The notes beneath the pieces were generated by a model. The model made no database searches. It saw only the letters and a list, made by a program, of their open reading frames with translations, and was not told the origin of the DNA. From the IMG/VR virus record IMGVR_UViG_3300017963_004517, positions 1 through 58,444 of that record: a stretch of 58,444 nucleotides of DNA; one strand, given 5' to 3'. Positions within the stretch are counted from its first letter, which is position 1; the number at the start of each line of letters is the position of its first letter. Of this stretch, positions 1 to 58,444 are shown in pieces. The position numbers and the translations under genes are program-made. The stretch is from a virus. Its lineage: Duplodnaviria > Caudoviricetes.

Positions 1-17
1 ATGGTTCTTACACTAGA

Positions 18-50
18 AGTATATCAAATAAACCCTTGTAAGTCAAGGGT
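18..50 (-). promoter_or_regulatory. Phage early-type sigma70 promoter with palindromic operator
   Basis: Minus strand TTGACT-17 bp-TATACT; ACCCTT-N7-AAGGGT inverted repeat over the -35 box; same design as the promoters at 3874, 51889 and 56792. Confidence 0.75.
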
Positions 51-406
51 ATATAGAGGAAAATATAAGGATGAAACCAGAGAGAGTCAGTCGTAGCGGA
101 TCACATCCTCCGCCGGCGATGCCTAGAGAAATATCTAAGCAGGAAGTTTTTACAGCTATAGATGGAATGGTTGATTATTCGTTTATTGAACGAATAAATA
201 AAAACACACTTTTAATTAGAGTGGAAGAGAAAAACTTTAGTTCTTGATTTCTGATCTGTGATTATATATTATTCGCGTTTGATCATCATTAACTTATTTT
301 TACTTACTATCTATCTTGTACCAGAATATTTACCTTAAACTTGCATCAAAAGAAAAGATAGTAAATTGGGATAAAATCCCTTCCACCTTTCTTCCAATTT
401 GAAGGT

Positions 407-1834
407 TTACCTACAATCTAATTCAATTAGTGCTAATGCAATTTGTTCAGCTATAAGTTTTCCTAACAAGGGAGGAACAGCTTCACCAATTTGGGCGCGG
501 ATTTCCGATTTTTTTCCTGAAAACTTTAAATCATCGGAAAAGGTTTGAATTCTTGCTCTTTCCCGCAATGATAGCTGCGCTCGATTTCGTTCATAATGAT
601 AACCGAGAGTTCCACCGCCGCCGTAAGCCACTACAGTCCAAGCTGGCTTTAGTGGTTCTGCTCTTCGATAAATCAGACTAATGTTGTGCCCTGCGACTTT
701 CCATTGGGTGTTATCAACAAAGCTATAATTTTCTCCTGGAGGAATTCGATACATGCGTTCTTTTACTTGAGATGAAGTGCGGAGATCGCTTTCATCATCA
801 ATTTTTATTACTGGTTTATCAAGCCACCCGAGATGCTCTAATATTTTGCTGTGAGCTTCCATCGCTCTTGAAAATTCTTCTTCATCGAATTCTTCTTCAA
901 AATTCAAACCACATACCTGATAGTAATCTTCCACGACATTAAATGTGAGATTATTCCACTTTTGATTCCGCCAATCTTCGGAGTTTGGTATTTCATCAGA
1001 ACTAGCAATTTCTTTGTATTCAAGCATGACGCTTCTATACTTACAGCCTAACTTATCAAGAGGTTTTCCTTCAAATGCTTCTATGATCGTCAGGGGAAAT
1101 TTTTGGAAGATATTATCTACACCATCTAAACTGTTTGAGAATCTCTTCTCTAGAGCATCAATAGCTCCTTCGTCCAAAGATTTGATCAAATCCTGCCTAA
1201 TTCCAACAATAATTAGGCGTTTTCGCTTTTGTGGGACACCGATATTTGGGGCATATACAATGGAATTGTAGAGAAGATGATATGATAGAATTTCAGTCGC
1301 AGGAACTTTCCTTATGCCCTTCTCAATTTCACTTTTTTGAAGTGTGGTCAAATTTTGAAAATCGTTTTGAATTGTTTGATACGCTTTACCTTCGTTTGAA
1401 CTGACAAGCCCGGGGACATTTTCAAAAACAAAAAATTTAGGCTGCAAGAACATTAAGGCCCGAACAAACTCAGCATATAATTTTCCTCTCCCCCCATTCA
1501 AACCCTGTTCATTTCCTCCTCTTATTCTCGAAAAATCTTGGCAGGGGGGGCCTCCTATTAAGACATCTGGTTGAAAATGATAATCTGAGAAATCCACTTC
1601 GCGAACATCGCCTTGAATTACAAATCTTTTTCCATTGAATTCTGGAGAGTTCGGAGTTTTTATAATTTCCATATCAAAATAAGATGCAAGAGTCTTTGAG
1701 CCAGTTTCAAGTAACTCAGAGGCTAAGATGGTTTCAAATCCAGCTTGATGGAAACCGTGGTCAAATCCACCAGCTCCCGAAAATAATGAGACTACACTTA
1801 GATTTTTTTTTGTCATATCAAATTTATATTTCAA
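407..1834 (-). CDS. DNA (cytosine-5) methyltransferase, orphan
   Basis: Motifs SLFSGAGG, GGPPCQDFS, FENV, PQKRKR, RERARIQTF, QIGEAVPP. Confidence 0.95.
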   Translation of the reverse strand: MKYKFDMTKKNLSVVSLFSGAGGFDHGFHQAGFETILASELLETGSKTLASYFDMEIIKTPNSPEFNGKRFVIQGDVREVDFSDYHFQPDVLIGGPPCQDFSRIRGGNEQGLNGGRGKLYAEFVRALMFLQPKFFVFENVPGLVSSNEGKAYQTIQNDFQNLTTLQKSEIEKGIRKVPATEILSYHLLYNSIVYAPNIGVPQKRKRLIIVGIRQDLIKSLDEGAIDALEKRFSNSLDGVDNIFQKFPLTIIEAFEGKPLDKLGCKYRSVMLEYKEIASSDEIPNSEDWRNQKWNNLTFNVVEDYYQVCGLNFEEEFDEEEFSRAMEAHSKILEHLGWLDKPVIKIDDESDLRTSSQVKERMYRIPPGENYSFVDNTQWKVAGHNISLIYRRAEPLKPAWTVVAYGGGGTLGYHYERNRAQLSLRERARIQTFSDDLKFSGKKSEIRAQIGEAVPPLLGKLIAEQIALALIELDCR

Positions 1835-2504
1835 AATAAATGCACTTGGAATTTAGTGGACATTGATCACATTTAGGATTTTGCTTCGTACAAACTAAAG
1901 CCCCAAAATCCATTACAGCCCAGTTGTACTCTTTTGGGTTATTGGTTGGAACTAAGGATTCTGCAAAAGTCCAGAAATCTTTGTCTTCTCTCGCCCTGGT
2001 TTTCTTTGATTCCCAACCAAAAAATCTCTGAAGAATACGAATCATATTCGTGTCCAAGCCGGGAAGCGGTAATTCAAATGCACAGCACCTCACCATATTT
2101 GAGATATACTTTCCAATTCCAGACAAAGAGATTAGGAAATCATCTGATTTCAAGTCTTCTAATGTTGCAATTGAATAAGCTAACGCGATGTGTTTTAGTT
2201 GATCAGCCCTAACTTTATTCATACCAAGGGGTTCAAGAATTGATTCTAGAACAGATGGTCGAATTTCGATAATATCACGAAGTTCAAAATTTTGCAGCTT
2301 ATTAAATACTTTTTCTGCTTGTTGTGTTGTAGTCTTTCTTAGCAGTACCTCAGCGAGAAGCAGCTTCCAAGGATCACTAGTTATTCTCCAGGGCAAAGTA
2401 TGCCGCCCTTCTAATTCCCAAAATTGATGAAGTGTTGATTGAAAAAAAGCAATCTTCTTTTTATTTGGTTTTTTCATTTTGTGCTGAATAATATGTGGTT
2501 TCAC
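1824..2504 (-). CDS. HhH-GPD T:G/U:G mismatch DNA glycosylase (MIG/MutY-like) with 4Fe-4S motif
   Basis: LPWR...LLAEVLLRKT, HhH LSGIGKY, DTNMIR, C-x6-C-x2-C-x5-C (CTKQNPKCDQCPLNSKC); adjacency to a C5-MTase is typical of MIG enzymes. Confidence 0.85.
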   Translation of the reverse strand: MKPHIIQHKMKKPNKKKIAFFQSTLHQFWELEGRHTLPWRITSDPWKLLLAEVLLRKTTTQQAEKVFNKLQNFELRDIIEIRPSVLESILEPLGMNKVRADQLKHIALAYSIATLEDLKSDDFLISLSGIGKYISNMVRCCAFELPLPGLDTNMIRILQRFFGWESKKTRAREDKDFWTFAESLVPTNNPKEYNWAVMDFGALVCTKQNPKCDQCPLNSKCIYFEI

Positions 2505-2555
2505 TAAATGCTTTCGAAAAAATATTGGCTAAATATGAATTGTCCAATAAATTAA

Positions 2556-2961
2556 GCGATGTATAGCGCAGCGGATCCCAGGAACCCAGGGGAGCCGGTC
2601 GCCAGAAGAAACGACCACCCACATGGACATGCACATCATAGATCGCGCCGGCAAGCCCATGCGTTACACACTCGCCGACCATGAACGCACCCCCGTCCAT
2701 ACGGATCGGTGGGAGCACGTCCATCATTTCGCTGTACTCATCGGCAGTCTCTTCCTGCCAGAGCCCAGACATCTCAACCGGAGTCATCCCGCTGAGTTTC
2801 TGATAATAAGTCAACTGGTCAGCATACGGATCTTCACTAGCCGGCACCCGGCCAGTCCCCCGGCAGGTCTGGCAATCCTTCACGAATACAAAACCAGCAA
2901 CCGGCTCTTCGAAGATATGACCCGAGCCGGCGCAATCAGAGCACTTTTTCCATTTAGCCAT
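2556..2961 (-). pseudogene. Phage protein with DnaJ-type Zn finger, 3' end interrupted by the cassette
   Basis: CSDCAGSG...CQTCRGTG; reads into AT-rich DNA after ...LRYTS; the original end PAEDVIRYD* lies at 121-87. Confidence 0.6.
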
Positions 2962-3193
2962 CACGCGCCTCCAACTCCGCCAATTTAGCATCCAGGGCCC
3001 TCTCAAGAGCAGCATTGGTAAATGGAGTAGTCACATACCACGCCAGGAAATCATCCCCCATCAACGTCTTGACTCTGCTGATTTTTTTGCCGATCCGAAC
3101 ATCAGTCTCGGTCCGCTCCTGACGAAGCTCAGTCAATTCGTCAACCCCATGCGCAGCCGCTCCCCTCAGATTTCCAGCAAGAGATCTAGCCAT
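2954..3193 (-). CDS. Hypothetical phage protein
   Basis: Coupled to neighbouring ORFs in an operon. Confidence 0.6.
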   Translation of the reverse strand: MARSLAGNLRGAAAHGVDELTELRQERTETDVRIGKKISRVKTLMGDDFLAWYVTTPFTNAALERALDAKLAELEARDG

Positions 3194-3540
3194 TATCTCA
3201 ACTCCCAGGGCCGGCGAGCCAGTCGCGTCCGCAATTTCACAGGCCTGGCCTCGCGCCCTTCAAATCTTGCATCATCTTCGTCGTCCGTCTCCTCCCCTAT
3301 CCAGAGATTGCGCGTCACAATGCGCCGGCCGTCAAAGGTCACGATCACGAACTCGCGCCCAGCGAATCCGCGCAAAGGGCGAACCCAATACTTCCCATTC
3401 GCGCCCCCTCGCACTTTGCCGTCCACGTCTGGATCCACAGTATAACGGATTCCATTGATCACAAAAGCCTCGGACTCCGCCAGGCGCTCGGCCGGCGGAG
3501 CAGAGATTACAACAGGTTCAAAAACTTGTGTGTTAGACAT
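3193..3540 (-). CDS. Hypothetical phage protein (start MSNTQ)
   Basis: GGAGG-type RBS upstream; overlaps the stop of the preceding gene. Confidence 0.6.
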   Translation of the reverse strand: MSNTQVFEPVVISAPPAERLAESEAFVINGIRYTVDPDVDGKVRGGANGKYWVRPLRGFAGREFVIVTFDGRRIVTRNLWIGEETDDEDDARFEGREARPVKLRTRLARRPWELR

Positions 3541-3835
3541 TGACTCCCTCCTCCGCCTGCCAGACCCAAGAACACGCACCGATTGCATACGCCCCTGTGC
3601 AATCAACGGGCTTCCAAACGTCATGGAATTCCGGAGAATCGTTTGCGTCTGCCACGCAAGTATAGATGCCGTCATCTTCAAACCAAGCGATGTAATAATC
3701 GTCCAGTATTTCCTCGGCAACTTCCTTGGTAAACAATGGGCAAACGAACCCGTTCCAATATTTGGGCAGGCCATCGCTTTCGAGCATCAACTCGCAAGGA
3801 TAATATTTTTCGCCGTCAAGTGTAACTCTGGTCAT
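3533..3835 (-). CDS. Hypothetical acidic phage protein (YWNGF-x-CP motif)
   Basis: CTAGGAGG RBS; first gene after the promoter at 3874-3902. Confidence 0.7.
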   Translation of the reverse strand: MTRVTLDGEKYYPCELMLESDGLPKYWNGFVCPLFTKEVAEEILDDYYIAWFEDDGIYTCVADANDSPEFHDVWKPVDCTGAYAIGACSWVWQAEEGVNV

Positions 3836-3873
3836 TTCGACCTCCTAGATTATTGGATGGTTCCTACACTAAG

Positions 3874-3907
3874 ATTATAACCGCAACACCCCTAACCGTC
3901 AAGGGTT
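3874..3907 (-). promoter_or_regulatory. sigma70 promoter with operator-like palindrome
   Basis: TTGACG-17-TATAAT followed by an ACCATCC...CTAGGAGG leader. Confidence 0.8.
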
Positions 3908-3918
3908 TTATGATAATT

Positions 3919-4059
3919 TCAGCTTCCTATAATAGCCGCAATTATCAAGGCCATGATGACAAGAAAAATAATTCCGCATGTGCTCCAGGCTCTATCTATT
4001 GCAATCTGCTCATCTTTTCCTGGGCTTCCACTACCAAAGGGATTTGTTGGTAAACTCAT
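3919..4059 (-). CDS. 46-aa single-TM membrane peptide
   Basis: MSLPTNPF...GIIFLVIMALIIAAIIGS; AGGAG RBS; below the ORF-track cutoff. Confidence 0.5.
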   Translation of the reverse strand: MSLPTNPFGSGSPGKDEQIAIDRAWSTCGIIFLVIMALIIAAIIGS

Positions 4060-4079
4060 CTTTTCATTCTCCTAACAAC

Positions 4080-4123
4080 GCCGGCCTGGTCAGGCAGTCA
4101 GGCTGCTCTGCGACCAGGCCGGC
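4080..4123. terminator. GC-rich hairpin, possible terminator or processing site
   Basis: GCCGGCCTGGTC...GACCAGGCCGGC inverted repeat between genes; no clear U-tract. Confidence 0.4.
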
Positions 4124-4131
4124 GACAACCC

Positions 4132-4674
4132 CTAACTTTTAGCCGGGATAAAATCGGTCACCTTATCCGGTTGCCCGGTCCCTTTCATCTGGCATACTGC
4201 CAGCCAATCCCCTGGCAGGCGATTCTCGGCAAATGGATCCAGAGTCCACCCCCTCCCCTCGATTACCTCGGGCCAGCAGATCACTCCATGCTTTTTCCAT
4301 TTGCCGCCCTTGACCAGCCAATAGGGATGCTCACCACCCTGCCCTAGCTTGATCACCTCGACCGGAATGGTTTCGGTGCCAGGCTGGTGACCGTTGCCAT
4401 TAGCCCCCGCAGGCACGGAAGCCCCGCCCGAAGCGGTCGCGGTCGTAGACGTAGAAGCGGGAACAGCCGGCTCGGTAGCCAGCCCGAGCTCGCGCTGCAT
4501 GAACGAAACGGTATAGGCCAGAGCCGCAAAAGCGTCGTAAGGATTGGCGGCCCGTTGGCCGATTTTGTACCCGATGCCCTTATGCACGAGTGTCACCTCG
4601 GCATACCCGCCGGCCTCAGGCAAGTCCGCGATCTTCTTTCGATACGCTGCAATCAACTCTTCTTTGTCACTCAT
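4132..4674 (-). CDS. Hypothetical protein, two domains with a low-complexity linker
   Basis: 180-aa ORF coupled to 4667-4912; the linker contains the 17-mer repeat. Confidence 0.7.
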   Translation of the reverse strand: MSDKEELIAAYRKKIADLPEAGGYAEVTLVHKGIGYKIGQRAANPYDAFAALAYTVSFMQRELGLATEPAVPASTSTTATASGGASVPAGANGNGHQPGTETIPVEVIKLGQGGEHPYWLVKGGKWKKHGVICWPEVIEGRGWTLDPFAENRLPGDWLAVCQMKGTGQPDKVTDFIPAKS

Positions 4675-4912
4675 CAGAAGCCCCCATCTCTTCGGCCAGG
4701 CGCTTGCCCTGTTCCCGCTGGTACTGCTGGTAGTGCTCTCGCAGGAAGCCTATGGCTTCATTGACCGCCCAGGAAAGATTCCCGTCCACTTCCCCCGTCT
4801 GAGGGTGAGTCCGGATATGCCCTGTCGCCCTGGCAAACCGCACCAGCCAGTCCCGGTCATTTGCGGGAATAGCGAGAGTCGCACTAACGTTCTTGATTAT
4901 TTTTTCAGCCAT
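4667..4912 (-). CDS. Small putative DNA-binding (RHH-like) protein
   Basis: N-terminal beta-strand then helices, NLSWAVNEAI; AAGGAG RBS. Confidence 0.55.
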   Translation of the reverse strand: MAEKIIKNVSATLAIPANDRDWLVRFARATGHIRTHPQTGEVDGNLSWAVNEAIGFLREHYQQYQREQGKRLAEEMGASDE

Positions 4913-4970
4913 GAAAACTCCTTATCTCCTAGAGGATGGTACCCCATATGGGGCATGATTAGATAGAACA

Positions 4971-5006
4971 AGTATACCACTAAAGTCTATTATTTATCAA
5001 GGGTTT
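4971..5006 (-). promoter_or_regulatory. sigma70 promoter (operator half-site)
   Basis: AAACCC-TTGATA-18-TATACT, then ACCATCC-T-CTAGGAG. Confidence 0.6.
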
Positions 5007-5652
5007 AAAACTCAACCACCCACACCCATGGGTTACCTTCCACGTACCATGGCCGGCCACGATGTTCCGTGACTTCCGAGCCGGCATCCCAGGGAAACGA
5101 CACGTAATACGAACCATCCTGGCGAGGTCGCGGTTTTGCGTTGATCGAATCCCAGAGATCACGAAACTGTGCCCAAGCCTTGGGGTATTCGTGATAGATC
5201 CCCTCGGCAACGGCATCCTCGTAACTGATTTCCTGGATCCGCTGCACACGGATATCCGCCACTTCCAACTCCAGCCGGCTGGCTGCCCGAGGCATGTAAA
5301 TCGAGGGAGTCCATTTTGCAGTCAAGCCAGGGATGGTATCTGCCTCAGTTGCCCGATAATGATACCCACCCCCATCATCCTGACAGAACGTCTCTTTCAC
5401 CCAGAGCCGGTCGCCAGGCCGGCCATAAGGACACCGGACTCCCCATTCCCCATCTTCCGAGTAAACCCCATAAATCTCAGCCCCAGGCTGATCGAACCCG
5501 TCCCGGTCGATCACGGTCGGCGCGTACATCGTCGGCCCAATAAGCCGGCTGTACTCCGGCTGCGGTTTGATTACCCGCCTGGTCTGGGTCTTGCGCCCAT
5601 CCAGGATCGCCCGAACCATGGGAGTAGAGAATAAAATAGGTCGCCTTTTCAT
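5005..5652 (-). CDS. ASCH/PUA-like phage protein
   Basis: PILFSTPMVRAILDGRKTQTRR, CPYG.PGDRLWVKET, WTPSIYMPR.ASR, NPWVWVVEF. Confidence 0.85.
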   Translation of the reverse strand: MKRRPILFSTPMVRAILDGRKTQTRRVIKPQPEYSRLIGPTMYAPTVIDRDGFDQPGAEIYGVYSEDGEWGVRCPYGRPGDRLWVKETFCQDDGGGYHYRATEADTIPGLTAKWTPSIYMPRAASRLELEVADIRVQRIQEISYEDAVAEGIYHEYPKAWAQFRDLWDSINAKPRPRQDGSYYVSFPWDAGSEVTEHRGRPWYVEGNPWVWVVEF

Positions 5653-5729
5653 TTCACCCTCCCACCAGAGCTTGAATCAGAGCCATCAACGCGATGGCCG
5701 TAAGAAATCCCATCATAAACGTGTAGAGT

Positions 5730-6047
5730 TTATTCATCATCCCACTCCGGAAAATCCCGCTCCGGATCGCTGCGCTCGGTCAACTGCTTCAAGTTCAACT
5801 TCCACACCTCGACCGGACGCTTTGATAATCCCTGGACCGCAGACATCATCGTCGGCTCGTCCACTGGCGTAATGGCATAGATGGCGCCGGCGCCATAGAA
5901 TTTGGTGAACGCGTCCTGGGCATCGGTCGCCGGCACGTCCACCCGCACGAACCCCTGACCACCGATCACCTGCTCGGTGACCTCGCCGGCAATCATCTGG
6001 TGCCCAAATAACTCAACGATAGCAAATTGCTTGAAATCAGACATCAC
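5730..6047 (-). CDS. Conserved hypothetical phage protein
   Basis: ELFGH..IAG.V...RVDVP...FTKFYG.GAIY.ITP is a recurrent phage family signature. Confidence 0.75.
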   Translation of the reverse strand: MMSDFKQFAIVELFGHQMIAGEVTEQVIGGQGFVRVDVPATDAQDAFTKFYGAGAIYAITPVDEPTMMSAVQGLSKRPVEVWKLNLKQLTERSDPERDFPEWDDE

Positions 6048-6171
6048 AACCTCCTAGATTTTCAATCTCCAGAACCGTAATGGTTCCACAGAATAGACAA
6101 ATATACTCCCCCGTCGAAAAAATCAACTCCTGGTCAACCCAGGCCTTGCAGCCCATACACCACAACTCCAT
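6037..6171 (-). CDS. 44-aa Zn-ribbon microprotein
   Basis: MELWCMGC...YICLFCG; fills the gap between primase and the 5730-6047 gene. Confidence 0.45.
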   Translation of the reverse strand: MELWCMGCKAWVDQELIFSTGEYICLFCGTITVLEIENLGGCDV

Positions 6172-6193
6172 GATGCTGGGCTTGACCACAAGA

Positions 6194-7204
6194 TCACACA
6201 CGCCTGGCCTGCTTCACGATGGCGCGAAACGAATCCCGGTCATAGCCGGCTCCCAGGATGTAATCGTCCACCTTTTGATTGAGTCGTAGGATTTTGAGAT
6301 CCCGCTCCCCATACGCATCCCGCACATTCTTGAGAGCCCAGGGTTTTACGTCGGGATCCGGAATGTAACAGATATGGCCGGCATTGATAGCGTCCAGCAA
6401 CTCACGGCTGGGTGACATTGGTAATCCAAAGGCCTGGGTACGAGCGTCGTCGAATGTCAGCCAGGTGACCGCCGCCTTCTTCTCCCCCTCCACCAGGAAC
6501 GCCCAATCCGCGTCATTACACAATTCAAGGTTAGCAATGAACACCGGCTCAAACCCAACAGAATACTCCATGCGGTACTTCGTCCCGTCCGGCTGCGGAT
6601 TGATCAATCTGTGTTTTACGTTGACCACCTCCCCATCCAGATTGCGCTCGGCAATCGTGGCCGTGGGTGTGAGATGCTTCTCCCATCCCCCTCCGGAGTC
6701 GTACCAAAATGAATGTTCCCGATCCCACCCCAGCCCCCACTCTATCCACAAATTCACATTATTGATACCGGCATCAGACCAGTATCTCGCGCCGGCATCC
6801 TCGAAGAACAGGGTCTCTGTATAAAGCTCCCATTTTTTCTCATCCCGGAGCAACTGCAGAGCCTTCTCGGCCTCGGCCTTTCGCCGCTCTTCCTCGGCAA
6901 TCCGCTCTGCTTTCCACTGCTCCAGTTTTTCAGGATCCGGCTTGAACTCTTTATCCGGAAGCCATTTGAATCCGCAGACCCTGCACCACCCAATAGAGAT
7001 CCCGGTCTTACTAAAGGATGCAGGGAACATCCGGAACCGGTCCGGCCACTCCCCGCTCGAATGTGGAGAGCCCCCACACTCTGGGCAGGTACTGCTCCAC
7101 TCGCGCCCTCGGATCCGCTCGACAACATATTGCACATGACCTTGCAACTCATAGAACTCAGGATGTAATTGTGATTCACGCATTGGATTCCTCCGGATTG
7201 TCAA
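6194..7204 (-). CDS. DNA primase (Zn finger + TOPRIM-like)
   Basis: CPECGG...WCRVCG, LVEGEKKA, DPD; adjacent to the helicase. Confidence 0.8.
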   Translation of the reverse strand: MTIRRNPMRESQLHPEFYELQGHVQYVVERIRGREWSSTCPECGGSPHSSGEWPDRFRMFPASFSKTGISIGWCRVCGFKWLPDKEFKPDPEKLEQWKAERIAEEERRKAEAEKALQLLRDEKKWELYTETLFFEDAGARYWSDAGINNVNLWIEWGLGWDREHSFWYDSGGGWEKHLTPTATIAERNLDGEVVNVKHRLINPQPDGTKYRMEYSVGFEPVFIANLELCNDADWAFLVEGEKKAAVTWLTFDDARTQAFGLPMSPSRELLDAINAGHICYIPDPDVKPWALKNVRDAYGERDLKILRLNQKVDDYILGAGYDRDSFRAIVKQARRV

Positions 7205-8228
7205 CGTCCAAGGTCTCGTTATAATATTTCATTTCCCCCTGGACCAGATAGTTATATTCAGGCTCGAACTTTACAAACTTTTTGAAGTTCTCCGGCCCTT
7301 TCTTCCGTTTCAAAACCGAAATGATCATATCGTTATGGTCTTTCACGTAAAGCAGAGGCGAGTCCGCTTTGCCAAACTTTGGCGGAATTTTCTCGTCTGG
7401 CGTGACGTAATGCGCCGGCCGGACAACGGACAGCACCCCATCGGAGAATTGCTCCACGGTCGAGGTCCACTGGCCGTCATCCATCATAGGGATAGGCACC
7501 TGGCGATTGTCCACATCGCGCTTGGCCTGGCAGCCCAGCACCATACGAGTATTGAAATCCTCGGCCAGGTTCTTGAGCCCGTTGACCAGGTCCCCATAAA
7601 ACTCCACCCAGGCAGATCCCCGAGGCCGGAACCGCTGCAGATAGTCAATGAAAATGGAGTCGATCTCCTGGACAACCTGGTCACCCTGCCACGTCTCCAC
7701 ATCCCCCATGGCCAGCCGCAAATTATCTTCCGTGATCTCGGTCTTATCGCGCCGGCGCTTTTTGCTCTTCCCGATAAACCACAGAGGGCTGGTCATCATG
7801 TGCGGACTCTCTAAATGTTTCTGCACCCGATCCCAATCCTCTGGCTCCAGCTTGCCGGCAGCCATGTCGGTGATCGAGATCCTGAGCTCGGCAGCCACAT
7901 GGAAGAGCCGCAACTCCTCCACCAACTGCTCGGCAGTCATATACAGGACAACCTTGTTGTCGACCCCCATGTGCTTGAGATGCCCGGCACGCATGCGAGC
8001 CCACCTCATCATGAGAGATGACTTCCCGCTCCCAGGCCGGCCCAAAACTGTGATCAACTCCCCAGGCACCACCGGCAGGAACCCCTTCCCGGACTCTGGG
8101 TCATACTCCATGCCATTGATATAAATAGGCATGCCCTGGTCGCCGCCCTTGCGAATATTTTCCACATAATCGGTCGTGGCATTCGATGCCTCAACCGCAG
8201 TGAATACCAGCGTTGAACTATTAGTCAT
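7176..8228 (-). CDS. DnaB-like replicative helicase
   Basis: Walker A GRPGSGKS, IFIDYLQ, C-Q-A-K-R, EQFSD. Confidence 0.9.
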   Translation of the reverse strand: MTNSSTLVFTAVEASNATTDYVENIRKGGDQGMPIYINGMEYDPESGKGFLPVVPGELITVLGRPGSGKSSLMMRWARMRAGHLKHMGVDNKVVLYMTAEQLVEELRLFHVAAELRISITDMAAGKLEPEDWDRVQKHLESPHMMTSPLWFIGKSKKRRRDKTEITEDNLRLAMGDVETWQGDQVVQEIDSIFIDYLQRFRPRGSAWVEFYGDLVNGLKNLAEDFNTRMVLGCQAKRDVDNRQVPIPMMDDGQWTSTVEQFSDGVLSVVRPAHYVTPDEKIPPKFGKADSPLLYVKDHNDMIISVLKRKKGPENFKKFVKFEPEYNYLVQGEMKYYNETLDVDNPEESNA

Positions 8229-9136
8229 AGCGTCTCCAATTTGTCAGCCGGCTCGGGAGAGTCGCTCTGCGGAGTGAAAGCCTCCCGCCAGAGCTCCTCG
8301 ATCTTGGCAGGTTTCAACCAAATGCGCTGGTTGTTCCGCCGGAAGTCATCCTCATTGAACCATTCCATAAACATCTCGATGGTCTCGCCGGTTTCCTTTT
8401 CTCGAGCAATCAACTCCTTTTCATAACCGCACCATTCGGAGGTGGTTGCATCCCAATAACGCTCAAGGTTCTTATTCAGAGCAGACTCTACCCGCCGGCG
8501 CATCCCCTCAACCGCAGCAATCTCGTCAGCGTGCCCGAGCAGCCAATCAACTGGATCCCCTTTCCTGGCTTGCTGGGCTGCCTTACGCCGACGCGCTTCC
8601 TCCAGACCTTTGGCACGGTCGTAAGGTTTTTTCGCGCCAGCGTCTAATTGGTTATCCTCTTGGTTATCCTCTTGGTTATTCTTTGTTTCACCTGGTGACC
8701 CACCTCCTTCACCTGGTGACCCACCTCCTTCACCTGGTGAAGCCTTCACCTCATGAAGGCTCTTTTTGAACTCAACCCGAGACTGTATTGATAAATGATT
8801 CTCCGCCCATTTTATATTCCTGCTCCATAGATCCGGGATGGTCAAGTGCCAGACCGGTTGAGGGTAACCAGCATCCCGCCTTATCTCCCCCTCAAGAAAC
8901 CCCAGGTCAATCCAGTATTTGCGACACTCTGATACCTTCCCGGCTGACATGCCGCTAAGGATAGCCAGATCATCAGTAGATAAAAAACACTCGCTGGAAT
9001 CGCCAGCAACTTCCTTCACCGTATCCCAGAGAGCGTAATCATAGGGAGTCCTGCTGTAATACTTCACAATGCGAGGGTTGATCGTGAAATATTTTGCATC
9101 TCGACTTCTATCAGTGGCCTTGTGCATTTCACTCAT
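8225..9136 (-). CDS. Replication initiator (lambda O/DnaD-like, N-terminal wHTH)
   Basis: HTH-like LSTDDLAILSGMS..KVSECRK; internal iteron repeats; upstream of the helicase. Confidence 0.75.
   Translation of the reverse strand: MSEMHKATDRSRDAKYFTINPRIVKYYSRTPYDYALWDTVKEVAGDSSECFLSTDDLAILSGMSAGKVSECRKYWIDLGFLEGEIRRDAGYPQPVWHLTIPDLWSRNIKWAENHLSIQSRVEFKKSLHEVKASPGEGGGSPGEGGGSPGETKNNQEDNQEDNQLDAGAKKPYDRAKGLEEARRRKAAQQARKGDPVDWLLGHADEIAAVEGMRRRVESALNKNLERYWDATTSEWCGYEKELIAREKETGETIEMFMEWFNEDDFRRNNQRIWLKPAKIEELWREAFTPQSDSPEPADKLETL
8650..8760. repeat. Iteron-like repeats inside the initiator (probable phage ori)
   Basis: TTCACCTGGTGA x3 at 21-bp period plus one variant; GGTTATCCTCTT tandem copies. 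Confidence 0.65.
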
Positions 9137-9327
9137 GACTCCTCCTCCTGATTCACCGCTCGAGCCTGTTCGTTCATCGCCTCGGCTTCCGGGTGCCCAC
9201 AGTGACCGTGCTCCTCCCAGCAGTCCACACAAAGCGATCTCCCGCAGTACCAACATATCTCGGGATCCAGACCAGCGTCATCCCCGCAGCGCCGGCAAAT
9301 GAAAATTGTCGCAGGATGATCAAACAT
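9133..9327 (-). CDS. Small Cys-rich Zn-finger protein
   Basis: CRRC, CWYC, CVDC, HGHC; CTAGGAG RBS. Confidence 0.65.
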   Translation of the reverse strand: MFDHPATIFICRRCGDDAGLDPEICWYCGRSLCVDCWEEHGHCGHPEAEAMNEQARAVNQEEES

Positions 9328-9344
9328 TGCAAACTCCTAGTGGG

Positions 9345-9500
9345 AACAAAAATCACCTCTTGGGGGTATTTCCGTATTTCCGCTGGCAGGTTATAGAGAC
9401 CAAACTTCTACGACTTGCGGTACGGAAACACCCCGAAAAGGTGATTCGCTTGGTCTCGCCGGCCTGCCAAACCGGGCTTGCGCTTTCGCGCTATGTTGTT
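9345..9500 (-). ncRNA. Structured leader upstream of the replication genes
   Basis: GCGC-GAAA-GCGC hairpin; TGGCAGG/CCTGCCA, GAGACCAA/TTGGTCTC and AATCACCT...TTTCCGTA/TACGGAAA...AGGTGATT pairings. Confidence 0.5.
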
Positions 9501-9506
9501 ACAAAC

Positions 9507-9552
9507 AGTCTAGCACACCTGTGCAGGCCTGTCAAGGTCGTAGACGTAGAAG
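9507..9552 (-). promoter_or_regulatory. sigma70 promoter abutting a copy of the 17-mer
   Basis: TTGACA-17-TAGACT (9535-9507); the 17-mer at 9536-9552 is directly upstream of the -35 box. Confidence 0.65.
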
Positions 9553-9694
9553 TTTTTTCAAAACGGCCAACTGACCCAGCCGGCAGCCAGTGCAACCGCA
9601 AATGCAATTGCAAGCGCGATCACCACCATGATACAGGCTTCGCCCATGGAGGTCAGGAAATCATGCAATAGACCGTACAGCCACTCTGAGAACC

Positions 9695-9961
9695 TCATAT
9701 AACCCAACCTTCCAAATCAGCCAGATGCCAGCGACCGCACTGACACTTCCAATAATACTTCCCGTGATAGGGACCGACCAGGGTGTGCATCCGGAGCGTA
9801 ACGCATCTAACACAATATTCATTCTGCATTGCACCCACTGCGCATCGAACAGACACGGGCGCCAGGGACTGCTCCTGGCACCTAGGACACTTCGTCGTCG
9901 ATGCGCTCTCTGGCTGGAATCGTTTTCCACAAACGCAATAACGCCAGCCGTACCTAGGCAT
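9695..9961 (-). CDS. Cys-rich multi Zn-ribbon protein
   Basis: CVCG, CPRC, CVRC, CQCG. Confidence 0.6.
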   Translation of the reverse strand: MPRYGWRYCVCGKRFQPESASTTKCPRCQEQSLAPVSVRCAVGAMQNEYCVRCVTLRMHTLVGPYHGKYYWKCQCGRWHLADLEGWVI

Positions 9962-10235
9962 CTTCTATTCTGTAATCCGTGTAATGACCAGCCGAGCCGG
10001 CCAGTTTGTTGACTGTGTGCCAGATAGCCGATTGTGCCTTCTTTTTGGCAGGGAAAATATGATAAGATCCATCCCCCATGATAAAAAGCAGATTCTGGCG
10101 CTCATCCCAACCCATCAACTTGTTGGCCGGAACAAAGCGCACAACAGACGGCTTCGCCGGCACGGGTGGAATGTATGGCTTGCGCCATTGACGACCGCTC
10201 CCCTTTTTGCTACCTGGATGATATATTTTTTTCAC
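9954..10235 (-). CDS. Hypothetical basic protein
   Basis: AGGAGG RBS, GTG start. Confidence 0.6.
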   Translation of the reverse strand: MKKIYHPGSKKGSGRQWRKPYIPPVPAKPSVVRFVPANKLMGWDERQNLLFIMGDGSYHIFPAKKKAQSAIWHTVNKLAGSAGHYTDYRIEDA

Positions 10236-10254
10236 AACAACCTCCTAATTAAAA

Positions 10255-10408
10255 CGAGACTGCCGGTCTAGGAGTTACGGGATAGCCAGATTGCGACTGG
10301 CTCAATGACCCGAGAACTTTCCGGCAGTCTCTGGGATACGACAGCGGGGAGCAGACATCGTATCCACCATCCACTCCCCATTATATATTGACAAATCACG
10401 CAAGTCAA
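10255..10408 (-). promoter_or_regulatory. Promoter followed by a long structured leader
   Basis: TTGACT-17-TATAAT; GGATACGA/TCGTATCC hairpin; GAGACTGCCGG/CCGGCAGTCTC stem enclosing AGCCAG/CTGGCT. Confidence 0.6.
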
Positions 10409-10536
10409 GTCACTTTCTCTTAATTTCATAAAAATTCTTGACTCGAGTAACTCGGCTGGACTTTTGGCCTTGAGACTGACCCCAATAGCCCCAGGTAAAA
10501 ATGTTCATAACAACATCGAACAGAGACAGCAACATC

Positions 10537-10866
10537 TCAACCATTCCAATCACCTCCTTCCGTTTCAATATACCATGCTGCCAGCAACTCCCTGCCCAGG
10601 TCGGTCACATGCAGGGTGCGGGGAGCCGTATGCCCACTTGGCAAAGTCATGCTGTCCAGCAGGCCGGCGCCGCGCATGGGCTCGAGATAAAAATTCACAA
10701 CACTGGTCGAACTAACTCCACAGGCATCCCCGATCTCACGTAATACTGGACCATACCCATATTCCAAGTAATAATCATCCAGATACCTCAAGATTGCCCA
10801 TCGTTTCGCGTTCATCTTGGCCTTAGCAATTATTGCAGAGTAATCCATACAAACCTCCGAAACCAT
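10537..10866 (-). CDS. LexA-N-like wHTH repressor
   Basis: GYGPVLREIGDACGVSSTSVVNFYL...RTL matches the LexA DNA-binding domain; no peptidase domain; divergent from the 10946 operon. Confidence 0.8.
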   Translation of the reverse strand: MVSEVCMDYSAIIAKAKMNAKRWAILRYLDDYYLEYGYGPVLREIGDACGVSSTSVVNFYLEPMRGAGLLDSMTLPSGHTAPRTLHVTDLGRELLAAWYIETEGGDWNG

Positions 10867-10945
10867 CTTGTAAGTCTAACTAATCTGGTGTAGAATGTCA
10901 TTACATGATGGTTTTCATTTCCTATAATACGAAAGGTTGTGCTAA

Positions 10946-11152
10946 ATGTCAAGAGACAAAACCAAACCCAAAACCTACCGATTGACAGAGGGCGAAGAAA
11001 TCGCAATCCAGGAACTCGCCCTCGCCGGCTGGGTCAAAGATCCGGAAGAGTTCAAAAACCGGACTGAAGTCGGAGTCCTGCGTAAAGCCCTCCGCGATGC
11101 CTGGAATAACTGCCCTGCCACCAAAGACAAACCGTTCCCAGGGGAGGAGTAG
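10946..11152 (+). CDS. Small Cro/RHH-like protein
   Basis: Divergent from the repressor; KTYRLT...VLRKAL. Confidence 0.55.
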   Translation: MSRDKTKPKTYRLTEGEEIAIQELALAGWVKDPEEFKNRTEVGVLRKALRDAWNNCPATKDKPFPGEE

Positions 11153-11155
11153 TCT

Positions 11156-11341
11156 ATGAGCGTAACTCCCGAACCAACAGATGAAGAATGCAAACGATGG
11201 GCTCTTGAAGATTTGGAAAAAAACAACATCGGCAATGCGCTCGGAGGGACGTTGCCGACCTTGTTCGGTACACCTGCCCAAATGAAAAATAAACTTGATC
11301 TAATTGAAAAGACGCTAGAAAAAAAAGGAGAGCAAAAATGA
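11156..11341 (+). CDS. Hypothetical protein
   Basis: GGAGGAG RBS; coupled to the next gene. Confidence 0.6.
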   Translation: MSVTPEPTDEECKRWALEDLEKNNIGNALGGTLPTLFGTPAQMKNKLDLIEKTLEKKGEQK

Positions 11342-12267
11342 ACGATACTATGTTCAACGAAACTGATGATCTGGATGAACAACTGAACGATTATGTAGGC
11401 CGGCGAACACTGGTCTCCAGCATGAAGGATAGCGCCAATAAGCGACCAGAACTGGATGACCTGTCACTGCAATCAGAGATCCGAAAGAATGCCTGGCTAT
11501 ATTTTTTCCTGCTAGTCTCTGCCATGTTCACGTCTACCCTCGGCTTCATGATGGGAATTGCCCCCCACCGAACCGAAGCCGGCATTTACTACAATACCGA
11601 CATCGGTCACATGGTCCTGGCAGTAATCTACGCGATTGCATTCGTGACCGTGACCGAATTTGCATTCGGCCTGGCCAAATGGCTGTACTTCCGTCGTGAA
11701 GAGAAAAACATACGGCAAAAAATCTCTATGCTGGTCATGATGGGGATTTCGGGCATATCTATTGTAGCCACGGGGATTGCCGGCGGGATGGTGATCGCTT
11801 CTACAATTGCATTCCTTACAGACTTCCAAGCCATCCCCCACCAGGCACAAATTTGGGTTATTGTGGCTATCCCGACTCTGATGTTCGTCTATGCCCTATG
11901 TGGAACGATCTATATTCTATCCTCAGACGAGGCCGCTGCCAAACGCTTGGTGAGTGAGAAGGAACGCGAAAACGATCTGGACTACAGGACCAGGCAAAAA
12001 TTAATCCGTCAATGGGGCAAAGAGCAGGTGCAACGTGAAGAGATAAAATCCTACATTCGGTTGATCCAAGAGGGCAAACTGACCGCCGGCGAGGCCAACG
12101 CTGCCATAGAAGCCGGTATGACTCTTGGAGAGCTAGAGCAGGATCTCAACCGCGACCTGGACGGCGATGGAGAAATCAACCGAAAACGCCAGAGTCCTCC
12201 TGTAATCCGTCAGCCAGCCTACGCCAACGAAACCCGGGATTTTACCCGACCGTCGGATCGGAGCTAA
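11338..12267 (+). CDS. Four-TM membrane protein with coiled-coil C-terminus
   Basis: Four hydrophobic segments then a charged helical tail; AAGGAG RBS. Confidence 0.8.
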   Translation: MNDTMFNETDDLDEQLNDYVGRRTLVSSMKDSANKRPELDDLSLQSEIRKNAWLYFFLLVSAMFTSTLGFMMGIAPHRTEAGIYYNTDIGHMVLAVIYAIAFVTVTEFAFGLAKWLYFRREEKNIRQKISMLVMMGISGISIVATGIAGGMVIASTIAFLTDFQAIPHQAQIWVIVAIPTLMFVYALCGTIYILSSDEAAAKRLVSEKERENDLDYRTRQKLIRQWGKEQVQREEIKSYIRLIQEGKLTAGEANAAIEAGMTLGELEQDLNRDLDGDGEINRKRQSPPVIRQPAYANETRDFTRPSDRS

Positions 12268-12293
12268 CCGGGCCGGCGGGGATACCAGACAGA

Positions 12294-13072
12294 GTGCCAA
12301 CAGAACTGCCAACAGACAACATTGATCTGTTGGCAGTCGGCCTGCAATCTGTTGGCATTCAAGATTTTAGCCTTGTAAACCCTGTTGGCACTGCCAACCA
12401 ACCGTTGAAAGTGCCAACAGGAACCCGCCGCGAATGGCGGATACACCGTGAAACCGGAGAACTTCGAGGAGTGTGCTTCCGTGAACGCAACAAAAAAAGA
12501 AAAACAGTCGCCTGGATTAATCACGATAGCCCCGGCTTCGAAGTCATCCGCGCCGAATATGAGCGATGGCAACGAACCGGACGATATCCTGTTGGCAGTG
12601 ATGTGGTCAGTGTTGGCAACGCTAATCAATCGGAATAAGGCTCTGTTGGCAACTGCCGACTACAAGGGACAGCCGGCAACCGTGGTGATTCTTGTTGGCA
12701 CTTTGCCAACAGACAAGGGAATCGAACCTGTTGGCACTGCCAACCAACCGTTGAAAGTGCCAACAGGGAAGAACTAGCAAAAAAAGGATACTCCAATGAT
12801 GATAATATGCCCTGTATGTAGAGTAGAGCTAATCGATAAGGATCGCAGGAAAGTCGAAGATTATGCTGCTGTAAACTGTATGAATTGCGGATCGCTTGTT
12901 TTGGTTGAAGTAAAGCTCAGGAAGAGAGCAGCCCCAGCCATAACCCCTCGCACTTCACTCAATCCGTGGAGTCGAAAAAATAGACACCGTTGAAAGTGCC
13001 AACAGACAAGGGAATCGAACCTGTTGGCACTGCCAACCAACCGTTGAAAGTGCCAACAGAAGTGCCAACAGA
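12294..13072. repeat. Array of TGCCAAC/GTTGGCA direct and inverted repeats
   Basis: About 20 copies by eye; CCTGTTGGCACTGCCAACCAACCGTTGAAAGTGCCAACAG recurs near 12381, 12727 and 13020. Confidence 0.85.
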
Positions 13073-13141
13073 CAAAATTGACTGAGGCCAAAAACATGCC
13101 TCGTTATCAAAAATAACGGTATCCCTGAGAAGAGAACCTCT

Positions 13142-13465
13142 ATGACTGCACCACGTACCCCTAAGAGCAAATATCCACCCAATGTGCCCGAAAAACTGGT
13201 TTCCAAATATTTGGAGTGCGAGAGCAACATGAGCCGGCTCGCTCGCCGGCTTGGAGTCAACAAAGCGCACATCCACAATCTGTTGGTACACGGCAAGGAA
13301 CCCAAAGACAAGAAGCTCAGGAAAAAGCTATTTTTGCCGGCGAAAAGCCGCGAGGGGATCCCGGCCTGGGTCATCGGGGCAACAAAATACCTGACAGACC
13401 TGGAGGAAAAATCACTCACAACGCAAATGCGAATGTATGACCGAAAAGGGAAACGAGTGAAATGA
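13142..13465 (+). CDS. HTH-containing basic protein
   Basis: NMSRLARRLGVNKAHIHNLL. Confidence 0.65.
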   Translation: MTAPRTPKSKYPPNVPEKLVSKYLECESNMSRLARRLGVNKAHIHNLLVHGKEPKDKKLRKKLFLPAKSREGIPAWVIGATKYLTDLEEKSLTTQMRMYDRKGKRVK

Positions 13466-13824
13466 AACGGCTGATACTCATCTTGGCTCTGGCTTCCATG
13501 GCCTGTCAACTCCAGTCGGCGCCGGCTACCAGCACGCCCCAGGTACCGACGCCCATCCTGACCAGCACGGTCGTAGACGTAGAAGCGGGGAAGGGGGAAG
13601 CGCCAAGCCCATCCCCAACGCCGGCAGCCAGAGATTACACCGTGTCGGCTTATCGCCTGTGGGTGCGCGATATGGATATGATGCGGGTTGAGTATCTGAG
13701 CCAGGGAGATCCGGTCACCTGCATGCCAACAGACTCAGGATGGTGTATCATGGAGCAGGGCCGTCGGGTGTGGGCCGGCTGCCTGGATCCGAACCCCAAA
13801 CAACTAGGATGCGAAGCGAGGTAA
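13462..13824 (+). CDS. Lipoprotein with Pro/Thr linker and SH3-like domain
   Basis: Lipobox LASMAC, PT-rich linker, LWVR...GW...VWAGCL. Confidence 0.7.
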   Translation: MKRLILILALASMACQLQSAPATSTPQVPTPILTSTVVDVEAGKGEAPSPSPTPAARDYTVSAYRLWVRDMDMMRVEYLSQGDPVTCMPTDSGWCIMEQGRRVWAGCLDPNPKQLGCEAR

Positions 13825-13828
13825 CAGG

Positions 13829-13872
13829 AAAAAAAACTCCCCTCAAGCTGCTCAGGCTCGAGGGGAGTTTTT
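13829..13872. terminator. Bidirectional intrinsic terminator
   Basis: A-tract, CTCCCCTC...GAGGGGAG stem, T-tract, between convergent genes. Confidence 0.8.
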
Positions 13873-13894
13873 AGTTTTGATTACCTACCTCTCG

Positions 13895-14191
13895 TTAGAC
13901 AATCAGATAATAAGCGACCAGGACACCTGCCAACCATTTCAGTACGGCATTCACAATGTTGTGATACTGGACCGGGATGAACTTCTCAAGCAAGGCATGT
14001 CCCACAAAGGCAAGCAGCGCAGCAATGCCAGCCGCCAAAACCTTTAGTTGCTCACCAATATCAATGCCGGCCAAGTTGAATAACCAATCAGTCAACCAAG
14101 ATGCCGGCCACAACAGTAGGGCAGTCAAAGCAGCGGTCAATTCAGCCGGCCACTCAACTACCTTCATCAAGAAGTTTTTTTGTTTCGCCAT
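13895..14191 (-). CDS. Small three-TM membrane protein (holin-like)
   Basis: Hydrophobic 98 aa at the end of the late operon. Confidence 0.55.
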   Translation of the reverse strand: MAKQKNFLMKVVEWPAELTAALTALLLWPASWLTDWLFNLAGIDIGEQLKVLAAGIAALLAFVGHALLEKFIPVQYHNIVNAVLKWLAGVLVAYYLIV

Positions 14192-14243
14192 CGGAAATCT
14201 CCTTCTCCCGGCATACGACCGGGAACACTAGTGTAAACCTATT

Positions 14244-15350
14244 CTACAGATATTTCTCAATTTTTGCAAGGAACCGATCACGCCGGAACGGACTCCCGAT
14301 CATGCGTCTCTTCCAGTCGGCTATCTCCGCGTCATCCTGGATCGCACGCCGGAGCAGGCTGAGAGTCTGTCCCTTATTTTCACACTGCATGATATCGTAA
14401 GGAAACGCAACCAGGTGCTCGTACTTTTTCCAATTGCGTGCCCACATGACCGGTCCACGCCTGTGTTGAATGTGAGTCGGCATATCCGTGGCCATGGCCA
14501 CTGCCGGCACCCCCCGAGCCACGGCCAGGTACAGGAACGTCTGGTGCGCTACAACCAGGTCGGCGCCATCGATCTGGTCAAAGGCATTATTCATGAATCC
14601 GACCGTATATCTGATGTTTGGATGCTCTACTTTCTCGAGCCCAGACTCCCCCAGGTTTTTCACAAAGCGTACAGTCAAATGGATATCATCGTCATAAGCC
14701 AGCCGAGCCAGGCGCTCGAACGTCCCCCGGTTGACATCCTGGTCAACTCCACTGCAGCGAGGATGGATGGGAGCAAATAGAACTTCCCGAGGCTCATTTC
14801 GAGGCCGAAACTGCCGGATCGGGCAAAGCGACCAGCCGACCACTTCCAGAGGGCGAGAATACCCGAACGCCTCCATCACTTCGACATGCCCCTGGGCACT
14901 GACAAAATGCGCCGTTGTATAGTGCCACTCCTTGAAAATATCGTTCACCACATCCGGCCTGGCTGCGTGAGGATAGACAAAAAAGACCTTAGTGCCATGA
15001 TTCCGCATCTTATCCAGTTTGAATCGCCGCCCCCCCATGTCGGTATCGGTCAATACAAAAAGAGTCCCCGGATAATTGAAACCATCCACAAAATGGTACT
15101 TCCCTCCGCGATTGATAGCATCGATGAACTTGTCAGCCTTACCCTGGTGGTTGAAGCAAGCAAATGCAGTATATTCGACAGGGACAACTGGAGGGCGAGA
15201 AGGATGTGCCGGCCGGCGGGGAATCCTAATTTCCGACCGGTCTCGAGGGACAAAATTTGTTTTTTTACAATCACGACAATGGTACTTGTCAACATTGGTC
15301 ATCGACCTCAAAAAGCGCAGCTTGGGTGAATTGCAAAACTGACAACGCAT
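14244..15350 (-). CDS. Putative GT-B fold glycosyltransferase with N-terminal Zn ribbon
   Basis: CQFC/CRDC; VLFAP; IDGADLVVAH...LAVARGVP; paralogue of 17601-18509. Confidence 0.6.
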   Translation of the reverse strand: MRCQFCNSPKLRFLRSMTNVDKYHCRDCKKTNFVPRDRSEIRIPRRPAHPSRPPVVPVEYTAFACFNHQGKADKFIDAINRGGKYHFVDGFNYPGTLFVLTDTDMGGRRFKLDKMRNHGTKVFFVYPHAARPDVVNDIFKEWHYTTAHFVSAQGHVEVMEAFGYSRPLEVVGWSLCPIRQFRPRNEPREVLFAPIHPRCSGVDQDVNRGTFERLARLAYDDDIHLTVRFVKNLGESGLEKVEHPNIRYTVGFMNNAFDQIDGADLVVAHQTFLYLAVARGVPAVAMATDMPTHIQHRRGPVMWARNWKKYEHLVAFPYDIMQCENKGQTLSLLRRAIQDDAEIADWKRRMIGSPFRRDRFLAKIEKYL

Positions 15351-15946
15351 TATCGCCTCAGTTTTTTCAGGAACACCCTGGCTACATAATGACTGTTCGC
15401 ACCAGGGACGTGATAAACAGTATCAATGCAGTGCATTCCATGACTCTCGAAAATTTCACGATAGTTGCGGGATACATGCAGGGAGCCATTGCGGCTCTTC
15501 TCGTCCTCGATAGTGATGATCAGCTTGCGCGTGCGCTCGTACATTTTAGCAAAAACCCACTCACTGTCAGGATGCAGGTGCATAAGCACCGCCACTGAAA
15601 AAATGACATGCACCGTCCTGTGTGTCGGCAACTGCTCCTCGATTGCTCCGATCCGGATTTTAGCTGCGAGCTCAGGATACTTGTCCACCATCAGTTCAAT
15701 TGCATCCGGATTGATCTCGATCCCATAAAGCCGTTGGTAGCCGGCCTGGCTGAGGGTTGCCAGGTTCCGGCCAACGTTACAACCTAACTCAAGCACAGTA
15801 TGGGAGTACGCTACGTGATGTTTACGGAACAGGTCCAACAGAAACTGGCTGCGCTTATCAGACCGGATTCCCGACACATAACACTCAGGCCTGTTCTCTT
15901 CCGGAGGGTTGTACCAATAATCCCAGATCTCCTCGCGCTTATCCAT
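15350..15946 (-). CDS. Class I SAM-dependent methyltransferase
   Basis: VLELGCNVGRNL, YGIEIN, SVAVLMH. Confidence 0.9.
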   Translation of the reverse strand: MDKREEIWDYWYNPPEENRPECYVSGIRSDKRSQFLLDLFRKHHVAYSHTVLELGCNVGRNLATLSQAGYQRLYGIEINPDAIELMVDKYPELAAKIRIGAIEEQLPTHRTVHVIFSVAVLMHLHPDSEWVFAKMYERTRKLIITIEDEKSRNGSLHVSRNYREIFESHGMHCIDTVYHVPGANSHYVARVFLKKLRR

Positions 15947-16793
15947 TAGTACACCATACTCCCATCCGGGTCAATAATCCATTCGAATGGTCAATCCATT
16001 CCAGGCCGGCACGGCTGAACATTGGCTCGATCTCGGATGCGAAATTCGCAGCCTCGACCCAATCCCACTGCGTATCCATCCCGTACTGGCGCGTGAATAC
16101 CTGCTCGGTCCGGAAGCTATCCGGCTCATAATCGGGCAGACCATCCCACCAATGATGCTGCAGGTCACGCCCCTCGGGGAATCCCAGGTCAAATCCGATT
16201 GTGTGAACTTTCGCACACCCCAGGATGCCGGCCCAATGTAAGCACTGGAATGCCACTCCTCCCACGCTCCAGTTTGTCCGGCACCCCAACTCGGCTCGCC
16301 GTTTGAATATCGCGCCCAGCAGCAGCCCCTGGTCATATTCTCTCAGACTGAAATTCTTATCCATGTGCGCCCGGTTGAAACGGATGATATTGGGAGTATG
16401 CAGCCCGAAATGGGAGCCGACAGACGGCAGGTTTTTGTGACAGTTTGGGATCCAGTTTTGCCAGTTGATCAATCTATACTTGGCTGTGTTTTCAGCCCTG
16501 AACACATGCAGGTATTTTATATCCCGCTCGATGCCCTTCATAGAATAGATAAAAGCCCGGTTCAGGTTCTCGCCAACCAGCCAATACTCAGCACCAGGAA
16601 TCGCAGTTGCGCTATTGCAAGTAATGATCACGTCCGGATTCAACTTCTTCTTGAAATACTCCCACATTTTCCCGCTCGGACCACCCAGGATAATCAGAGC
16701 ACGGCCTCCCTCGAATTTCCCCTTGTGCCGGCGAATGATAAAAGGCTCGTCCGGTCTGTTGTGAGACTTATCGAACATCTCGCAGATCCTCAT
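15939..16793 (-). CDS. Maf/DUF115-like (sialyltransferase-like) protein
   Basis: ALIILGGPS...IITCN...AGILGC.KVHTIGFD. Confidence 0.6.
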   Translation of the reverse strand: MRICEMFDKSHNRPDEPFIIRRHKGKFEGGRALIILGGPSGKMWEYFKKKLNPDVIITCNSATAIPGAEYWLVGENLNRAFIYSMKGIERDIKYLHVFRAENTAKYRLINWQNWIPNCHKNLPSVGSHFGLHTPNIIRFNRAHMDKNFSLREYDQGLLLGAIFKRRAELGCRTNWSVGGVAFQCLHWAGILGCAKVHTIGFDLGFPEGRDLQHHWWDGLPDYEPDSFRTEQVFTRQYGMDTQWDWVEAANFASEIEPMFSRAGLEWIDHSNGLLTRMGVWCTNG

Positions 16794-17604
16794 CCAGGAT
16801 ATTGCCTATGTGCCGGCAGAGTCGCTCCTCTGTGCATAGTCTCAAGCCAACCTCGCCAAGAGCAACGTCAAAAGGCCACTCGTCCGGAGTCAGCAGTCCG
16901 TCCACTGCTGCATCCGCAACCTGGGAAATTTTCTCAACGATCCCAATAAACTGGCAATGATGGGATTGGGCATAGACCCGCTGGCCTAGATAGCTCATCC
17001 TGTAATCCACATCATTCTCAGTGAGCTTATTATATTTATCCCAGGACCAGCCCACGGAAGCAGCGTGCTGCCGTTCCCAGCTTTCAGGAATGAAACGACC
17101 CTGCTCCAACTTTGCACACGCCCGAGCCCATTCTAAAGTCGATTCTATTCCGCGTCGAAATTGAGTCCTGATAGGGTAGCCGCTCACAGCCGCAACATTT
17201 GGGAACAGTCTCAATATTCCCACCTGGGGGAAAAGCCAATTGTCGTAATAGTAGATGTCATCATCTGAACAGCATACAACCGCATTGAGGGGGAGCATCT
17301 TCAACGCCATAGCTCTGGCCAGCCCCTTCCCCAGATTGGGTGACTGGACCAGGATGTCCGGCTGGAAATCATCCTGCAGCCAGTCTAGCAGCAACCGGCT
17401 CGAGCCGTTATCCCAGACAAAAAATGTATGATCGCAATGAGCCCGGTCGCGCATGGTTTCCAGGCACGTCTGGATGACCTCCATCCGTTCCTTGTGATAG
17501 CCAGACGTGTCGTCATCTCTCCAGTGGGTGACCACAAAAAAAATGACGGCCTTGAGTTTATAACCAGCCGGCTTTTTGTGGTTCGGATTTGTCAGCGTTC
17601 TCAT
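16768..17604 (-). CDS. GT2-family glycosyltransferase
   Basis: VWDNGSS, NLGKG.AR, SDDD motif, HIG. Confidence 0.85.
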   Translation of the reverse strand: MRTLTNPNHKKPAGYKLKAVIFFVVTHWRDDDTSGYHKERMEVIQTCLETMRDRAHCDHTFFVWDNGSSRLLLDWLQDDFQPDILVQSPNLGKGLARAMALKMLPLNAVVCCSDDDIYYYDNWLFPQVGILRLFPNVAAVSGYPIRTQFRRGIESTLEWARACAKLEQGRFIPESWERQHAASVGWSWDKYNKLTENDVDYRMSYLGQRVYAQSHHCQFIGIVEKISQVADAAVDGLLTPDEWPFDVALGEVGLRLCTEERLCRHIGNILDEDLRDVR

Positions 17605-18509
17605 AGATATTCCCTAACAATTCCCAGGAACCGCTCCCTGTCGAAATTAGAGCCAATGTGCGCAGCTTTCCAGTGCTCTACTGCACCGGACCCGGATACT
17701 GCGAACCCGAGCACCTCATCGATGGTCATCCCTTCCAGAGACAAGGGATAGGCATAAAGATCACGGTAGGACTCAAAATTCTTGGCTCGCCGGCCGGTAA
17801 TCGTCTCGAGAGGCTCATCCTGTCCATACATGACAGTAGGGCATCCCCGAGCGACCCCCAGGGCCGCTGGGGTAGTGACTGAAATCATCAGGCCGGCCTG
17901 GTCAATGCGCTCGATCATATCGCCGGCGGGATTGGCTGTCGCTTTTGGATTGGTCGTGATCACCTTCCATCCGAGGTCTCCATCGTGCAGGTTTGGGAAC
18001 TGGCCGGCCAGCCGGCAGATCGTGACACTGTTCCAAACATCGTTGTAATCAAGTACAAATTTCAGCACCCCTTCGTCTAACTTCGCCTGCCGGCCCTTGT
18101 CGCGCCTGGGCCTGGCAGGAACAAACAACAGGTCAAGAGCCTTTGCAGGCCGGAAGGGGAGCACATCGCAACGCGGGAACCCACAGGCCTCCACCCGGTT
18201 CGGATATCCGTAGGCCTTCATAACCGCACGCTGCCCCTCGCCGGCCACGAAATTGCAGGCCACAGGGAGAGGCTCATAAATCCCATCCCAGATATAGCAG
18301 GTCAGGGGAGTGTGAGGGTAAACAAAAGCCGGCCCTCGGTTTATGATGAAATCCTCCTTCATCTCTCTGCGACGGAAATGATTCTCAATATCGTACAGGA
18401 TGAAATCAGCCTGGTCGAGCTTATCCACCCGGACATAGCCGGCGGACTCCAACGCTAGAACATAGGCACGGGCAGAGTCCTTGTTCTCGAAAACAAAAAA
18501 ACGTTTCAT
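17601..18509 (-). CDS. Putative GT-B glycosyltransferase (paralogue)
   Basis: FVYPH, YGY..VE.CGFP.C, LLFVP, VARGCP shared with 14244-15350. Confidence 0.6.
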   Translation of the reverse strand: MKRFFVFENKDSARAYVLALESAGYVRVDKLDQADFILYDIENHFRRREMKEDFIINRGPAFVYPHTPLTCYIWDGIYEPLPVACNFVAGEGQRAVMKAYGYPNRVEACGFPRCDVLPFRPAKALDLLFVPARPRRDKGRQAKLDEGVLKFVLDYNDVWNSVTICRLAGQFPNLHDGDLGWKVITTNPKATANPAGDMIERIDQAGLMISVTTPAALGVARGCPTVMYGQDEPLETITGRRAKNFESYRDLYAYPLSLEGMTIDEVLGFAVSGSGAVEHWKAAHIGSNFDRERFLGIVREYL

Positions 18510-19147
18510 CGGGACACCTTCAAAAATTGCACATAAGAGTCGAAATTTGCCATGTCGTAATAATACCCCATTTTGAAGCCATACCACACGAACTCCTGTA
18601 AAGCCAAGTTGATCGCGTCCGTGTATGTCTCCAGGTGCGCAGTCAGCCACAGATCGCGCACCTCCCGACTCCATCCCAGCACCCCCCAGGCCAGGCCAGG
18701 CTCCCCCATCTGCTTATTGATAATCACCCCTTCCCTGAGCATCCCAAACCGCTCTGGCAGGTCGGTCTGATGTAACCCGAGTGAGATCCCATCCATGGGG
18801 AACTCAGCGAACACGCTCACATCCGGGTAGGTATCCGGCATCGCAAAATAATAATAGTCGGCATAGTCCTCCAGGCCGGCCAGGATGGAACCCCAGAAAT
18901 CGAGATCCATGCGCTCATTCGGTCTGAGTAGTACCCGGTCATTTAGACCGCATCGATCAATGTGCCTGACAATCTCCCCAGCGGTCGCATCCGAATAAAC
19001 CACAATAACCTGCTCTGCCGGCATGGCGTTTATCGTCCGGTCTAGCAGCCACACACGCTCTCCACAGGGGAGCAGGAACTTTGGATAATATCCCCACCTG
19101 GAGCCCAGGCCGGCTGCAGGCACGATACCCAATTTTTTTATAGCCAT
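18506..19147 (-). CDS. Sugar-phosphate nucleotidyltransferase
   Basis: GIVPAAGLGSRW..PKFLLP, AMPDT, YYDM. Confidence 0.85.
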   Translation of the reverse strand: MAIKKLGIVPAAGLGSRWGYYPKFLLPCGERVWLLDRTINAMPAEQVIVVYSDATAGEIVRHIDRCGLNDRVLLRPNERMDLDFWGSILAGLEDYADYYYFAMPDTYPDVSVFAEFPMDGISLGLHQTDLPERFGMLREGVIINKQMGEPGLAWGVLGWSREVRDLWLTAHLETYTDAINLALQEFVWYGFKMGYYYDMANFDSYVQFLKVSR

Positions 19148-19392
19148 CGCTCAAACTCCGTAAAGGGAGTCTCCTTTATTGTGTATTGCCTCTGAGGGAG
19201 AGCCGACTGCTCCTCCAAGAGTTGCCGTAACTTCAAAATTGCGACATACTCATCCAATTTGGCCCTGTTCAGGATTTTCGCGTCCATTTTTAGTTCCAAC
19301 CCTTGAATGTACCATTTGCGATTCCTGGCAATCCGCTCCTCTAAGGCATCTATATCGGGGAACTGACCCCACGCTCCAGAAATTGGCATCAA
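19138..19392 (-). CDS. Hypothetical protein
   Basis: Fits the operon. Confidence 0.5.
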   Translation of the reverse strand: MMPISGAWGQFPDIDALEERIARNRKWYIQGLELKMDAKILNRAKLDEYVAILKLRQLLEEQSALPQRQYTIKETPFTEFERWL

Positions 19393-19457
19393 TCATCTAA
19401 TTTCTTTCCAGCGGCCGGCAAAATATATGGAGGCACTAGAACCATACTGCAACTCCA

Positions 19458-20855
19458 TCAGTTCTCCACCAGCACAACATCAAACCCTGCGGCGATGGCT
19501 ATTCCTACCGCGCCTACAGCGGTGGCCTGAGCGGTCATCCTGATGTCTACGCCCCCTGCGAACCTTTCAGGCTCTTCATAAACGTGCTGGATGTAACTGG
19601 TGCCTACGTCACTGATACTGGTCACGTGTTTTAGCTGCCACGCTTTCCAACTACCGGCAACAGAATCGTATTCACGCGCCCATAACCTAATGATGTACTG
19701 GCTCGTTTTTGATGCCCCTGCGGTAGATGCGTACCAATCACGCATGTAGCCAACGCGGTCAATCGGGATGGTATAAACGGCCATCAGGGTCTGGTTATTT
19801 GCGCCCTGAATCACCAAGCGCACTTTCGTTTTGTCAGTCGGGACACCGCTACTGATAGCGGTATTTTCATACACATAAATGTAACCGTTGAAGGCCGTAG
19901 CGCTATTGTTCTTCCCTCTGAACACGCGGAGCAGTGGAGTAGTCAGAGCAACCCTGTTCTGTCCGTTCAGCGTGACGCTCTGATCGACCAACTCAAGGTC
20001 GGCATTTAGACCCTGCAAAACAACGACCTGCGTGTCGGCGCTGTTGCTGGAACTAATACTGTCAATGGCGGCGGTAGTGCTGTACACGTAGCTCATCAGG
20101 TTGAGATTACCATCGTCTGCCCCATCCCAAACCGTGACCTCCCCGTCACCCGTATCGAAATCGGGCGCTTGCCCGAACTTGTGGACAAAGGTCGTTCCTT
20201 CCACATCTCCCTTGGCGATGGCTAATCCGTTCTCAGCGTCAGTGACGCGCAGGTTCCCGGATAGGGTTGCGCCGATATTGCTGTATACATTGCTGCCTTG
20301 ATCAGCGGCCAGGATGGAGCGTATCAGGCCAGCGTCATCCTCGCCGCTAATATCATCGCGTACCCTGTGCGACCACTGGACGCCAGCCATAAATGAGTAC
20401 ATGACCGTAATGTGAAAATGGTCAGACGCGATCATATCCTCACTGCCATTGACATAGACTAAACGGAAGTAAGGCGCTACACGCTGGAGCTTCCAGGTTT
20501 TGAATTTTCCGAGGCCTAAATGGGTGAACTCGTCAGTCGTGTGCCAGTGGTCATTATCTACCGAGAACTGCGCCTGAACGCCATCAGTGGCAGAGGGGTG
20601 GTCAGAATAAATGGAGATCGTTATTTCAGCGTAGGAAAGGATGGATTCGGCTGTGCCTATAAAACTCTCTCCCGCCGCCAGTTTCTCAGTAGACGAATTC
20701 AAGGTAGACAGAATGACGTTCTGCCCGGATGCCAAAGCGGTGGCCACCAGTACGGCATGGGTGCCATCTCCTTGGTCAATCCACTTTCTGATAATGTCAA
20801 TGTTGGCAGTATCTCCAAAGCCGTTGATCCGAAGTGTATCAAGTTTGTCGCTCAT
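19458..20855 (-). CDS. Putative virion structural/fibre-associated beta-rich protein
   Basis: Beta-rich, YFRLVYVNG, VHKFG, SISSSNSADT..V.LQGL pattern seen in phage structural genes. Confidence 0.55.
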   Translation of the reverse strand: MSDKLDTLRINGFGDTANIDIIRKWIDQGDGTHAVLVATALASGQNVILSTLNSSTEKLAAGESFIGTAESILSYAEITISIYSDHPSATDGVQAQFSVDNDHWHTTDEFTHLGLGKFKTWKLQRVAPYFRLVYVNGSEDMIASDHFHITVMYSFMAGVQWSHRVRDDISGEDDAGLIRSILAADQGSNVYSNIGATLSGNLRVTDAENGLAIAKGDVEGTTFVHKFGQAPDFDTGDGEVTVWDGADDGNLNLMSYVYSTTAAIDSISSSNSADTQVVVLQGLNADLELVDQSVTLNGQNRVALTTPLLRVFRGKNNSATAFNGYIYVYENTAISSGVPTDKTKVRLVIQGANNQTLMAVYTIPIDRVGYMRDWYASTAGASKTSQYIIRLWAREYDSVAGSWKAWQLKHVTSISDVGTSYIQHVYEEPERFAGGVDIRMTAQATAVGAVGIAIAAGFDVVLVEN

Positions 20856-20983
20856 CTTTTTCGCCTTCCGTATAAAACGCGATATGGTCCGGGCACTTCA
20901 ACCGTTTCTCAATAACCTCCGACCCCAGGCCATTCTTGCGAATCAAAACTGTTATATGCGCTGATTTCGGCTTCCCGCAAATT

Positions 20984-21853
20984 TTACACATGAGCTCTCC
21001 TGGCCGGCACGGAAGCCCCGCCCGAAGTGGACGGGGTCGTAGACGTAGAAGCGCAAAACAAACCCATGGCCTCGAACAGACCGTGACTATGGTCAACCCA
21101 CCGCAACCCATCGCGCTCGAACAAAGGTTCTAACGTCCCCAACCATCGGGCTCCCTGCAGCCAGTCGTGCTGGGTCTGCAGGCCGGCGAACTGCGTGAAC
21201 ATCCTCCCGGTCCGGAACCGGTCCGGTTGATACTTCGGATATTTATACCAATGGTCCAGACTGCAAAAATCCATCCCAATGGTGTGAACTTCCGCGCACC
21301 CCAGGATGCCGGCCAAATGGATCGCCTGGGTGCCAACAGTCCCGACCCGAAACTGTATACGCTCCGAAGTCAATGCTCCAGGATGGTCGAAGAGAGGGCC
21401 GGCCAGGAACCCGTCCCCATACGCTCGAAAATTGAACCGTACGAACTGCGCCTCGTAATCGTCCCCGAGCTCGCCCATGCGCTTGATCTTGACCACGTTC
21501 CTGATACGGTCATCAATCAGGACCGGATCTTTCCAATTCAAAAACGAATACAACCGCCGGCGAGCATGATGGTCAGGGGATAGTATCCTCATCATCTGCC
21601 GATACCGCTCCTCACCCTTCGCAGCACGGCCGGCAGCCAGGTGCATATTTTCCACGACCAAATGATAATCCAGATCGTCTATCTCGAAGCATACCCCATT
21701 GACGCCAATGACCACATCCGGATCCAGGGAGTCTCTCAAGGATTGCCAGCCCCGAGCCGACTCTCCTCCTAAGATCACCAAAGCCGTGCCTCCATAGTTG
21801 GAGGCCGTGAGGTTATTCATACCCTGCGGGTTATCCGGTCTCACGCCTTCCAC
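20984..21853 (-). CDS. Maf/DUF115-like protein (paralogue of 15939-16793)
   Basis: ALVILGGES, VIGVN, AGILGCAEVHTIGMDF, YQPDRFRT, WVDHSHGL. Confidence 0.6.
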   Translation of the reverse strand: MEGVRPDNPQGMNNLTASNYGGTALVILGGESARGWQSLRDSLDPDVVIGVNGVCFEIDDLDYHLVVENMHLAAGRAAKGEERYRQMMRILSPDHHARRRLYSFLNWKDPVLIDDRIRNVVKIKRMGELGDDYEAQFVRFNFRAYGDGFLAGPLFDHPGALTSERIQFRVGTVGTQAIHLAGILGCAEVHTIGMDFCSLDHWYKYPKYQPDRFRTGRMFTQFAGLQTQHDWLQGARWLGTLEPLFERDGLRWVDHSHGLFEAMGLFCASTSTTPSTSGGASVPARRAHV

Positions 21854-22137
21854 ACCTTCTCCAATGCCTTACGCTTCTCGATCTCAGCAGCCAACAACAT
21901 GGTATTCTCATCCAGCTTTCTGGTCAGGTCGTCTATCTCTTCTCTCAACTTGCGGTTCTCCTGTGTCAGCGAGTCAATGGTCTCCTGCATGGTCTGGATG
22001 GTAGACGCTCTCAGTCCGTTTATGTGCGCTGCCTGTGACGGCCGATCCTTGCGCCACTGCAAATAGAACAGCACGATGTTAAATGCGGCGGTGACCAGCA
22101 GGGGCAAAATGATCTGGTAAAAGATACTAGTGTCCAT
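21841..22137 (-). CDS. TM + coiled-coil protein (holin/spanin-like)
   Basis: N-terminal TM then heptad repeats. Confidence 0.55.
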   Translation of the reverse strand: MDTSIFYQIILPLLVTAAFNIVLFYLQWRKDRPSQAAHINGLRASTIQTMQETIDSLTQENRKLREEIDDLTRKLDENTMLLAAEIEKRKALEKVWKA

Positions 22138-22420
22138 TGCGTGTTGCGAAGTTTTTCAGCCACATCAAATACGCGATCATGCTGGTCTGCACCAGCCTCA
22201 GGATTGCGGACAGGTTGGTTCGACTTTGGGATAGCGAGGTCAAATCTTCGCCGGACGTCAGGATCCATCCGTAATAGGCTGCTCCCAACAACCCAAAAAT
22301 GAGGTACAAAACAATAGAGAATCGTTTCGTCGGACGTAACCATAATCCTACTAGCGCACCAACCACAATGAGCAAATGCACTCCTAATATAACCCATTGA
22401 CTGACAATGCGTACAGTCAT
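22127..22420 (-). CDS. Small three-TM membrane protein
   Basis: Start MTVRIV abuts the fibre stop codon; hydrophobic. Confidence 0.55.
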   Translation of the reverse strand: MTVRIVSQWVILGVHLLIVVGALVGLWLRPTKRFSIVLYLIFGLLGAAYYGWILTSGEDLTSLSQSRTNLSAILRLVQTSMIAYLMWLKNFATRNGH

Positions 22421-24312
22421 CAATACTCCAACACTCCCACATAACCGCGCATTCGTGGGCCTGTGGACGTAGCATTGTTGACCACCTGATAACCCCATAG
22501 ATCACTCGCATTCAAGTTCGCTGTTCCAGTAGCCGAGTAAGTGCCGGCAGCCGACCCTGCTGGGATGGTCAAGGAAAAGCCACTTGCAGCGCCATTGACC
22601 AGAACAGTGATAACCAGGCTGCCGGTCGCGGGCTGCGCATCGCCAGTCACAAAGGTTATGCTTGTAACCGTTGCCTTCACACTGGTCGGCAACTGAGATG
22701 CGCCTGTTTGCAACCCTGCCTCGGACTGAGGGCCTAAATAGCGGGTACTGGATGCTGGAACCTGCCCGTTTGCGCCTGTTCCCGTCCATTGCTCTTTTGG
22801 TGCCCTTGAATCAACATACGCTTTGATCGATTGCTGGCTGGCTACCTTTGTAGCATCATCGGATGCCATGTCGTCCTCGTCCAAAAACCAACTATACGAG
22901 GACAGGTCGGTAACTGCCTGCAGCTTACTTTCAATATACGTCCAGACGCGAGACATCAAAATCCAGACCGGATTCCCGCTGGAGTCATCGTCCCCTAAAA
23001 GACGATCAGCGTCCTCCAGGGCAGCCCCGATCTCAGACCCGGATGTTGTGTCAACGTCGTCCACATCCCCATCCCAGGCGGTTACCGCGTGACTGTGCAA
23101 GACCGTTTCACTTCCATCAGTCAGTTCTTCTAGTTCCGCCCCACTCACGTCGGTCGCCGCATCATTGCCCGATATATCCGTATAATCTGGGGTTGGTTCG
23201 AACTTACCGGAAATATACGTCCAGATCCTCGACATCAAAATCCAGACCGGATTGCCGCTTGAATCATCGTCCCCTAAAAGACGATCAGCGTCCTCCAGGG
23301 CAGCCCCGATCTCAGACCCGGATGTTGTGTCAACGTCGTCCACATCCCCATCCCAGGAACCCCCGCCGGCCTGGGGAAGCGCGTCGATCTTCGCCTCGAG
23401 CTCCTCCAGAGCATCCTGGACATTAGTTGACTCGATACATCCATACGGATCCACAACAACATATTGGGCAGAATGGAAGTGATAGCCATCAGCACTGAAA
23501 TTCTTGACAAGAGCATCCCACTGCGCTTCTGATAGGTGGTAAGCCTCCAGGACTCCCAGATAGTCCCCGCCCCCGTCGATGTCTGATAGTCTGTTGTGAG
23601 GTGGAACAGGATCGTAGAGGCAGAGCCTGGGATCCACGAAATCATACAAGCCTCCTGGATCCCGGCTGATCGCCGCCTGGCTGGCGTAGAGCCTGACCGC
23701 GCATAATGGGTGATCCGTGATAATCGGAATATCATCCAGGGTCAAAGCGTCTTTGTTCAGGGCAGCACTGCCGGCTGTGACAGAAACCGTTCCTGTGTCA
23801 TCGTACTCCAACAGGACATACAGTGCCCCGGATGCCGGCTGGTACCCGGACAGATCCACCTGTTGATTGGCCAGCACTCCGAACTCTCCCAGGCTGGTGA
23901 TAAACACACCACCGAAAACCTGCACCGTGAACCCGCTATAGGGTAAAACCAGGAATGGCTTGAGTTGATCCTTGCTGATGAAAATCGGATTCTCGTCCCC
24001 GTAGCCATGGGTGTGGGGAGCGACATACGACTCGGAATTATCGCCCCCGCCGTAAATGTTCCAAAAGCCAACCACGTACAACTCACGCCCCCGCTGCTCC
24101 ACATTGACCAGCCGGCCGGAAATATTCGGCACCGACACATTCGTAGCCAGAAAGGTGAAACCGCTAATAATGTCTCTGACATAGACCTTGCCCCCGCCGG
24201 CTGAAACTGTACCGTTCCGGTCTCCCAGGCTGGCAATAAAGCTCTTGGGCAGGTTTTGAAGTTGTCTCTGTTGAATCAGCGCCCGTTCGATTTGTAATCT
24301 AGTTTTTGGCAT
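22420..24312 (-). CDS. Tail fibre / minor tail protein with internal duplication
   Basis: Position after the hub gene; TNVQDALEEL and LDEDDMASD...SQQSIKAYVD fibre motifs. Confidence 0.75.
   Translation of the reverse strand: MPKTRLQIERALIQQRQLQNLPKSFIASLGDRNGTVSAGGGKVYVRDIISGFTFLATNVSVPNISGRLVNVEQRGRELYVVGFWNIYGGGDNSESYVAPHTHGYGDENPIFISKDQLKPFLVLPYSGFTVQVFGGVFITSLGEFGVLANQQVDLSGYQPASGALYVLLEYDDTGTVSVTAGSAALNKDALTLDDIPIITDHPLCAVRLYASQAAISRDPGGLYDFVDPRLCLYDPVPPHNRLSDIDGGGDYLGVLEAYHLSEAQWDALVKNFSADGYHFHSAQYVVVDPYGCIESTNVQDALEELEAKIDALPQAGGGSWDGDVDDVDTTSGSEIGAALEDADRLLGDDDSSGNPVWILMSRIWTYISGKFEPTPDYTDISGNDAATDVSGAELEELTDGSETVLHSHAVTAWDGDVDDVDTTSGSEIGAALEDADRLLGDDDSSGNPVWILMSRVWTYIESKLQAVTDLSSYSWFLDEDDMASDDATKVASQQSIKAYVDSRAPKEQWTGTGANGQVPASSTRYLGPQSEAGLQTGASQLPTSVKATVTSITFVTGDAQPATGSLVITVLVNGAASGFSLTIPAGSAAGTYSATGTANLNASDLWGYQVVNNATSTGPRMRGYVGVLEY
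22933..23357. repeat. 146-bp near-identical direct repeat (22933-23078, 23212-23357)
   Basis: Encodes WDGDVDDVDTTSGSEIGAALEDADRLLGDDDSSGNPVWILMSR.WTYI twice. Confidence 0.9.
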
Positions 24313-24323
24313 AACTCACCAAC

Positions 24324-27263
24324 TCACCAACTCACAAACCGAATATGGTTGATTGCGCACAGGGGAGCGACGCTGGCCAGGTTCCCGGTCTTGATCTCCC
24401 AGGTAGTTCCAAAGTCTGGCGTATATTTCACAACCTGGGTCGTGCCCGTCAAAAAAGCGGTTGGGGAACCCTTACAGTTTTCGAACATCCTGTACCCGAT
24501 CCCGAGACTGGCATCCACGTTCCCCCAGGAGGCACCGTAATCGGATGACTTCTTCGCCAAAGTATCTTCATCGCTACCCATCAGGTACTGGCCGGTCGGG
24601 TCACAGGCGATTAGCTGTGGGTAGTCGGAGCTATCTTGGTCGCCAATGTCAGGCTGTGCGGTAAGTGATGCAGCCCCATCGCCATCTATGATGGTTCTCA
24701 GGAAACGTTTGTCTAAGTTCCAAGCATACACGTAACCACCACCCCCAACGGCTCGATGGTGCGATGATGAAAATGTCTGCTGCGGGGGTGTAGTGGGGTA
24801 AGTTTGAGAGTTGACCTGTATCCCACCGGCTGCGCTAAACCGTGAGTAACACTGGCTCGAAAAGGCATTACTCCTTGCATGCTGACAAAACCACCCATCG
24901 CCATAGTGCACAACGTCGCTGCCCCAAATGCGTGCATCCAGTCCGGCTGCCGTTTGTGTCATGGTCGCCCCATCCCATAGATACACATCCATACTGCCAC
25001 TAGGACCTGAGAGCATCATCAATTCTTCGTCAACGTCTGGATTGACACCTATAGCCTCAATAGCAGTGGTCGGGGAGTCTGAATATATCTGCTCCCATGG
25101 TGCCCCCAACGACTCGGTCCTCCACAATTCCCAGCTATACCGCCGAACACTACCCAAAATGCACAAGGCGAAAATTGCCCCGCTGGGTGCAACCAAAACG
25201 CGCTGAACATCGTTGTACTCGGTGCTGGTCATGCCGGCATTCATCTGGAACCACTCAGGGTCATCCTCGTTGAAATTGGTTGTATATAAAAATCCAAAGT
25301 TGGAGGTCGAAATAAGCACTGTTGACGGACCAAGCGTTTCATCCCCGACCACTACCGGAGTCAAGGCCAAATCAATTGGAGGGAGTGGAGGGAGGGATGG
25401 AAGCGGGGGAAGTGGGGGGATAGCTCCATCGTCCACGCTATCCGGAATATCTCCATTGATTGATAATCCCTCAAACGTCTCAGGCTCTACCACCAAAAAA
25501 ACATCCAGTGCTCCAGCTTGTGGATTGTGTCTGAACTCCAGCCGGCGGGGAACCGCACTGCCATCGTAGCCGACTCCCCTGGGATCCTCAGCAGCCGACA
25601 CGGTCAGGTTGATGTATTGCCTTGGCCACAAGTCCAGCAAACGAGGCGCATGAACCAAATCGATCTCGTACTGGAAAGCGTTGTTTTTCCAGCCGAAATA
25701 CAACCCGCACATCTGATTACACTGGCTCTGACTCGAAACCAAATAGTTAGCTCCAGTCTCGGTCGATCCATAACGTTTGTGGATATGGCCAGGGGAAAGA
25801 GACACATAAGCGAGGGGATCCCCGCTCGCATTGACAGATACTCCAGACCAGTACAGCATGGACAAAACGTCATGCGTTTCCAGGACCTTGATACTAGACC
25901 AGTCTGATTCCGTAAGTGTGATCACCTCGGGAATAGATCCCCTGGAGGCTTCCATCTGTGGTTCTACTTCCACGAATAACCGGTTGAACCGGTCCACGCC
26001 AGGCCGGGCAAAAATGGTGGTCAGGGCAATTGTATTGACCTGCTCCCATAACGCACCTGTAATGGTTTTCAAGCCGGCCATGTATTTGGTATCACTGGTC
26101 AGGGTGACATCCATGATACGAGTTGCCGTCGTACGCCAATGCAGAAAATGCCAAAGCATCCGACGCACCGTCAACGCCTGCATATTTGTCCAGTCATCTG
26201 GAGTTGCAGCCGTGATCTCGATTCCCGACAGATAGCCCTCCATGCTCTTCATCCAATATGCCGCGTTGTGGATCGTGAACTCAACTGCACTCGACTTCTG
26301 ATGAAAGTCGATATTTTCCTGGGCAATCCAGCCAATCCCTAGAATATTCTCACTCCCGTTAATTGGGCAGGGAGGCGACTCGCTCACATTGTCCAGTGTG
26401 TCCTCAGTAACCAGGATAGCAAGCGCACGCTTGCGGATTGCGCTCACGCCGGCCCCCGTATCCATTTCAATGTTGAAGGCCAGCCCCCCGCTCTCATAGT
26501 CGTAACTCCAGCCGCGCAGCCTGGCCTGCTTCAAAGGATTGTCGTCATCATAAATAACGATATACCGGACTCCCTTGAAACTCTTCCCGTTGGCAGCCGT
26601 GACTGTACAATAAGCCAGGTATGTGCCGGCAGTGCTGAACACTGCCGTAGGGGAAGCGATTGCAGCATTACTGATACTATCGGCCCCGGCTATCACCCAG
26701 GCATAACTCGATATAGTGCTATCCTCCACCCAGGATGCAGTGTCGGCGGACGGCCCCAACTGGACAGTCACCGTGCCGCCTGAGAGCTTCCCAACCTTAT
26801 GACTGCCCAGCACCGGCACCGGGTCAAAGTCCTCGTGCTGGTCAGAGTAATCAACATCATATTCCATCTTTGCCACGCCGCTAACCAACCGCACCGGACG
26901 CGACCAGAGTCCATAGTCGTCGACTACGGTCAGGTAGATCGTCCCCCCGGCATCCCACTCGATCTCGCTGATTTCCCCGACATAGAACGTGCCGGCGATG
27001 GGAGCCTTGCGGATCCGGCACATCCCCAGGTCGAACGCGCCGGCGCTGGTGCCGACGTAGAGGGTCATATCCGCCAAAACGTCCCCTAATGTACCCGAGC
27101 CGTTGGTAAACGCAATCTCGCCCACCTGATCGTTAGAAGTGGGCACTGTGTCGAGTTCTGCCGTGTAAATCGTGTGAAACTCAGGGAAAGCGACCTGGAT
27201 CCGGGTAGCGTGCCCACTGGATCGCAGCGTCACAAGCTCGCCGGCAGTATAAGCGCGTGCCAT
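24324..27263 (-). CDS. Tail tip/hub protein with PKD-like and C-terminal beta-propeller domains
   Basis: Follows the Dit-like gene; BNR/Asp-box SSDYGASW and TPDFGTTW; Pro-rich linker. Confidence 0.75.
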   Translation of the reverse strand: MARAYTAGELVTLRSSGHATRIQVAFPEFHTIYTAELDTVPTSNDQVGEIAFTNGSGTLGDVLADMTLYVGTSAGAFDLGMCRIRKAPIAGTFYVGEISEIEWDAGGTIYLTVVDDYGLWSRPVRLVSGVAKMEYDVDYSDQHEDFDPVPVLGSHKVGKLSGGTVTVQLGPSADTASWVEDSTISSYAWVIAGADSISNAAIASPTAVFSTAGTYLAYCTVTAANGKSFKGVRYIVIYDDDNPLKQARLRGWSYDYESGGLAFNIEMDTGAGVSAIRKRALAILVTEDTLDNVSESPPCPINGSENILGIGWIAQENIDFHQKSSAVEFTIHNAAYWMKSMEGYLSGIEITAATPDDWTNMQALTVRRMLWHFLHWRTTATRIMDVTLTSDTKYMAGLKTITGALWEQVNTIALTTIFARPGVDRFNRLFVEVEPQMEASRGSIPEVITLTESDWSSIKVLETHDVLSMLYWSGVSVNASGDPLAYVSLSPGHIHKRYGSTETGANYLVSSQSQCNQMCGLYFGWKNNAFQYEIDLVHAPRLLDLWPRQYINLTVSAAEDPRGVGYDGSAVPRRLEFRHNPQAGALDVFLVVEPETFEGLSINGDIPDSVDDGAIPPLPPLPSLPPLPPIDLALTPVVVGDETLGPSTVLISTSNFGFLYTTNFNEDDPEWFQMNAGMTSTEYNDVQRVLVAPSGAIFALCILGSVRRYSWELWRTESLGAPWEQIYSDSPTTAIEAIGVNPDVDEELMMLSGPSGSMDVYLWDGATMTQTAAGLDARIWGSDVVHYGDGWFCQHARSNAFSSQCYSRFSAAGGIQVNSQTYPTTPPQQTFSSSHHRAVGGGGYVYAWNLDKRFLRTIIDGDGAASLTAQPDIGDQDSSDYPQLIACDPTGQYLMGSDEDTLAKKSSDYGASWGNVDASLGIGYRMFENCKGSPTAFLTGTTQVVKYTPDFGTTWEIKTGNLASVAPLCAINHIRFVSW

Positions 27264-27640
27264 CAGTCCATTTGCTCCAACACGATGAAACGGATGGAGA
27301 CCTTCATGCTGTGGCTGTTCTGGATATCAGGTGACTCCACCGGCCATACCATCCGGCACCGGTAGGTATGCCAGACCAACTCTTCGTCAAGGGTGCGAGC
27401 ATATACCTCGGCCGATAGGTCGTCGGCACAAAACGCCTTGATAATATCTCGGTGGGTCTGGGATAGATAATTCCAATACCACTCAAACCAGGACCAGCCA
27501 CGGCCTGTGACTGTACCATCCGCCGCAGCCTTCCCCTCGCTGTATTTCTGGAAATGCTGGTAGGGAGCCGGCACGCCATATTCGACCAGGTAGTTCACCG
27601 GGTCGGCTATTTCGGAAAGGGCAAATTGATAAACGGTCAT
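27263..27640 (-). CDS. Distal tail (Dit-like) protein
   Basis: Size and position after the tape measure gene. Confidence 0.6.
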   Translation of the reverse strand: MTVYQFALSEIADPVNYLVEYGVPAPYQHFQKYSEGKAAADGTVTGRGWSWFEWYWNYLSQTHRDIIKAFCADDLSAEVYARTLDEELVWHTYRCRMVWPVESPDIQNSHSMKVSIRFIVLEQMD

Positions 27641-30390
27641 CAGATAATCCCGTGAATATTTTCAAGTAGTTCCTGAGTATCTTCCTTGATCATCCGTCGC
27701 TCTTCGTTGGAGATGGATCCATAGAACCGACGTTGATCATTCAGCACCATGCCGCCCCCGCCCCGAGCGACCGCTTGACCAAGCGACTGTTGGGTCAGCC
27801 GCCCTCCGACCAACCCCTCGAGCATCCGGGTCGTTGAACGCGAAGCCACGAATTCGCCGGCGCCCACGTACCCAGGCCCATACCCGCCGGCCTGGTGGGT
27901 CTCTTTATATCCGGGCAGGTTACTGCCGGCTGCCCCGGAGGTCGCCTCCAGGAACTGGAGCAGATCCTGCTGCATGCGCTGGTAATAATTGGCCCGGATT
28001 TGTTGCTCGTTCAGCAGATTGGCGTCCAGATCCCGCAGGATATCGTAGAATGCGTTACGTCTGTGAATCTGCTCTTCCCTGAATTGCTCTTGTAACTGGC
28101 GCAATCGTTCAGCGGTATCCCGCTTGGCCTGGGCAAGCTGGGCCTGGTGCTCTTCGGCCAACTGCTCGAGCCGCTCTTCGAATTGTTCCCTGGCCAGTTT
28201 TTGCTGGCGCTCGAAATCTTCCTGAGCCTGCTGCTGGCGAAACTCGAATTCCTGACGCCGGCGAGCTCGCTCTTGTGCGAACTCTTGCTCCCGGTCTTGC
28301 TGCTGGCGTTGAAAATCCTCACGCCGACGCTGACTGTCAGTGCGGTACTCCGACTCGGCATCCTGGCGCCGGCGATCATAATCGCGGTTCTCTTCGATAA
28401 TCCCCAGGGCATCCCGGGCGATAGCCAGGTCACGCAGCCGGTCGTGATGATCCTCTGCGAGCTTGCGCATTTCGCTTAGATGATCTTCACGCGAGCGACG
28501 CTCATCCCTCTGGAACTCTTCCTGAGCCTCGGCACGTTGTTCGTTGTAATTCCGGACCGCCTGGGCTTCGGAAAACGCGAATTGCTCTTCGGCCTGTTGT
28601 CGCTGATATTCGAAATTATCACGAGCCTGGGCACTGGATGCAGCAAACTGCGAAATCAGGCGAGCTCGTTGAGTGGCATAGTTGGCCTCGATCTGGGCGA
28701 TCTGACGCGCACCCTGTTCCACCACCTGGGCACGCTGCTTCATGTAGTTTTCTTCGGCCTGCTTCTCTTGCTGGCGATATTGGATAAAAGCATTTGTCGC
28801 CTGGGCCTGGACCGCCTCTTGGTTGAAGTCGCGCAATCCATCAGATAACTCGGAGGCAGACTGCGCAGCCTCTTCGGCAGCCTGGTCGACCTTCTCAGTC
28901 TCCCGAGCGTATCGGTTGATCCCAGGATAACCGCCTCCCCCAGCCGCAGCCTCACGCTGGGCTTCGTCTATCTTCTTCCCGAAATCGGTCTGTGCCAGGC
29001 CGGCGCTAACTGCTTCTACAATAGCCTTGGCAATCACAACCCCGACTGCAATCGAAATTCCACCACCGATAATTTTGCCAGCGGCCCCTCCGCCGGCGCC
29101 GGTCACCGCTCCCCCAGCACCTCCACCCCCAGGCAAGACAACGCCGGCCAGGTACTCACGCACGGAAGCCTGGAACCGGGTGGTCGCCAGGGAGTATTCA
29201 GCCGTGGCTGCCAGGTACTTGAAATCCGCGTAAATCTTGATCCCCTTAGAGACTGCAGCCCCAACTGCTCCCAGGGTCGCCACGACCAGGCCAGTATTGA
29301 GAGCCGCTTGTACTAATTCCGGATTCTGTTGAACAAACGCCGCCGCCTTTTCAGCGAGCTCGGCAGCCTGCTCATAAATGGGGAGCAGGGCTTGTGCCGA
29401 AGCCTCACCCAGATTCAACTGAGCGTTCTTGACTCGCTTGGATGCCGCAATCCACCGGTCGGCTGTCTCGTCTCCCTGGATGCCGGCGGCCTCTACAAAT
29501 TGGACATACTGACGGGCGCTAAGTGCCATCCCTCCGACAACTGCAGTGCCGGCTGCAGCCAAGACGGCAGATATTTGGCCAATGTCAGAAGCGGCTCGAT
29601 TGAGCTCGGCAATCTGTGAGGTTTGCTGCTCGTATCGCTCGTCAATCGCGTCCAGAGCCTTGACGTATTCTAAAAGTTTATCGTTTATCTCATCATACGA
29701 GTCGCGTGTGACCTCGGAAGCGCGATCCGTCGACCGTTCGATTTCTACGGTCTTTTTGTTTGTCGCCACAAGTTGTTTGTAATATTCCCCTGCGGCCTTC
29801 TTGGCCTCATCCCATGATTCGGCGCTTTCTTTTATTGGTAGAGGCCCTTTGGTTACTTGTAATGCAGGGTCAACCCCCTCGGCCTTTCTTGACATTTCTA
29901 CGGCAGCCGCAATGCCAGCCTGGCGACGCTGCTCTTCTCTTGCTAGATTTTGCTGTCGCTCAAATTGGACTAGCGCATTTTTGTAAATTCCAGTTAGTTC
30001 CGTGTTGACGTCGAATGCGCTACCTGTTTGGCCAGACAATAACCGGCGAAACGTCTCAATCCTACTCTGTGTTGCTTGCTCTGCGAACTGCTGCCCATAA
30101 CCGGCAGATGTCGCAGCCTGGCGTCTTTGTGCTTCGATATCCTCGCCGGGACGCCGGGTAAATGAAGCAACCTGCTTATAGTTCTCTGCTAACTTTACAT
30201 AGACCGCTTGAGTTTCTTTAATTCCCTCTACGTGAGCCTTAGAGACATCAGATAATTTTTTGCTCGTCTCTTTTGAAACATTGCCCAGAGAGTTGATCGC
30301 ATCTTCCGTCCTCTTCAAACCCTCCTCTGTGCGACGCTGTTCGCTGGGATCTAATGTCAATCCAAAAGATAAGTTTAAGTTATCAGCCAT
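27640..30390 (-). CDS. Tape measure protein
   Basis: 916 aa, Ala/Gln/Glu-rich helical with hydrophobic segments; follows the chaperone pair. Confidence 0.85.
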   Translation of the reverse strand: MADNLNLSFGLTLDPSEQRRTEEGLKRTEDAINSLGNVSKETSKKLSDVSKAHVEGIKETQAVYVKLAENYKQVASFTRRPGEDIEAQRRQAATSAGYGQQFAEQATQSRIETFRRLLSGQTGSAFDVNTELTGIYKNALVQFERQQNLAREEQRRQAGIAAAVEMSRKAEGVDPALQVTKGPLPIKESAESWDEAKKAAGEYYKQLVATNKKTVEIERSTDRASEVTRDSYDEINDKLLEYVKALDAIDERYEQQTSQIAELNRAASDIGQISAVLAAAGTAVVGGMALSARQYVQFVEAAGIQGDETADRWIAASKRVKNAQLNLGEASAQALLPIYEQAAELAEKAAAFVQQNPELVQAALNTGLVVATLGAVGAAVSKGIKIYADFKYLAATAEYSLATTRFQASVREYLAGVVLPGGGGAGGAVTGAGGGAAGKIIGGGISIAVGVVIAKAIVEAVSAGLAQTDFGKKIDEAQREAAAGGGGYPGINRYARETEKVDQAAEEAAQSASELSDGLRDFNQEAVQAQATNAFIQYRQQEKQAEENYMKQRAQVVEQGARQIAQIEANYATQRARLISQFAASSAQARDNFEYQRQQAEEQFAFSEAQAVRNYNEQRAEAQEEFQRDERRSREDHLSEMRKLAEDHHDRLRDLAIARDALGIIEENRDYDRRRQDAESEYRTDSQRRREDFQRQQQDREQEFAQERARRRQEFEFRQQQAQEDFERQQKLAREQFEERLEQLAEEHQAQLAQAKRDTAERLRQLQEQFREEQIHRRNAFYDILRDLDANLLNEQQIRANYYQRMQQDLLQFLEATSGAAGSNLPGYKETHQAGGYGPGYVGAGEFVASRSTTRMLEGLVGGRLTQQSLGQAVARGGGGMVLNDQRRFYGSISNEERRMIKEDTQELLENIHGII

Positions 30391-30637
30391 TACCTTGTTG
30401 CTCTTTGTATCGCTCCATTACCTGTCCGACCATCTTCTCGAAGATCGAGTCCAGATATAGAATGTTACTCATCAACGGCTCTGGCTGCCGGCGGAGGTCA
30501 GTCGGTAAGAAGCGCCGGTCTGTCGCTCGCCATTTCACCCAGACATCATAGGCCTCTTTGAAATCATCCAAACTTATATCAAGCTCATCGGGCAGGTAAA
30601 AATCCTGGCGATCAGGATTTTTCGGAACCGACCTCAA
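30383..30637 (-). CDS. Tail assembly chaperone, frameshift-extended part
   Basis: Lies in the -1 frame, open from the A9 run of the upstream gene. Confidence 0.65.
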   Translation of the reverse strand: MRSVPKNPDRQDFYLPDELDISLDDFKEAYDVWVKWRATDRRFLPTDLRRQPEPLMSNILYLDSIFEKMVGQVMERYKEQQGNG

Positions 30638-31134
30638 GAGGCTTTGATAGATTTTTTGGGTCTCGTCCCTTTTTTTTTGGTGGCAGCCAACTCGCGTTCC
30701 TGCTGGGAAATCTGGACATCATAAATCTTGTTCAGCCCGTCCAGCCAGACAAACTCATGCCCAAGCTCCCTGGCCGTCTCGACCCAAAAGGCGATATCGC
30801 TCTTGGGCATGACCAGGAACTGTTCAGGAGTCGGCACTTCGCCATCCGAGCAAATCTTTAGAGGCGCCCAGACCTCGGTGATCATGTTCCTGCGAACGAT
30901 CTCCTCGTACTCTTCGGACTCGTCAAAGCCCTTCAAAAGCTCGGTCACCAGGGACGATAACTTAAAACGGGAAAACCCGTCGGCCTCCGTTACGGTCAAT
31001 CTGAACTTGCGGAGTTGGATCTCGACCGCGACTAGCCCCGTGTCGGTCTCACCAATAGCGAGGCGATGGGGCTGGGGGATCACGGTCGTAGACGTAGAAG
31101 CTTTTTCTGTTCCGTTGATTTCTGCGCTAGTCAT
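30634..31134 (-). CDS. Tail assembly chaperone
   Basis: Between major tail and tape measure genes; slippery AAAAAAAAAGGG at 30678-30667. Confidence 0.7.
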   Translation of the reverse strand: MTSAEINGTEKASTSTTVIPQPHRLAIGETDTGLVAVEIQLRKFRLTVTEADGFSRFKLSSLVTELLKGFDESEEYEEIVRRNMITEVWAPLKICSDGEVPTPEQFLVMPKSDIAFWVETARELGHEFVWLDGLNKIYDVQISQQERELAATKKKGTRPKKSIKAS

Positions 31135-31153
31135 GCTAGTCTCCTAAAGGGGT

Positions 31154-32041
31154 TTATGAATCAGCGATCTGGTACAAAACCAAAATCTCGACACCGGCCC
31201 CGTAGGTGGTCACTGGAGCAGTGTTGAACGTGATCGTGGCAGTCGTGGCCGTGTAATCCGCAGCATCGACCACCGCCGGCGTGCCTGTCGTAAGCACAGC
31301 CACAATCTCGATGTTTGTGGCATCTGCAGCTTGTTTGTCGGCAGGGAAATCAAACGCAACCTGGGCAGCCTGGGCAGCGAACGCTGCGACTCGAGGCCGG
31401 TAGGCACTGAAACCAGACCAAATGCCGGCATTGTCAGCGCCTGATGCGGACACGCCTGAGAATGGGTCAGACGGGTCTGACAGGATGGACAAGTCGCCAC
31501 CCCACAGGTACTGGTCAACTGGATCGGGAGCCAGGTCGAATATCAGATCGATGGGCTCCTGGCCGGCACCGGGCTCGCGCACGATGGCCTTGGTATTGGG
31601 AATCATGTGGAACCGCCAACGCTGGGAACCGCTCTGCGCGATAGCAGCCTGGTACATGATCAAGCCCACGTTCGGCTCTGTACCCTGCAAGTCAGACATA
31701 TGTGGAAGCATGCGCATGCCGGCCTTTTCGATGATCGTGCCGCCGGTCAGGGCAGCGATGATATCCAGGTCGGTAGCGCCGACAGAGATCTCGCCCGTGG
31801 CAGGCTCAATGGGGGGGAACACCTGCTGTTTTAGCAGACGGTCATTCCCGATATGAGCCACGCGCCGGCTCGGCGGGATGGTCAAATTGTAGGCCTTGAA
31901 GCCATATACCTCTAGGCCAGTATATGCCTCGCCGGCACCATCGGCCAGAGATCCATCAGGTCGGTTATAAGCATTGAGTTGGTAGATGACAACCTGTTTC
32001 GATCCCGAAAAAACATAAGGTTCAACATTGATACTGGTCAT
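31154..32041 (-). CDS. Major tail tube protein
   Basis: Position, size and beta-rich composition. Confidence 0.7.
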   Translation of the reverse strand: MTSINVEPYVFSGSKQVVIYQLNAYNRPDGSLADGAGEAYTGLEVYGFKAYNLTIPPSRRVAHIGNDRLLKQQVFPPIEPATGEISVGATDLDIIAALTGGTIIEKAGMRMLPHMSDLQGTEPNVGLIMYQAAIAQSGSQRWRFHMIPNTKAIVREPGAGQEPIDLIFDLAPDPVDQYLWGGDLSILSDPSDPFSGVSASGADNAGIWSGFSAYRPRVAAFAAQAAQVAFDFPADKQAADATNIEIVAVLTTGTPAVVDAADYTATTATITFNTAPVTTYGAGVEILVLYQIADS

Positions 32042-32044
32042 AGG

Positions 32045-32359
32045 TTACTCCTTATATGAACGTACTTCATACTCATACGGTTTCGCATTCTTGCGAACCT
32101 CAAGAATAGCTTTGATAATCTTGCTCTTGACAGAGGGTTTAGGACTTGGAACGTCATCCCATTCCGGAAGAGCTCTCAACTGCGTGACAGTCATAGAGTC
32201 CAGCAAGCCGGCATCATTAGCCCGAGGGGGAGCCGACGATGCGCGATAGACAACCCGGTCGCCGCAACGAGCGATAACCAAATCATAACGTTCTGGATCT
32301 GGCACCACGGGCAGAAAATGGTTGTGCCCACGAACAGGGCATTTGACATCTTCGGGCAT
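32045..32359 (-). CDS. Small protein with Rho-N/HeH-like domain
   Basis: LDSMTVTQLRAL...KSKIIKAIL; paralogous to 33776-34105. Confidence 0.55.
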   Translation of the reverse strand: MPEDVKCPVRGHNHFLPVVPDPERYDLVIARCGDRVVYRASSAPPRANDAGLLDSMTVTQLRALPEWDDVPSPKPSVKSKIIKAILEVRKNAKPYEYEVRSYKE

Positions 32360-32853
32360 TACAATCCTTCTCTCGGCACAATCTGCCTCACGGTCACAAG
32401 GCAGACCTGCCGAATATGAGAATAAACAACCATCGAATCCTCTGTCCCAGATACCGGGATATAGCTGGGACGGTCCTCGCTTGACAAGATCGCGTCACGC
32501 ACAAATTGAGTTTTGCCAAGATTTCGGCCTTTTTGGGTGTGATTTAGCAGATATATCACATCGCCTCGATAGGCTTTGAAACCGTTCTCATTCCAGGCCT
32601 TTGTCTCTGACGTTTTCCAGCGGACCATCAGATCTAACAGGATTTCCCAGGAGTATTCGATAAACCCGGAAGTATCCTCGGTCTGGGGGAATGCACCCGG
32701 ATAGGTGAACGCAAAATGGTCGAAGCCGGCACTCAGATATTGGTCATCCGAGGCCGTCACCTGTTTTGTCGCGTCAGTCCAATATGAGGACAACTCTGTT
32801 CGCAGCAAAGTAATCAATCCGGTCTCGCACAATTTCCAATAGTCGGTTGCCAT
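32359..32853 (-). CDS. Tail terminator / completion protein
   Basis: Synteny. Confidence 0.55.
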   Translation of the reverse strand: MATDYWKLCETGLITLLRTELSSYWTDATKQVTASDDQYLSAGFDHFAFTYPGAFPQTEDTSGFIEYSWEILLDLMVRWKTSETKAWNENGFKAYRGDVIYLLNHTQKGRNLGKTQFVRDAILSSEDRPSYIPVSGTEDSMVVYSHIRQVCLVTVRQIVPREGL

Positions 32854-32854
32854 T

Positions 32855-33346
32855 TTATTCGTTCACTCCAAAGCCTTCCTGTCGGGCGATCTCTTTCAGC
32901 ACCCGCTTGACTGTCAAAGGCAGCTTCTTTATAAAGCGGTCCTTGACAATCTTGAACAGATTCCAGCGTCCTCGATGGATACGAGATTGCCGGCCGGTAC
33001 TGCGAGCCGTGCCGCCAATGTATTTGGCATGCGCGAGCGGGTTACCAACATCATACCCATCCTCGCGCTTGATCACCTTCCAGGCCTTGGCGTAATCACC
33101 ACTTCGCTTGGTAGGGATCCCGCGACCGAAGCCGTCACTGGCAAAGAAGGCCTTACGCTGCCTGACCGAATCCCATTGGATTGGATATGTCGGCTTCTTG
33201 CCCGGCTCCTTCATCTTCGACCGGATAGCCACTGCAGTATCGTATAGACGCTGCCGGCTAACCAGCGGAATCTTTTTTCGCAGCCGCTCGAACCGCTTGG
33301 CCACGAGGGTCGCCGGCGGTACGATCTTGAGACTCAGGAATGGCAT
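32855..33346 (-). CDS. Neck protein (HK97 gp10-like)
   Basis: Basic; RSGDY.KAW, VGN...AKYI. Confidence 0.6.
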   Translation of the reverse strand: MPFLSLKIVPPATLVAKRFERLRKKIPLVSRQRLYDTAVAIRSKMKEPGKKPTYPIQWDSVRQRKAFFASDGFGRGIPTKRSGDYAKAWKVIKREDGYDVGNPLAHAKYIGGTARSTGRQSRIHRGRWNLFKIVKDRFIKKLPLTVKRVLKEIARQEGFGVNE

Positions 33347-33359
33347 GGTAAGGTACTAA

Positions 33360-33776
33360 TTACAACAGGTCGAAGGATGCAACCTTGCGCCCCGTGTCGA
33401 CCTTTGGGACGCCCTGGTTTTCGAAGCCGACTGATTTGCGCTGAACCCAATCGTGAACCTCTTTGTCAATAGTGATAAACGGGGAGAGGCCTCGAGTAAG
33501 GATATTTTCGGAATAGAACCGGCCTGTCCTGTGGGCAGCGTCTACCAGGTCACTCACAATTCCTTCGACCAACAGGTCGAGCTCTTTGACAACCGCAGCC
33601 AGAGTAACCGGAACAGTGAAGCCTTCATCAGCCAACGCCGTATCGACCATGGCGCTGACATCATCCAGCCATCCGGTAACCGTCGCTGATGTTGGAATCG
33701 TGGAGGTTGTAAAAGTGCCAGAATCCGACCAAAGCGCATTCATCGCACCCACGCCGGCGACTGTCCCGTAGGCCAT
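33360..33776 (-). CDS. Head-tail adaptor
   Basis: MAYGTVAGV start; synteny. Confidence 0.65.
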   Translation of the reverse strand: MAYGTVAGVGAMNALWSDSGTFTTSTIPTSATVTGWLDDVSAMVDTALADEGFTVPVTLAAVVKELDLLVEGIVSDLVDAAHRTGRFYSENILTRGLSPFITIDKEVHDWVQRKSVGFENQGVPKVDTGRKVASFDLL

Positions 33777-34105
33777 TAGCCGGCCTCACGTGCTTCCTGT
33801 TGATGGGGTACACGGATAGCCAGAATGGCAGCCACGATCTCCGGTTTAGTGCTCGGGCGAGGTGGTTCGACCTCACCCCACTCCGGAAGAGCCTTCAACT
33901 GTGCAACAGTCAGGGTCTCGAGGTGGGCAGCATGATCAGGCGCCTCTTCGGGAGGGGCATTCTCGCCCTTGACCAACTCCAGGATATCTCGAAACCCTTC
34001 GGCTTCGTCGGTCGTCAATTCAATGGTGTCGCCTGGCCCGTATTGATTATACGGACCAAAGCGACGACCAGGTAGAACTCGATAGGTATACTTTTTATCA
34101 GGCAT
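33776..34105 (-). CDS. Small protein with Rho-N/HeH-like domain
   Basis: YGPGDTIELT..EA, LETLTVAQLKAL...TKPEIVAAIL. Confidence 0.6.
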   Translation of the reverse strand: MPDKKYTYRVLPGRRFGPYNQYGPGDTIELTTDEAEGFRDILELVKGENAPPEEAPDHAAHLETLTVAQLKALPEWGEVEPPRPSTKPEIVAAILAIRVPHQQEAREAG

Positions 34106-34160
34106 TGCTTATCTCCTAATCCCCAGAGGGGATGTAAGTCAAACCTTATAGCCGGCTCAA

Positions 34161-35147
34161 CTAGCAGCCGGTCGCGTGTAGAACGCCACACCGACTGTTA
34201 GCATCGTATTTGATGCGGGGAACCTGCGCAATCATGACACGGTAATCTGTGATCATGCCGCCCATCTCGGCCCATGTGATCGGCGCCAGGGTCATGCCAA
34301 TGGCCAGGTCGACCACGTCTGAGGTCATCTGCACCATCACCATATGGCCGGCGGTTAGTTCATAGCTGGGCTTTACGTCAATGACTTCTGGGATGTTCTG
34401 TTTGACCACAGAGATCTCGCTCAGGTGAGCAGTCGGGTCAATCAGGTTGAGGGTCTCGCCGTATTGAGTCGAGGCCAGGTAGATCATGAACGGGCCCTTG
34501 AACCCAATGGCACGCAGGGCTGTAAGTCCGCCCGTCACCGCCTTGTAGAAGTTGCCGGCAGTACCGAAGTCGCCGGAACCCAGGCCAGCCGCAGTCGTCG
34601 AGATGCGGTTCGTCGCATTGGTGTATCCCTGGATGGTATAGCCGGCCAATTGCTTGGCATGGCCGGAGAAGAGCATGGTCTCCAGGGACTCAGTCACCAC
34701 TCGGGTAGCCGCTGCAACGTGGTCGGTTTCCAGTGGATCTCCACTCTGGCGAGCAGATTCCAGGTCACGGAGGTCGAACGCGAATTCCTTGTAGATCACA
34801 GGAACCGGGATGTTGACCTGCGTATATTCCAGCCGGTCACGCTCACCACGAACGTCCACACTCATGGTAACGTTGGCAGCCGTCATATCGCCGACCTGCT
34901 CATAGGCGCTGACCTTCGAACCCAGGCCTCCCAATTTCTTGGTAAGCCCACGGCTCATAAGATCCGCCACGCCGTTCAATTCGATCTTGGCAGTCTGGAG
35001 AACAACCTTGTCGAGCTCGAGCCACTCATCTTTTTGCAGCAGGGCATTCTGGTGCATGCCCACATGAGGCCGGATCTTATGTTGCGCAGCAGCAACTCCA
35101 CCACGGCCGAACAGGGTCATAATGTCGCTTGATTTTGCTGTGAACAT
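34161..35147 (-). CDS. Major capsid protein (encapsulin/Linocin-M18-like HK97 fold)
   Basis: EWLELDKVV, PVPVIYKEF.FDLRDLESAR, LE.MLF.G; between decoration and adaptor genes. Confidence 0.85.
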   Translation of the reverse strand: MFTAKSSDIMTLFGRGGVAAAQHKIRPHVGMHQNALLQKDEWLELDKVVLQTAKIELNGVADLMSRGLTKKLGGLGSKVSAYEQVGDMTAANVTMSVDVRGERDRLEYTQVNIPVPVIYKEFAFDLRDLESARQSGDPLETDHVAAATRVVTESLETMLFSGHAKQLAGYTIQGYTNATNRISTTAAGLGSGDFGTAGNFYKAVTGGLTALRAIGFKGPFMIYLASTQYGETLNLIDPTAHLSEISVVKQNIPEVIDVKPSYELTAGHMVMVQMTSDVVDLAIGMTLAPITWAEMGGMITDYRVMIAQVPRIKYDANSRCGVLHATGC

Positions 35148-35638
35148 TATATAATCCTCACTCTCACGCGAGCCGCTGTGGTGCCGGCGGAATTATCCAC
35201 CGCCTCGGTTGCGCGTCCAATCATTTTTTCTGGGAGTTGGGCAGCAGCCGCGTAGGCCATCAGATATCCATCAGAGGCGCTTTGTACCAACCCTTCGGCT
35301 GCAACGCTCTGGCCAGGCCCCAACAGGGCATAAACGATATCGCCTGGTCTGGGGAACCAAACCTTGACTGCCGCGTTATCATCATCGTAGTCGACATCGA
35401 TGTCGCCCAGGGTCTTGGAAACAGAGTCCTCGTTCAAACCCTCGATAGCGAACATACGCTCTGCATTCCCACCCTGGGTGGTGTGCGGACGTACTTCGCC
35501 GGCTACGGTTTCGACCAGCATGCCGGGAGTGATCGCGGTCACGCCCGAAGCAGTGATCGGGGCAAGCGGGAATTCCTCGTAGTTAGGTTCTCCCGCGCAT
35601 TTCAGCACAATCGTGCTGGGAGCAGACTTAGCCATCAT
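35147..35638 (-). CDS. Head decoration/cement protein
   Basis: ITPGMLV, GD.V.ALL, A.EAVDNS; precedes the capsid gene. Confidence 0.7.
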   Translation of the reverse strand: MMAKSAPSTIVLKCAGEPNYEEFPLAPITASGVTAITPGMLVETVAGEVRPHTTQGGNAERMFAIEGLNEDSVSKTLGDIDVDYDDDNAAVKVWFPRPGDIVYALLGPGQSVAAEGLVQSASDGYLMAYAAAAQLPEKMIGRATEAVDNSAGTTAARVRVRII

Positions 35639-35641
35639 CGT

Positions 35642-36235
35642 CTATTCCTCCTTTGCATTTTTGAACAGGGATTCGATATCGGGCATAGGCGCAACATCTT
35701 CCTTGTTCGCTTTGACGGTCTGGGGATTGAGCAAGCTGTAATCCACCGTCACGTCATGACCATCGAATGAGCGTGCCAGTTTTTTCAGGGTCGTCACGGG
35801 CACATCCTCCAGGTCGGCCTCTTCGAACTGGCCGGCGGAGTTGGCCACGATCTGGGTGACCAGAGCGTCACGATCCCGGTCCTGTTGGTTCTGGATGAAC
35901 TCAACAGCCTCAACTGCATTGAGCAGCAGTCCTTTGTAGGCATCGAATCCGCCAATCTCATCGATCAACGAATTGAGCTTCAAAAGGTTAGCGACATCAG
36001 GTCCTGGATCCCGACCGGGAGCCTGAGCCTGGTGAGCGTTCTGCTTGGGAGATGCCGAAGTGGGTTCGTCGTCCTTTTTCTTGTTCTTCGCTTCCCAGGC
36101 CTTCTGCTCATCCTCGCTCATCTCATCCCAATCATCCGGGTAGTCCATCTGATTGGTAGAGATATCCTCGATAGCGTCCTCGTTCACATGGAAGCCAAAG
36201 AGTTCAGCGAGTTTTTGGAATTTTGTTTTTTCCAT
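35642..36235 (-). CDS. Capsid scaffold protein
   Basis: Acidic helical protein between protease and decoration genes; AAGGAG RBS. Confidence 0.65.
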   Translation of the reverse strand: MEKTKFQKLAELFGFHVNEDAIEDISTNQMDYPDDWDEMSEDEQKAWEAKNKKKDDEPTSASPKQNAHQAQAPGRDPGPDVANLLKLNSLIDEIGGFDAYKGLLLNAVEAVEFIQNQQDRDRDALVTQIVANSAGQFEEADLEDVPVTTLKKLARSFDGHDVTVDYSLLNPQTVKANKEDVAPMPDIESLFKNAKEE

Positions 36236-36245
36236 CGTCTCTCCT

Positions 36246-37979
36246 TTACTGAACAGATTCCAATAACGATAGTGCCACAGCAAGGCCTTCCAAGTCTTGC
36301 TGGTTTTTCTTAGGTTTTCCACTGATGACTGATACTACATCAGGAATAGGATCATGAATAATAGGCCTCTTGTAATCTTCTGAATCGCGATCCCAAAGTG
36401 ACAAAATCTCTTCGTCAGAATAACCTTTTTTTTGCAGATATTTGTAGTCTGATTCGCTCCACATGGGGTGAGATACTATTCGTTCTTTTATAGGTACTTT
36501 AGAAGCGGATTTTGAGCCGGCCCCCTTCCCACCGTGTATACTCTGCGGACTCCCAGACTTATGCGGACCAGGACCGTAGTGATTAGTTTTCATCCACTTG
36601 CCGTCCTCTTCTTTCCAGCCGGCGCGTTTCACCGCGCCCCAGGCGATCTTGGCAGCCTTTTCCTCGTCGTGCTCTTCCTTAGCCTTTTGGTAAACAGACT
36701 CCCAGAGATCCTTGCCCTCAGCCGGCAGGGAGCCGGTCACGTTTACTTTTAGGGATCTGGCCTTTATTAATTTTTCTTCAAAAGATTCGAGGGTATCGAA
36801 AACCTTATTGTACTCATCAGGATAATTCCCCTTCATGACCTCTTCACGCCCATATGATTCTGACAAAAATGCCGTCAAATCACTCCTGGCTGATCGCAGA
36901 GTATCAAGTTGTAGACCAAGAAACCTGCTCCCTTTTTTTGACAACTCTGATGCAGATAAATCGGAACGCTCTTTCAAACCCCGATAAACTTCGCGTGTCG
37001 ATTTTGGTAACGAAACCCCTCCAGCCTTCCCGGTCGTAGACGTAGAAGCGGATTTTGAGCCGGCACCCTTCCCACCATGCACACTCTGCGGACTCCCGTC
37101 CTTGTGCGGACCAGGACCGTAGTGGTTCTGTGCCACTTTGTGAACATAGCGCGTATCTTTGATAACCGGGATCCACTCCGGCTCGTCGTCAAAGTAGACC
37201 TTGCCACTGGCTGGGTTATAGGTATAGCCGACTTGAAAATAATCATTCCCGCGTCTGACGAACACATGCGTGTCGGTCGTTTCTTCGACATAAGACTCGA
37301 CAGGAACCGTAGTCTCGGATCCGAGCTCACTGGCGCGTTTATCGCGCACGCGCATCAAATCCGTGAATCCCTGCCGGATATCATCGAGGCGCTTCTCGTA
37401 AGTTCCAGGGCTGGCACTGTTGCGGTTCAACCCGCAGCCATCAGCCAGGGAGCAGGCTCCCGCCTCCTGGGTAAGCAGCGCGATGTGATCCGGGTGTATT
37501 TTCTGGTCAACATAACTGTAGTCACGCCCATTGAAATTGCCGGCCTGGGGAACAGACTCTGACCAATAGCCCGTCGAAGTCTCGACCTCTTGACTGTTAT
37601 CGATCCGCTCCAGGACCAGGGCAGCATCCTGATTATTCTCGTTGTCCCTCAACGACACGAGCAAATCCCTGTCCAGCCAATACTCGCCGACCAGACGACG
37701 CCCGTCCATTTTGGCATTATAGAACCGGCCAACCACAGGGACATCTGGATCCGGCACTCGGGCAGAGCCCCCGTTCTTTTTGGGATGGGGGAGCACTACC
37801 GGGATGTCGTTCCAATCGTTGACAAACGACCCGAACTCATCCGCCGGCACAAAACGCCCATTGAGTACACCCTCGACCAGGGGAACGCCGTTCACAACAA
37901 GCCACCGCTTGCCGGCGCGTTCCACCTCTCGGAAGGTGGGCAATAGGCGATTCGAGGCAAAAGCCAGTGATGTATCCAT
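36246..37979 (-). CDS. DUF2213-like prohead protease fused to a ChaB domain and two tagged cargo domains
   Basis: EGVLNG, PVV..HP, ETSTGY, PDHIALL..GACS..DGCG; ChaB-like LPAEGKDLW...AKIAWGAVKR; HYGPGPH tag twice. Confidence 0.8.
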   Translation of the reverse strand: MDTSLAFASNRLLPTFREVERAGKRWLVVNGVPLVEGVLNGRFVPADEFGSFVNDWNDIPVVLPHPKKNGGSARVPDPDVPVVGRFYNAKMDGRRLVGEYWLDRDLLVSLRDNENNQDAALVLERIDNSQEVETSTGYWSESVPQAGNFNGRDYSYVDQKIHPDHIALLTQEAGACSLADGCGLNRNSASPGTYEKRLDDIRQGFTDLMRVRDKRASELGSETTVPVESYVEETTDTHVFVRRGNDYFQVGYTYNPASGKVYFDDEPEWIPVIKDTRYVHKVAQNHYGPGPHKDGSPQSVHGGKGAGSKSASTSTTGKAGGVSLPKSTREVYRGLKERSDLSASELSKKGSRFLGLQLDTLRSARSDLTAFLSESYGREEVMKGNYPDEYNKVFDTLESFEEKLIKARSLKVNVTGSLPAEGKDLWESVYQKAKEEHDEEKAAKIAWGAVKRAGWKEEDGKWMKTNHYGPGPHKSGSPQSIHGGKGAGSKSASKVPIKERIVSHPMWSESDYKYLQKKGYSDEEILSLWDRDSEDYKRPIIHDPIPDVVSVISGKPKKNQQDLEGLAVALSLLESVQ

Positions 37980-38073
37980 AAAAATAGCGCGACTCCGGGT
38001 TTTTAATCCGAAGTCACGCTTCTGTGCTATTATATTAGCACAATAGGGTAAGAAATGTCAATCTACCAATGTA

Positions 38074-38295
38074 CTATACCTTGAGTCGTAAATTGACGTA
38101 ATCTATGCCAAGGCTGGTAAATAGATCGCGTTTCCGTGGATGAATCTTTGGCCGCTCGGCTGCGACGATGGCCTGGATCCGAGATTTAGACAACCCATAC
38201 TTGACCATCAAGTTCTCCATATTCATCTTGAGGCTATCTTGATAAATATTGCGATTCCTGTACTCGATGGCAATCGTCCTGGCTATCATGGCCAA
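38074..38295 (-). CDS. Mor/C-like small HTH regulator
   Basis: RNRNIY...NLMVKYGLSKSRIQAIV. Confidence 0.55.
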   Translation of the reverse strand: MAMIARTIAIEYRNRNIYQDSLKMNMENLMVKYGLSKSRIQAIVAAERPKIHPRKRDLFTSLGIDYVNLRLKV

Positions 38296-39080
38296 TACAA
38301 CTTTTTATAGCCTGCGAGAAGCAGATATGATGGATAGAACACTGGCTTCCGTGTGATAAGAGGGATAGGTACACCCTTGGTGAGACGGGGGAAACGGTTC
38401 ACGGCAAATGATCCATCAGGGAAATCCGGGTCTTTCAGGTCACCGGCCTTGATGATAGTTGCCCAACAAATGCGCCGGTCAGTCAGGATGTCAATGTCAC
38501 AATCATAGGGGATGTTGTTCTCCCACCCGTACTCAGTATTGGCAAGATGCCAGGTGTCTATGCACACGTTCGTGTTCGCTATCGTCCCGTTGTGAACATT
38601 GGATCCAGTGGTACGGATAGCATCGAAGCCAGGATCCTCGGATTCCAGATTCTCACCCGCTACCCAATTGGAAAGGGGAACTGAGTTTGGACCATAGCCG
38701 GTGCCGCGTGTGTTCCAAAACGCAACGCCGGCGCTATAGGTTCCGGTATACGCTCGCACAATGTGATCGTGCTGGTCAGCGGTCAAGAGCCCAGAGCGAG
38801 TCCCGTCCAGGTTGAACATACGATGCCCGTACTCGGACAGCGCCATCAGGTTGGCACAAAACCACTGCCCATGCCGATCCATCCTGACCGCATGGCTGTT
38901 CGTATGATTGGACTCTTCGCCGAGCAAAAACACATCAGGCGCACCGCCAAGCTCGATTGCCTTTGGCCTGATCGGATAGAACTCCCTGCTGCGAGGTGGG
39001 AAAAATTCTGGAGTAACCCAAAACCCATCTTGGGGAGGTACGGCCGGCTCATTAACCCGTACACTTATCGAGACTTTCAT
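38286..39080 (-). CDS. Hypothetical protein in the lysis module
   Basis: Coupled to the endolysin gene. Confidence 0.6.
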   Translation of the reverse strand: MKVSISVRVNEPAVPPQDGFWVTPEFFPPRSREFYPIRPKAIELGGAPDVFLLGEESNHTNSHAVRMDRHGQWFCANLMALSEYGHRMFNLDGTRSGLLTADQHDHIVRAYTGTYSAGVAFWNTRGTGYGPNSVPLSNWVAGENLESEDPGFDAIRTTGSNVHNGTIANTNVCIDTWHLANTEYGWENNIPYDCDIDILTDRRICWATIIKAGDLKDPDFPDGSFAVNRFPRLTKGVPIPLITRKPVFYPSYLLLAGYKKLYWP

Positions 39081-40906
39081 AGTTTTGTCAGGGTGCCCGT
39101 CACTGTTTTTGTGTCAGGTGCATAACCCTTGATCTCGATGGTCACGTCCACAGAATAACCTAAATCTCCAGGCTCTGGCTCTGGCGGATCTGGATCCGGA
39201 GGGGGTTCAGTGCCGCCGTCATAGGGATCGAGGTCGATATCCTTTATATAGCGATCGCCATTGGTAGGGTAACCAGAGACAATCTTGCGCATGCCGGCCA
39301 GCGGACCGGAATCCCAAAGCCAATCGCACTCGATCACCGTACTGGCCGGAATCGTTTCTCTGGGACTCCCGTTCACATTATATAGAGTCGCCTTTTTATT
39401 GGTTATGTATATTGCAGTAGGCACTGTCTCACCTCTTTCTTTAATCTCAAATCCAACATGATTGGCAACCGCGTGCAGCTTGTCGTCTGGTGGGTTGTTT
39501 TTTATCACCGGCACGCCGGCGCTATTTTTGAATATCAGGGTATTGGAGTCGCCGCCGTCCAGGTTGCCTCCCCATAGTGCCCCCAGAGACTTTGCGAAAT
39601 GAGCAAGCTCCAAACGGGTCAGGCCCTGGGTGCCGTCGTTGCGCCCGTCGATGGTTATCAGAATGTACTCGGTATTATTCCAGAATAACGCATTCCTCGG
39701 GTCAACAAAGATATTATCAACTCGAGGCCAGAGGCTGCGCACCCGGTCAACGAGGGTCGCCAGCCTGACTGACGCCGGCACAATCCCATCCAGCAGCAGT
39801 ACATCCGATATGCCAACCACGTTATAGGCCTCATCGTCGATGCCCCAGACCATGCCAATCGGCTGATGGTTGCGGTCGAATTGGATACTTACCTCGTCTA
39901 CTATTGTTTTTTCAATTTCCCCATCCGTCACGACTGGTGCGTAGGGCACCGGCGGAGATACGCTATAGTCCGCATGCCCCCCGTTGATCACGATATCCGG
40001 ATGGCCTCGGGTATTAAAGAAGTGCATTCCCGTACCATGGAACCCGAGCCCATTGACATGGATTCTCTCCACATCCGAACGGTTGAAGCGGGTCACATGA
40101 AAATTGAACGGCCGAGGCGAATCCCTGTGGCCACGGGTATACAGAACCTGGTCATCAAACCAGGACTCGACCACATCACCATCGGGAGGCTGAGGGGGAT
40201 CCCCGCCTCCAATCCAGGCCTGGAACTCATTCAGATTCCCGTTGTAAACGTTCTGATCGCACCAGCCGCCTGTACCGTGCATAGCCGGCGAGCCGGCTTC
40301 GCTGTACTGCCAGAGCACCCAATCCTTGCGGTTTGTGGGCATTGAGGGCAATTTATCCGGGCTGGGTGAGTAATAATATTGAGCAACCCAGAATCCATCC
40401 CAGGGAGCCTGTGTGAACACGTCCACGCCATACAGGCGCATGCAGGCCGGCCAGACCACAGAGTCGTACGTCGAGGGGTTGGTATAGAACAGCAGCCTGG
40501 CACCTGGATGCCATTCTTTCACAAAAGTCCCGAACTCCTGGGCCTTCTCGACAAACGCATCGTTCATCGTATTGTTGGCAGATTCGAAATCACAGACCAG
40601 GATGTCCAAATCCAGGTCATCTGTTGTAGCCAGGAAATGGTCGGCCTGACTCCTGCCACTCACGCCACTGCGCAGATAGTGATACGCTCCCAGCACAGGC
40701 ACCTTACCCAGAGCCGCGTCATAAAAATCGAAAAAGGATTGATCCACCCAGGATACCCCTTCGGTCGCCTTGAAAATAGCAAAGTCGATCAGACCAGGAT
40801 CGGCCTGGTCAGGATCGAACGACTCTTCCCAATGGCTGATGTCGATGCCATAAGCCCTGGGAGAGCCGGCGATCACTCGCTCATTGTGTTTATGGAATGT
40901 TGACAT
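39077..40906 (-). CDS. Endolysin: GH25 muramidase + phosphodiester-glycosidase (NAGPA/DUF2233-like) domain
   Basis: GIDISHWE, KATEG, GAYHY, DFE, WVAQY, LWQYS; then PRNA...IDGR..GLT..ELA...NLDGGDS. Confidence 0.85.
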   Translation of the reverse strand: MSTFHKHNERVIAGSPRAYGIDISHWEESFDPDQADPGLIDFAIFKATEGVSWVDQSFFDFYDAALGKVPVLGAYHYLRSGVSGRSQADHFLATTDDLDLDILVCDFESANNTMNDAFVEKAQEFGTFVKEWHPGARLLFYTNPSTYDSVVWPACMRLYGVDVFTQAPWDGFWVAQYYYSPSPDKLPSMPTNRKDWVLWQYSEAGSPAMHGTGGWCDQNVYNGNLNEFQAWIGGGDPPQPPDGDVVESWFDDQVLYTRGHRDSPRPFNFHVTRFNRSDVERIHVNGLGFHGTGMHFFNTRGHPDIVINGGHADYSVSPPVPYAPVVTDGEIEKTIVDEVSIQFDRNHQPIGMVWGIDDEAYNVVGISDVLLLDGIVPASVRLATLVDRVRSLWPRVDNIFVDPRNALFWNNTEYILITIDGRNDGTQGLTRLELAHFAKSLGALWGGNLDGGDSNTLIFKNSAGVPVIKNNPPDDKLHAVANHVGFEIKERGETVPTAIYITNKKATLYNVNGSPRETIPASTVIECDWLWDSGPLAGMRKIVSGYPTNGDRYIKDIDLDPYDGGTEPPPDPDPPEPEPGDLGYSVDVTIEIKGYAPDTKTVTGTLTKL

Positions 40907-40912
40907 TTTTCA

Positions 40913-41803
40913 TTATTCGGGAGGACGCCAGTCGGTATAACATGGCTGTGCTTTTTCGGCATCCCGCTCCAGGCAAAGGGCGATCCACCAATCTTCCGTA
41001 GGATGCACACGCCCCCACCATCCCCGGTCTTGCAAAAAAAACAAAGAAGTTGCAACCTTGATTGTTTCATAAAGTGGCACCGCGTTCTCTATACTCGAGC
41101 AATAGCGCCCCTCCTCAACATAATTGCAGTAAGGGAGTAAATAGCCGACATTGCAGTCGTTGTACAGGCTCGGCTGGCAACGGATGTTCAGGCCACGATA
41201 TTCATCTATATTATCCCCGTACACGTTCACACGGGCAAGAACTGTGCTTGGTGGGGTTTCAGGTGTGATCGTGGGGCGGATGGTCTCAGTTGCCGTCACA
41301 GTCGGGACACCAGGGGTGGAAGTAGGTGTAACCGTAACGGTCGGGGAAACAGATGACGGAATAACGTCATAAATTTCATAGTTGGTAGCATCGCTGTAAA
41401 CTGAGATCTTGTAGTAGGCTGGAGGACACGCGCCGGCCCAGCCGCCATCGTCGGCCATGTGCGCCACAATTCTCATTTCTATCTCCTGTCCCGGGTGTAC
41501 TTGCCACATGACAGGCCAATAGGGTCCACTGCTGCACATCCTCAAGTTGTCCTGTTTGAACTTCTCAGGGTCTCCATAGTTGAAGCGGATAGCACGAGAA
41601 GCGTAAATTTCGTCACGCCACTCCAAATACTCGACGTGGGACATGGGCAGCATATCTTCCGTGTATACAACCCTTTTCGGGAACACCGAATTCAAGAATG
41701 GCACGCCACTCGCGTTGAGAAAATGTGCGATCACCAACGCCAAAAAAGAAACCGCAATAATGCCGGCGACAAGCAAGACAGGTTTCAAAAATCGTTTATT
41801 CAT
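40913..41803 (-). CDS. Membrane-anchored secreted protein with PT linker and SH3-like domain
   Basis: N-terminal TM, TPT repeats, LNIRCQPS...WIAL. Confidence 0.65.
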   Translation of the reverse strand: MNKRFLKPVLLVAGIIAVSFLALVIAHFLNASGVPFLNSVFPKRVVYTEDMLPMSHVEYLEWRDEIYASRAIRFNYGDPEKFKQDNLRMCSSGPYWPVMWQVHPGQEIEMRIVAHMADDGGWAGACPPAYYKISVYSDATNYEIYDVIPSSVSPTVTVTPTSTPGVPTVTATETIRPTITPETPPSTVLARVNVYGDNIDEYRGLNIRCQPSLYNDCNVGYLLPYCNYVEEGRYCSSIENAVPLYETIKVATSLFFLQDRGWWGRVHPTEDWWIALCLERDAEKAQPCYTDWRPPE

Positions 41804-42657
41804 TTCATCTCCAATCTGGGAGTGGAAATTCCTCGCCACTCTCGATAGGCTGCCAGGTTTTCAGGAAACAATAGCAGCATTCCCAGCCAGACCACTGCCC
41901 AGGTGTGCAAGGTCACGTAGGGAGCGAAAAACGGGGAGGAGGCAATAGCAAAGCGGAGATCCCGCTTCCATATCGCAACCCCCAGCAAGGCACATCCAAC
42001 AGGCACCCCGTAAGGGAACAGACTCGAGCTCCACCAAATGTCGACCAGGCCTGGAGATTTCGCCGGCCAAAACCCGAACAGGGCAAATGACAAAACAAGT
42101 GCCACGCTCACCGGAGTGACGACTCTCACGACCTGTCTGAACCCGCCCTCAATCCAGGCATCGATCACCCAGAATGCAGCCACGCCAATCCCGAACTGTG
42201 GCTTGCATAGGACAAAGAACAGGCCGGCCTGGGGAGGCAGCAGGAACCCCAGCACGACCAGACCTTCCACGTTCCCATTCCACGAGTTGAGCAGGATCCC
42301 AGAAAACAATACAAAAACGGTCAAAATAATTGCATTCATCCGCAGCTTGAAAGCAGCGAAGATATAACTATATAAATTTAGTATAAACATGACAGCCGTC
42401 CCCAGCGGAGCAGAAAGCAGCGCGATGGGGAGCAGGGGAAGTAACAGCCATGGGGGATTGAAAAAGCCCGAGTCCGCGTAAGGTGACCGGCCGGCCAGCA
42501 GGTCCAGGGCAGCCGGCCGGAATGAATACTTCCAATCAACCCCCAGATTGGGCAGGCCTTCGGTGGTCAACTCCATCTGAACGGGGAGGTGGGTGTACAC
42601 GTAATAGACTCCCAGAGCGAACAGGGCAATGAATAAAAGAACTCGTAAGCCCCTCAC
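41800..42657 (-). CDS. GT-C/GT87-like integral membrane glycosyltransferase
   Basis: DW...GRSPY...FFNPPW, GNVE, KPQ; multiple TMs. Confidence 0.75.
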   Translation of the reverse strand: MRGLRVLLFIALFALGVYYVYTHLPVQMELTTEGLPNLGVDWKYSFRPAALDLLAGRSPYADSGFFNPPWLLLPLLPIALLSAPLGTAVMFILNLYSYIFAAFKLRMNAIILTVFVLFSGILLNSWNGNVEGLVVLGFLLPPQAGLFFVLCKPQFGIGVAAFWVIDAWIEGGFRQVVRVVTPVSVALVLSFALFGFWPAKSPGLVDIWWSSSLFPYGVPVGCALLGVAIWKRDLRFAIASSPFFAPYVTLHTWAVVWLGMLLLFPENLAAYREWRGISTPRLEMK

Positions 42658-42839
42658 TTTTTCACCTCCTCGTTGATCGCAAGCAAGTCGTTCAAGAGAT
42701 TATTGAACCGCGTCCAGATCTCATCCCACCTCGCAAACTCAGTCTTATAATCGCCATTAGGACAGATGATATAATCCCCATCTTTGGCCAGATACTCCCC
42801 ACAGACTGGACACAAGCCGGCTCTCTTTTCATCAGACAT
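42654..42839 (-). CDS. Small Zn-ribbon protein
   Basis: CPVCG...ICPNG; first 9 aa identical to those of the GNAT gene. Confidence 0.6.
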   Translation of the reverse strand: MSDEKRAGLCPVCGEYLAKDGDYIICPNGDYKTEFARWDEIWTRFNNLLNDLLAINEEVKK

Positions 42840-43353
42840 CCTCGCCTCCACTTGGAAATAATAACTCATATTCGCGTTTTCCGCTCTGACCTGTTCTTAT
42901 CAGTTTTCCAATCTGCTTTTCTCTTTGTAGTTTTTCGGTCAGGGCTAGTCCACCCTCGGAGGTGGGGAATATGTTCACGGTTTTCATTCCCTTACTCCTA
43001 AGAATTTCAAGCGCCTCAACGGTTACAGCGTATCCAGAGCCGCGCCGCCTGGATCCTTCCGCGACCTCAGTATAGAAAATCTCACCTCTAGTGGGAGAGG
43101 TTCGGTCATTCGTAAAATCTGCCTTGATAAACCCCAGAACTTTGGCATCCCCGTTTCTAATCTCAAAATTTTCAGGGCTTCCGGCTACCCCCCAAGTTAC
43201 ACTTGAGTCTTTTCTTAGATTTGGGGAGTAAGATGTTTTAGACTTTCCCCCGCCATGCACGCTCTGTGGACTCCCGGATTTGTGCGGACCAGGACCGCCG
43301 TGCATAAGAACCATTCGAATACGCTTCAAGCCGGCTCTCTTTTCATCAGACAT
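42832..43353 (-). CDS. Tagged GNAT acetyltransferase
   Basis: HGGPGPHKSGSPQSVHGG tag, then EIFYTEV.EGSRRRGSG acetyl-CoA motif and TSEGGLAL. Confidence 0.7.
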   Translation of the reverse strand: MSDEKRAGLKRIRMVLMHGGPGPHKSGSPQSVHGGGKSKTSYSPNLRKDSSVTWGVAGSPENFEIRNGDAKVLGFIKADFTNDRTSPTRGEIFYTEVAEGSRRRGSGYAVTVEALEILRSKGMKTVNIFPTSEGGLALTEKLQREKQIGKLIRTGQSGKREYELLFPSGGEDV

Positions 43354-43594
43354 CCTGCACCTCCTCCACGACTGCAACGACTTCACGGACCGGAGTCGCA
43401 ACCAACAGATTCCTGGCGCCGGCAGAGCGGAGGTGGTCGGTATTGATAATACACTTCACCTTGCGCTTGCCATCCAGCCGCCGGCCCCGGATGGGCACCA
43501 ATTCGATGGAGCGGGTCGCAGGGTTGTAGATGAAGAGCAGGTGACCCTCGTCGTCCACGACTCTGATCATGCCGTTCTGATTTTCGTCGCTCAT
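43346..43594 (-). CDS. Hypothetical protein
   Basis: Start overlaps the MuF stop codon. Confidence 0.55.
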   Translation of the reverse strand: MSDENQNGMIRVVDDEGHLLFIYNPATRSIELVPIRGRRLDGKRKVKCIINTDHLRSAGARNLLVATPVREVVAVVEEVQDV

Positions 43595-45015
43595 CGAAAC
43601 TCCAATCCACAAAGGCAATGCGATAAACAAGTCGCCTCGCCAATAGGAACCATGTCGGCAATCGGCACCCAGCCAAGCTGGAATAACTCAACGCACCCAG
43701 GCCGGCTCGAGTCTATGCAGTGCTCTTCGTTCGGCCCCAGGACTCTCCGGGCTTCCCGATAGCCGGCATCCTCAGCCACGCGCATGCGCTCGTTCTCGTA
43801 GATCGCATTCGCAGCCCGGGCATACATGCCGGCACGCACAACCGCGAACCCGTTCAATGGCTGCGCACCCGACTCGATCTCTGCCAGGAAATTGTCGAGC
43901 CAGCGGTAGTGTGGACGCATCCGCCAGCCAAACCTTGAAACATGAGACCGGTCGTAGTTTTCCAGACCCCCGATGGAGGCCAGGTAAGCCGCCCGGTATT
44001 CCTGTTTCATGATTGATCGCATCGCATCGTACCACTGCTGCCGGCTGATCTCGCCGTTCACCAGCCTGGCCGTGAGATCCCGCAGGTCACGCTGCACAGC
44101 ATTGGCAACCCGCTGGACTCCCATCTTGATCCGGAAGTCAGGCACCCGCCGGCCGGCGACCACGTAACGCCAGACTCCCGTGCTATGGTCGAAAAAAATC
44201 TCGGCCAGCCGGCGAGCGTTTTGAAAAACGTTCAAGCGAATGACCCTGAACGATGGAGTCTCTCTTTCTATTACTACATAGCGAGCATCTAGAAGTTCTC
44301 CAAAGTCCGTCGACACAAATGCTGCCGTTCCTGTCAAGGCGCTGCCGGCGCTCCAGTCTACGCGCCACATATAATCCATTTTGTCATTATCGTACAATCT
44401 TTGGATCCGGCGCAAAGTAGGAACGTCCAATTCATTAGTCGTGATGGATAGCGCAAACCTTCCCCTTCCATAATCATCAACGCCTATACGGATCCAGCCA
44501 TTCTCGAGTAGGTATGCCCTTCTACTGGATAAGGTTGTCCCTTTTGAATAATCGACCTCGTATCCGCCGGCTCTTATAACTTCCCGTTCAAAATCCATGT
44601 GTCCCTGCGGAGCTCGATAAACGTCATTATCTGGAGATACATAGAACTCATTGTGCTCTCCCTCACCGAAAATCTTATCGACCAGATAACCCAGGTCTGG
44701 ATCGATATCGAGCCTCTGTTTTGTTTCCGAACCATCTCCGCCGGCATGCACGCTCTGCGGCGTGCCCGTGCCTGGGTGCGGTCCAGGGCCGTAGTGCTGT
44801 TGCTTGACCAAAATCAAAGGCCGGGTTTCCAGCAGCCCCGGGATCCCAGAATGCTTATCCCACAGGTCAATCGTATCCTGGAGATCGTCAACATTCTCCA
44901 GCCACTCCTGGAGCTCATCCTCGGTCCAACGCCGGATGGGAATATTGTCGTCATCCGTGTAACGCCGGCGAGCCGGAAGGTCTAGGATCTGGGGGAGTGG
45001 GCTGGGAAAGGTCAT
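43591..45015 (-). CDS. MuF/gp7-like head morphogenesis protein with an inserted tagged domain
   Basis: C-terminal RAGMYA...EHC...C...P.G..C...CLC; N-terminal HYGPGPHPGTGTPQSVHAG tag followed by a ...H...NGWIRI domain. Confidence 0.7.
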   Translation of the reverse strand: MTFPSPLPQILDLPARRRYTDDDNIPIRRWTEDELQEWLENVDDLQDTIDLWDKHSGIPGLLETRPLILVKQQHYGPGPHPGTGTPQSVHAGGDGSETKQRLDIDPDLGYLVDKIFGEGEHNEFYVSPDNDVYRAPQGHMDFEREVIRAGGYEVDYSKGTTLSSRRAYLLENGWIRIGVDDYGRGRFALSITTNELDVPTLRRIQRLYDNDKMDYMWRVDWSAGSALTGTAAFVSTDFGELLDARYVVIERETPSFRVIRLNVFQNARRLAEIFFDHSTGVWRYVVAGRRVPDFRIKMGVQRVANAVQRDLRDLTARLVNGEISRQQWYDAMRSIMKQEYRAAYLASIGGLENYDRSHVSRFGWRMRPHYRWLDNFLAEIESGAQPLNGFAVVRAGMYARAANAIYENERMRVAEDAGYREARRVLGPNEEHCIDSSRPGCVELFQLGWVPIADMVPIGEATCLSHCLCGLEFR

Positions 45016-45383
45016 TCCAAAAAAGTCCTTACAAAAAGAGTGTAAGATTGAGGCTCTTTCAGCGCACCATCAGGGTGAGGATCGTGAAATACCTCTCCGT
45101 TCCGGCCAACAACACTGTGATGGAAATCTCCATTCTTGCTGGTTCCATTGATTATGTGGTAACCCGTCGGCATGATCCCGCCGGCCTCGCAAGATTCAAT
45201 CGTCACGTCAATCGGATACAACTCAAATTTATAGATGCACCAAATCGTGAAGTTTTCATACCAGTCTGAACGATTCCCAAAGTCGGGTACATTATCTATG
45301 GGAATCTCGAAAATAGACGCCAAGCAAGCCGCTAGGCAATTGCCGTCTGGATAACCGAATTTGGTCTGGTCGGTTGGAATCAT
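45012..45383 (-). CDS. Conserved phage protein, possible papain-like (C39) peptidase fold
   Basis: Q...GNCLAACLAS, H.VV, HDP. Confidence 0.55.
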   Translation of the reverse strand: MIPTDQTKFGYPDGNCLAACLASIFEIPIDNVPDFGNRSDWYENFTIWCIYKFELYPIDVTIESCEAGGIMPTGYHIINGTSKNGDFHHSVVGRNGEVFHDPHPDGALKEPQSYTLFVRTFLE

Positions 45384-45610
45384 TTCAAAGACGCCTTTAC
45401 TTTCTCAACTTCTTCCTGTTGAATCTCGGTGTAATTTTCATCGCCACCTATTCCAAAATGAGCAATCAACTCCGGGTCATCGATCCACTTGGAACCATCC
45501 CATCTTTCAGAGATAACCTTGTCTTTTTCAACGCTCCACCTATGCAGAGATCGGATGGTCTCTTCTTCGCCCTTTTTCCCTTCATATGTTTTTCTGACGA
45601 GATACTTCAT
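45380..45610 (-). CDS. Putative immunity protein for the portal-fused RelA/SpoT domain
   Basis: 76 aa; ATGA overlap with the portal stop; ERWD..KW.DD...G....TEI..EEVEK. Confidence 0.55.
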   Translation of the reverse strand: MKYLVRKTYEGKKGEEETIRSLHRWSVEKDKVISERWDGSKWIDDPELIAHFGIGGDENYTEIQQEEVEKVKASLK

Positions 45611-47817
45611 TTCACAACTCCTGGCAAGGCCTGCCAATTTACAGGACGTTCCAAATCATTCCACATAGATGACATCTCTCTAGCCAACTCTAACCGCTTT
45701 GCGTCGTTGGCGTCTAGCTCCCTCCATATCTCGTAGATTTTATGAACATTCCTTTTTATTGTCAGGGAATCTTCCGTGTGATATTGGATCTCGAACCTGA
45801 AACCGGTTTTCTCGTTCACCATAACGGTATTGTATCCGGCATACTCTCCACCAGGTTTGAAAAAGTTTTTCCATTTGTGATCGTATTTTTTCCAGCCGTC
45901 CCTGGCAAGGTCGGTCTGAACCTCTTTGACATCCTCAACGAACGTTTCAGGATTGAAAACCAGGGTATAACGGAGAGAGTCGTTTATTTGGAGAGCCGCC
46001 TCCTCTGGAGTGATCCCCATCTGCTCTGAGTCTATCCTTATTTTCCTGGAAAGACTAGCCGCTGTTTTGAGTTTATTGTCAAGCCCAACCAGTCTCCCGC
46101 CGGCCTTATCTGCAATTCTTTGAAGAGTAGAAGTCACCTCCGGCTCCGCCTTGGCTGCTTCCCTGATCTTGGTCTTGACCGCTTTCTCGATGTTAGACCG
46201 TGCGCCAGCCCCTTTACCTGGAGCAAAACCGCCGCGCCTGCCCGGTCTGCCTTTATGGCCTTTGTGACCAGAGCCCGGCCCACCGTGAGTCTTGAGAACT
46301 TCTTTCATTTGCCCTAAGTCAAACTCCTCGGGATTGGGAGCGAAGCCCCCCGAACCGTTCCCGTCGCCGGCCTGTGGGGGAGGAAACTTGTTGCCCTGCC
46401 CCATGGCCTTCTCTTCCTTGTCGGCCTGCTCGCGTTTCATGGCAGGAGTCCAAACAAAATTCAGGTAACGTTTGGCAAACTCCTCGGGAGGCATGATTGT
46501 CTCGGGAGCACCGCCGGAAGCTGTGCTCATCGCCTGGGCAGTCTTGACAGCCAGGTCGGCCTTTTGCATGTCGTTCAGTTCAATCAGGGACGGCCAATCA
46601 ACAAAATACTCCTCCGGGAGATCCAGAATCCCGAGCTCATCGCATCGATCCAGGAACGGCCGCAGGATGTAAGGCTCTGCAAAATTTCGCCGGCGAGCGT
46701 CGATCAGGTCCGAGAAGTTGTCATCATCTTGCGAGCTCGCCAGTTCACCGCGTTCGGACCCCAGCAGCCGACGCTGCGGGATTCCTTTTGATCCAGAGAT
46801 ATATTCGATGATCACATCGAACTGCTCACGCGAATCCACGGGATGACCTCCAAGCTCCTGGACATCCAGACCCCGGGCGCGAATGACCCGGCGGAGGTTG
46901 TGTTCCCACTCATCCCACTCGTCCTGCATAGCCTCGTACTCATCCGAGTCTTTCGATGGCAAAGTAAACCCTTCCATTGCTTTGAGCACCACCCCTTGAT
47001 AAATGAGTTTCCAGTAAGCCTCAGACCCGCCCCCGACTACCTTCTCGAGATCCCAAAAGCGGTTAATTATGTTTTTCAGGCCAGGGACGCCATACACGCG
47101 CCCCAGCCCCCCACCCCTCTGCCGGCCTTGCTTGATATGGATGACGCGGGAATAGTGGACCCGCCTGGAAAGTTCCCCTTGATCATCGATAACGATTTGA
47201 TAATACTCCGGCAGTCCGAATCTATTGGACTCCGGGTCTTTTACGATGCTGGTCTCATCTACCGTGGCATTGCCCTCGTCACACGTAATGACATAAGCCA
47301 ACTGGCCGGCCTTGCCTTTTATCTCGTCCTCGGGCCGGCCAGGCAACCCCAGGTAGAGCAGGGAAAACCTGGAGATCCCCAGCATCCGGTCGGCCTCAAG
47401 GAACTGAGCCCATAGATCGTGACTCTTTACTAACTCTTTGAATCTCTCTTGAATTGGACCGGGCTCGGCCTTTTCGTCCTCGGCCTTTTCCTCGCTCTCG
47501 AATAAAATTGGATGTTTACGCCAGGTCTCATCGCTCACCAAATCAACCACACGAGTCCCTATTCCATCACGCTCGTATATGTTGAGATAATCGGAATACT
47601 CTGGGTCTAGCTTATAGCCAAGCGTCTCATAGAGTTTTCGGTCACCATCAAACGACTGACCCAGCGCACGGCCAAGGCCGGCGCGACTCAAACGGGATAG
47701 ATAAGAATTCAACTGTATTGCGTGATCAAGCTGCCGACTAGTTGCATTGAGTTTTTTTTCCAGGTCGGCCTTAGTCCCCGCTCGCGGTTTCTTGGTTCCT
47801 TTTGGTTGATTAGCCAT
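45607..47817 (-). CDS. Portal protein (DUF1073-like) with C-terminal RelA/SpoT-like nucleotidyltransferase
   Basis: YERDGIG.RVVD, FGLPEYY, VHYSRVI, GIPQRRLLG.ERGELASSQD; tail has KLKT..SL.RK, DSLRY, YAGYN, EIQYHT. Confidence 0.85.
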   Translation of the reverse strand: MANQPKGTKKPRAGTKADLEKKLNATSRQLDHAIQLNSYLSRLSRAGLGRALGQSFDGDRKLYETLGYKLDPEYSDYLNIYERDGIGTRVVDLVSDETWRKHPILFESEEKAEDEKAEPGPIQERFKELVKSHDLWAQFLEADRMLGISRFSLLYLGLPGRPEDEIKGKAGQLAYVITCDEGNATVDETSIVKDPESNRFGLPEYYQIVIDDQGELSRRVHYSRVIHIKQGRQRGGGLGRVYGVPGLKNIINRFWDLEKVVGGGSEAYWKLIYQGVVLKAMEGFTLPSKDSDEYEAMQDEWDEWEHNLRRVIRARGLDVQELGGHPVDSREQFDVIIEYISGSKGIPQRRLLGSERGELASSQDDDNFSDLIDARRRNFAEPYILRPFLDRCDELGILDLPEEYFVDWPSLIELNDMQKADLAVKTAQAMSTASGGAPETIMPPEEFAKRYLNFVWTPAMKREQADKEEKAMGQGNKFPPPQAGDGNGSGGFAPNPEEFDLGQMKEVLKTHGGPGSGHKGHKGRPGRRGGFAPGKGAGARSNIEKAVKTKIREAAKAEPEVTSTLQRIADKAGGRLVGLDNKLKTAASLSRKIRIDSEQMGITPEEAALQINDSLRYTLVFNPETFVEDVKEVQTDLARDGWKKYDHKWKNFFKPGGEYAGYNTVMVNEKTGFRFEIQYHTEDSLTIKRNVHKIYEIWRELDANDAKRLELAREMSSMWNDLERPVNWQALPGVVK

Positions 47818-47821
47818 AGAT

Positions 47822-49255
47822 TCACCTTCCAAATGTGCCGGCAACTCGAGGGCCGACTAATTCATTATAGCATCCCGACGCCGCGTCGACAATATCATCA
47901 TGGTACTGTGGATCCGGGAAATTGTGCAACTGCGCCAAAAACTCCTCGTTCCAAGAGCCGGCCAGCAGTTTGACATTTCCAGCAAAGGCCTGGGATGCCA
48001 ACGGCTTCGCACGCAAAACCTTGTCGCCGGCACCCGCCACCGGGATACCCATCACGTCGAAGCCCTGCATTCCTGTGACCACGTTGTAAGCATCCCGAAC
48101 GCCAGACGCCCCGCCCTCCTGTTCGAACCGGACCGCAACCTTCAACCCCCCAGAGTTGTCCTGGGTCGCAGTATTGAAAACAGCATTATTGGCCTCAGCC
48201 GGACTCATGCGCTCGTTGGACATATCCAGGATATAGGTTATCCCGTCCACGATCTTGCCCTTGACCGAGGCTGTGTAATCCGGGTCATCCTTTTTCTTGG
48301 TCGTGCCCAGGCTCTTCTTGGTCGCCGCGAAATCCCAAAAACGCACCATGCGTCCGCCGGCCGGCACGGCCGGCACGATCTCGAACCAGGCCCGGTTGAA
48401 CACCAGGCCGGCCTCCGGTTTGATTTTCCAGTTTCCGCCGCGCCTAGCATCCCCGAGCAGCCGCTGCCGGTCCACCAGGGGAAGCGCCTGCAAGTTGGCC
48501 AGGTAAGCCGGATCCTTAGACAACAGAATCTCATTATCGTAGACTGTGGAGAGAATGAAGGTCACCGATTTGGGCAATGACCCCGGGAACTTTTCCTGCA
48601 ACTCACCTGGAGTGTCAGCCCAATGGATCTGGTCATTCTCGTTGACCATCCAACGGATAACCCCAGATCGCTCAGGGATAGCCCAGCCCTCGTCGTCGAT
48701 CCACCAGGCCAGGAAATCGGCCAGCCAGCCAGGCTCCGGATTGGCACTGGCTCTCACATATGGCTTGACCCCGCACATCGACCGGTTGCGGGATAGCATG
48801 TAGAAAAACTGCGACTGTGTGAAGGTCTCAAGTTGGTCGAACTCAAGCAACGGAACCTGGGCGCTTTTCCAGGCCTCCTTGTCCTGTTCTCGCTGCATGT
48901 GAGAGAATGAGATATTCGAGCCGGCAGGGAACCGGTAACGCTTGTCGTTCTCGTTTGGCCGGCCACCCAGATAGGGATAGATATCGCCGGCCTCATCCCA
49001 TAGAGCACCCTCATGGGTGATCTCCGGGATAGTACGCCGGAAGATGACCGCGCCAAAACCTGGATTGGAAATATGACGAAGAGGCTCGACCAACAGGCTC
49101 CAGGTTTTGCCCCCGCCGGCGGCGCCACCATAGATGGCAATGTCAGCCGACGAGGCATGGAACTCAGCCTGCCTTGGTTGAGGGACTACTACAAAGTTGT
49201 CAGGGTTGGATAGTTGAGTCTGTACGGCTCGATCAACATCAGTTTTTGTCAGCAC
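47822..49255 (-). CDS. terL: Terminase large subunit
   Basis: YGGAAGGGKT, ASANP, WDFAAT, DYTA, HDDIVDA. Confidence 0.95.
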   Translation of the reverse strand: MLTKTDVDRAVQTQLSNPDNFVVVPQPRQAEFHASSADIAIYGGAAGGGKTWSLLVEPLRHISNPGFGAVIFRRTIPEITHEGALWDEAGDIYPYLGGRPNENDKRYRFPAGSNISFSHMQREQDKEAWKSAQVPLLEFDQLETFTQSQFFYMLSRNRSMCGVKPYVRASANPEPGWLADFLAWWIDDEGWAIPERSGVIRWMVNENDQIHWADTPGELQEKFPGSLPKSVTFILSTVYDNEILLSKDPAYLANLQALPLVDRQRLLGDARRGGNWKIKPEAGLVFNRAWFEIVPAVPAGGRMVRFWDFAATKKSLGTTKKKDDPDYTASVKGKIVDGITYILDMSNERMSPAEANNAVFNTATQDNSGGLKVAVRFEQEGGASGVRDAYNVVTGMQGFDVMGIPVAGAGDKVLRAKPLASQAFAGNVKLLAGSWNEEFLAQLHNFPDPQYHDDIVDAASGCYNELVGPRVAGTFGR

Positions 49256-49652
49256 GTTTGTTGTCTGGGAGATAAACGTTCACCTGGGCAACCTCCCCTA
49301 TATGTTCCTGCTCTTCTCGTGGCTTCCATCGTTCTGGGAACCGCCTGGCCAGGAAATCTCTAGCCGCCTGCCAGCTATATGGAATCTGTTGCTGCCATTG
49401 AGAAACGACGCGAATTTCGGCACGCGCTTCGGCAGCCTGTACCACCTCAAAAAACTCTAAATATTTTTTGTTGGTTCTTGTCTTTTTTTTCTCTCCGCTG
49501 GCAAGAGCCTCCCCCATTTTCATCCAGTTTCGAAAAGTCTGGTAGTCTATGCCGGCGTAAGCACACGCCGCCTCGTAATAGTTGCCGCCGGCGATGGCCT
49601 TTTCGATCTTTTTTCGTACGTCTGGTGTAAGTTTGGAGGGCCTGCCCATCAC
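49239..49652 (-). CDS. Terminase small subunit
   Basis: GRPSKLTP + HTH, WQAA..FL.RRFP..W; upstream of terL. Confidence 0.75.
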   Translation of the reverse strand: MMGRPSKLTPDVRKKIEKAIAGGNYYEAACAYAGIDYQTFRNWMKMGEALASGEKKKTRTNKKYLEFFEVVQAAEARAEIRVVSQWQQQIPYSWQAARDFLARRFPERWKPREEQEHIGEVAQVNVYLPDNKRADKN

Positions 49653-49697
49653 GCTTATCCTTGTAAGTCAAATGGTTTTTTGTTTTCAGTATAGCAT

Positions 49698-49728
49698 AAA
49701 ACCACCCTCTTTTTTTTGAGGGTGGTTA
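49698..49728 (-). terminator. Intrinsic terminator
   Basis: AACCACCCTC/GAGGGTGGTT stem with a U-tract on the minus strand, after the radical SAM gene. Confidence 0.65.
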
Positions 49729-49751
49729 CATTTGGGTGACTTTTTCAATTA

Positions 49752-50609
49752 TCAGTTGTGCTGTGGGATCCGCTTGGGGTTGTGATACCCGGCCGGCAGG
49801 AATGGCTGCAGATCCTTTTTGAAGTAGTGCACTATCCCCAGGTCCTGGCATAACTCCATCATTGCCTCGGTGTAGGATTTCCAGTCCGTTGTATTGGTCA
49901 TGGGCAGGTAGTTAGCCCGGCCAATCTTGAAGAGATCCACAAACTCGTGAGTCTCTTTGATAATCTGCAGGCTGGCCTCTGTGCTCAGGGTAGGCTCCAG
50001 GGATACCCAGGTAAAAATGCCGGCCTCGTGGAAGGTTTTCAGGGTATCGATCCTGTCCTGGGGGAGGGCTGCTGCGCGTTCCCACTTTAGGGAGAAGGTA
50101 TCATCCAGAGAAGTGAGAGTCGAGGCGAAGGCGTCCCGGTCCGGCCGGAAGAGCTCCAGGTAGGGCAGGGCTCGGGAGCCGCCTTTGGTCAGGGTACAAA
50201 AGGCCAGGCCGTGATCGACCAGGGTTTCGATGGTAGGACGGGTCAAACTTGTGTCCAGTGGATTGAAGGGATCGGTCGTGAAACTGAGCATGACCTGGGA
50301 CGTGGATCCAAGCGCCTGGTATTTCAAGGCATCCTTTTTGAGATTGGCCAGGAAATTCGGGCGAGGGGAGGCAGCGGCATCGAACTGCGGTCGGGACATC
50401 CGCAAGACAGCCGGCACGTAGCAATACGCGCATTTATGGCCACATCCCCGGTATGGATTGGTTGCCAGCGGAGCGTACTCGCCGGCCTGCCCTTTGGGAG
50501 CATAGATATATGAACAACCTTTTACGGATACTCCGTCCGGGTTGAATTGAGGCGCCGGCCCCGAGTAGGGAGCCGGAGTCTGGTCAAATAGGTTTGGTTG
50601 TGAAGTCAT
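49752..50609 (-). CDS. Radical SAM protein (SPL-like clade)
   Basis: NPYRGCGHKCAYCY, SFTTDP, LTKG, WVSLEP. Confidence 0.9.
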   Translation of the reverse strand: MTSQPNLFDQTPAPYSGPAPQFNPDGVSVKGCSYIYAPKGQAGEYAPLATNPYRGCGHKCAYCYVPAVLRMSRPQFDAAASPRPNFLANLKKDALKYQALGSTSQVMLSFTTDPFNPLDTSLTRPTIETLVDHGLAFCTLTKGGSRALPYLELFRPDRDAFASTLTSLDDTFSLKWERAAALPQDRIDTLKTFHEAGIFTWVSLEPTLSTEASLQIIKETHEFVDLFKIGRANYLPMTNTTDWKSYTEAMMELCQDLGIVHYFKKDLQPFLPAGYHNPKRIPQHN

Positions 50610-50956
50610 TTGGATTCTCCTGTTGCTTTTTCAATAGCCAAGCGAGCGCATCGAACTAAAAAATCAAGGCTGTGACGATGGCTTCCTCCGTTCTCGTGAA
50701 ACCTTGTCAATCTTTCGAGAGCTTCCAAAAGATCCGGAGCAGCGGCTATCAGGCGAGCGTCAGCGTTGACCAGTTCTTGGCATCTCCAACTTTCAGCCTC
50801 GTGTAATACTGCGATTCGGGTATGCCTACCATAGATACCCCAGGCGTTTTGGTTACCCTGGGAGTCTGGGTTTTTCCCGTCAAATATTCCGGCGTTTCGG
50901 TATGACCTACAATCCTGTTGGGCCTTCCATGGGCCGGGTGTGTGTTTTGTTGTCAT
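50606..50956 (-). CDS. Conserved phage hypothetical protein
   Basis: HTPGPW...ADARLIAAAPDLLEAL. Confidence 0.75.
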   Translation of the reverse strand: MTTKHTPGPWKAQQDCRSYRNAGIFDGKNPDSQGNQNAWGIYGRHTRIAVLHEAESWRCQELVNADARLIAAAPDLLEALERLTRFHENGGSHRHSLDFLVRCARLAIEKATGESK

Positions 50957-50969
50957 TGGTTCCTCCAAT

Positions 50970-51851
50970 CTAAATATTCTGGTAAGCATTTTGCAGAGCC
51001 AGGGATGCCGCCTGGCATTCCTGAACCTTGAAATTTTTTCCGAGCTTTTGCCATTCGAGAGCCGCAGTGTTCCAGAATTCGATCAACTTCAAAATGGTAT
51101 CTCCGGGAGTGTCTCCCTTTAGGTCTGGGGTGACCGTCGAGGGAGTCGGCGGGGATGAAAAGTCAAGCTGACTGGCCGGCACTTCCTGGACCACCCACAA
51201 AGGCTCCTCGAACATCTTGGCCTGGTGCTGCTGGGTTGCGTATTCGCTCACCAGCCGGCGAAACCAGCCGGTTGTCGGTTTCGGGTTCTTGCGAAGAGCA
51301 GCCACTGCCAGGCTCTGACGGTTCGGATCCAGGTTGGCCGAGGCCAGGATCTGGGCATACCCGAGTTTCAAATTATCCGTGCGGACCAGGTGCTGCAAGT
51401 CCTCGCGCAGGGTCAAGAGCTTGAGTCTGTATTGTACCCGCACATCACTCACGCCGGCTCGTTTTGCGCATTCTGCGACCGTCCAGCCCAGACGCTCGAT
51501 CCGGTGCAAATAGGCGTTGGCTTCGTCGATGGGGTCTAAATCTGAGCGGGATACGTTCTCCGAGAGCATGATCGCCGAGGCATCTTCGTCTGAAAGTTCT
51601 TTGACGATAGCCGGCACGGTTTCCCAGCCCAGGGAACGGATAGCCCGAAACCGTCGCTCGCCGGCGACGATCTCATATTCAGCCGCATCGCTCAAGCTGG
51701 ATGGGGCAGGGCGGACTGTGATGGGTTGGATCAGGCCGTTCTTTTCGATGTTATCAGCCAGGTCCTGGAGATCCTCTTTGTCGAAGATCGTCCGGTCGTT
51801 ATTCCCAGGGAGTATCTGATCCCATGGGATTTGGTGAACTTTTTGGGTCAT
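50970..51851 (-). CDS. ParB/Spo0J-family protein
   Basis: GLIQPITVR, IVAGERRFRA, ENVSRSDLDPIDEA, HTH. Confidence 0.9.
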   Translation of the reverse strand: MTQKVHQIPWDQILPGNNDRTIFDKEDLQDLADNIEKNGLIQPITVRPAPSSLSDAAEYEIVAGERRFRAIRSLGWETVPAIVKELSDEDASAIMLSENVSRSDLDPIDEANAYLHRIERLGWTVAECAKRAGVSDVRVQYRLKLLTLREDLQHLVRTDNLKLGYAQILASANLDPNRQSLAVAALRKNPKPTTGWFRRLVSEYATQQHQAKMFEEPLWVVQEVPASQLDFSSPPTPSTVTPDLKGDTPGDTILKLIEFWNTAALEWQKLGKNFKVQECQAASLALQNAYQNI

Positions 51852-51888
51852 AGCGCCTCCTAGATTAGATGGATGGTCTTACAAGGTA

Positions 51889-51922
51889 ATTGTACTCTAC
51901 AAACCCTTATTCGTCAAGGCTT
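51889..51922 (-). promoter_or_regulatory. sigma70 promoter with operator-like palindrome
   Basis: TTGACG-17-TACAAT, then ACCATCC...CTAGGAGG. Confidence 0.75.
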
Positions 51923-52462
51923 TTACAGATTGAAAAAGCCGTAGTATTTCCTCCCGTGGTTTATGTAAGTCACCTGCTCAACCCCTCGCAAGGCCAGGAA
52001 TTCCCTGAACTTTTGCCAGCCATTTCGGGAGCACAGGATAGGGGATTTCTCGATCATCGTCCGGCTGAACCCGATCTCTTCCAGCATATCCCAGGGAAGC
52101 TGGCCGGCGAAAGATTTAATGAACGTAAAGAATACCAGGCCGTGATAATCCCGCTCGAAGAGGATTTTGAGTTGAGCATAGGGGACCCCGTAAGAGTCCA
52201 GGTCGATCACGTTGTAAACCGAGAGATTCAAAGCTGTCAAAAAACGGGTGTTATCCCCTACCAGGTGGAATCCGCCTTTGTTCTTTTCCTTTTCTATTGA
52301 CAAGGTTTTTATGTTTTTGTCAGGGTTAGATTCCTTGACCATCTTCCAGATCGTGCCCTCGCCGGCGAAGCAATCCAGGACCACGGCCGGATCCGGGAGG
52401 TGCCGGCTGCGCAAACTGACCTTATCCTGGAGGTGGGCATTATCCGTTTTAATTTGCCCCAT
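51923..52462 (-). CDS. Methyltransferase-like protein
   Basis: VLDCFAGEG.IW, VIDLDSYG.P. Confidence 0.65.
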   Translation of the reverse strand: MGQIKTDNAHLQDKVSLRSRHLPDPAVVLDCFAGEGTIWKMVKESNPDKNIKTLSIEKEKNKGGFHLVGDNTRFLTALNLSVYNVIDLDSYGVPYAQLKILFERDYHGLVFFTFIKSFAGQLPWDMLEEIGFSRTMIEKSPILCSRNGWQKFREFLALRGVEQVTYINHGRKYYGFFNL

Positions 52463-53114
52463 AGTCCACCTCAACCCCCTCGATCAGTTGTATCTGGTCG
52501 ACCAGGTCCGTGACAAAAACGGCCGCATCGATAGGGAAGCTGATCAATACCCTGGCCATGGTATAGGGAGTCAGTTGCTCAGTTTGCTCGAAGCCCTGGA
52601 CGCCGTCCATGCCGTCGGATCCCATTTCCTCCAAAAAAAGCAAGACATCCTGGTCGTCTGTTTCAATCTGCTCGAGCAATTTGTCGACATTGTCCTGGTC
52701 TGTTTCGGCCAGGGCTGCAATGGCATCCAGGGACAAAAGAGCCTGGGCCTCTTCCGCTTCTGACAGGTCTACATGGATGTACGGGACGTATCCATCCCCG
52801 TGCCTGAGAGCGTTCAAGACTCTTTCGTGCCCATCTATCAGGTTGCCGGTTCGTTTATTCTCGAGAGCAAATTGAATCCATCCCAGGGAGTTGAGGGATC
52901 CCTCGACCGCGCTTTGTTGCTTGGGGGGATGCTTTCTCCAGTTTTTCGGATGCTCTTTGAACTGGCTGGCTCGCTTGGCGCCGAATCCAATGATCAGCAG
53001 CCGGCGATCTCCAATCTTGACAAACGAGTCGCGGACATCCTGGGGGACTTCCGTGTACCATAATTCGTTGGTATTTTTTGCCTTTGATTTTGGTTTGGCG
53101 TCTGGCATGGTCAC
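52449..53114 (-). CDS. ParB/Srx-like N-terminal domain protein
   Basis: HPKNWRKHP..Q, SL..LGW, LIDGHER. Confidence 0.75.
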   Translation of the reverse strand: MTMPDAKPKSKAKNTNELWYTEVPQDVRDSFVKIGDRRLLIIGFGAKRASQFKEHPKNWRKHPPKQQSAVEGSLNSLGWIQFALENKRTGNLIDGHERVLNALRHGDGYVPYIHVDLSEAEEAQALLSLDAIAALAETDQDNVDKLLEQIETDDQDVLLFLEEMGSDGMDGVQGFEQTEQLTPYTMARVLISFPIDAAVFVTDLVDQIQLIEGVEVDYGAN

Positions 53115-53138
53115 CTCTTATGCCTAGTATAGCACAAT

Positions 53139-53164
53139 GAAAAAGAGACCCGTCAGGGTCTCTT
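53139..53164 (-). terminator. Intrinsic terminator
   Basis: AAGAGACCC/GGGTCTCTT stem with a U-tract on the minus strand. Confidence 0.65.
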
Positions 53165-53184
53165 GGAGATGGGATCACCTCCTG

Positions 53185-53361
53185 TTATTTTTCTTTGGCC
53201 CGTAACTTTTTCCAGGCCTCTCGAAGCTCTTCGTCAGAGGAATATTTTTCCTCCGGGATTCCTAATTTCTTAGACATCTCGCGGATGAATTTTTTGTATT
53301 CCTTGAAGGATCTTGTTGACGGCTTGCCGTAGTGTACTGTATTTTTCTTTTGTTTTGCCAT
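53185..53361 (-). CDS. 58-aa basic protein, possible partner of the upstream tagged enzyme
   Basis: MAKQKKNTVHYGKP...REAWKKLRAKEK; AGGAG RBS; below the ORF-track cutoff. Confidence 0.55.
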   Translation of the reverse strand: MAKQKKNTVHYGKPSTRSFKEYKKFIREMSKKLGIPEEKYSSDEELREAWKKLRAKEK

Positions 53362-53370
53362 TTCATACTC

Positions 53371-53919
53371 CTAGTCATGAAATTCTGGGGCTTGACCTTT
53401 TGGCCAGACCGTTTTTATTGATTTGTCATTTAGCAAATCATAAAATTCTCGTTGCTTGTGCTTTACTCCCAGGGAGTTGGCCTCCTCGATGGTCTCAACC
53501 GGGATGCTTACGTCAAGATAGATATTTCCATCTTCCGTATTGAACCAGCCTCCGAAGTATTTGTCATCATCCTTTAGAAGATCCCAATTTTCATCGACAT
53601 AATCTGACAGGTCTTTTTCTGTGATGTCTTTGGCCGGGATGATCTTGCTCCGTTCGGCATAGGGTGAAACGATAAACCCGACAGCGGCGGCGTGCTCTTC
53701 TAAAACTGGCTGGTATGAAAATCCGCCTTTCTCCAGTAAATGATCCCGCAGGGATTTGTACTTTGATGGCTTCGATGTCTTTGACGGCTTAGATGATTTT
53801 CTGCCTCCGCCTGGAGCAGAGCCGCCACGCTGGCCAGGCCGGCCCTTGTGTCCTTTGTGACCGGAACCCTTGCCGCCGCTCAGTACAAGTTTCATTCGCT
53901 CCAGGTTTATTTTGTTCAT
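53371..53919 (-). CDS. Tagged protein with a putative SAM-lyase-like domain
   Basis: GGKGSGHKGHKGRPGQRGGSAPG tag; GGFSY...GGW...YLDVS...A...G..KQ..YDL; TATAAT 6 nt before ATG suggests a leaderless mRNA. Confidence 0.55.
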   Translation of the reverse strand: MNKINLERMKLVLSGGKGSGHKGHKGRPGQRGGSAPGGGRKSSKPSKTSKPSKYKSLRDHLLEKGGFSYQPVLEEHAAAVGFIVSPYAERSKIIPAKDITEKDLSDYVDENWDLLKDDDKYFGGWFNTEDGNIYLDVSIPVETIEEANSLGVKHKQREFYDLLNDKSIKTVWPKGQAPEFHD

Positions 53920-53954
53920 AGTTTCATTATACACCTTTTTAGGGCCGGGGTAAA

Positions 53955-54152
53955 CTACTCCCTTTCAGGGGATACGTTGACCTTGACATCCCTGTCGATA
54001 CGGTAGACATTGATCAAAACCTCACCGTTCTCGAGGTTGACAATCGAGATCAAGCAACCTTTTCCATGCTGACCAGTGACCTCTATAATGCGTTCGTTTC
54101 TCATTGCATAGTTGTTTGCAACGCACTTGGTTTTTACTGATGGTTTTTTCAT
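53955..54152 (-). CDS. Hypothetical protein
   Basis: Coupled ORF with RBS. Confidence 0.55.
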   Translation of the reverse strand: MKKPSVKTKCVANNYAMRNERIIEVTGQHGKGCLISIVNLENGEVLINVYRIDRDVKVNVSPERE

Positions 54153-54361
54153 GATCTCCTCGCTTTTCCAATTTTCTTCTCAGGGTGAACGGGAAAATCC
54201 CAATCAGGAACCTCATCATCTGATAAAGAAGTGTGAATATTTCCGCCAATAACTAAGCCGCAATGTTTCTCCGCCCACTCCTCTGCCTGGGCTTTGTTTT
54301 CGGCGTTGATCACAAAGTGACCTTTGAATGTGTAAGATACTGGTACCTTATATGTTGCCAT
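54149..54361 (-). CDS. Hypothetical protein
   Basis: V..T..G...I.A.N...A motif common in phage early genes. Confidence 0.6.
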   Translation of the reverse strand: MATYKVPVSYTFKGHFVINAENKAQAEEWAEKHCGLVIGGNIHTSLSDDEVPDWDFPVHPEKKIGKARRS

Positions 54362-54365
54362 GATT

Positions 54366-54713
54366 TTACTCCTCGATCCCGTACTTGATCTTTCGAACGA
54401 GAGCTCGGCCGTCCCTGTGGGCAGCCGTCACGCTTTGGTAGGCAGCATCATGGGCTGGCATTTTCGCTTTGACATCTGCCAGAACTATGACCGCCTCTTC
54501 CAGTGCCTCCAGCAAATTTGGCGCCTCAGCGAAGAGATCCGCATACTTCTCGGATTCTTTGTCCCCTGCCGGCCCGGTCACAGCGACCAGGCCCAGGGTA
54601 TCGGCGTAGCATACGCAAGAATGCCGATCGATGCTTTTGAAGTTGTCGGTTGCATCGTAAACTCCGACCGACAACTCCCGGTCAAATGGTTTTGATAAAC
54701 TTTTGTTATCCAT
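54366..54713 (-). CDS. Hypothetical protein (APNLLEALEE family)
   Basis: AAGGAG RBS before MDNKS. Confidence 0.6.
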   Translation of the reverse strand: MDNKSLSKPFDRELSVGVYDATDNFKSIDRHSCVCYADTLGLVAVTGPAGDKESEKYADLFAEAPNLLEALEEAVIVLADVKAKMPAHDAAYQSVTAAHRDGRALVRKIKYGIEE

Positions 54714-54717
54714 GGCT

Positions 54718-55269
54718 TTACTCCTTTCCAGGCCAGGCCGGCGAGCCGGCTGGCACCACAAATTCGAATTCTCCACGATCCCGATAATCAGCCTCGGGAA
54801 CCAGGAAACAGCGACCGTCGCCCTTCCGGCTGGCAGCCTCCGAGCCTTTCAAGGCCACAACCCCGACAAATCCGGCAGGCACCGTTTCGTGCCAGGATCC
54901 GCTTGCTGAGATAACCAGCCAGTCATCTTGGTGATCGGCGTAATACTTCCGGCGCCGTAACTCCCGACTGTCCTCCAGTTTGACCGGCTGGCCAGTGTGT
55001 TCGGCATACTCATCCGGGTAACAATCCCGAAAACTCCTGATAGCCGACTCGACCATCTCGGGCTCGAACTCGTCCGGGAAAGCGATCACGAAGCGAGTCC
55101 ATTCGAGATCCTCTTCGAAGGTCCTGGATCCGTCGTGGGAGTAGGGGCTGGGCCGAAGCAGAGCCGGCGCCACCTTCTTCATTTCAGCATGCTTCGCCTG
55201 GCTGATCGTGTAATAGCCATGGCCAGGGGTAGAGCGGAAACTCACCCACTTTGGTAATGTGTAAGTCAT
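54718..55269 (-). CDS. DUF7007-like leading-region protein
   Basis: STPGHG...FEED.EW...FP; W..VP.G.VGV...FLVP..Y. Confidence 0.6.
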   Translation of the reverse strand: MTYTLPKWVSFRSTPGHGYYTISQAKHAEMKKVAPALLRPSPYSHDGSRTFEEDLEWTRFVIAFPDEFEPEMVESAIRSFRDCYPDEYAEHTGQPVKLEDSRELRRRKYYADHQDDWLVISASGSWHETVPAGFVGVVALKGSEAASRKGDGRCFLVPEADYRDRGEFEFVVPAGSPAWPGKE

Positions 55270-55270
55270 G

Positions 55271-55720
55271 TTAGTCCTCCTCCGTGAAATAATGGTACCC
55301 AGCGATCCCGTAGCTTTCCTTCATTGACGCGGGGGATTCGCCTCGGTCGGCGATCCATTTCGCGCAGCCAGGGCACAGGCCGTAACCGGTATCCCGGTTC
55401 CACCACTGCCGGCCCTTGGCAAGTCCACCACAGCAGCAGCAGGTCAAGGATTTGACCTTGATCCCGTAGCCGAGTTGGATGGTCTGGGTCACGCTGCAGG
55501 GATATTCCTGGCCGGCTTGGGCCTGGACGCCGGCAGCGTGCTTGCGAACATCGGGCAACAGTTTGCTCTTGCGATCGTAAACCGTGAGCTCGAGAGTCGC
55601 GTAGGACAGGTGGGCGATTTTCTTATAATCGCCGCGCTCTTCCTTGGTCCGGCCTGCATAGACCAGGCCGGTGGGAAATGAGCCAATAAAAAGATTGGGG
55701 TTGTTAGATTTTGGGGACAT
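55271..55720 (-). CDS. Hypothetical protein with C-terminal Cys motif
   Basis: CCCCG...QWWNRDTGYGLCPGC...YG.AG.H. Confidence 0.65.
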   Translation of the reverse strand: MSPKSNNPNLFIGSFPTGLVYAGRTKEERGDYKKIAHLSYATLELTVYDRKSKLLPDVRKHAAGVQAQAGQEYPCSVTQTIQLGYGIKVKSLTCCCCGGLAKGRQWWNRDTGYGLCPGCAKWIADRGESPASMKESYGIAGYHYFTEED

Positions 55721-55919
55721 TCGAAACCTCTCTGACGAATCTCGTCAACTCAACTTTTTCGACCTTGACATTGGTATAGCCGGCTCCAGTCAAATCATAA
55801 ACAACCTGACCTATAGCCTGCCCTTGATGCAGGGCATCCTCCGAAAGGCGAAACGAGCCCTCTCCCTTTTCAGGATGCTTGCAAGTGCCTGAAACAACAA
55901 AGGTGTAAATGTTAGGCAT
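55704..55919 (-). CDS. Hypothetical protein
   Basis: AAGGAG RBS; coupled. Confidence 0.55.
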   Translation of the reverse strand: MPNIYTFVVSGTCKHPEKGEGSFRLSEDALHQGQAIGQVVYDLTGAGYTNVKVEKVELTRFVREVSNVPKI

Positions 55920-56256
55920 TGGTTCTCCTTTTGATTACAACCCAGGATCCGGAAGTCCCCCAGCAGATCCTCCCAGATTCGAGGTGCTTCTTTAGTTCGG
56001 CGCGGTCATCATCTGGCAGGCGGTCAGACGTGCCTTTGTTCAGATGGATAACCAGCCGAGCGAGTTGCCAATCCAACAAAGTGACCAGGCGTTCCTGGAT
56101 CCAGGTCACCCTGCGGGGATCGCGTTGCCAGGTCAACTCCCTGGTCAATTGCCGACGCTCTTCCTTCAAGTTCTCCCTACAGAGAAAAGTGTAAGCAGCG
56201 GGGTACTTCTCATACAACTTTGTGATAGCCTCGCTGGTTATGTAGGATGTGTTCAT
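55912..56256 (-). CDS. Hypothetical protein
   Basis: CTAGGAGG RBS. Confidence 0.6.
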   Translation of the reverse strand: MNTSYITSEAITKLYEKYPAAYTFLCRENLKEERRQLTRELTWQRDPRRVTWIQERLVTLLDWQLARLVIHLNKGTSDRLPDDDRAELKKHLESGRICWGTSGSWVVIKRRTNA

Positions 56257-56288
56257 TTGTGCCTCCTAGAAATTTGAGTTGATCCTAA

Positions 56289-56392
56289 ATGATCGGGCTG
56301 GGGTCGAACCAGCGTTACCGGGCGGCTTATCGCCTGCACCCTTCCATCGCGCCTCAATAAAAGCTCTTCGCTTTGGCGGCGCTACCGACCAT
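56289..56392 (-). ncRNA. tRNA-like cloverleaf RNA with non-canonical D and anticodon arms
   Basis: AUGGUCGG/CCGAUCAU acceptor-like stem, UA, GCGCC/GGCGC stem, GCUGG-UUCGACC-CCAGC T-arm adjacent to the 3' strand. Confidence 0.55.
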
Positions 56393-56402
56393 GATGGCAT
56401 GA

Positions 56403-56657
56403 TTAGATGTAACCCAGAGCCAGCAGCCAGGACGGGAGTCCGTGCTCGCAGTGCCCATCAGGCTCGATCTGGGGGCAACCGTCGATTGCCTCACAAGAGC
56501 CTTCGGATACCCAGCGTTCCAACGTTCTCAGGCTGGGCTTTCTTCCCTTGACAACAATGGTATCCGGATGGCGGTCAAAGTAACCGCTTGCCCGGAGATC
56601 CGCCTCAGTCAAGCCGGCCTTGATCTTTCGAATTCGTCCAGAGCGATAAACTAACAT
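56403..56657 (-). CDS. Conserved small protein (CEA.DGC..EPDG.C.HG.PSWL)
   Basis: Recurrent MGE early-gene motif; CTAGGAGG RBS. Confidence 0.7.
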   Translation of the reverse strand: MLVYRSGRIRKIKAGLTEADLRASGYFDRHPDTIVVKGRKPSLRTLERWVSEGSCEAIDGCPQIEPDGHCEHGLPSWLLALGYI

Positions 56658-56791
56658 TTTGTGCCTCCTAGATTTTGGATGGTCTCCCAGCGTCCGTGCC
56701 TGTCCTCGCGGGGGATGCAGTAGGCTTCGTTGATCGGCTGCGGGGATCGAGGGGATCTTACCGGGGTTTGTAAGGTTCTTCGTACATATAT

Positions 56792-56833
56792 AGTATAGTC
56801 TATAAACCCTTATCCGTCAAGGGTTTATAGACT
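56792..56833 (-). promoter_or_regulatory. sigma70 promoter inside a long palindrome
   Basis: TTGACG-17-TATACT; GTCTATAAACCCTT-N7-AAGGGTTTATAGAC. Confidence 0.8.
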
Positions 56834-57503
56834 TGTCCAGGATAACCAGTTTAGCTGCCACCATGGTGCCGGAGGCCTTGAACGTGCCGGCGGGTAGATC
56901 TTCGGAATAGTCCAATTTAGAATGTACCCAATTACGGAATTGAACGCACTTTTTATCTTTCCTGAAAAACGGACCAGGGCTCATGATCGCCACGATCCGA
57001 CCGCCTGGGTTTAGCAGGGAATAGGCGTGTTTCACATGGTCTATGTCCTGCAAATTGCTGAACGGGGGATTCATGATAATCACATCATAGGCGCCATGGA
57101 ACTCCAGGAAATCTCCACTGTGGACCACGTTGAAGCCACGCTCCTGGAGCAGCTTGACGGCGTTGTAATTGAGCTCCACACAATCCGGGGTATGGCCGGC
57201 GTCCAAGATAGCCTGGGCGATCCGTCCAGTGCCGGCTGATGGCTCCAGCCACTTCCCGCCCGGGCGATCACCAATCGATACCATTCGATCCGCCAGATCC
57301 GCCGGCGTAGGGAACAGGTCCAGATGATGGCCGTTCACGATCTCGCGCTCTTCAAAGACCTGCTTGGCCTGCCGCTTGTGATCCCTCCCGGAATTCCATA
57401 ATTCTGTAGCCCGTTCTCGGGCTGCTGCCTGGGTCGGTTTCAAGGATCGAACCGCTGCCCGTTTATGGGCAGCGGCCTTTCTTGCTAACTCTTCGAGATT
57501 CAT
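56817..57503 (-). CDS. N6-adenine DNA methyltransferase-like protein
   Basis: DLFPTP, LEPSAGTG, IMNPPF, F..SGT. Confidence 0.85.
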   Translation of the reverse strand: MNLEELARKAAAHKRAAVRSLKPTQAAARERATELWNSGRDHKRQAKQVFEEREIVNGHHLDLFPTPADLADRMVSIGDRPGGKWLEPSAGTGRIAQAILDAGHTPDCVELNYNAVKLLQERGFNVVHSGDFLEFHGAYDVIIMNPPFSNLQDIDHVKHAYSLLNPGGRIVAIMSPGPFFRKDKKCVQFRNWVHSKLDYSEDLPAGTFKASGTMVAAKLVILDKSINP

Positions 57504-58444
57504 GCTTCCACCTTCTTCAAAAACCTGCGACCAGCCTGGTAACCTTTGGGGTTCCGTTCGTTCGCTTCCGGATAGTCCTCGAAGTCAACCCGAGCCGTCT
57601 TGGCATAGAGTTTCAAAATCCTTCCGGTCTGGCTGCGAGCCCCGTACCAAAAGGTCACCCGATCCCCTACTTTCAGGCCGTCATCTGGGGCAACCGCTTT
57701 GCGCTTGGGCTTGGGAGCCAGGATCTGCTCTGCGGCATCTTCGCCGGCTACCGCTGCCAGGTAGGCCTTTTCATACTCAAGCCGTTTGTCCAGGTGGTCC
57801 AGCCAGCGTTGATGATAGGTTACCGCCTCTTCGTGTCTTTCGATTGCGATCTTCTGAACCTCTTCCGGATCGATCTCTTCGTCGCACAGCAGGCCATAAG
57901 CGGAGCGTTTCTCAATAGGGATGTAATCGTAGTTGGCCAGGTATCGGGCAGCTACCAAGAGGGAGGGGGTTTCACCTGTGTCTTTCTTGCGAACAGTGCC
58001 AGGAATTCCCTCCCAGAGCTTCACCCAGCCTCGTGCCTTTTCAACCTGCTTCACATGTTTGCGCCGGCTGGCTTCCAGTTTCTTGATCCGGCGCCCGATC
58101 ACGTCCGGCTTGTCTTTGTGTGCAGCCCAGGCTATCGCGCCGGCAATTCGATCCTGCCAGTGCCGGGCAGCTTCCAGGCTGTACTCAGCAGTGCCTTGAG
58201 CCTGGCGAGCTTTCCTGTCCGTGGTCGCATTGATAAAACGTTCCTGCGCCCACTCAGCATTCTGCTCATGCTTTTCGGCGTACTTTTGGTACCGCTCAAC
58301 CCGACCCTCAACGTCGTCGAAGGTTTCGTCGAATTCGATCTCGTCCACGAATTTCAGGATCCAATCTTCGGCACCTGGGGACCAGATTGCTGAGAAGCAT
58401 TTCTGACCTGGGTACCAGTTGAACTTGAGGTATTTCCGGCGGTA
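57500..58444 (-). CDS. DUF3560-like protein, 5' end outside the window
   Basis: Frame stays open to the window edge; W.P...W.P.AED, RRIKKLEA..RK, RWLDHL..RL.YE; typically paired with the adjacent MTase. Confidence 0.7.
   Translation of the reverse strand, partial: YRRKYLKFNWYPGQKCFSAIWSPGAEDWILKFVDEIEFDETFDDVEGRVERYQKYAEKHEQNAEWAQERFINATTDRKARQAQGTAEYSLEAARHWQDRIAGAIAWAAHKDKPDVIGRRIKKLEASRRKHVKQVEKARGWVKLWEGIPGTVRKKDTGETPSLLVAARYLANYDYIPIEKRSAYGLLCDEEIDPEEVQKIAIERHEEAVTYHQRWLDHLDKRLEYEKAYLAAVAGEDAAEQILAPKPKRKAVAPDDGLKVGDRVTFWYGARSQTGRILKLYAKTARVDFEDYPEANERNPKGYQAGRRFLKKVEA

Follow-up and report, generated by a model that had tools for sequence, protein, structure and literature searches.

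The internal proteins of phage T4 carry a capsid targeting sequence that is removed by the prohead protease, and encapsulins load their cargo via short peptides. For phage polyvalent proteins, processing by their own peptidases as well as packaging and injection have been proposed, along with effector fusions to MuF and portal proteins (Iyer, Burroughs, Anand, de Souza, and Aravind, 2017; PMC5512222), and a polyvalent protein of 2811 aa was found in phi24B virions (preprint 10.64898/2026.04.10.717836). In MuF polymorphic toxins (PMC5576092), which are tied to temperate phages and have an immunity gene behind the toxin, and in the Apk2 adenosine 3'-pyrophosphokinase toxins (PMC12226406) a variable effector is carried on a portal-adjoining head-internal protein.

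In the window analyzed here (the whole stretch of 58,444 nt of phage DNA) two His/Gly-rich peptide tags, A and B, occur in portal, protease, MuF-like and solo genes, and as judged from alignments across phages they are a conserved junction motif of "polyvalent" effector proteins. The tagged cargo has a repertoire in common with the proteins of PMC5512222 (RelA/SpoT-like, GNAT, ART, ParB, RadC, and 2H), the same effector fusions to MuF and portal exist next to solo versions, the gene neighborhoods are likewise those of virion and packaging genes, and the multi-tag proteins described below are of the kind for which packaging, injection and processing were proposed. Unlike those proteins, the domains of the window phage are scattered over portal, protease, MuF and solo genes instead of forming one giant protein, and the window has no zincin metallopeptidase. 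Word searches of the main text of PMC5512222 and of PMC5576092 did not bring up any conserved junction motif. The cargo of the window portal is a homolog of C-terminal domains of MuF proteins from Streptococcus, Mannheimia, and Pasteurella phages, and a small gene lies behind it just as an immunity gene lies behind MuF toxins. However, the kinase is on the portal and not on MuF, and the module of the window MuF protein is N-terminal to the core, unlike in MuF polymorphic toxins. These toxins are associated with temperate phages, whereas the tag was confirmed in a single locus when 185,579 species genomes were scanned twice (0 and 1).

Like the T4 targeting sequence the tag can stand near the N-terminus of proteins that have nothing else in common and would end up in the head, and proteolytic removal is the model favored here. 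It has no sequence likeness to the T4 peptide, is longer (approximately 17–23 aa, eight positions being invariant) and also occurs internally and repeatedly, and for the tag both cleavage and targeting are predictions. Encapsulin cargo-loading peptides are C-terminal and of another sequence, whereas the tag comes before the cargo; in both cases, however, a small transferable peptide adjoining a linker rich in Gly accompanies diverse enzymes and an HK97-fold shell. The layout is also that of viral polyprotein cleavage sites, i.e., a repeated conserved motif between functional units of a long polypeptide; the likeness rests on this layout, as the tag is unusually long and His/Gly-rich.

A six-frame regular-expression scan of the window and its ORF translations for tag A (H[YG]GPGPH..G[ST]PQS[VI]H[GA]G), and a six-frame scan for tag B (GG.GSGHKGHKGRPG.RGG.APG), recovered the four A and two B tags listed by a first-pass annotation, all on the minus strand, and no further copies in the window. 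The 21-nt core of tag A had four matches with at most three mismatches, whereas 100 dinucleotide-shuffled sequences gave 0.00 on average. Tags A and B had been taken for two separate elements. Both are present, but they align with each other and have the upstream pattern hydrophobic-V-E-R-[HG]-x-G-P-G in common, and by this comparison they are variants of one motif family. Behind all tags but that of the MuF-like protein, whose linker is neutral to acidic, comes a Gly/Ser/Lys linker, so that the basic/Ser linker said to follow every tag holds for five of the six. The segments behind the tags are AT-richer than the protease, MuF and portal cores, as had been noted (GC 0.40–0.49 vs. 0.54–0.60; window 0.526), and the cassettes therefore look foreign. 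Four of the six tags sit within proteins that already enter the head, and none was found by the six-frame scan of the window in the major capsid protein or the adjoining small head genes.

The prohead protease gene (36246–37979, minus strand, 577 aa) has a DUF2213/phrog_760-like core (aa 1–283) followed by tag A1 (NHYGPGPHKDGSPQSVHGG; 37074–37124, core 37077–37121, minus strand), a linker, a helical module of ~95 aa and a native ChaB domain (aa 413–464). Behind ChaB come tag A2 (NHYGPGPHKSGSPQSIHGG; 36531–36581, core 36534–36578, minus strand), a linker, a ~65-aa module and the native C-terminal tail (NQQDLEGLAVALSLLES). Alignment with the tag-less homologs P0162 and P0165 places two insertions in the window protein, each of which opens with its tag; P0162 (78% identity), among the closest relatives, is a plain protease-ChaB-tail protein. 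The two tags with their linkers are 89% identical over 85 nt, and the module order around the tags is permuted between the window protease and that of the complete relative G001. As many as 52 of 64 protease homologs are tag-less, the closest ones included, which counts against a model of cleavage at the tag. As most homologs, the capsid protein and the small head genes are all without it, the tag is not the habitual cleavage site of this protease.

The portal gene (45607–47844, minus strand, 745 aa) has its core to approximately aa 483 (Phage_portal_3, phrog_146), followed by a linker, tag B (HGGPGSGHKGHKGRPGRRGGFAPG; aa ~517–543, 46216–46287, core 46240–46275, minus strand) and a RelA/SpoT-like pyrophosphokinase domain (aa ~546–745, 45610–46209, minus strand, GC 0.48). 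This domain matches PDB 8vx3 "SaSAS" (E = 1.9e-18), the C-termini of MuF "head morphogenesis" proteins (phrog_7625) and, at 43% identity, a module of the metagenomic polyvalent protein P0045, where it stands behind tag A instead of tag B. It is the only cargo that similarity identifies firmly. The small gene right behind it (45380–45637, minus strand) encodes a product with 35% identity (E = 1e-15) to the P0045 module right behind the homologous kinase module, which makes this product a candidate to act as partner of, or immunity protein against, the kinase. Portal cargo differs between related phages, and the portal of G001 has a C-terminal extension with no canonical tag.

Another small gene, 45012–45383, lies between portal and MuF, and it is conceivable, if highly improbable, that it encodes a C39-like cysteine peptidase cutting the tags after Gly-Gly in the manner of bacteriocin leader peptidases. 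Its product gave a feature match at rank 25 (score 0.94) to a cluster with Peptidase_C39 in 15% of its members and structural matches to C39_2-bearing clusters (TM 0.64 and 0.60), a Cys and then His residues are seen by eye at papain-like spacing, and H-G-G or S-G-G stands at the end of several leaders. On the other hand most tags have H-Y-G and not G-G, the product has no Pfam match and no close relative in the viral contig collection, and a homolog was present in none of five tag-bearing records (G001 with its five tags and four others).

The MuF-like gene (43591–45015, minus strand, 474 aa) starts with a conserved leader domain (aa 1–72) followed by tag A (QHYGPGPHPGTGTPQSVHAG; aa 73–92, 44743–44796, core 44746–44793, minus strand), an inserted module termed domain X (aa 93–264, 44224–44739, minus strand, GC 0.47) and the MuF core (aa 265–474, phrog_24776 match). 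The ortholog P0158 has 70% identity in the leader and 83% in the core, while its middle module is unrelated. Domain X is the only inserted module after this tag; it joins the core with no tag in between, which, like the G001 portal extension, shows that some junctions do without a tag and counts against the cleavage model. Given that the MuF core and, in the protease, ChaB and the C-terminal tail are native carrier sequence, the "six different effector-like domains" proposed to follow the tags are too many, although inserted modules are indeed present.

Two further tags are found in stand-alone genes. P0006 (42832–43353, minus strand, 173 aa) consists of a 17-aa leader (MSDEKRAGLKRIRMVLM), tag A close to the N-terminus (43252–43302, core 43255–43299, minus strand), a Lys/Ser linker and a GNAT-like domain, an assignment that is borderline as Pfam Acetyltransf_1 scores 18.9–19.9 bits against a cut-off of 20.7 bits. 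P0007 has a leader and tag 86% identical to these, yet in front of a ParB_N domain. P0005 (53371–53919 within the ORF 53371–53934, minus strand, the start being probably MNKINLERM) has a leader, tag B close to the N-terminus (GGKGSGHKGHKGRPGQRGGSAPG; 53809–53878, core 53833–53868, minus strand), a Lys/Ser/Pro linker and a 140-aa domain (GC 0.45). Tag B and the domain are likewise present in the G001 ortholog (48% identity), and in locus L012 a homolog of the domain is preceded by tag A. These comparisons define the mobile unit as a tag with its Gly/Ser/Lys linker and one domain. Alignments place this unit between domains of three head-internal proteins (at the C-terminus of the portal, twice in the protease, and between leader and core of MuF) and, with a short leader, at two gene junctions. 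That tags are portable and cargo variable was thus borne out by the cargo swaps between related phages, in which similarity ends past the tag (P0158 MuF, GNAT vs. ParB_N, the portal and the protease insertions).

It was also proposed that the conserved DNA of the tags serves as a recombination anchor. In its strongest form, which we consider quite unlikely, the tag would be a recombination scar, a tolerated flexible linker through which homologous recombination moves cassettes and whose peptide has no specific role. At codons for identical residues the tag A copies have DNA identities of 0.95, 0.92, and 0.85, compared to 0.73–0.75 expected from codon usage (P ≤ 0.0125), the left breakpoints of two swaps (P0158 MuF; GNAT vs. 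ParB_N) fall at the tag, and the permuted modules of the two proteases are arranged around tags. The two B tags, joined by a 69-nt repeat of 75% identity, are by contrast at chance (0.78 vs. 0.75, P = 0.29) despite 21 identical aligned residues. Furthermore, a clear footprint of insertion was seen only once, and not within the tag: the GNAT cassette is bracketed by a perfect direct repeat of 30 nt. The upstream copy (43327–43356, minus strand) contains the stop codon of the preceding gene along with the ribosome-binding site, ATG and nine initial codons (MSDEKRAGL), the downstream copy (42813–42842, minus strand) contains the final codons and stop of the GNAT gene and also the point at which the following gene (42654–42839) begins, and 484 nt are inserted between the two. 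The DNA anchor thus has support for tag A and not for tag B, and as the tag residues are invariant across distant contigs selection appears to act on the peptide.

The tags are not specific to the window phage. Across 57 surveyed loci 120 tags were counted, spread over 73 ORFs and at a median spacing of 193 aa (n = 47, range 88–1175). In metagenomic phage contigs tags separate the domains of giant polyvalent proteins, nearly every domain having a tag ahead of it, with up to 10 tags per protein; P0024, P0033, P0040, P0045, P0068, and P0104 have 5–10 tags each, and RadC, GNAT, ParB_N, 2H, and DRAT are carried by six proteins with several tags. The consensus of 94 non-identical A tags is [RK]74%-H100%-[YLFG]-G-P-G-P76%-H-..-G-[ST]-x-Q-x-[VI]-H-[GA] and that of 17 B tags V-E-R-G-G-P-G-S-G-H-x-G-H-x-G-R-P-G-x-V-G-G-S, the counts being biased toward the pattern by the matched copy through which each locus was retrieved. 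A domain was found behind every tag seen. Pfam matches in 118 post-tag segments were ADP-ribosyltransferase (5, with other ART models 4 and 2), GNAT (5), Zeta toxin (3), and Macro, ParB_N, SAM lyase and PI3/4-kinase (1 each), the majority having no match, and 124 segments fell into 66 BLAST clusters with 43 singletons. As anticipated, tags are tied to head genes: nameable carriers are head proteins (portal, MuF and protease families) or have known polyvalent-type domains, and terminase, portal, MuF and protease families make up 17 of the 25 top PHROG families among adjoining genes.

The first-pass annotation proposed the tag as an encapsidation signal, and its core idea can be put as docking without cleavage: tag and preceding hydrophobic or amphipathic stretch would bind the inner capsid, scaffold, portal or DNA, the domain would stay in the head, and several tags would give multivalent anchoring of polyvalent proteins. 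It agrees with this that stand-alone proteins have just a leader of at most 60 aa and the tag before the domain (two window genes; 34 of 63 surveyed ORFs with a complete 5' end), that the leader pattern L-x-[RK]-[IM]-[RK]-x-V-L is kept across unrelated cargos, that most tags in the lineage of the window phage have basic Lys/Ser linkers behind them, and that the capsid protein is HK97/encapsulin-like (Linocin_M18, E = 1.2e-16). However, most tags sit in proteins that belong to the head already or divide the domains of a single polypeptide, in which case an address per domain is redundant, a portal-fused kinase that stays attached is undeliverable, and the acidic or neutral linkers outside the lineage argue against DNA binding. 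Docking is on balance unlikely, and a tag that is itself an encapsidation signal is in part unlikely as stated. With four of six tags in head-bound proteins and a tag before almost every polyvalent domain, a junction or release function would fit better than targeting.

The best explanation, which we hold tentatively at a little under an even chance, is that the tag is a polyvalent-type junction that is cut during head maturation and frees the cargo for injection. The carrier protein, or the short amphipathic leader of stand-alone genes, would take the cargo into the procapsid, the polypeptide would be cut at the tag while the head matures, and the freed domains would exit via portal and tail along with the DNA. 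The cutter would most simply be the prohead protease or, in polyvalent proteins, alternatively their own metallopeptidase domains, a route ruled out in the window as its 58,444 nt encode no HExxH protein. A processing site is favored over a pure packaging signal, as the portal core already ends near aa 483, before tag B, tags precede modules inserted into carriers that are head proteins anyway, and a domain comes behind every tag seen whereas 34 of the 63 ORFs with a complete 5' end have at most 60 aa ahead of the first tag; a portal-borne kinase would need release because it could not get into a new host while attached. Selection would then target the tag peptide, in which H, G-P-G, H, G-[ST], Q, and H are constant. 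Eight invariant positions in ~17 residues are, on the other hand, more than most protease sites need and count against cleavage, and the structure prediction for the tag alone (coil, mean pLDDT 63) suits a linker no less than a cleavage site.

The same invariance, seen for H, H, G-[ST], Q, and H in 29 aligned and 94 non-identical copies, raises the possibility, which we consider very unlikely, of a self-acting motif: three His and the Gln would bind metal, and the tag would cut itself (e.g., at G-[ST]) or switch conformation with no specific protease. The motif is found with portals of at least two families and proteases of two (DUF2213 and Peptidase_S78_2), is present in proteins with and without HExxH domains and is absent from most relatives of the window protease. 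In tag B, however, the G-[ST]-x-Q..H half is missing, a single His is left in some of its copies (GSGNFDHAGRPG in P0045), and the predicted structure gives the tag no fold. To our knowledge there is no precedent for a self-cleaving peptide of such kind of ~20 aa.

While the polyvalent-type effector system is itself already known, the conserved tag is a new feature of it. As the motif starts swappable domains of head proteins and divides giant metagenomic proteins, it probably aids the loading or release of injected proteins.

Six copies of two Gly/His peptide tags, four of tag A and two of tag B, are present on the minus strand of the 58,444-nt window at the positions assigned to them by the first-pass annotation, each in frame within a long ORF. 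The carriers are the portal (45607..47844; tag B), a MuF-like protein (P0002, 43591..45015; tag A), the prohead protease (36246..37979; two tags A) and two stand-alone genes encoding a GNAT-like protein (P0006, 42832..43353; tag A) and P0005 (53371..53919; tag B). The two tags can be aligned with each other and have in common an upstream hydrophobic-V-E-R pattern followed by [HG]-x-G-P-G (94 and 17 non-identical instances of A and B). The motif spans about 20 residues with eight invariant positions, i.e., H, G-P-G, H, G, Q, and H in 29 aligned copies of tag A, where Ser or Thr always comes directly after the lone invariant G. No model for the tag exists in Pfam, PHROGs or NCBIfam, and AlphaFold returned the tag alone as coil (mean pLDDT 63). 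An AT-hook reading of tag B (KGRPGRR) was rejected because most B tags contain an acidic residue (GRPGEVGGS), and Ni-assisted [ST]-x-H cleavage because Asp is frequent at that position. The cargo, i.e., the domain behind each tag and its Gly/Ser/Lys linker, is AT-richer than the carrier as had been noticed, with a GC content of 0.40–0.49 after the tags vs. 0.54–0.60 in carrier cores. For the tag A copies of the window genome, the proposal that tag DNA serves as an anchor for recombination holds; for tag B it does not. At no more than three mismatches, the core of tag A (21 nt) has four matches in the window vs. 0.00 expected from 100 shuffles.

The genes at 34–55 kb are all on the minus strand, and a single block from 34 to 50 kb holds the small and large terminase, portal, MuF, protease, and capsid protein. 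The order is P0005, a ParB-like nuclease, ParB, a radical-SAM protein, small terminase, large terminase, portal, two small genes, the MuF-like protein, a 94-aa gene, the GNAT-like gene, a 61–71-aa gene, two unknown genes, a GH25+NAGPA lysin, an unknown gene, the prohead protease, two small genes, and an HK97/encapsulin-like capsid protein. Megablast of the window at 36–54 kb against the phage collection gave no match. The best matches of the portal among deposited viruses are haloarchaeal, at about 28–32% identity, and the GH25 lysin indicates a bacterial host. This lysin (39077-40906, minus strand, 609 aa; Glyco_hydro_25 and NAGPA, phosphodiester glycosidase, domains) sits within the head module with MuF on one side, the protease on the other and four family-less genes around it. 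Just upstream of the small terminase, the radical-SAM protein (49752-50609), a full ParB with ParB_N and HTH_ParB (50970-51851), and the ParB-like nuclease domain protein (52449-53114), all on the minus strand, are kept at 60–69% identity in a complete relative, G001. The major capsid protein (34161-35147, minus strand) matches DUF6260 (E = 1.1e-22) and the encapsulin family Linocin_M18 (E = 1.2e-16), both of which outrank the phage Major_capside model.

The cargo of the portal is a RelA/SpoT-like pyrophosphokinase domain, as judged by its homology with characterised domains of the small alarmone synthetase or Apk type. It matches PDB 8vx3 'SaSAS' (E = 1.9e-18 over 182 residues) and phrog_7625 (E = 1.2e-28), and is by tblastn homologous to the C-termini of MuF proteins from Streptococcus, Mannheimia, and Pasteurella phages, a group of which some members are (p)ppApp-forming Apk2 toxins (PMC12226406). 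A module located behind tag A in the database protein P0045 (2337 aa) shares 43% identity with the kinase module of the window. An 85-aa gene (45380-45637, minus strand) that overlaps the portal stop encodes a product 35% identical (E = 1e-15) to the P0045 module directly behind the kinase module. Kinase and partner therefore travel together, fused in P0045 and split in the window, and the small product is a candidate immunity protein, partner or regulator of the kinase. Toxins of the Apk2 type have an N-terminal MuF, a C-terminal toxin and a cognate immunity gene directly downstream; in the window the kinase is instead on the portal, and the MuF core of P0002 is C-terminal (phrog_24776 at aa 270–473). 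For the immunity role there is a candidate, gene 45380-45637, a homologue of the P0045 post-kinase module. The kinase domain (45610-46209, minus strand) also matches the last ~200 positions of the NCBIfam XopAD/skwp type III effector model (E = 1.4e-29, far under the full-length cut-off of that model), and these large effectors may end in a domain of the same type.

The remaining cargo in the window is less readily assigned. In P0006 the GNAT assignment is borderline (Acetyltransf_1 at 18.9–19.9 bits vs. the Pfam cut-off of 20.7 bits), and a single-sequence AlphaFold model was too poor to use (mean pLDDT 42). The sole lead for the P0005 domain is structural, to nucleoside deoxyribosyltransferase-like clusters (TM 0.62), and no family was found for MuF 'domain X' or either protease insert. 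The 484-nt GNAT-like cassette is flanked by 30-nt perfect direct repeats (42813-42842 and 43327-43356), each copy of which comprises a stop codon, a ribosome-binding site, ATG and 9 codons (MSDEKRAGL). The repeats duplicate a gene junction, and the cassette thus took its start codon from the gene that follows and its stop codon from the gene before it.

Comparison of related phages bore out the prediction that cargo swaps start at the tag, and this was seen in MuF, in the P0006 family and in the protease family. The MuF orthologue P0158 has 70% identity in leader and tag and 83% in the core, while the ~170 residues between are unrelated. P0006 and its relative P0007 are 86% identical in leader and tag, after which one continues into a GNAT-like domain and the other into ParB_N. 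Portal homology to the window stops in or near the tag in locus L003 (aa 537), where tag A and a C-terminal domain unlike that of the window follow. In L011 it stops where the portal core does (aa 480), and the L011/G001 portal carries another extension without a canonical tag. PDB sequence searches gave nothing for the protease or the L011 portal extension and only E >= 0.11 for the L003 portal cargo, so that the labels '2H-like' and 'GNAT-like' for the L011 and L003 portal cargos rest on motifs read by eye. The L003 large terminase (L003:3-1322) seems, by eye, to contain an intein-like insert: after '...DD' its homology is interrupted by ~300 residues whose first residue is C and whose last two are HN, with another C directly behind them.

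Strict tags are present in 12 of 64 protease homologues. The closest relatives of the window protease have a plain protease-ChaB-tail arrangement, and the proteases of the window, P0164 and P0163 carry insertions at three different linker sites with a tag at the start of each and none at the end. The tail itself, (Q/H)(D/E)LEGLA and a hydrophobic stretch (36249-36300, minus strand, in the window; also P0162–P0191), is conserved in tagged and untagged members of the family and may be a procapsid-docking tail. The number of tagged genes also differs: locus L002, at 94% (large terminase) and 75% (portal) identity to the window, has two tagged genes between large terminase and portal, L001 has one and the window none. 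G001 (60,180 nt, with terminal repeats) is syntenic with the window and has five tags. The first is in a P0005 orthologue with both tag and domain conserved, two are in MuF with an ART-like module (read by eye) behind each, and one is in the protease. The remaining tag, of type B, is in a stand-alone RadC-like gene (positions 32840-33484 of the G001 record; HNHP motif, read by eye) that is absent from the window. This gene lies in the tail module, where its neighbours on either side are homologous to window genes 27263-27640 and 24324-27263, and tagged genes are thus not confined to the head module.

The tags are not peculiar to this phage. Of 40 stretches that matched the tag patterns in a viral contig collection 15 were confirmed, representing 14 loci, and of at least 596 that matched in metagenome contigs 46 were confirmed, representing 44 loci. 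In the 57 loci examined 120 tags were counted in 73 ORFs, without exception on the matched strand. Several proteins have 5–10 tags (P0024, P0033, P0040, P0045, P0068, P0104, and proteins of L013 and L030), some of them mixing both types, and the median spacing between tags is 193 aa (n = 47, range 88–1175), i.e., one domain. In six multi-tag proteins Pfam detected RadC, GNAT, ParB_N, 2H, and DRAT. Most of 118 post-tag segments had no Pfam match; the remainder included ADP-ribosyltransferase (5, with 4 and 2 for other ART models), GNAT (5), Zeta toxin (3), and one each of Macro, ParB_N, SAM lyase, and PI3/4-kinase. Together with the six of the window these segments form 66 clusters by BLAST, of which 43 have a single member, the largest cluster being inflated by segments that extend into the MuF core.

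Protein-level searches were less productive. A word-index search with the tag region, for which several shared words are required, found two proteins and then one. In a profile that included full-length P0007 the ParB domain became profile positions, and most of the 150 matches listed were ParB_N matches; strict tags were present in only 15 of the 150. In 50,697 phage records tblastn with a 41-aa tag found nothing; the low-complexity filter of BLAST may mask the tags, and this result is therefore no evidence that cultured phages are without them. P0045 and P0068 matched these records through their domains only. When 185,579 species genomes were scanned twice, no tag locus was confirmed the first time and 1 the second, and the tagged system therefore appears to be that of non-integrating, uncultured phages, in contrast to the MuF toxins of temperate phages, and the tag seems confined to uncultured, probably virulent phages.

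That the tags belong to head genes was upheld by both carriers and neighbours, which are mainly of the portal, MuF, protease, and terminase families. Among 23 pre-tag segments of at least 110 aa Pfam found Phage_portal_3, Phage_portal_2, Phage_Mu_F, DUF2213, Peptidase_S78_2, ChaB, 2H, and DRAT. Counted as families matched and not as segments, 13 of 16 PHROGs hit by these segments are labelled (three are unlabelled), and all 13 are portal, head morphogenesis, minor head protein or head maturation protease. Similarly, terminase, portal, head morphogenesis, minor head, and protease account for 17 of the 25 commonest PHROG families in 139 untagged neighbour ORFs.

This arrangement has much in common with known head-fused effectors and with polyvalent proteins, the giant multi-domain proteins of phages. 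The portal, the MuF-like protein and the protease with its two inserted modules each combine at least two unrelated domains in one polypeptide, tagged genes are encoded among packaging and head genes in the window and in the survey, and the domain repertoire is shared, the kinase module resembling that of P0045 and ART, GNAT, RadC, ParB_N, 2H, Zeta toxin, and Macro being found behind tags elsewhere. This repertoire is that of the 'polyvalent proteins' described by Iyer et al. (PMC5512222). The zincin-like metallopeptidase hub, a frequent though not strictly defining feature of that family, is not evident in the chosen window ORFs, which have no HExxH; by eye HExxH is present in P0013, P0024, P0033, P0040, and P0068. 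Encapsulin cargo-loading peptides are C-terminal, whereas no tag was seen at a C-terminus and a domain stands behind each. The likeness to the T4 capsid targeting sequence, in which unrelated cargo has a short peptide at its N-terminus, applies in the window only to the stand-alone P0006 and P0005, a type that makes up 34 of 63 surveyed ORFs. The T4 sequence, which the prohead protease removes, provides docking, and by analogy the short conserved leader of stand-alone genes may, together with the tag, do the same.

What is observed is a junction motif that is conserved and stands at the head of cassettes, together with carriers that are head proteins and variable cargo of effector type. There may be at least three reasons to believe that cargo is released at the tag, where it would be cut free. 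First, as a fusion with the portal, the kinase must be severed before it can act in a new host. Second, modules inserted in carriers that already enter the head still keep the tag. Third, nearly every domain of the polyvalent proteins has a tag before it. Proteolytic processing has already been proposed for polyvalent proteins (PMC5512222), and one such protein was found in virions (phi24B preprint 10.64898/2026.04.10.717836). The simplest form of release, in which the tag is an ordinary site for the prohead protease, is opposed by the absence of tags from most relatives of the window protease and from the capsid and scaffold-region genes, by the lack of an HExxH peptidase in the window and by the eight invariant positions themselves, three His and a Gln among them. 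A predicted complex of the protease core (aa 1–285, 65-row alignment) with the tag (29 rows) scored 0.02, the mark being 0.32, and counts neither way. The invariant positions of the tag, with their His and Gln, leave room for metal-dependent or self-acting chemistry. Between portal and MuF lies a 123-aa gene (45012-45383, minus strand; phrog_5845) with atlas leads to C39-like peptidases of the papain fold (a feature hit of score 0.94 to a cluster in which 15% of members carry C39, and structural matches at TM 0.60–0.64). As a general tag peptidase this gene was rejected, since it is absent from G001 and four other tag-bearing records. It is tempting to speculate, though we find it rather doubtful, that in uncultured virulent phages the tag acts as a universal, portable load-and-release element, such that whatever lies behind it is encapsidated, cut free and injected. 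The tag with its cargo would be part of a head protein or follow a 15-aa leader, and the cut would be made by the head protease or by the His/Gln/metal chemistry of the tag itself. If so, phages would trade anti-host effectors as tag-headed cassettes, and the element could serve to bring proteins of choice into phage heads.

Effector fusions to MuF and portal, solo versions of the effectors and giant polyvalent proteins are all known; how effector domains are delimited, released and exchanged had not been described. No description of the junction motif was found in the main text of PMC5512222 and PMC5576092 or by a literature search with sequence strings, which does not prove that it is unpublished, and the motif as the head of cassettes is considered new. 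The original interpretation is supported in part: portable tags, swappable cargo and the head context stand, as does the DNA anchor for one of the two tags. As ~20 residues, eight of them invariant, come before almost every module and homology breaks there, the motif offers testable uses: as a search key for injected phage effectors in metagenomes, mostly without known family, as a defined site where proteolytic maturation can be probed, and as a candidate handle for loading proteins into capsids.
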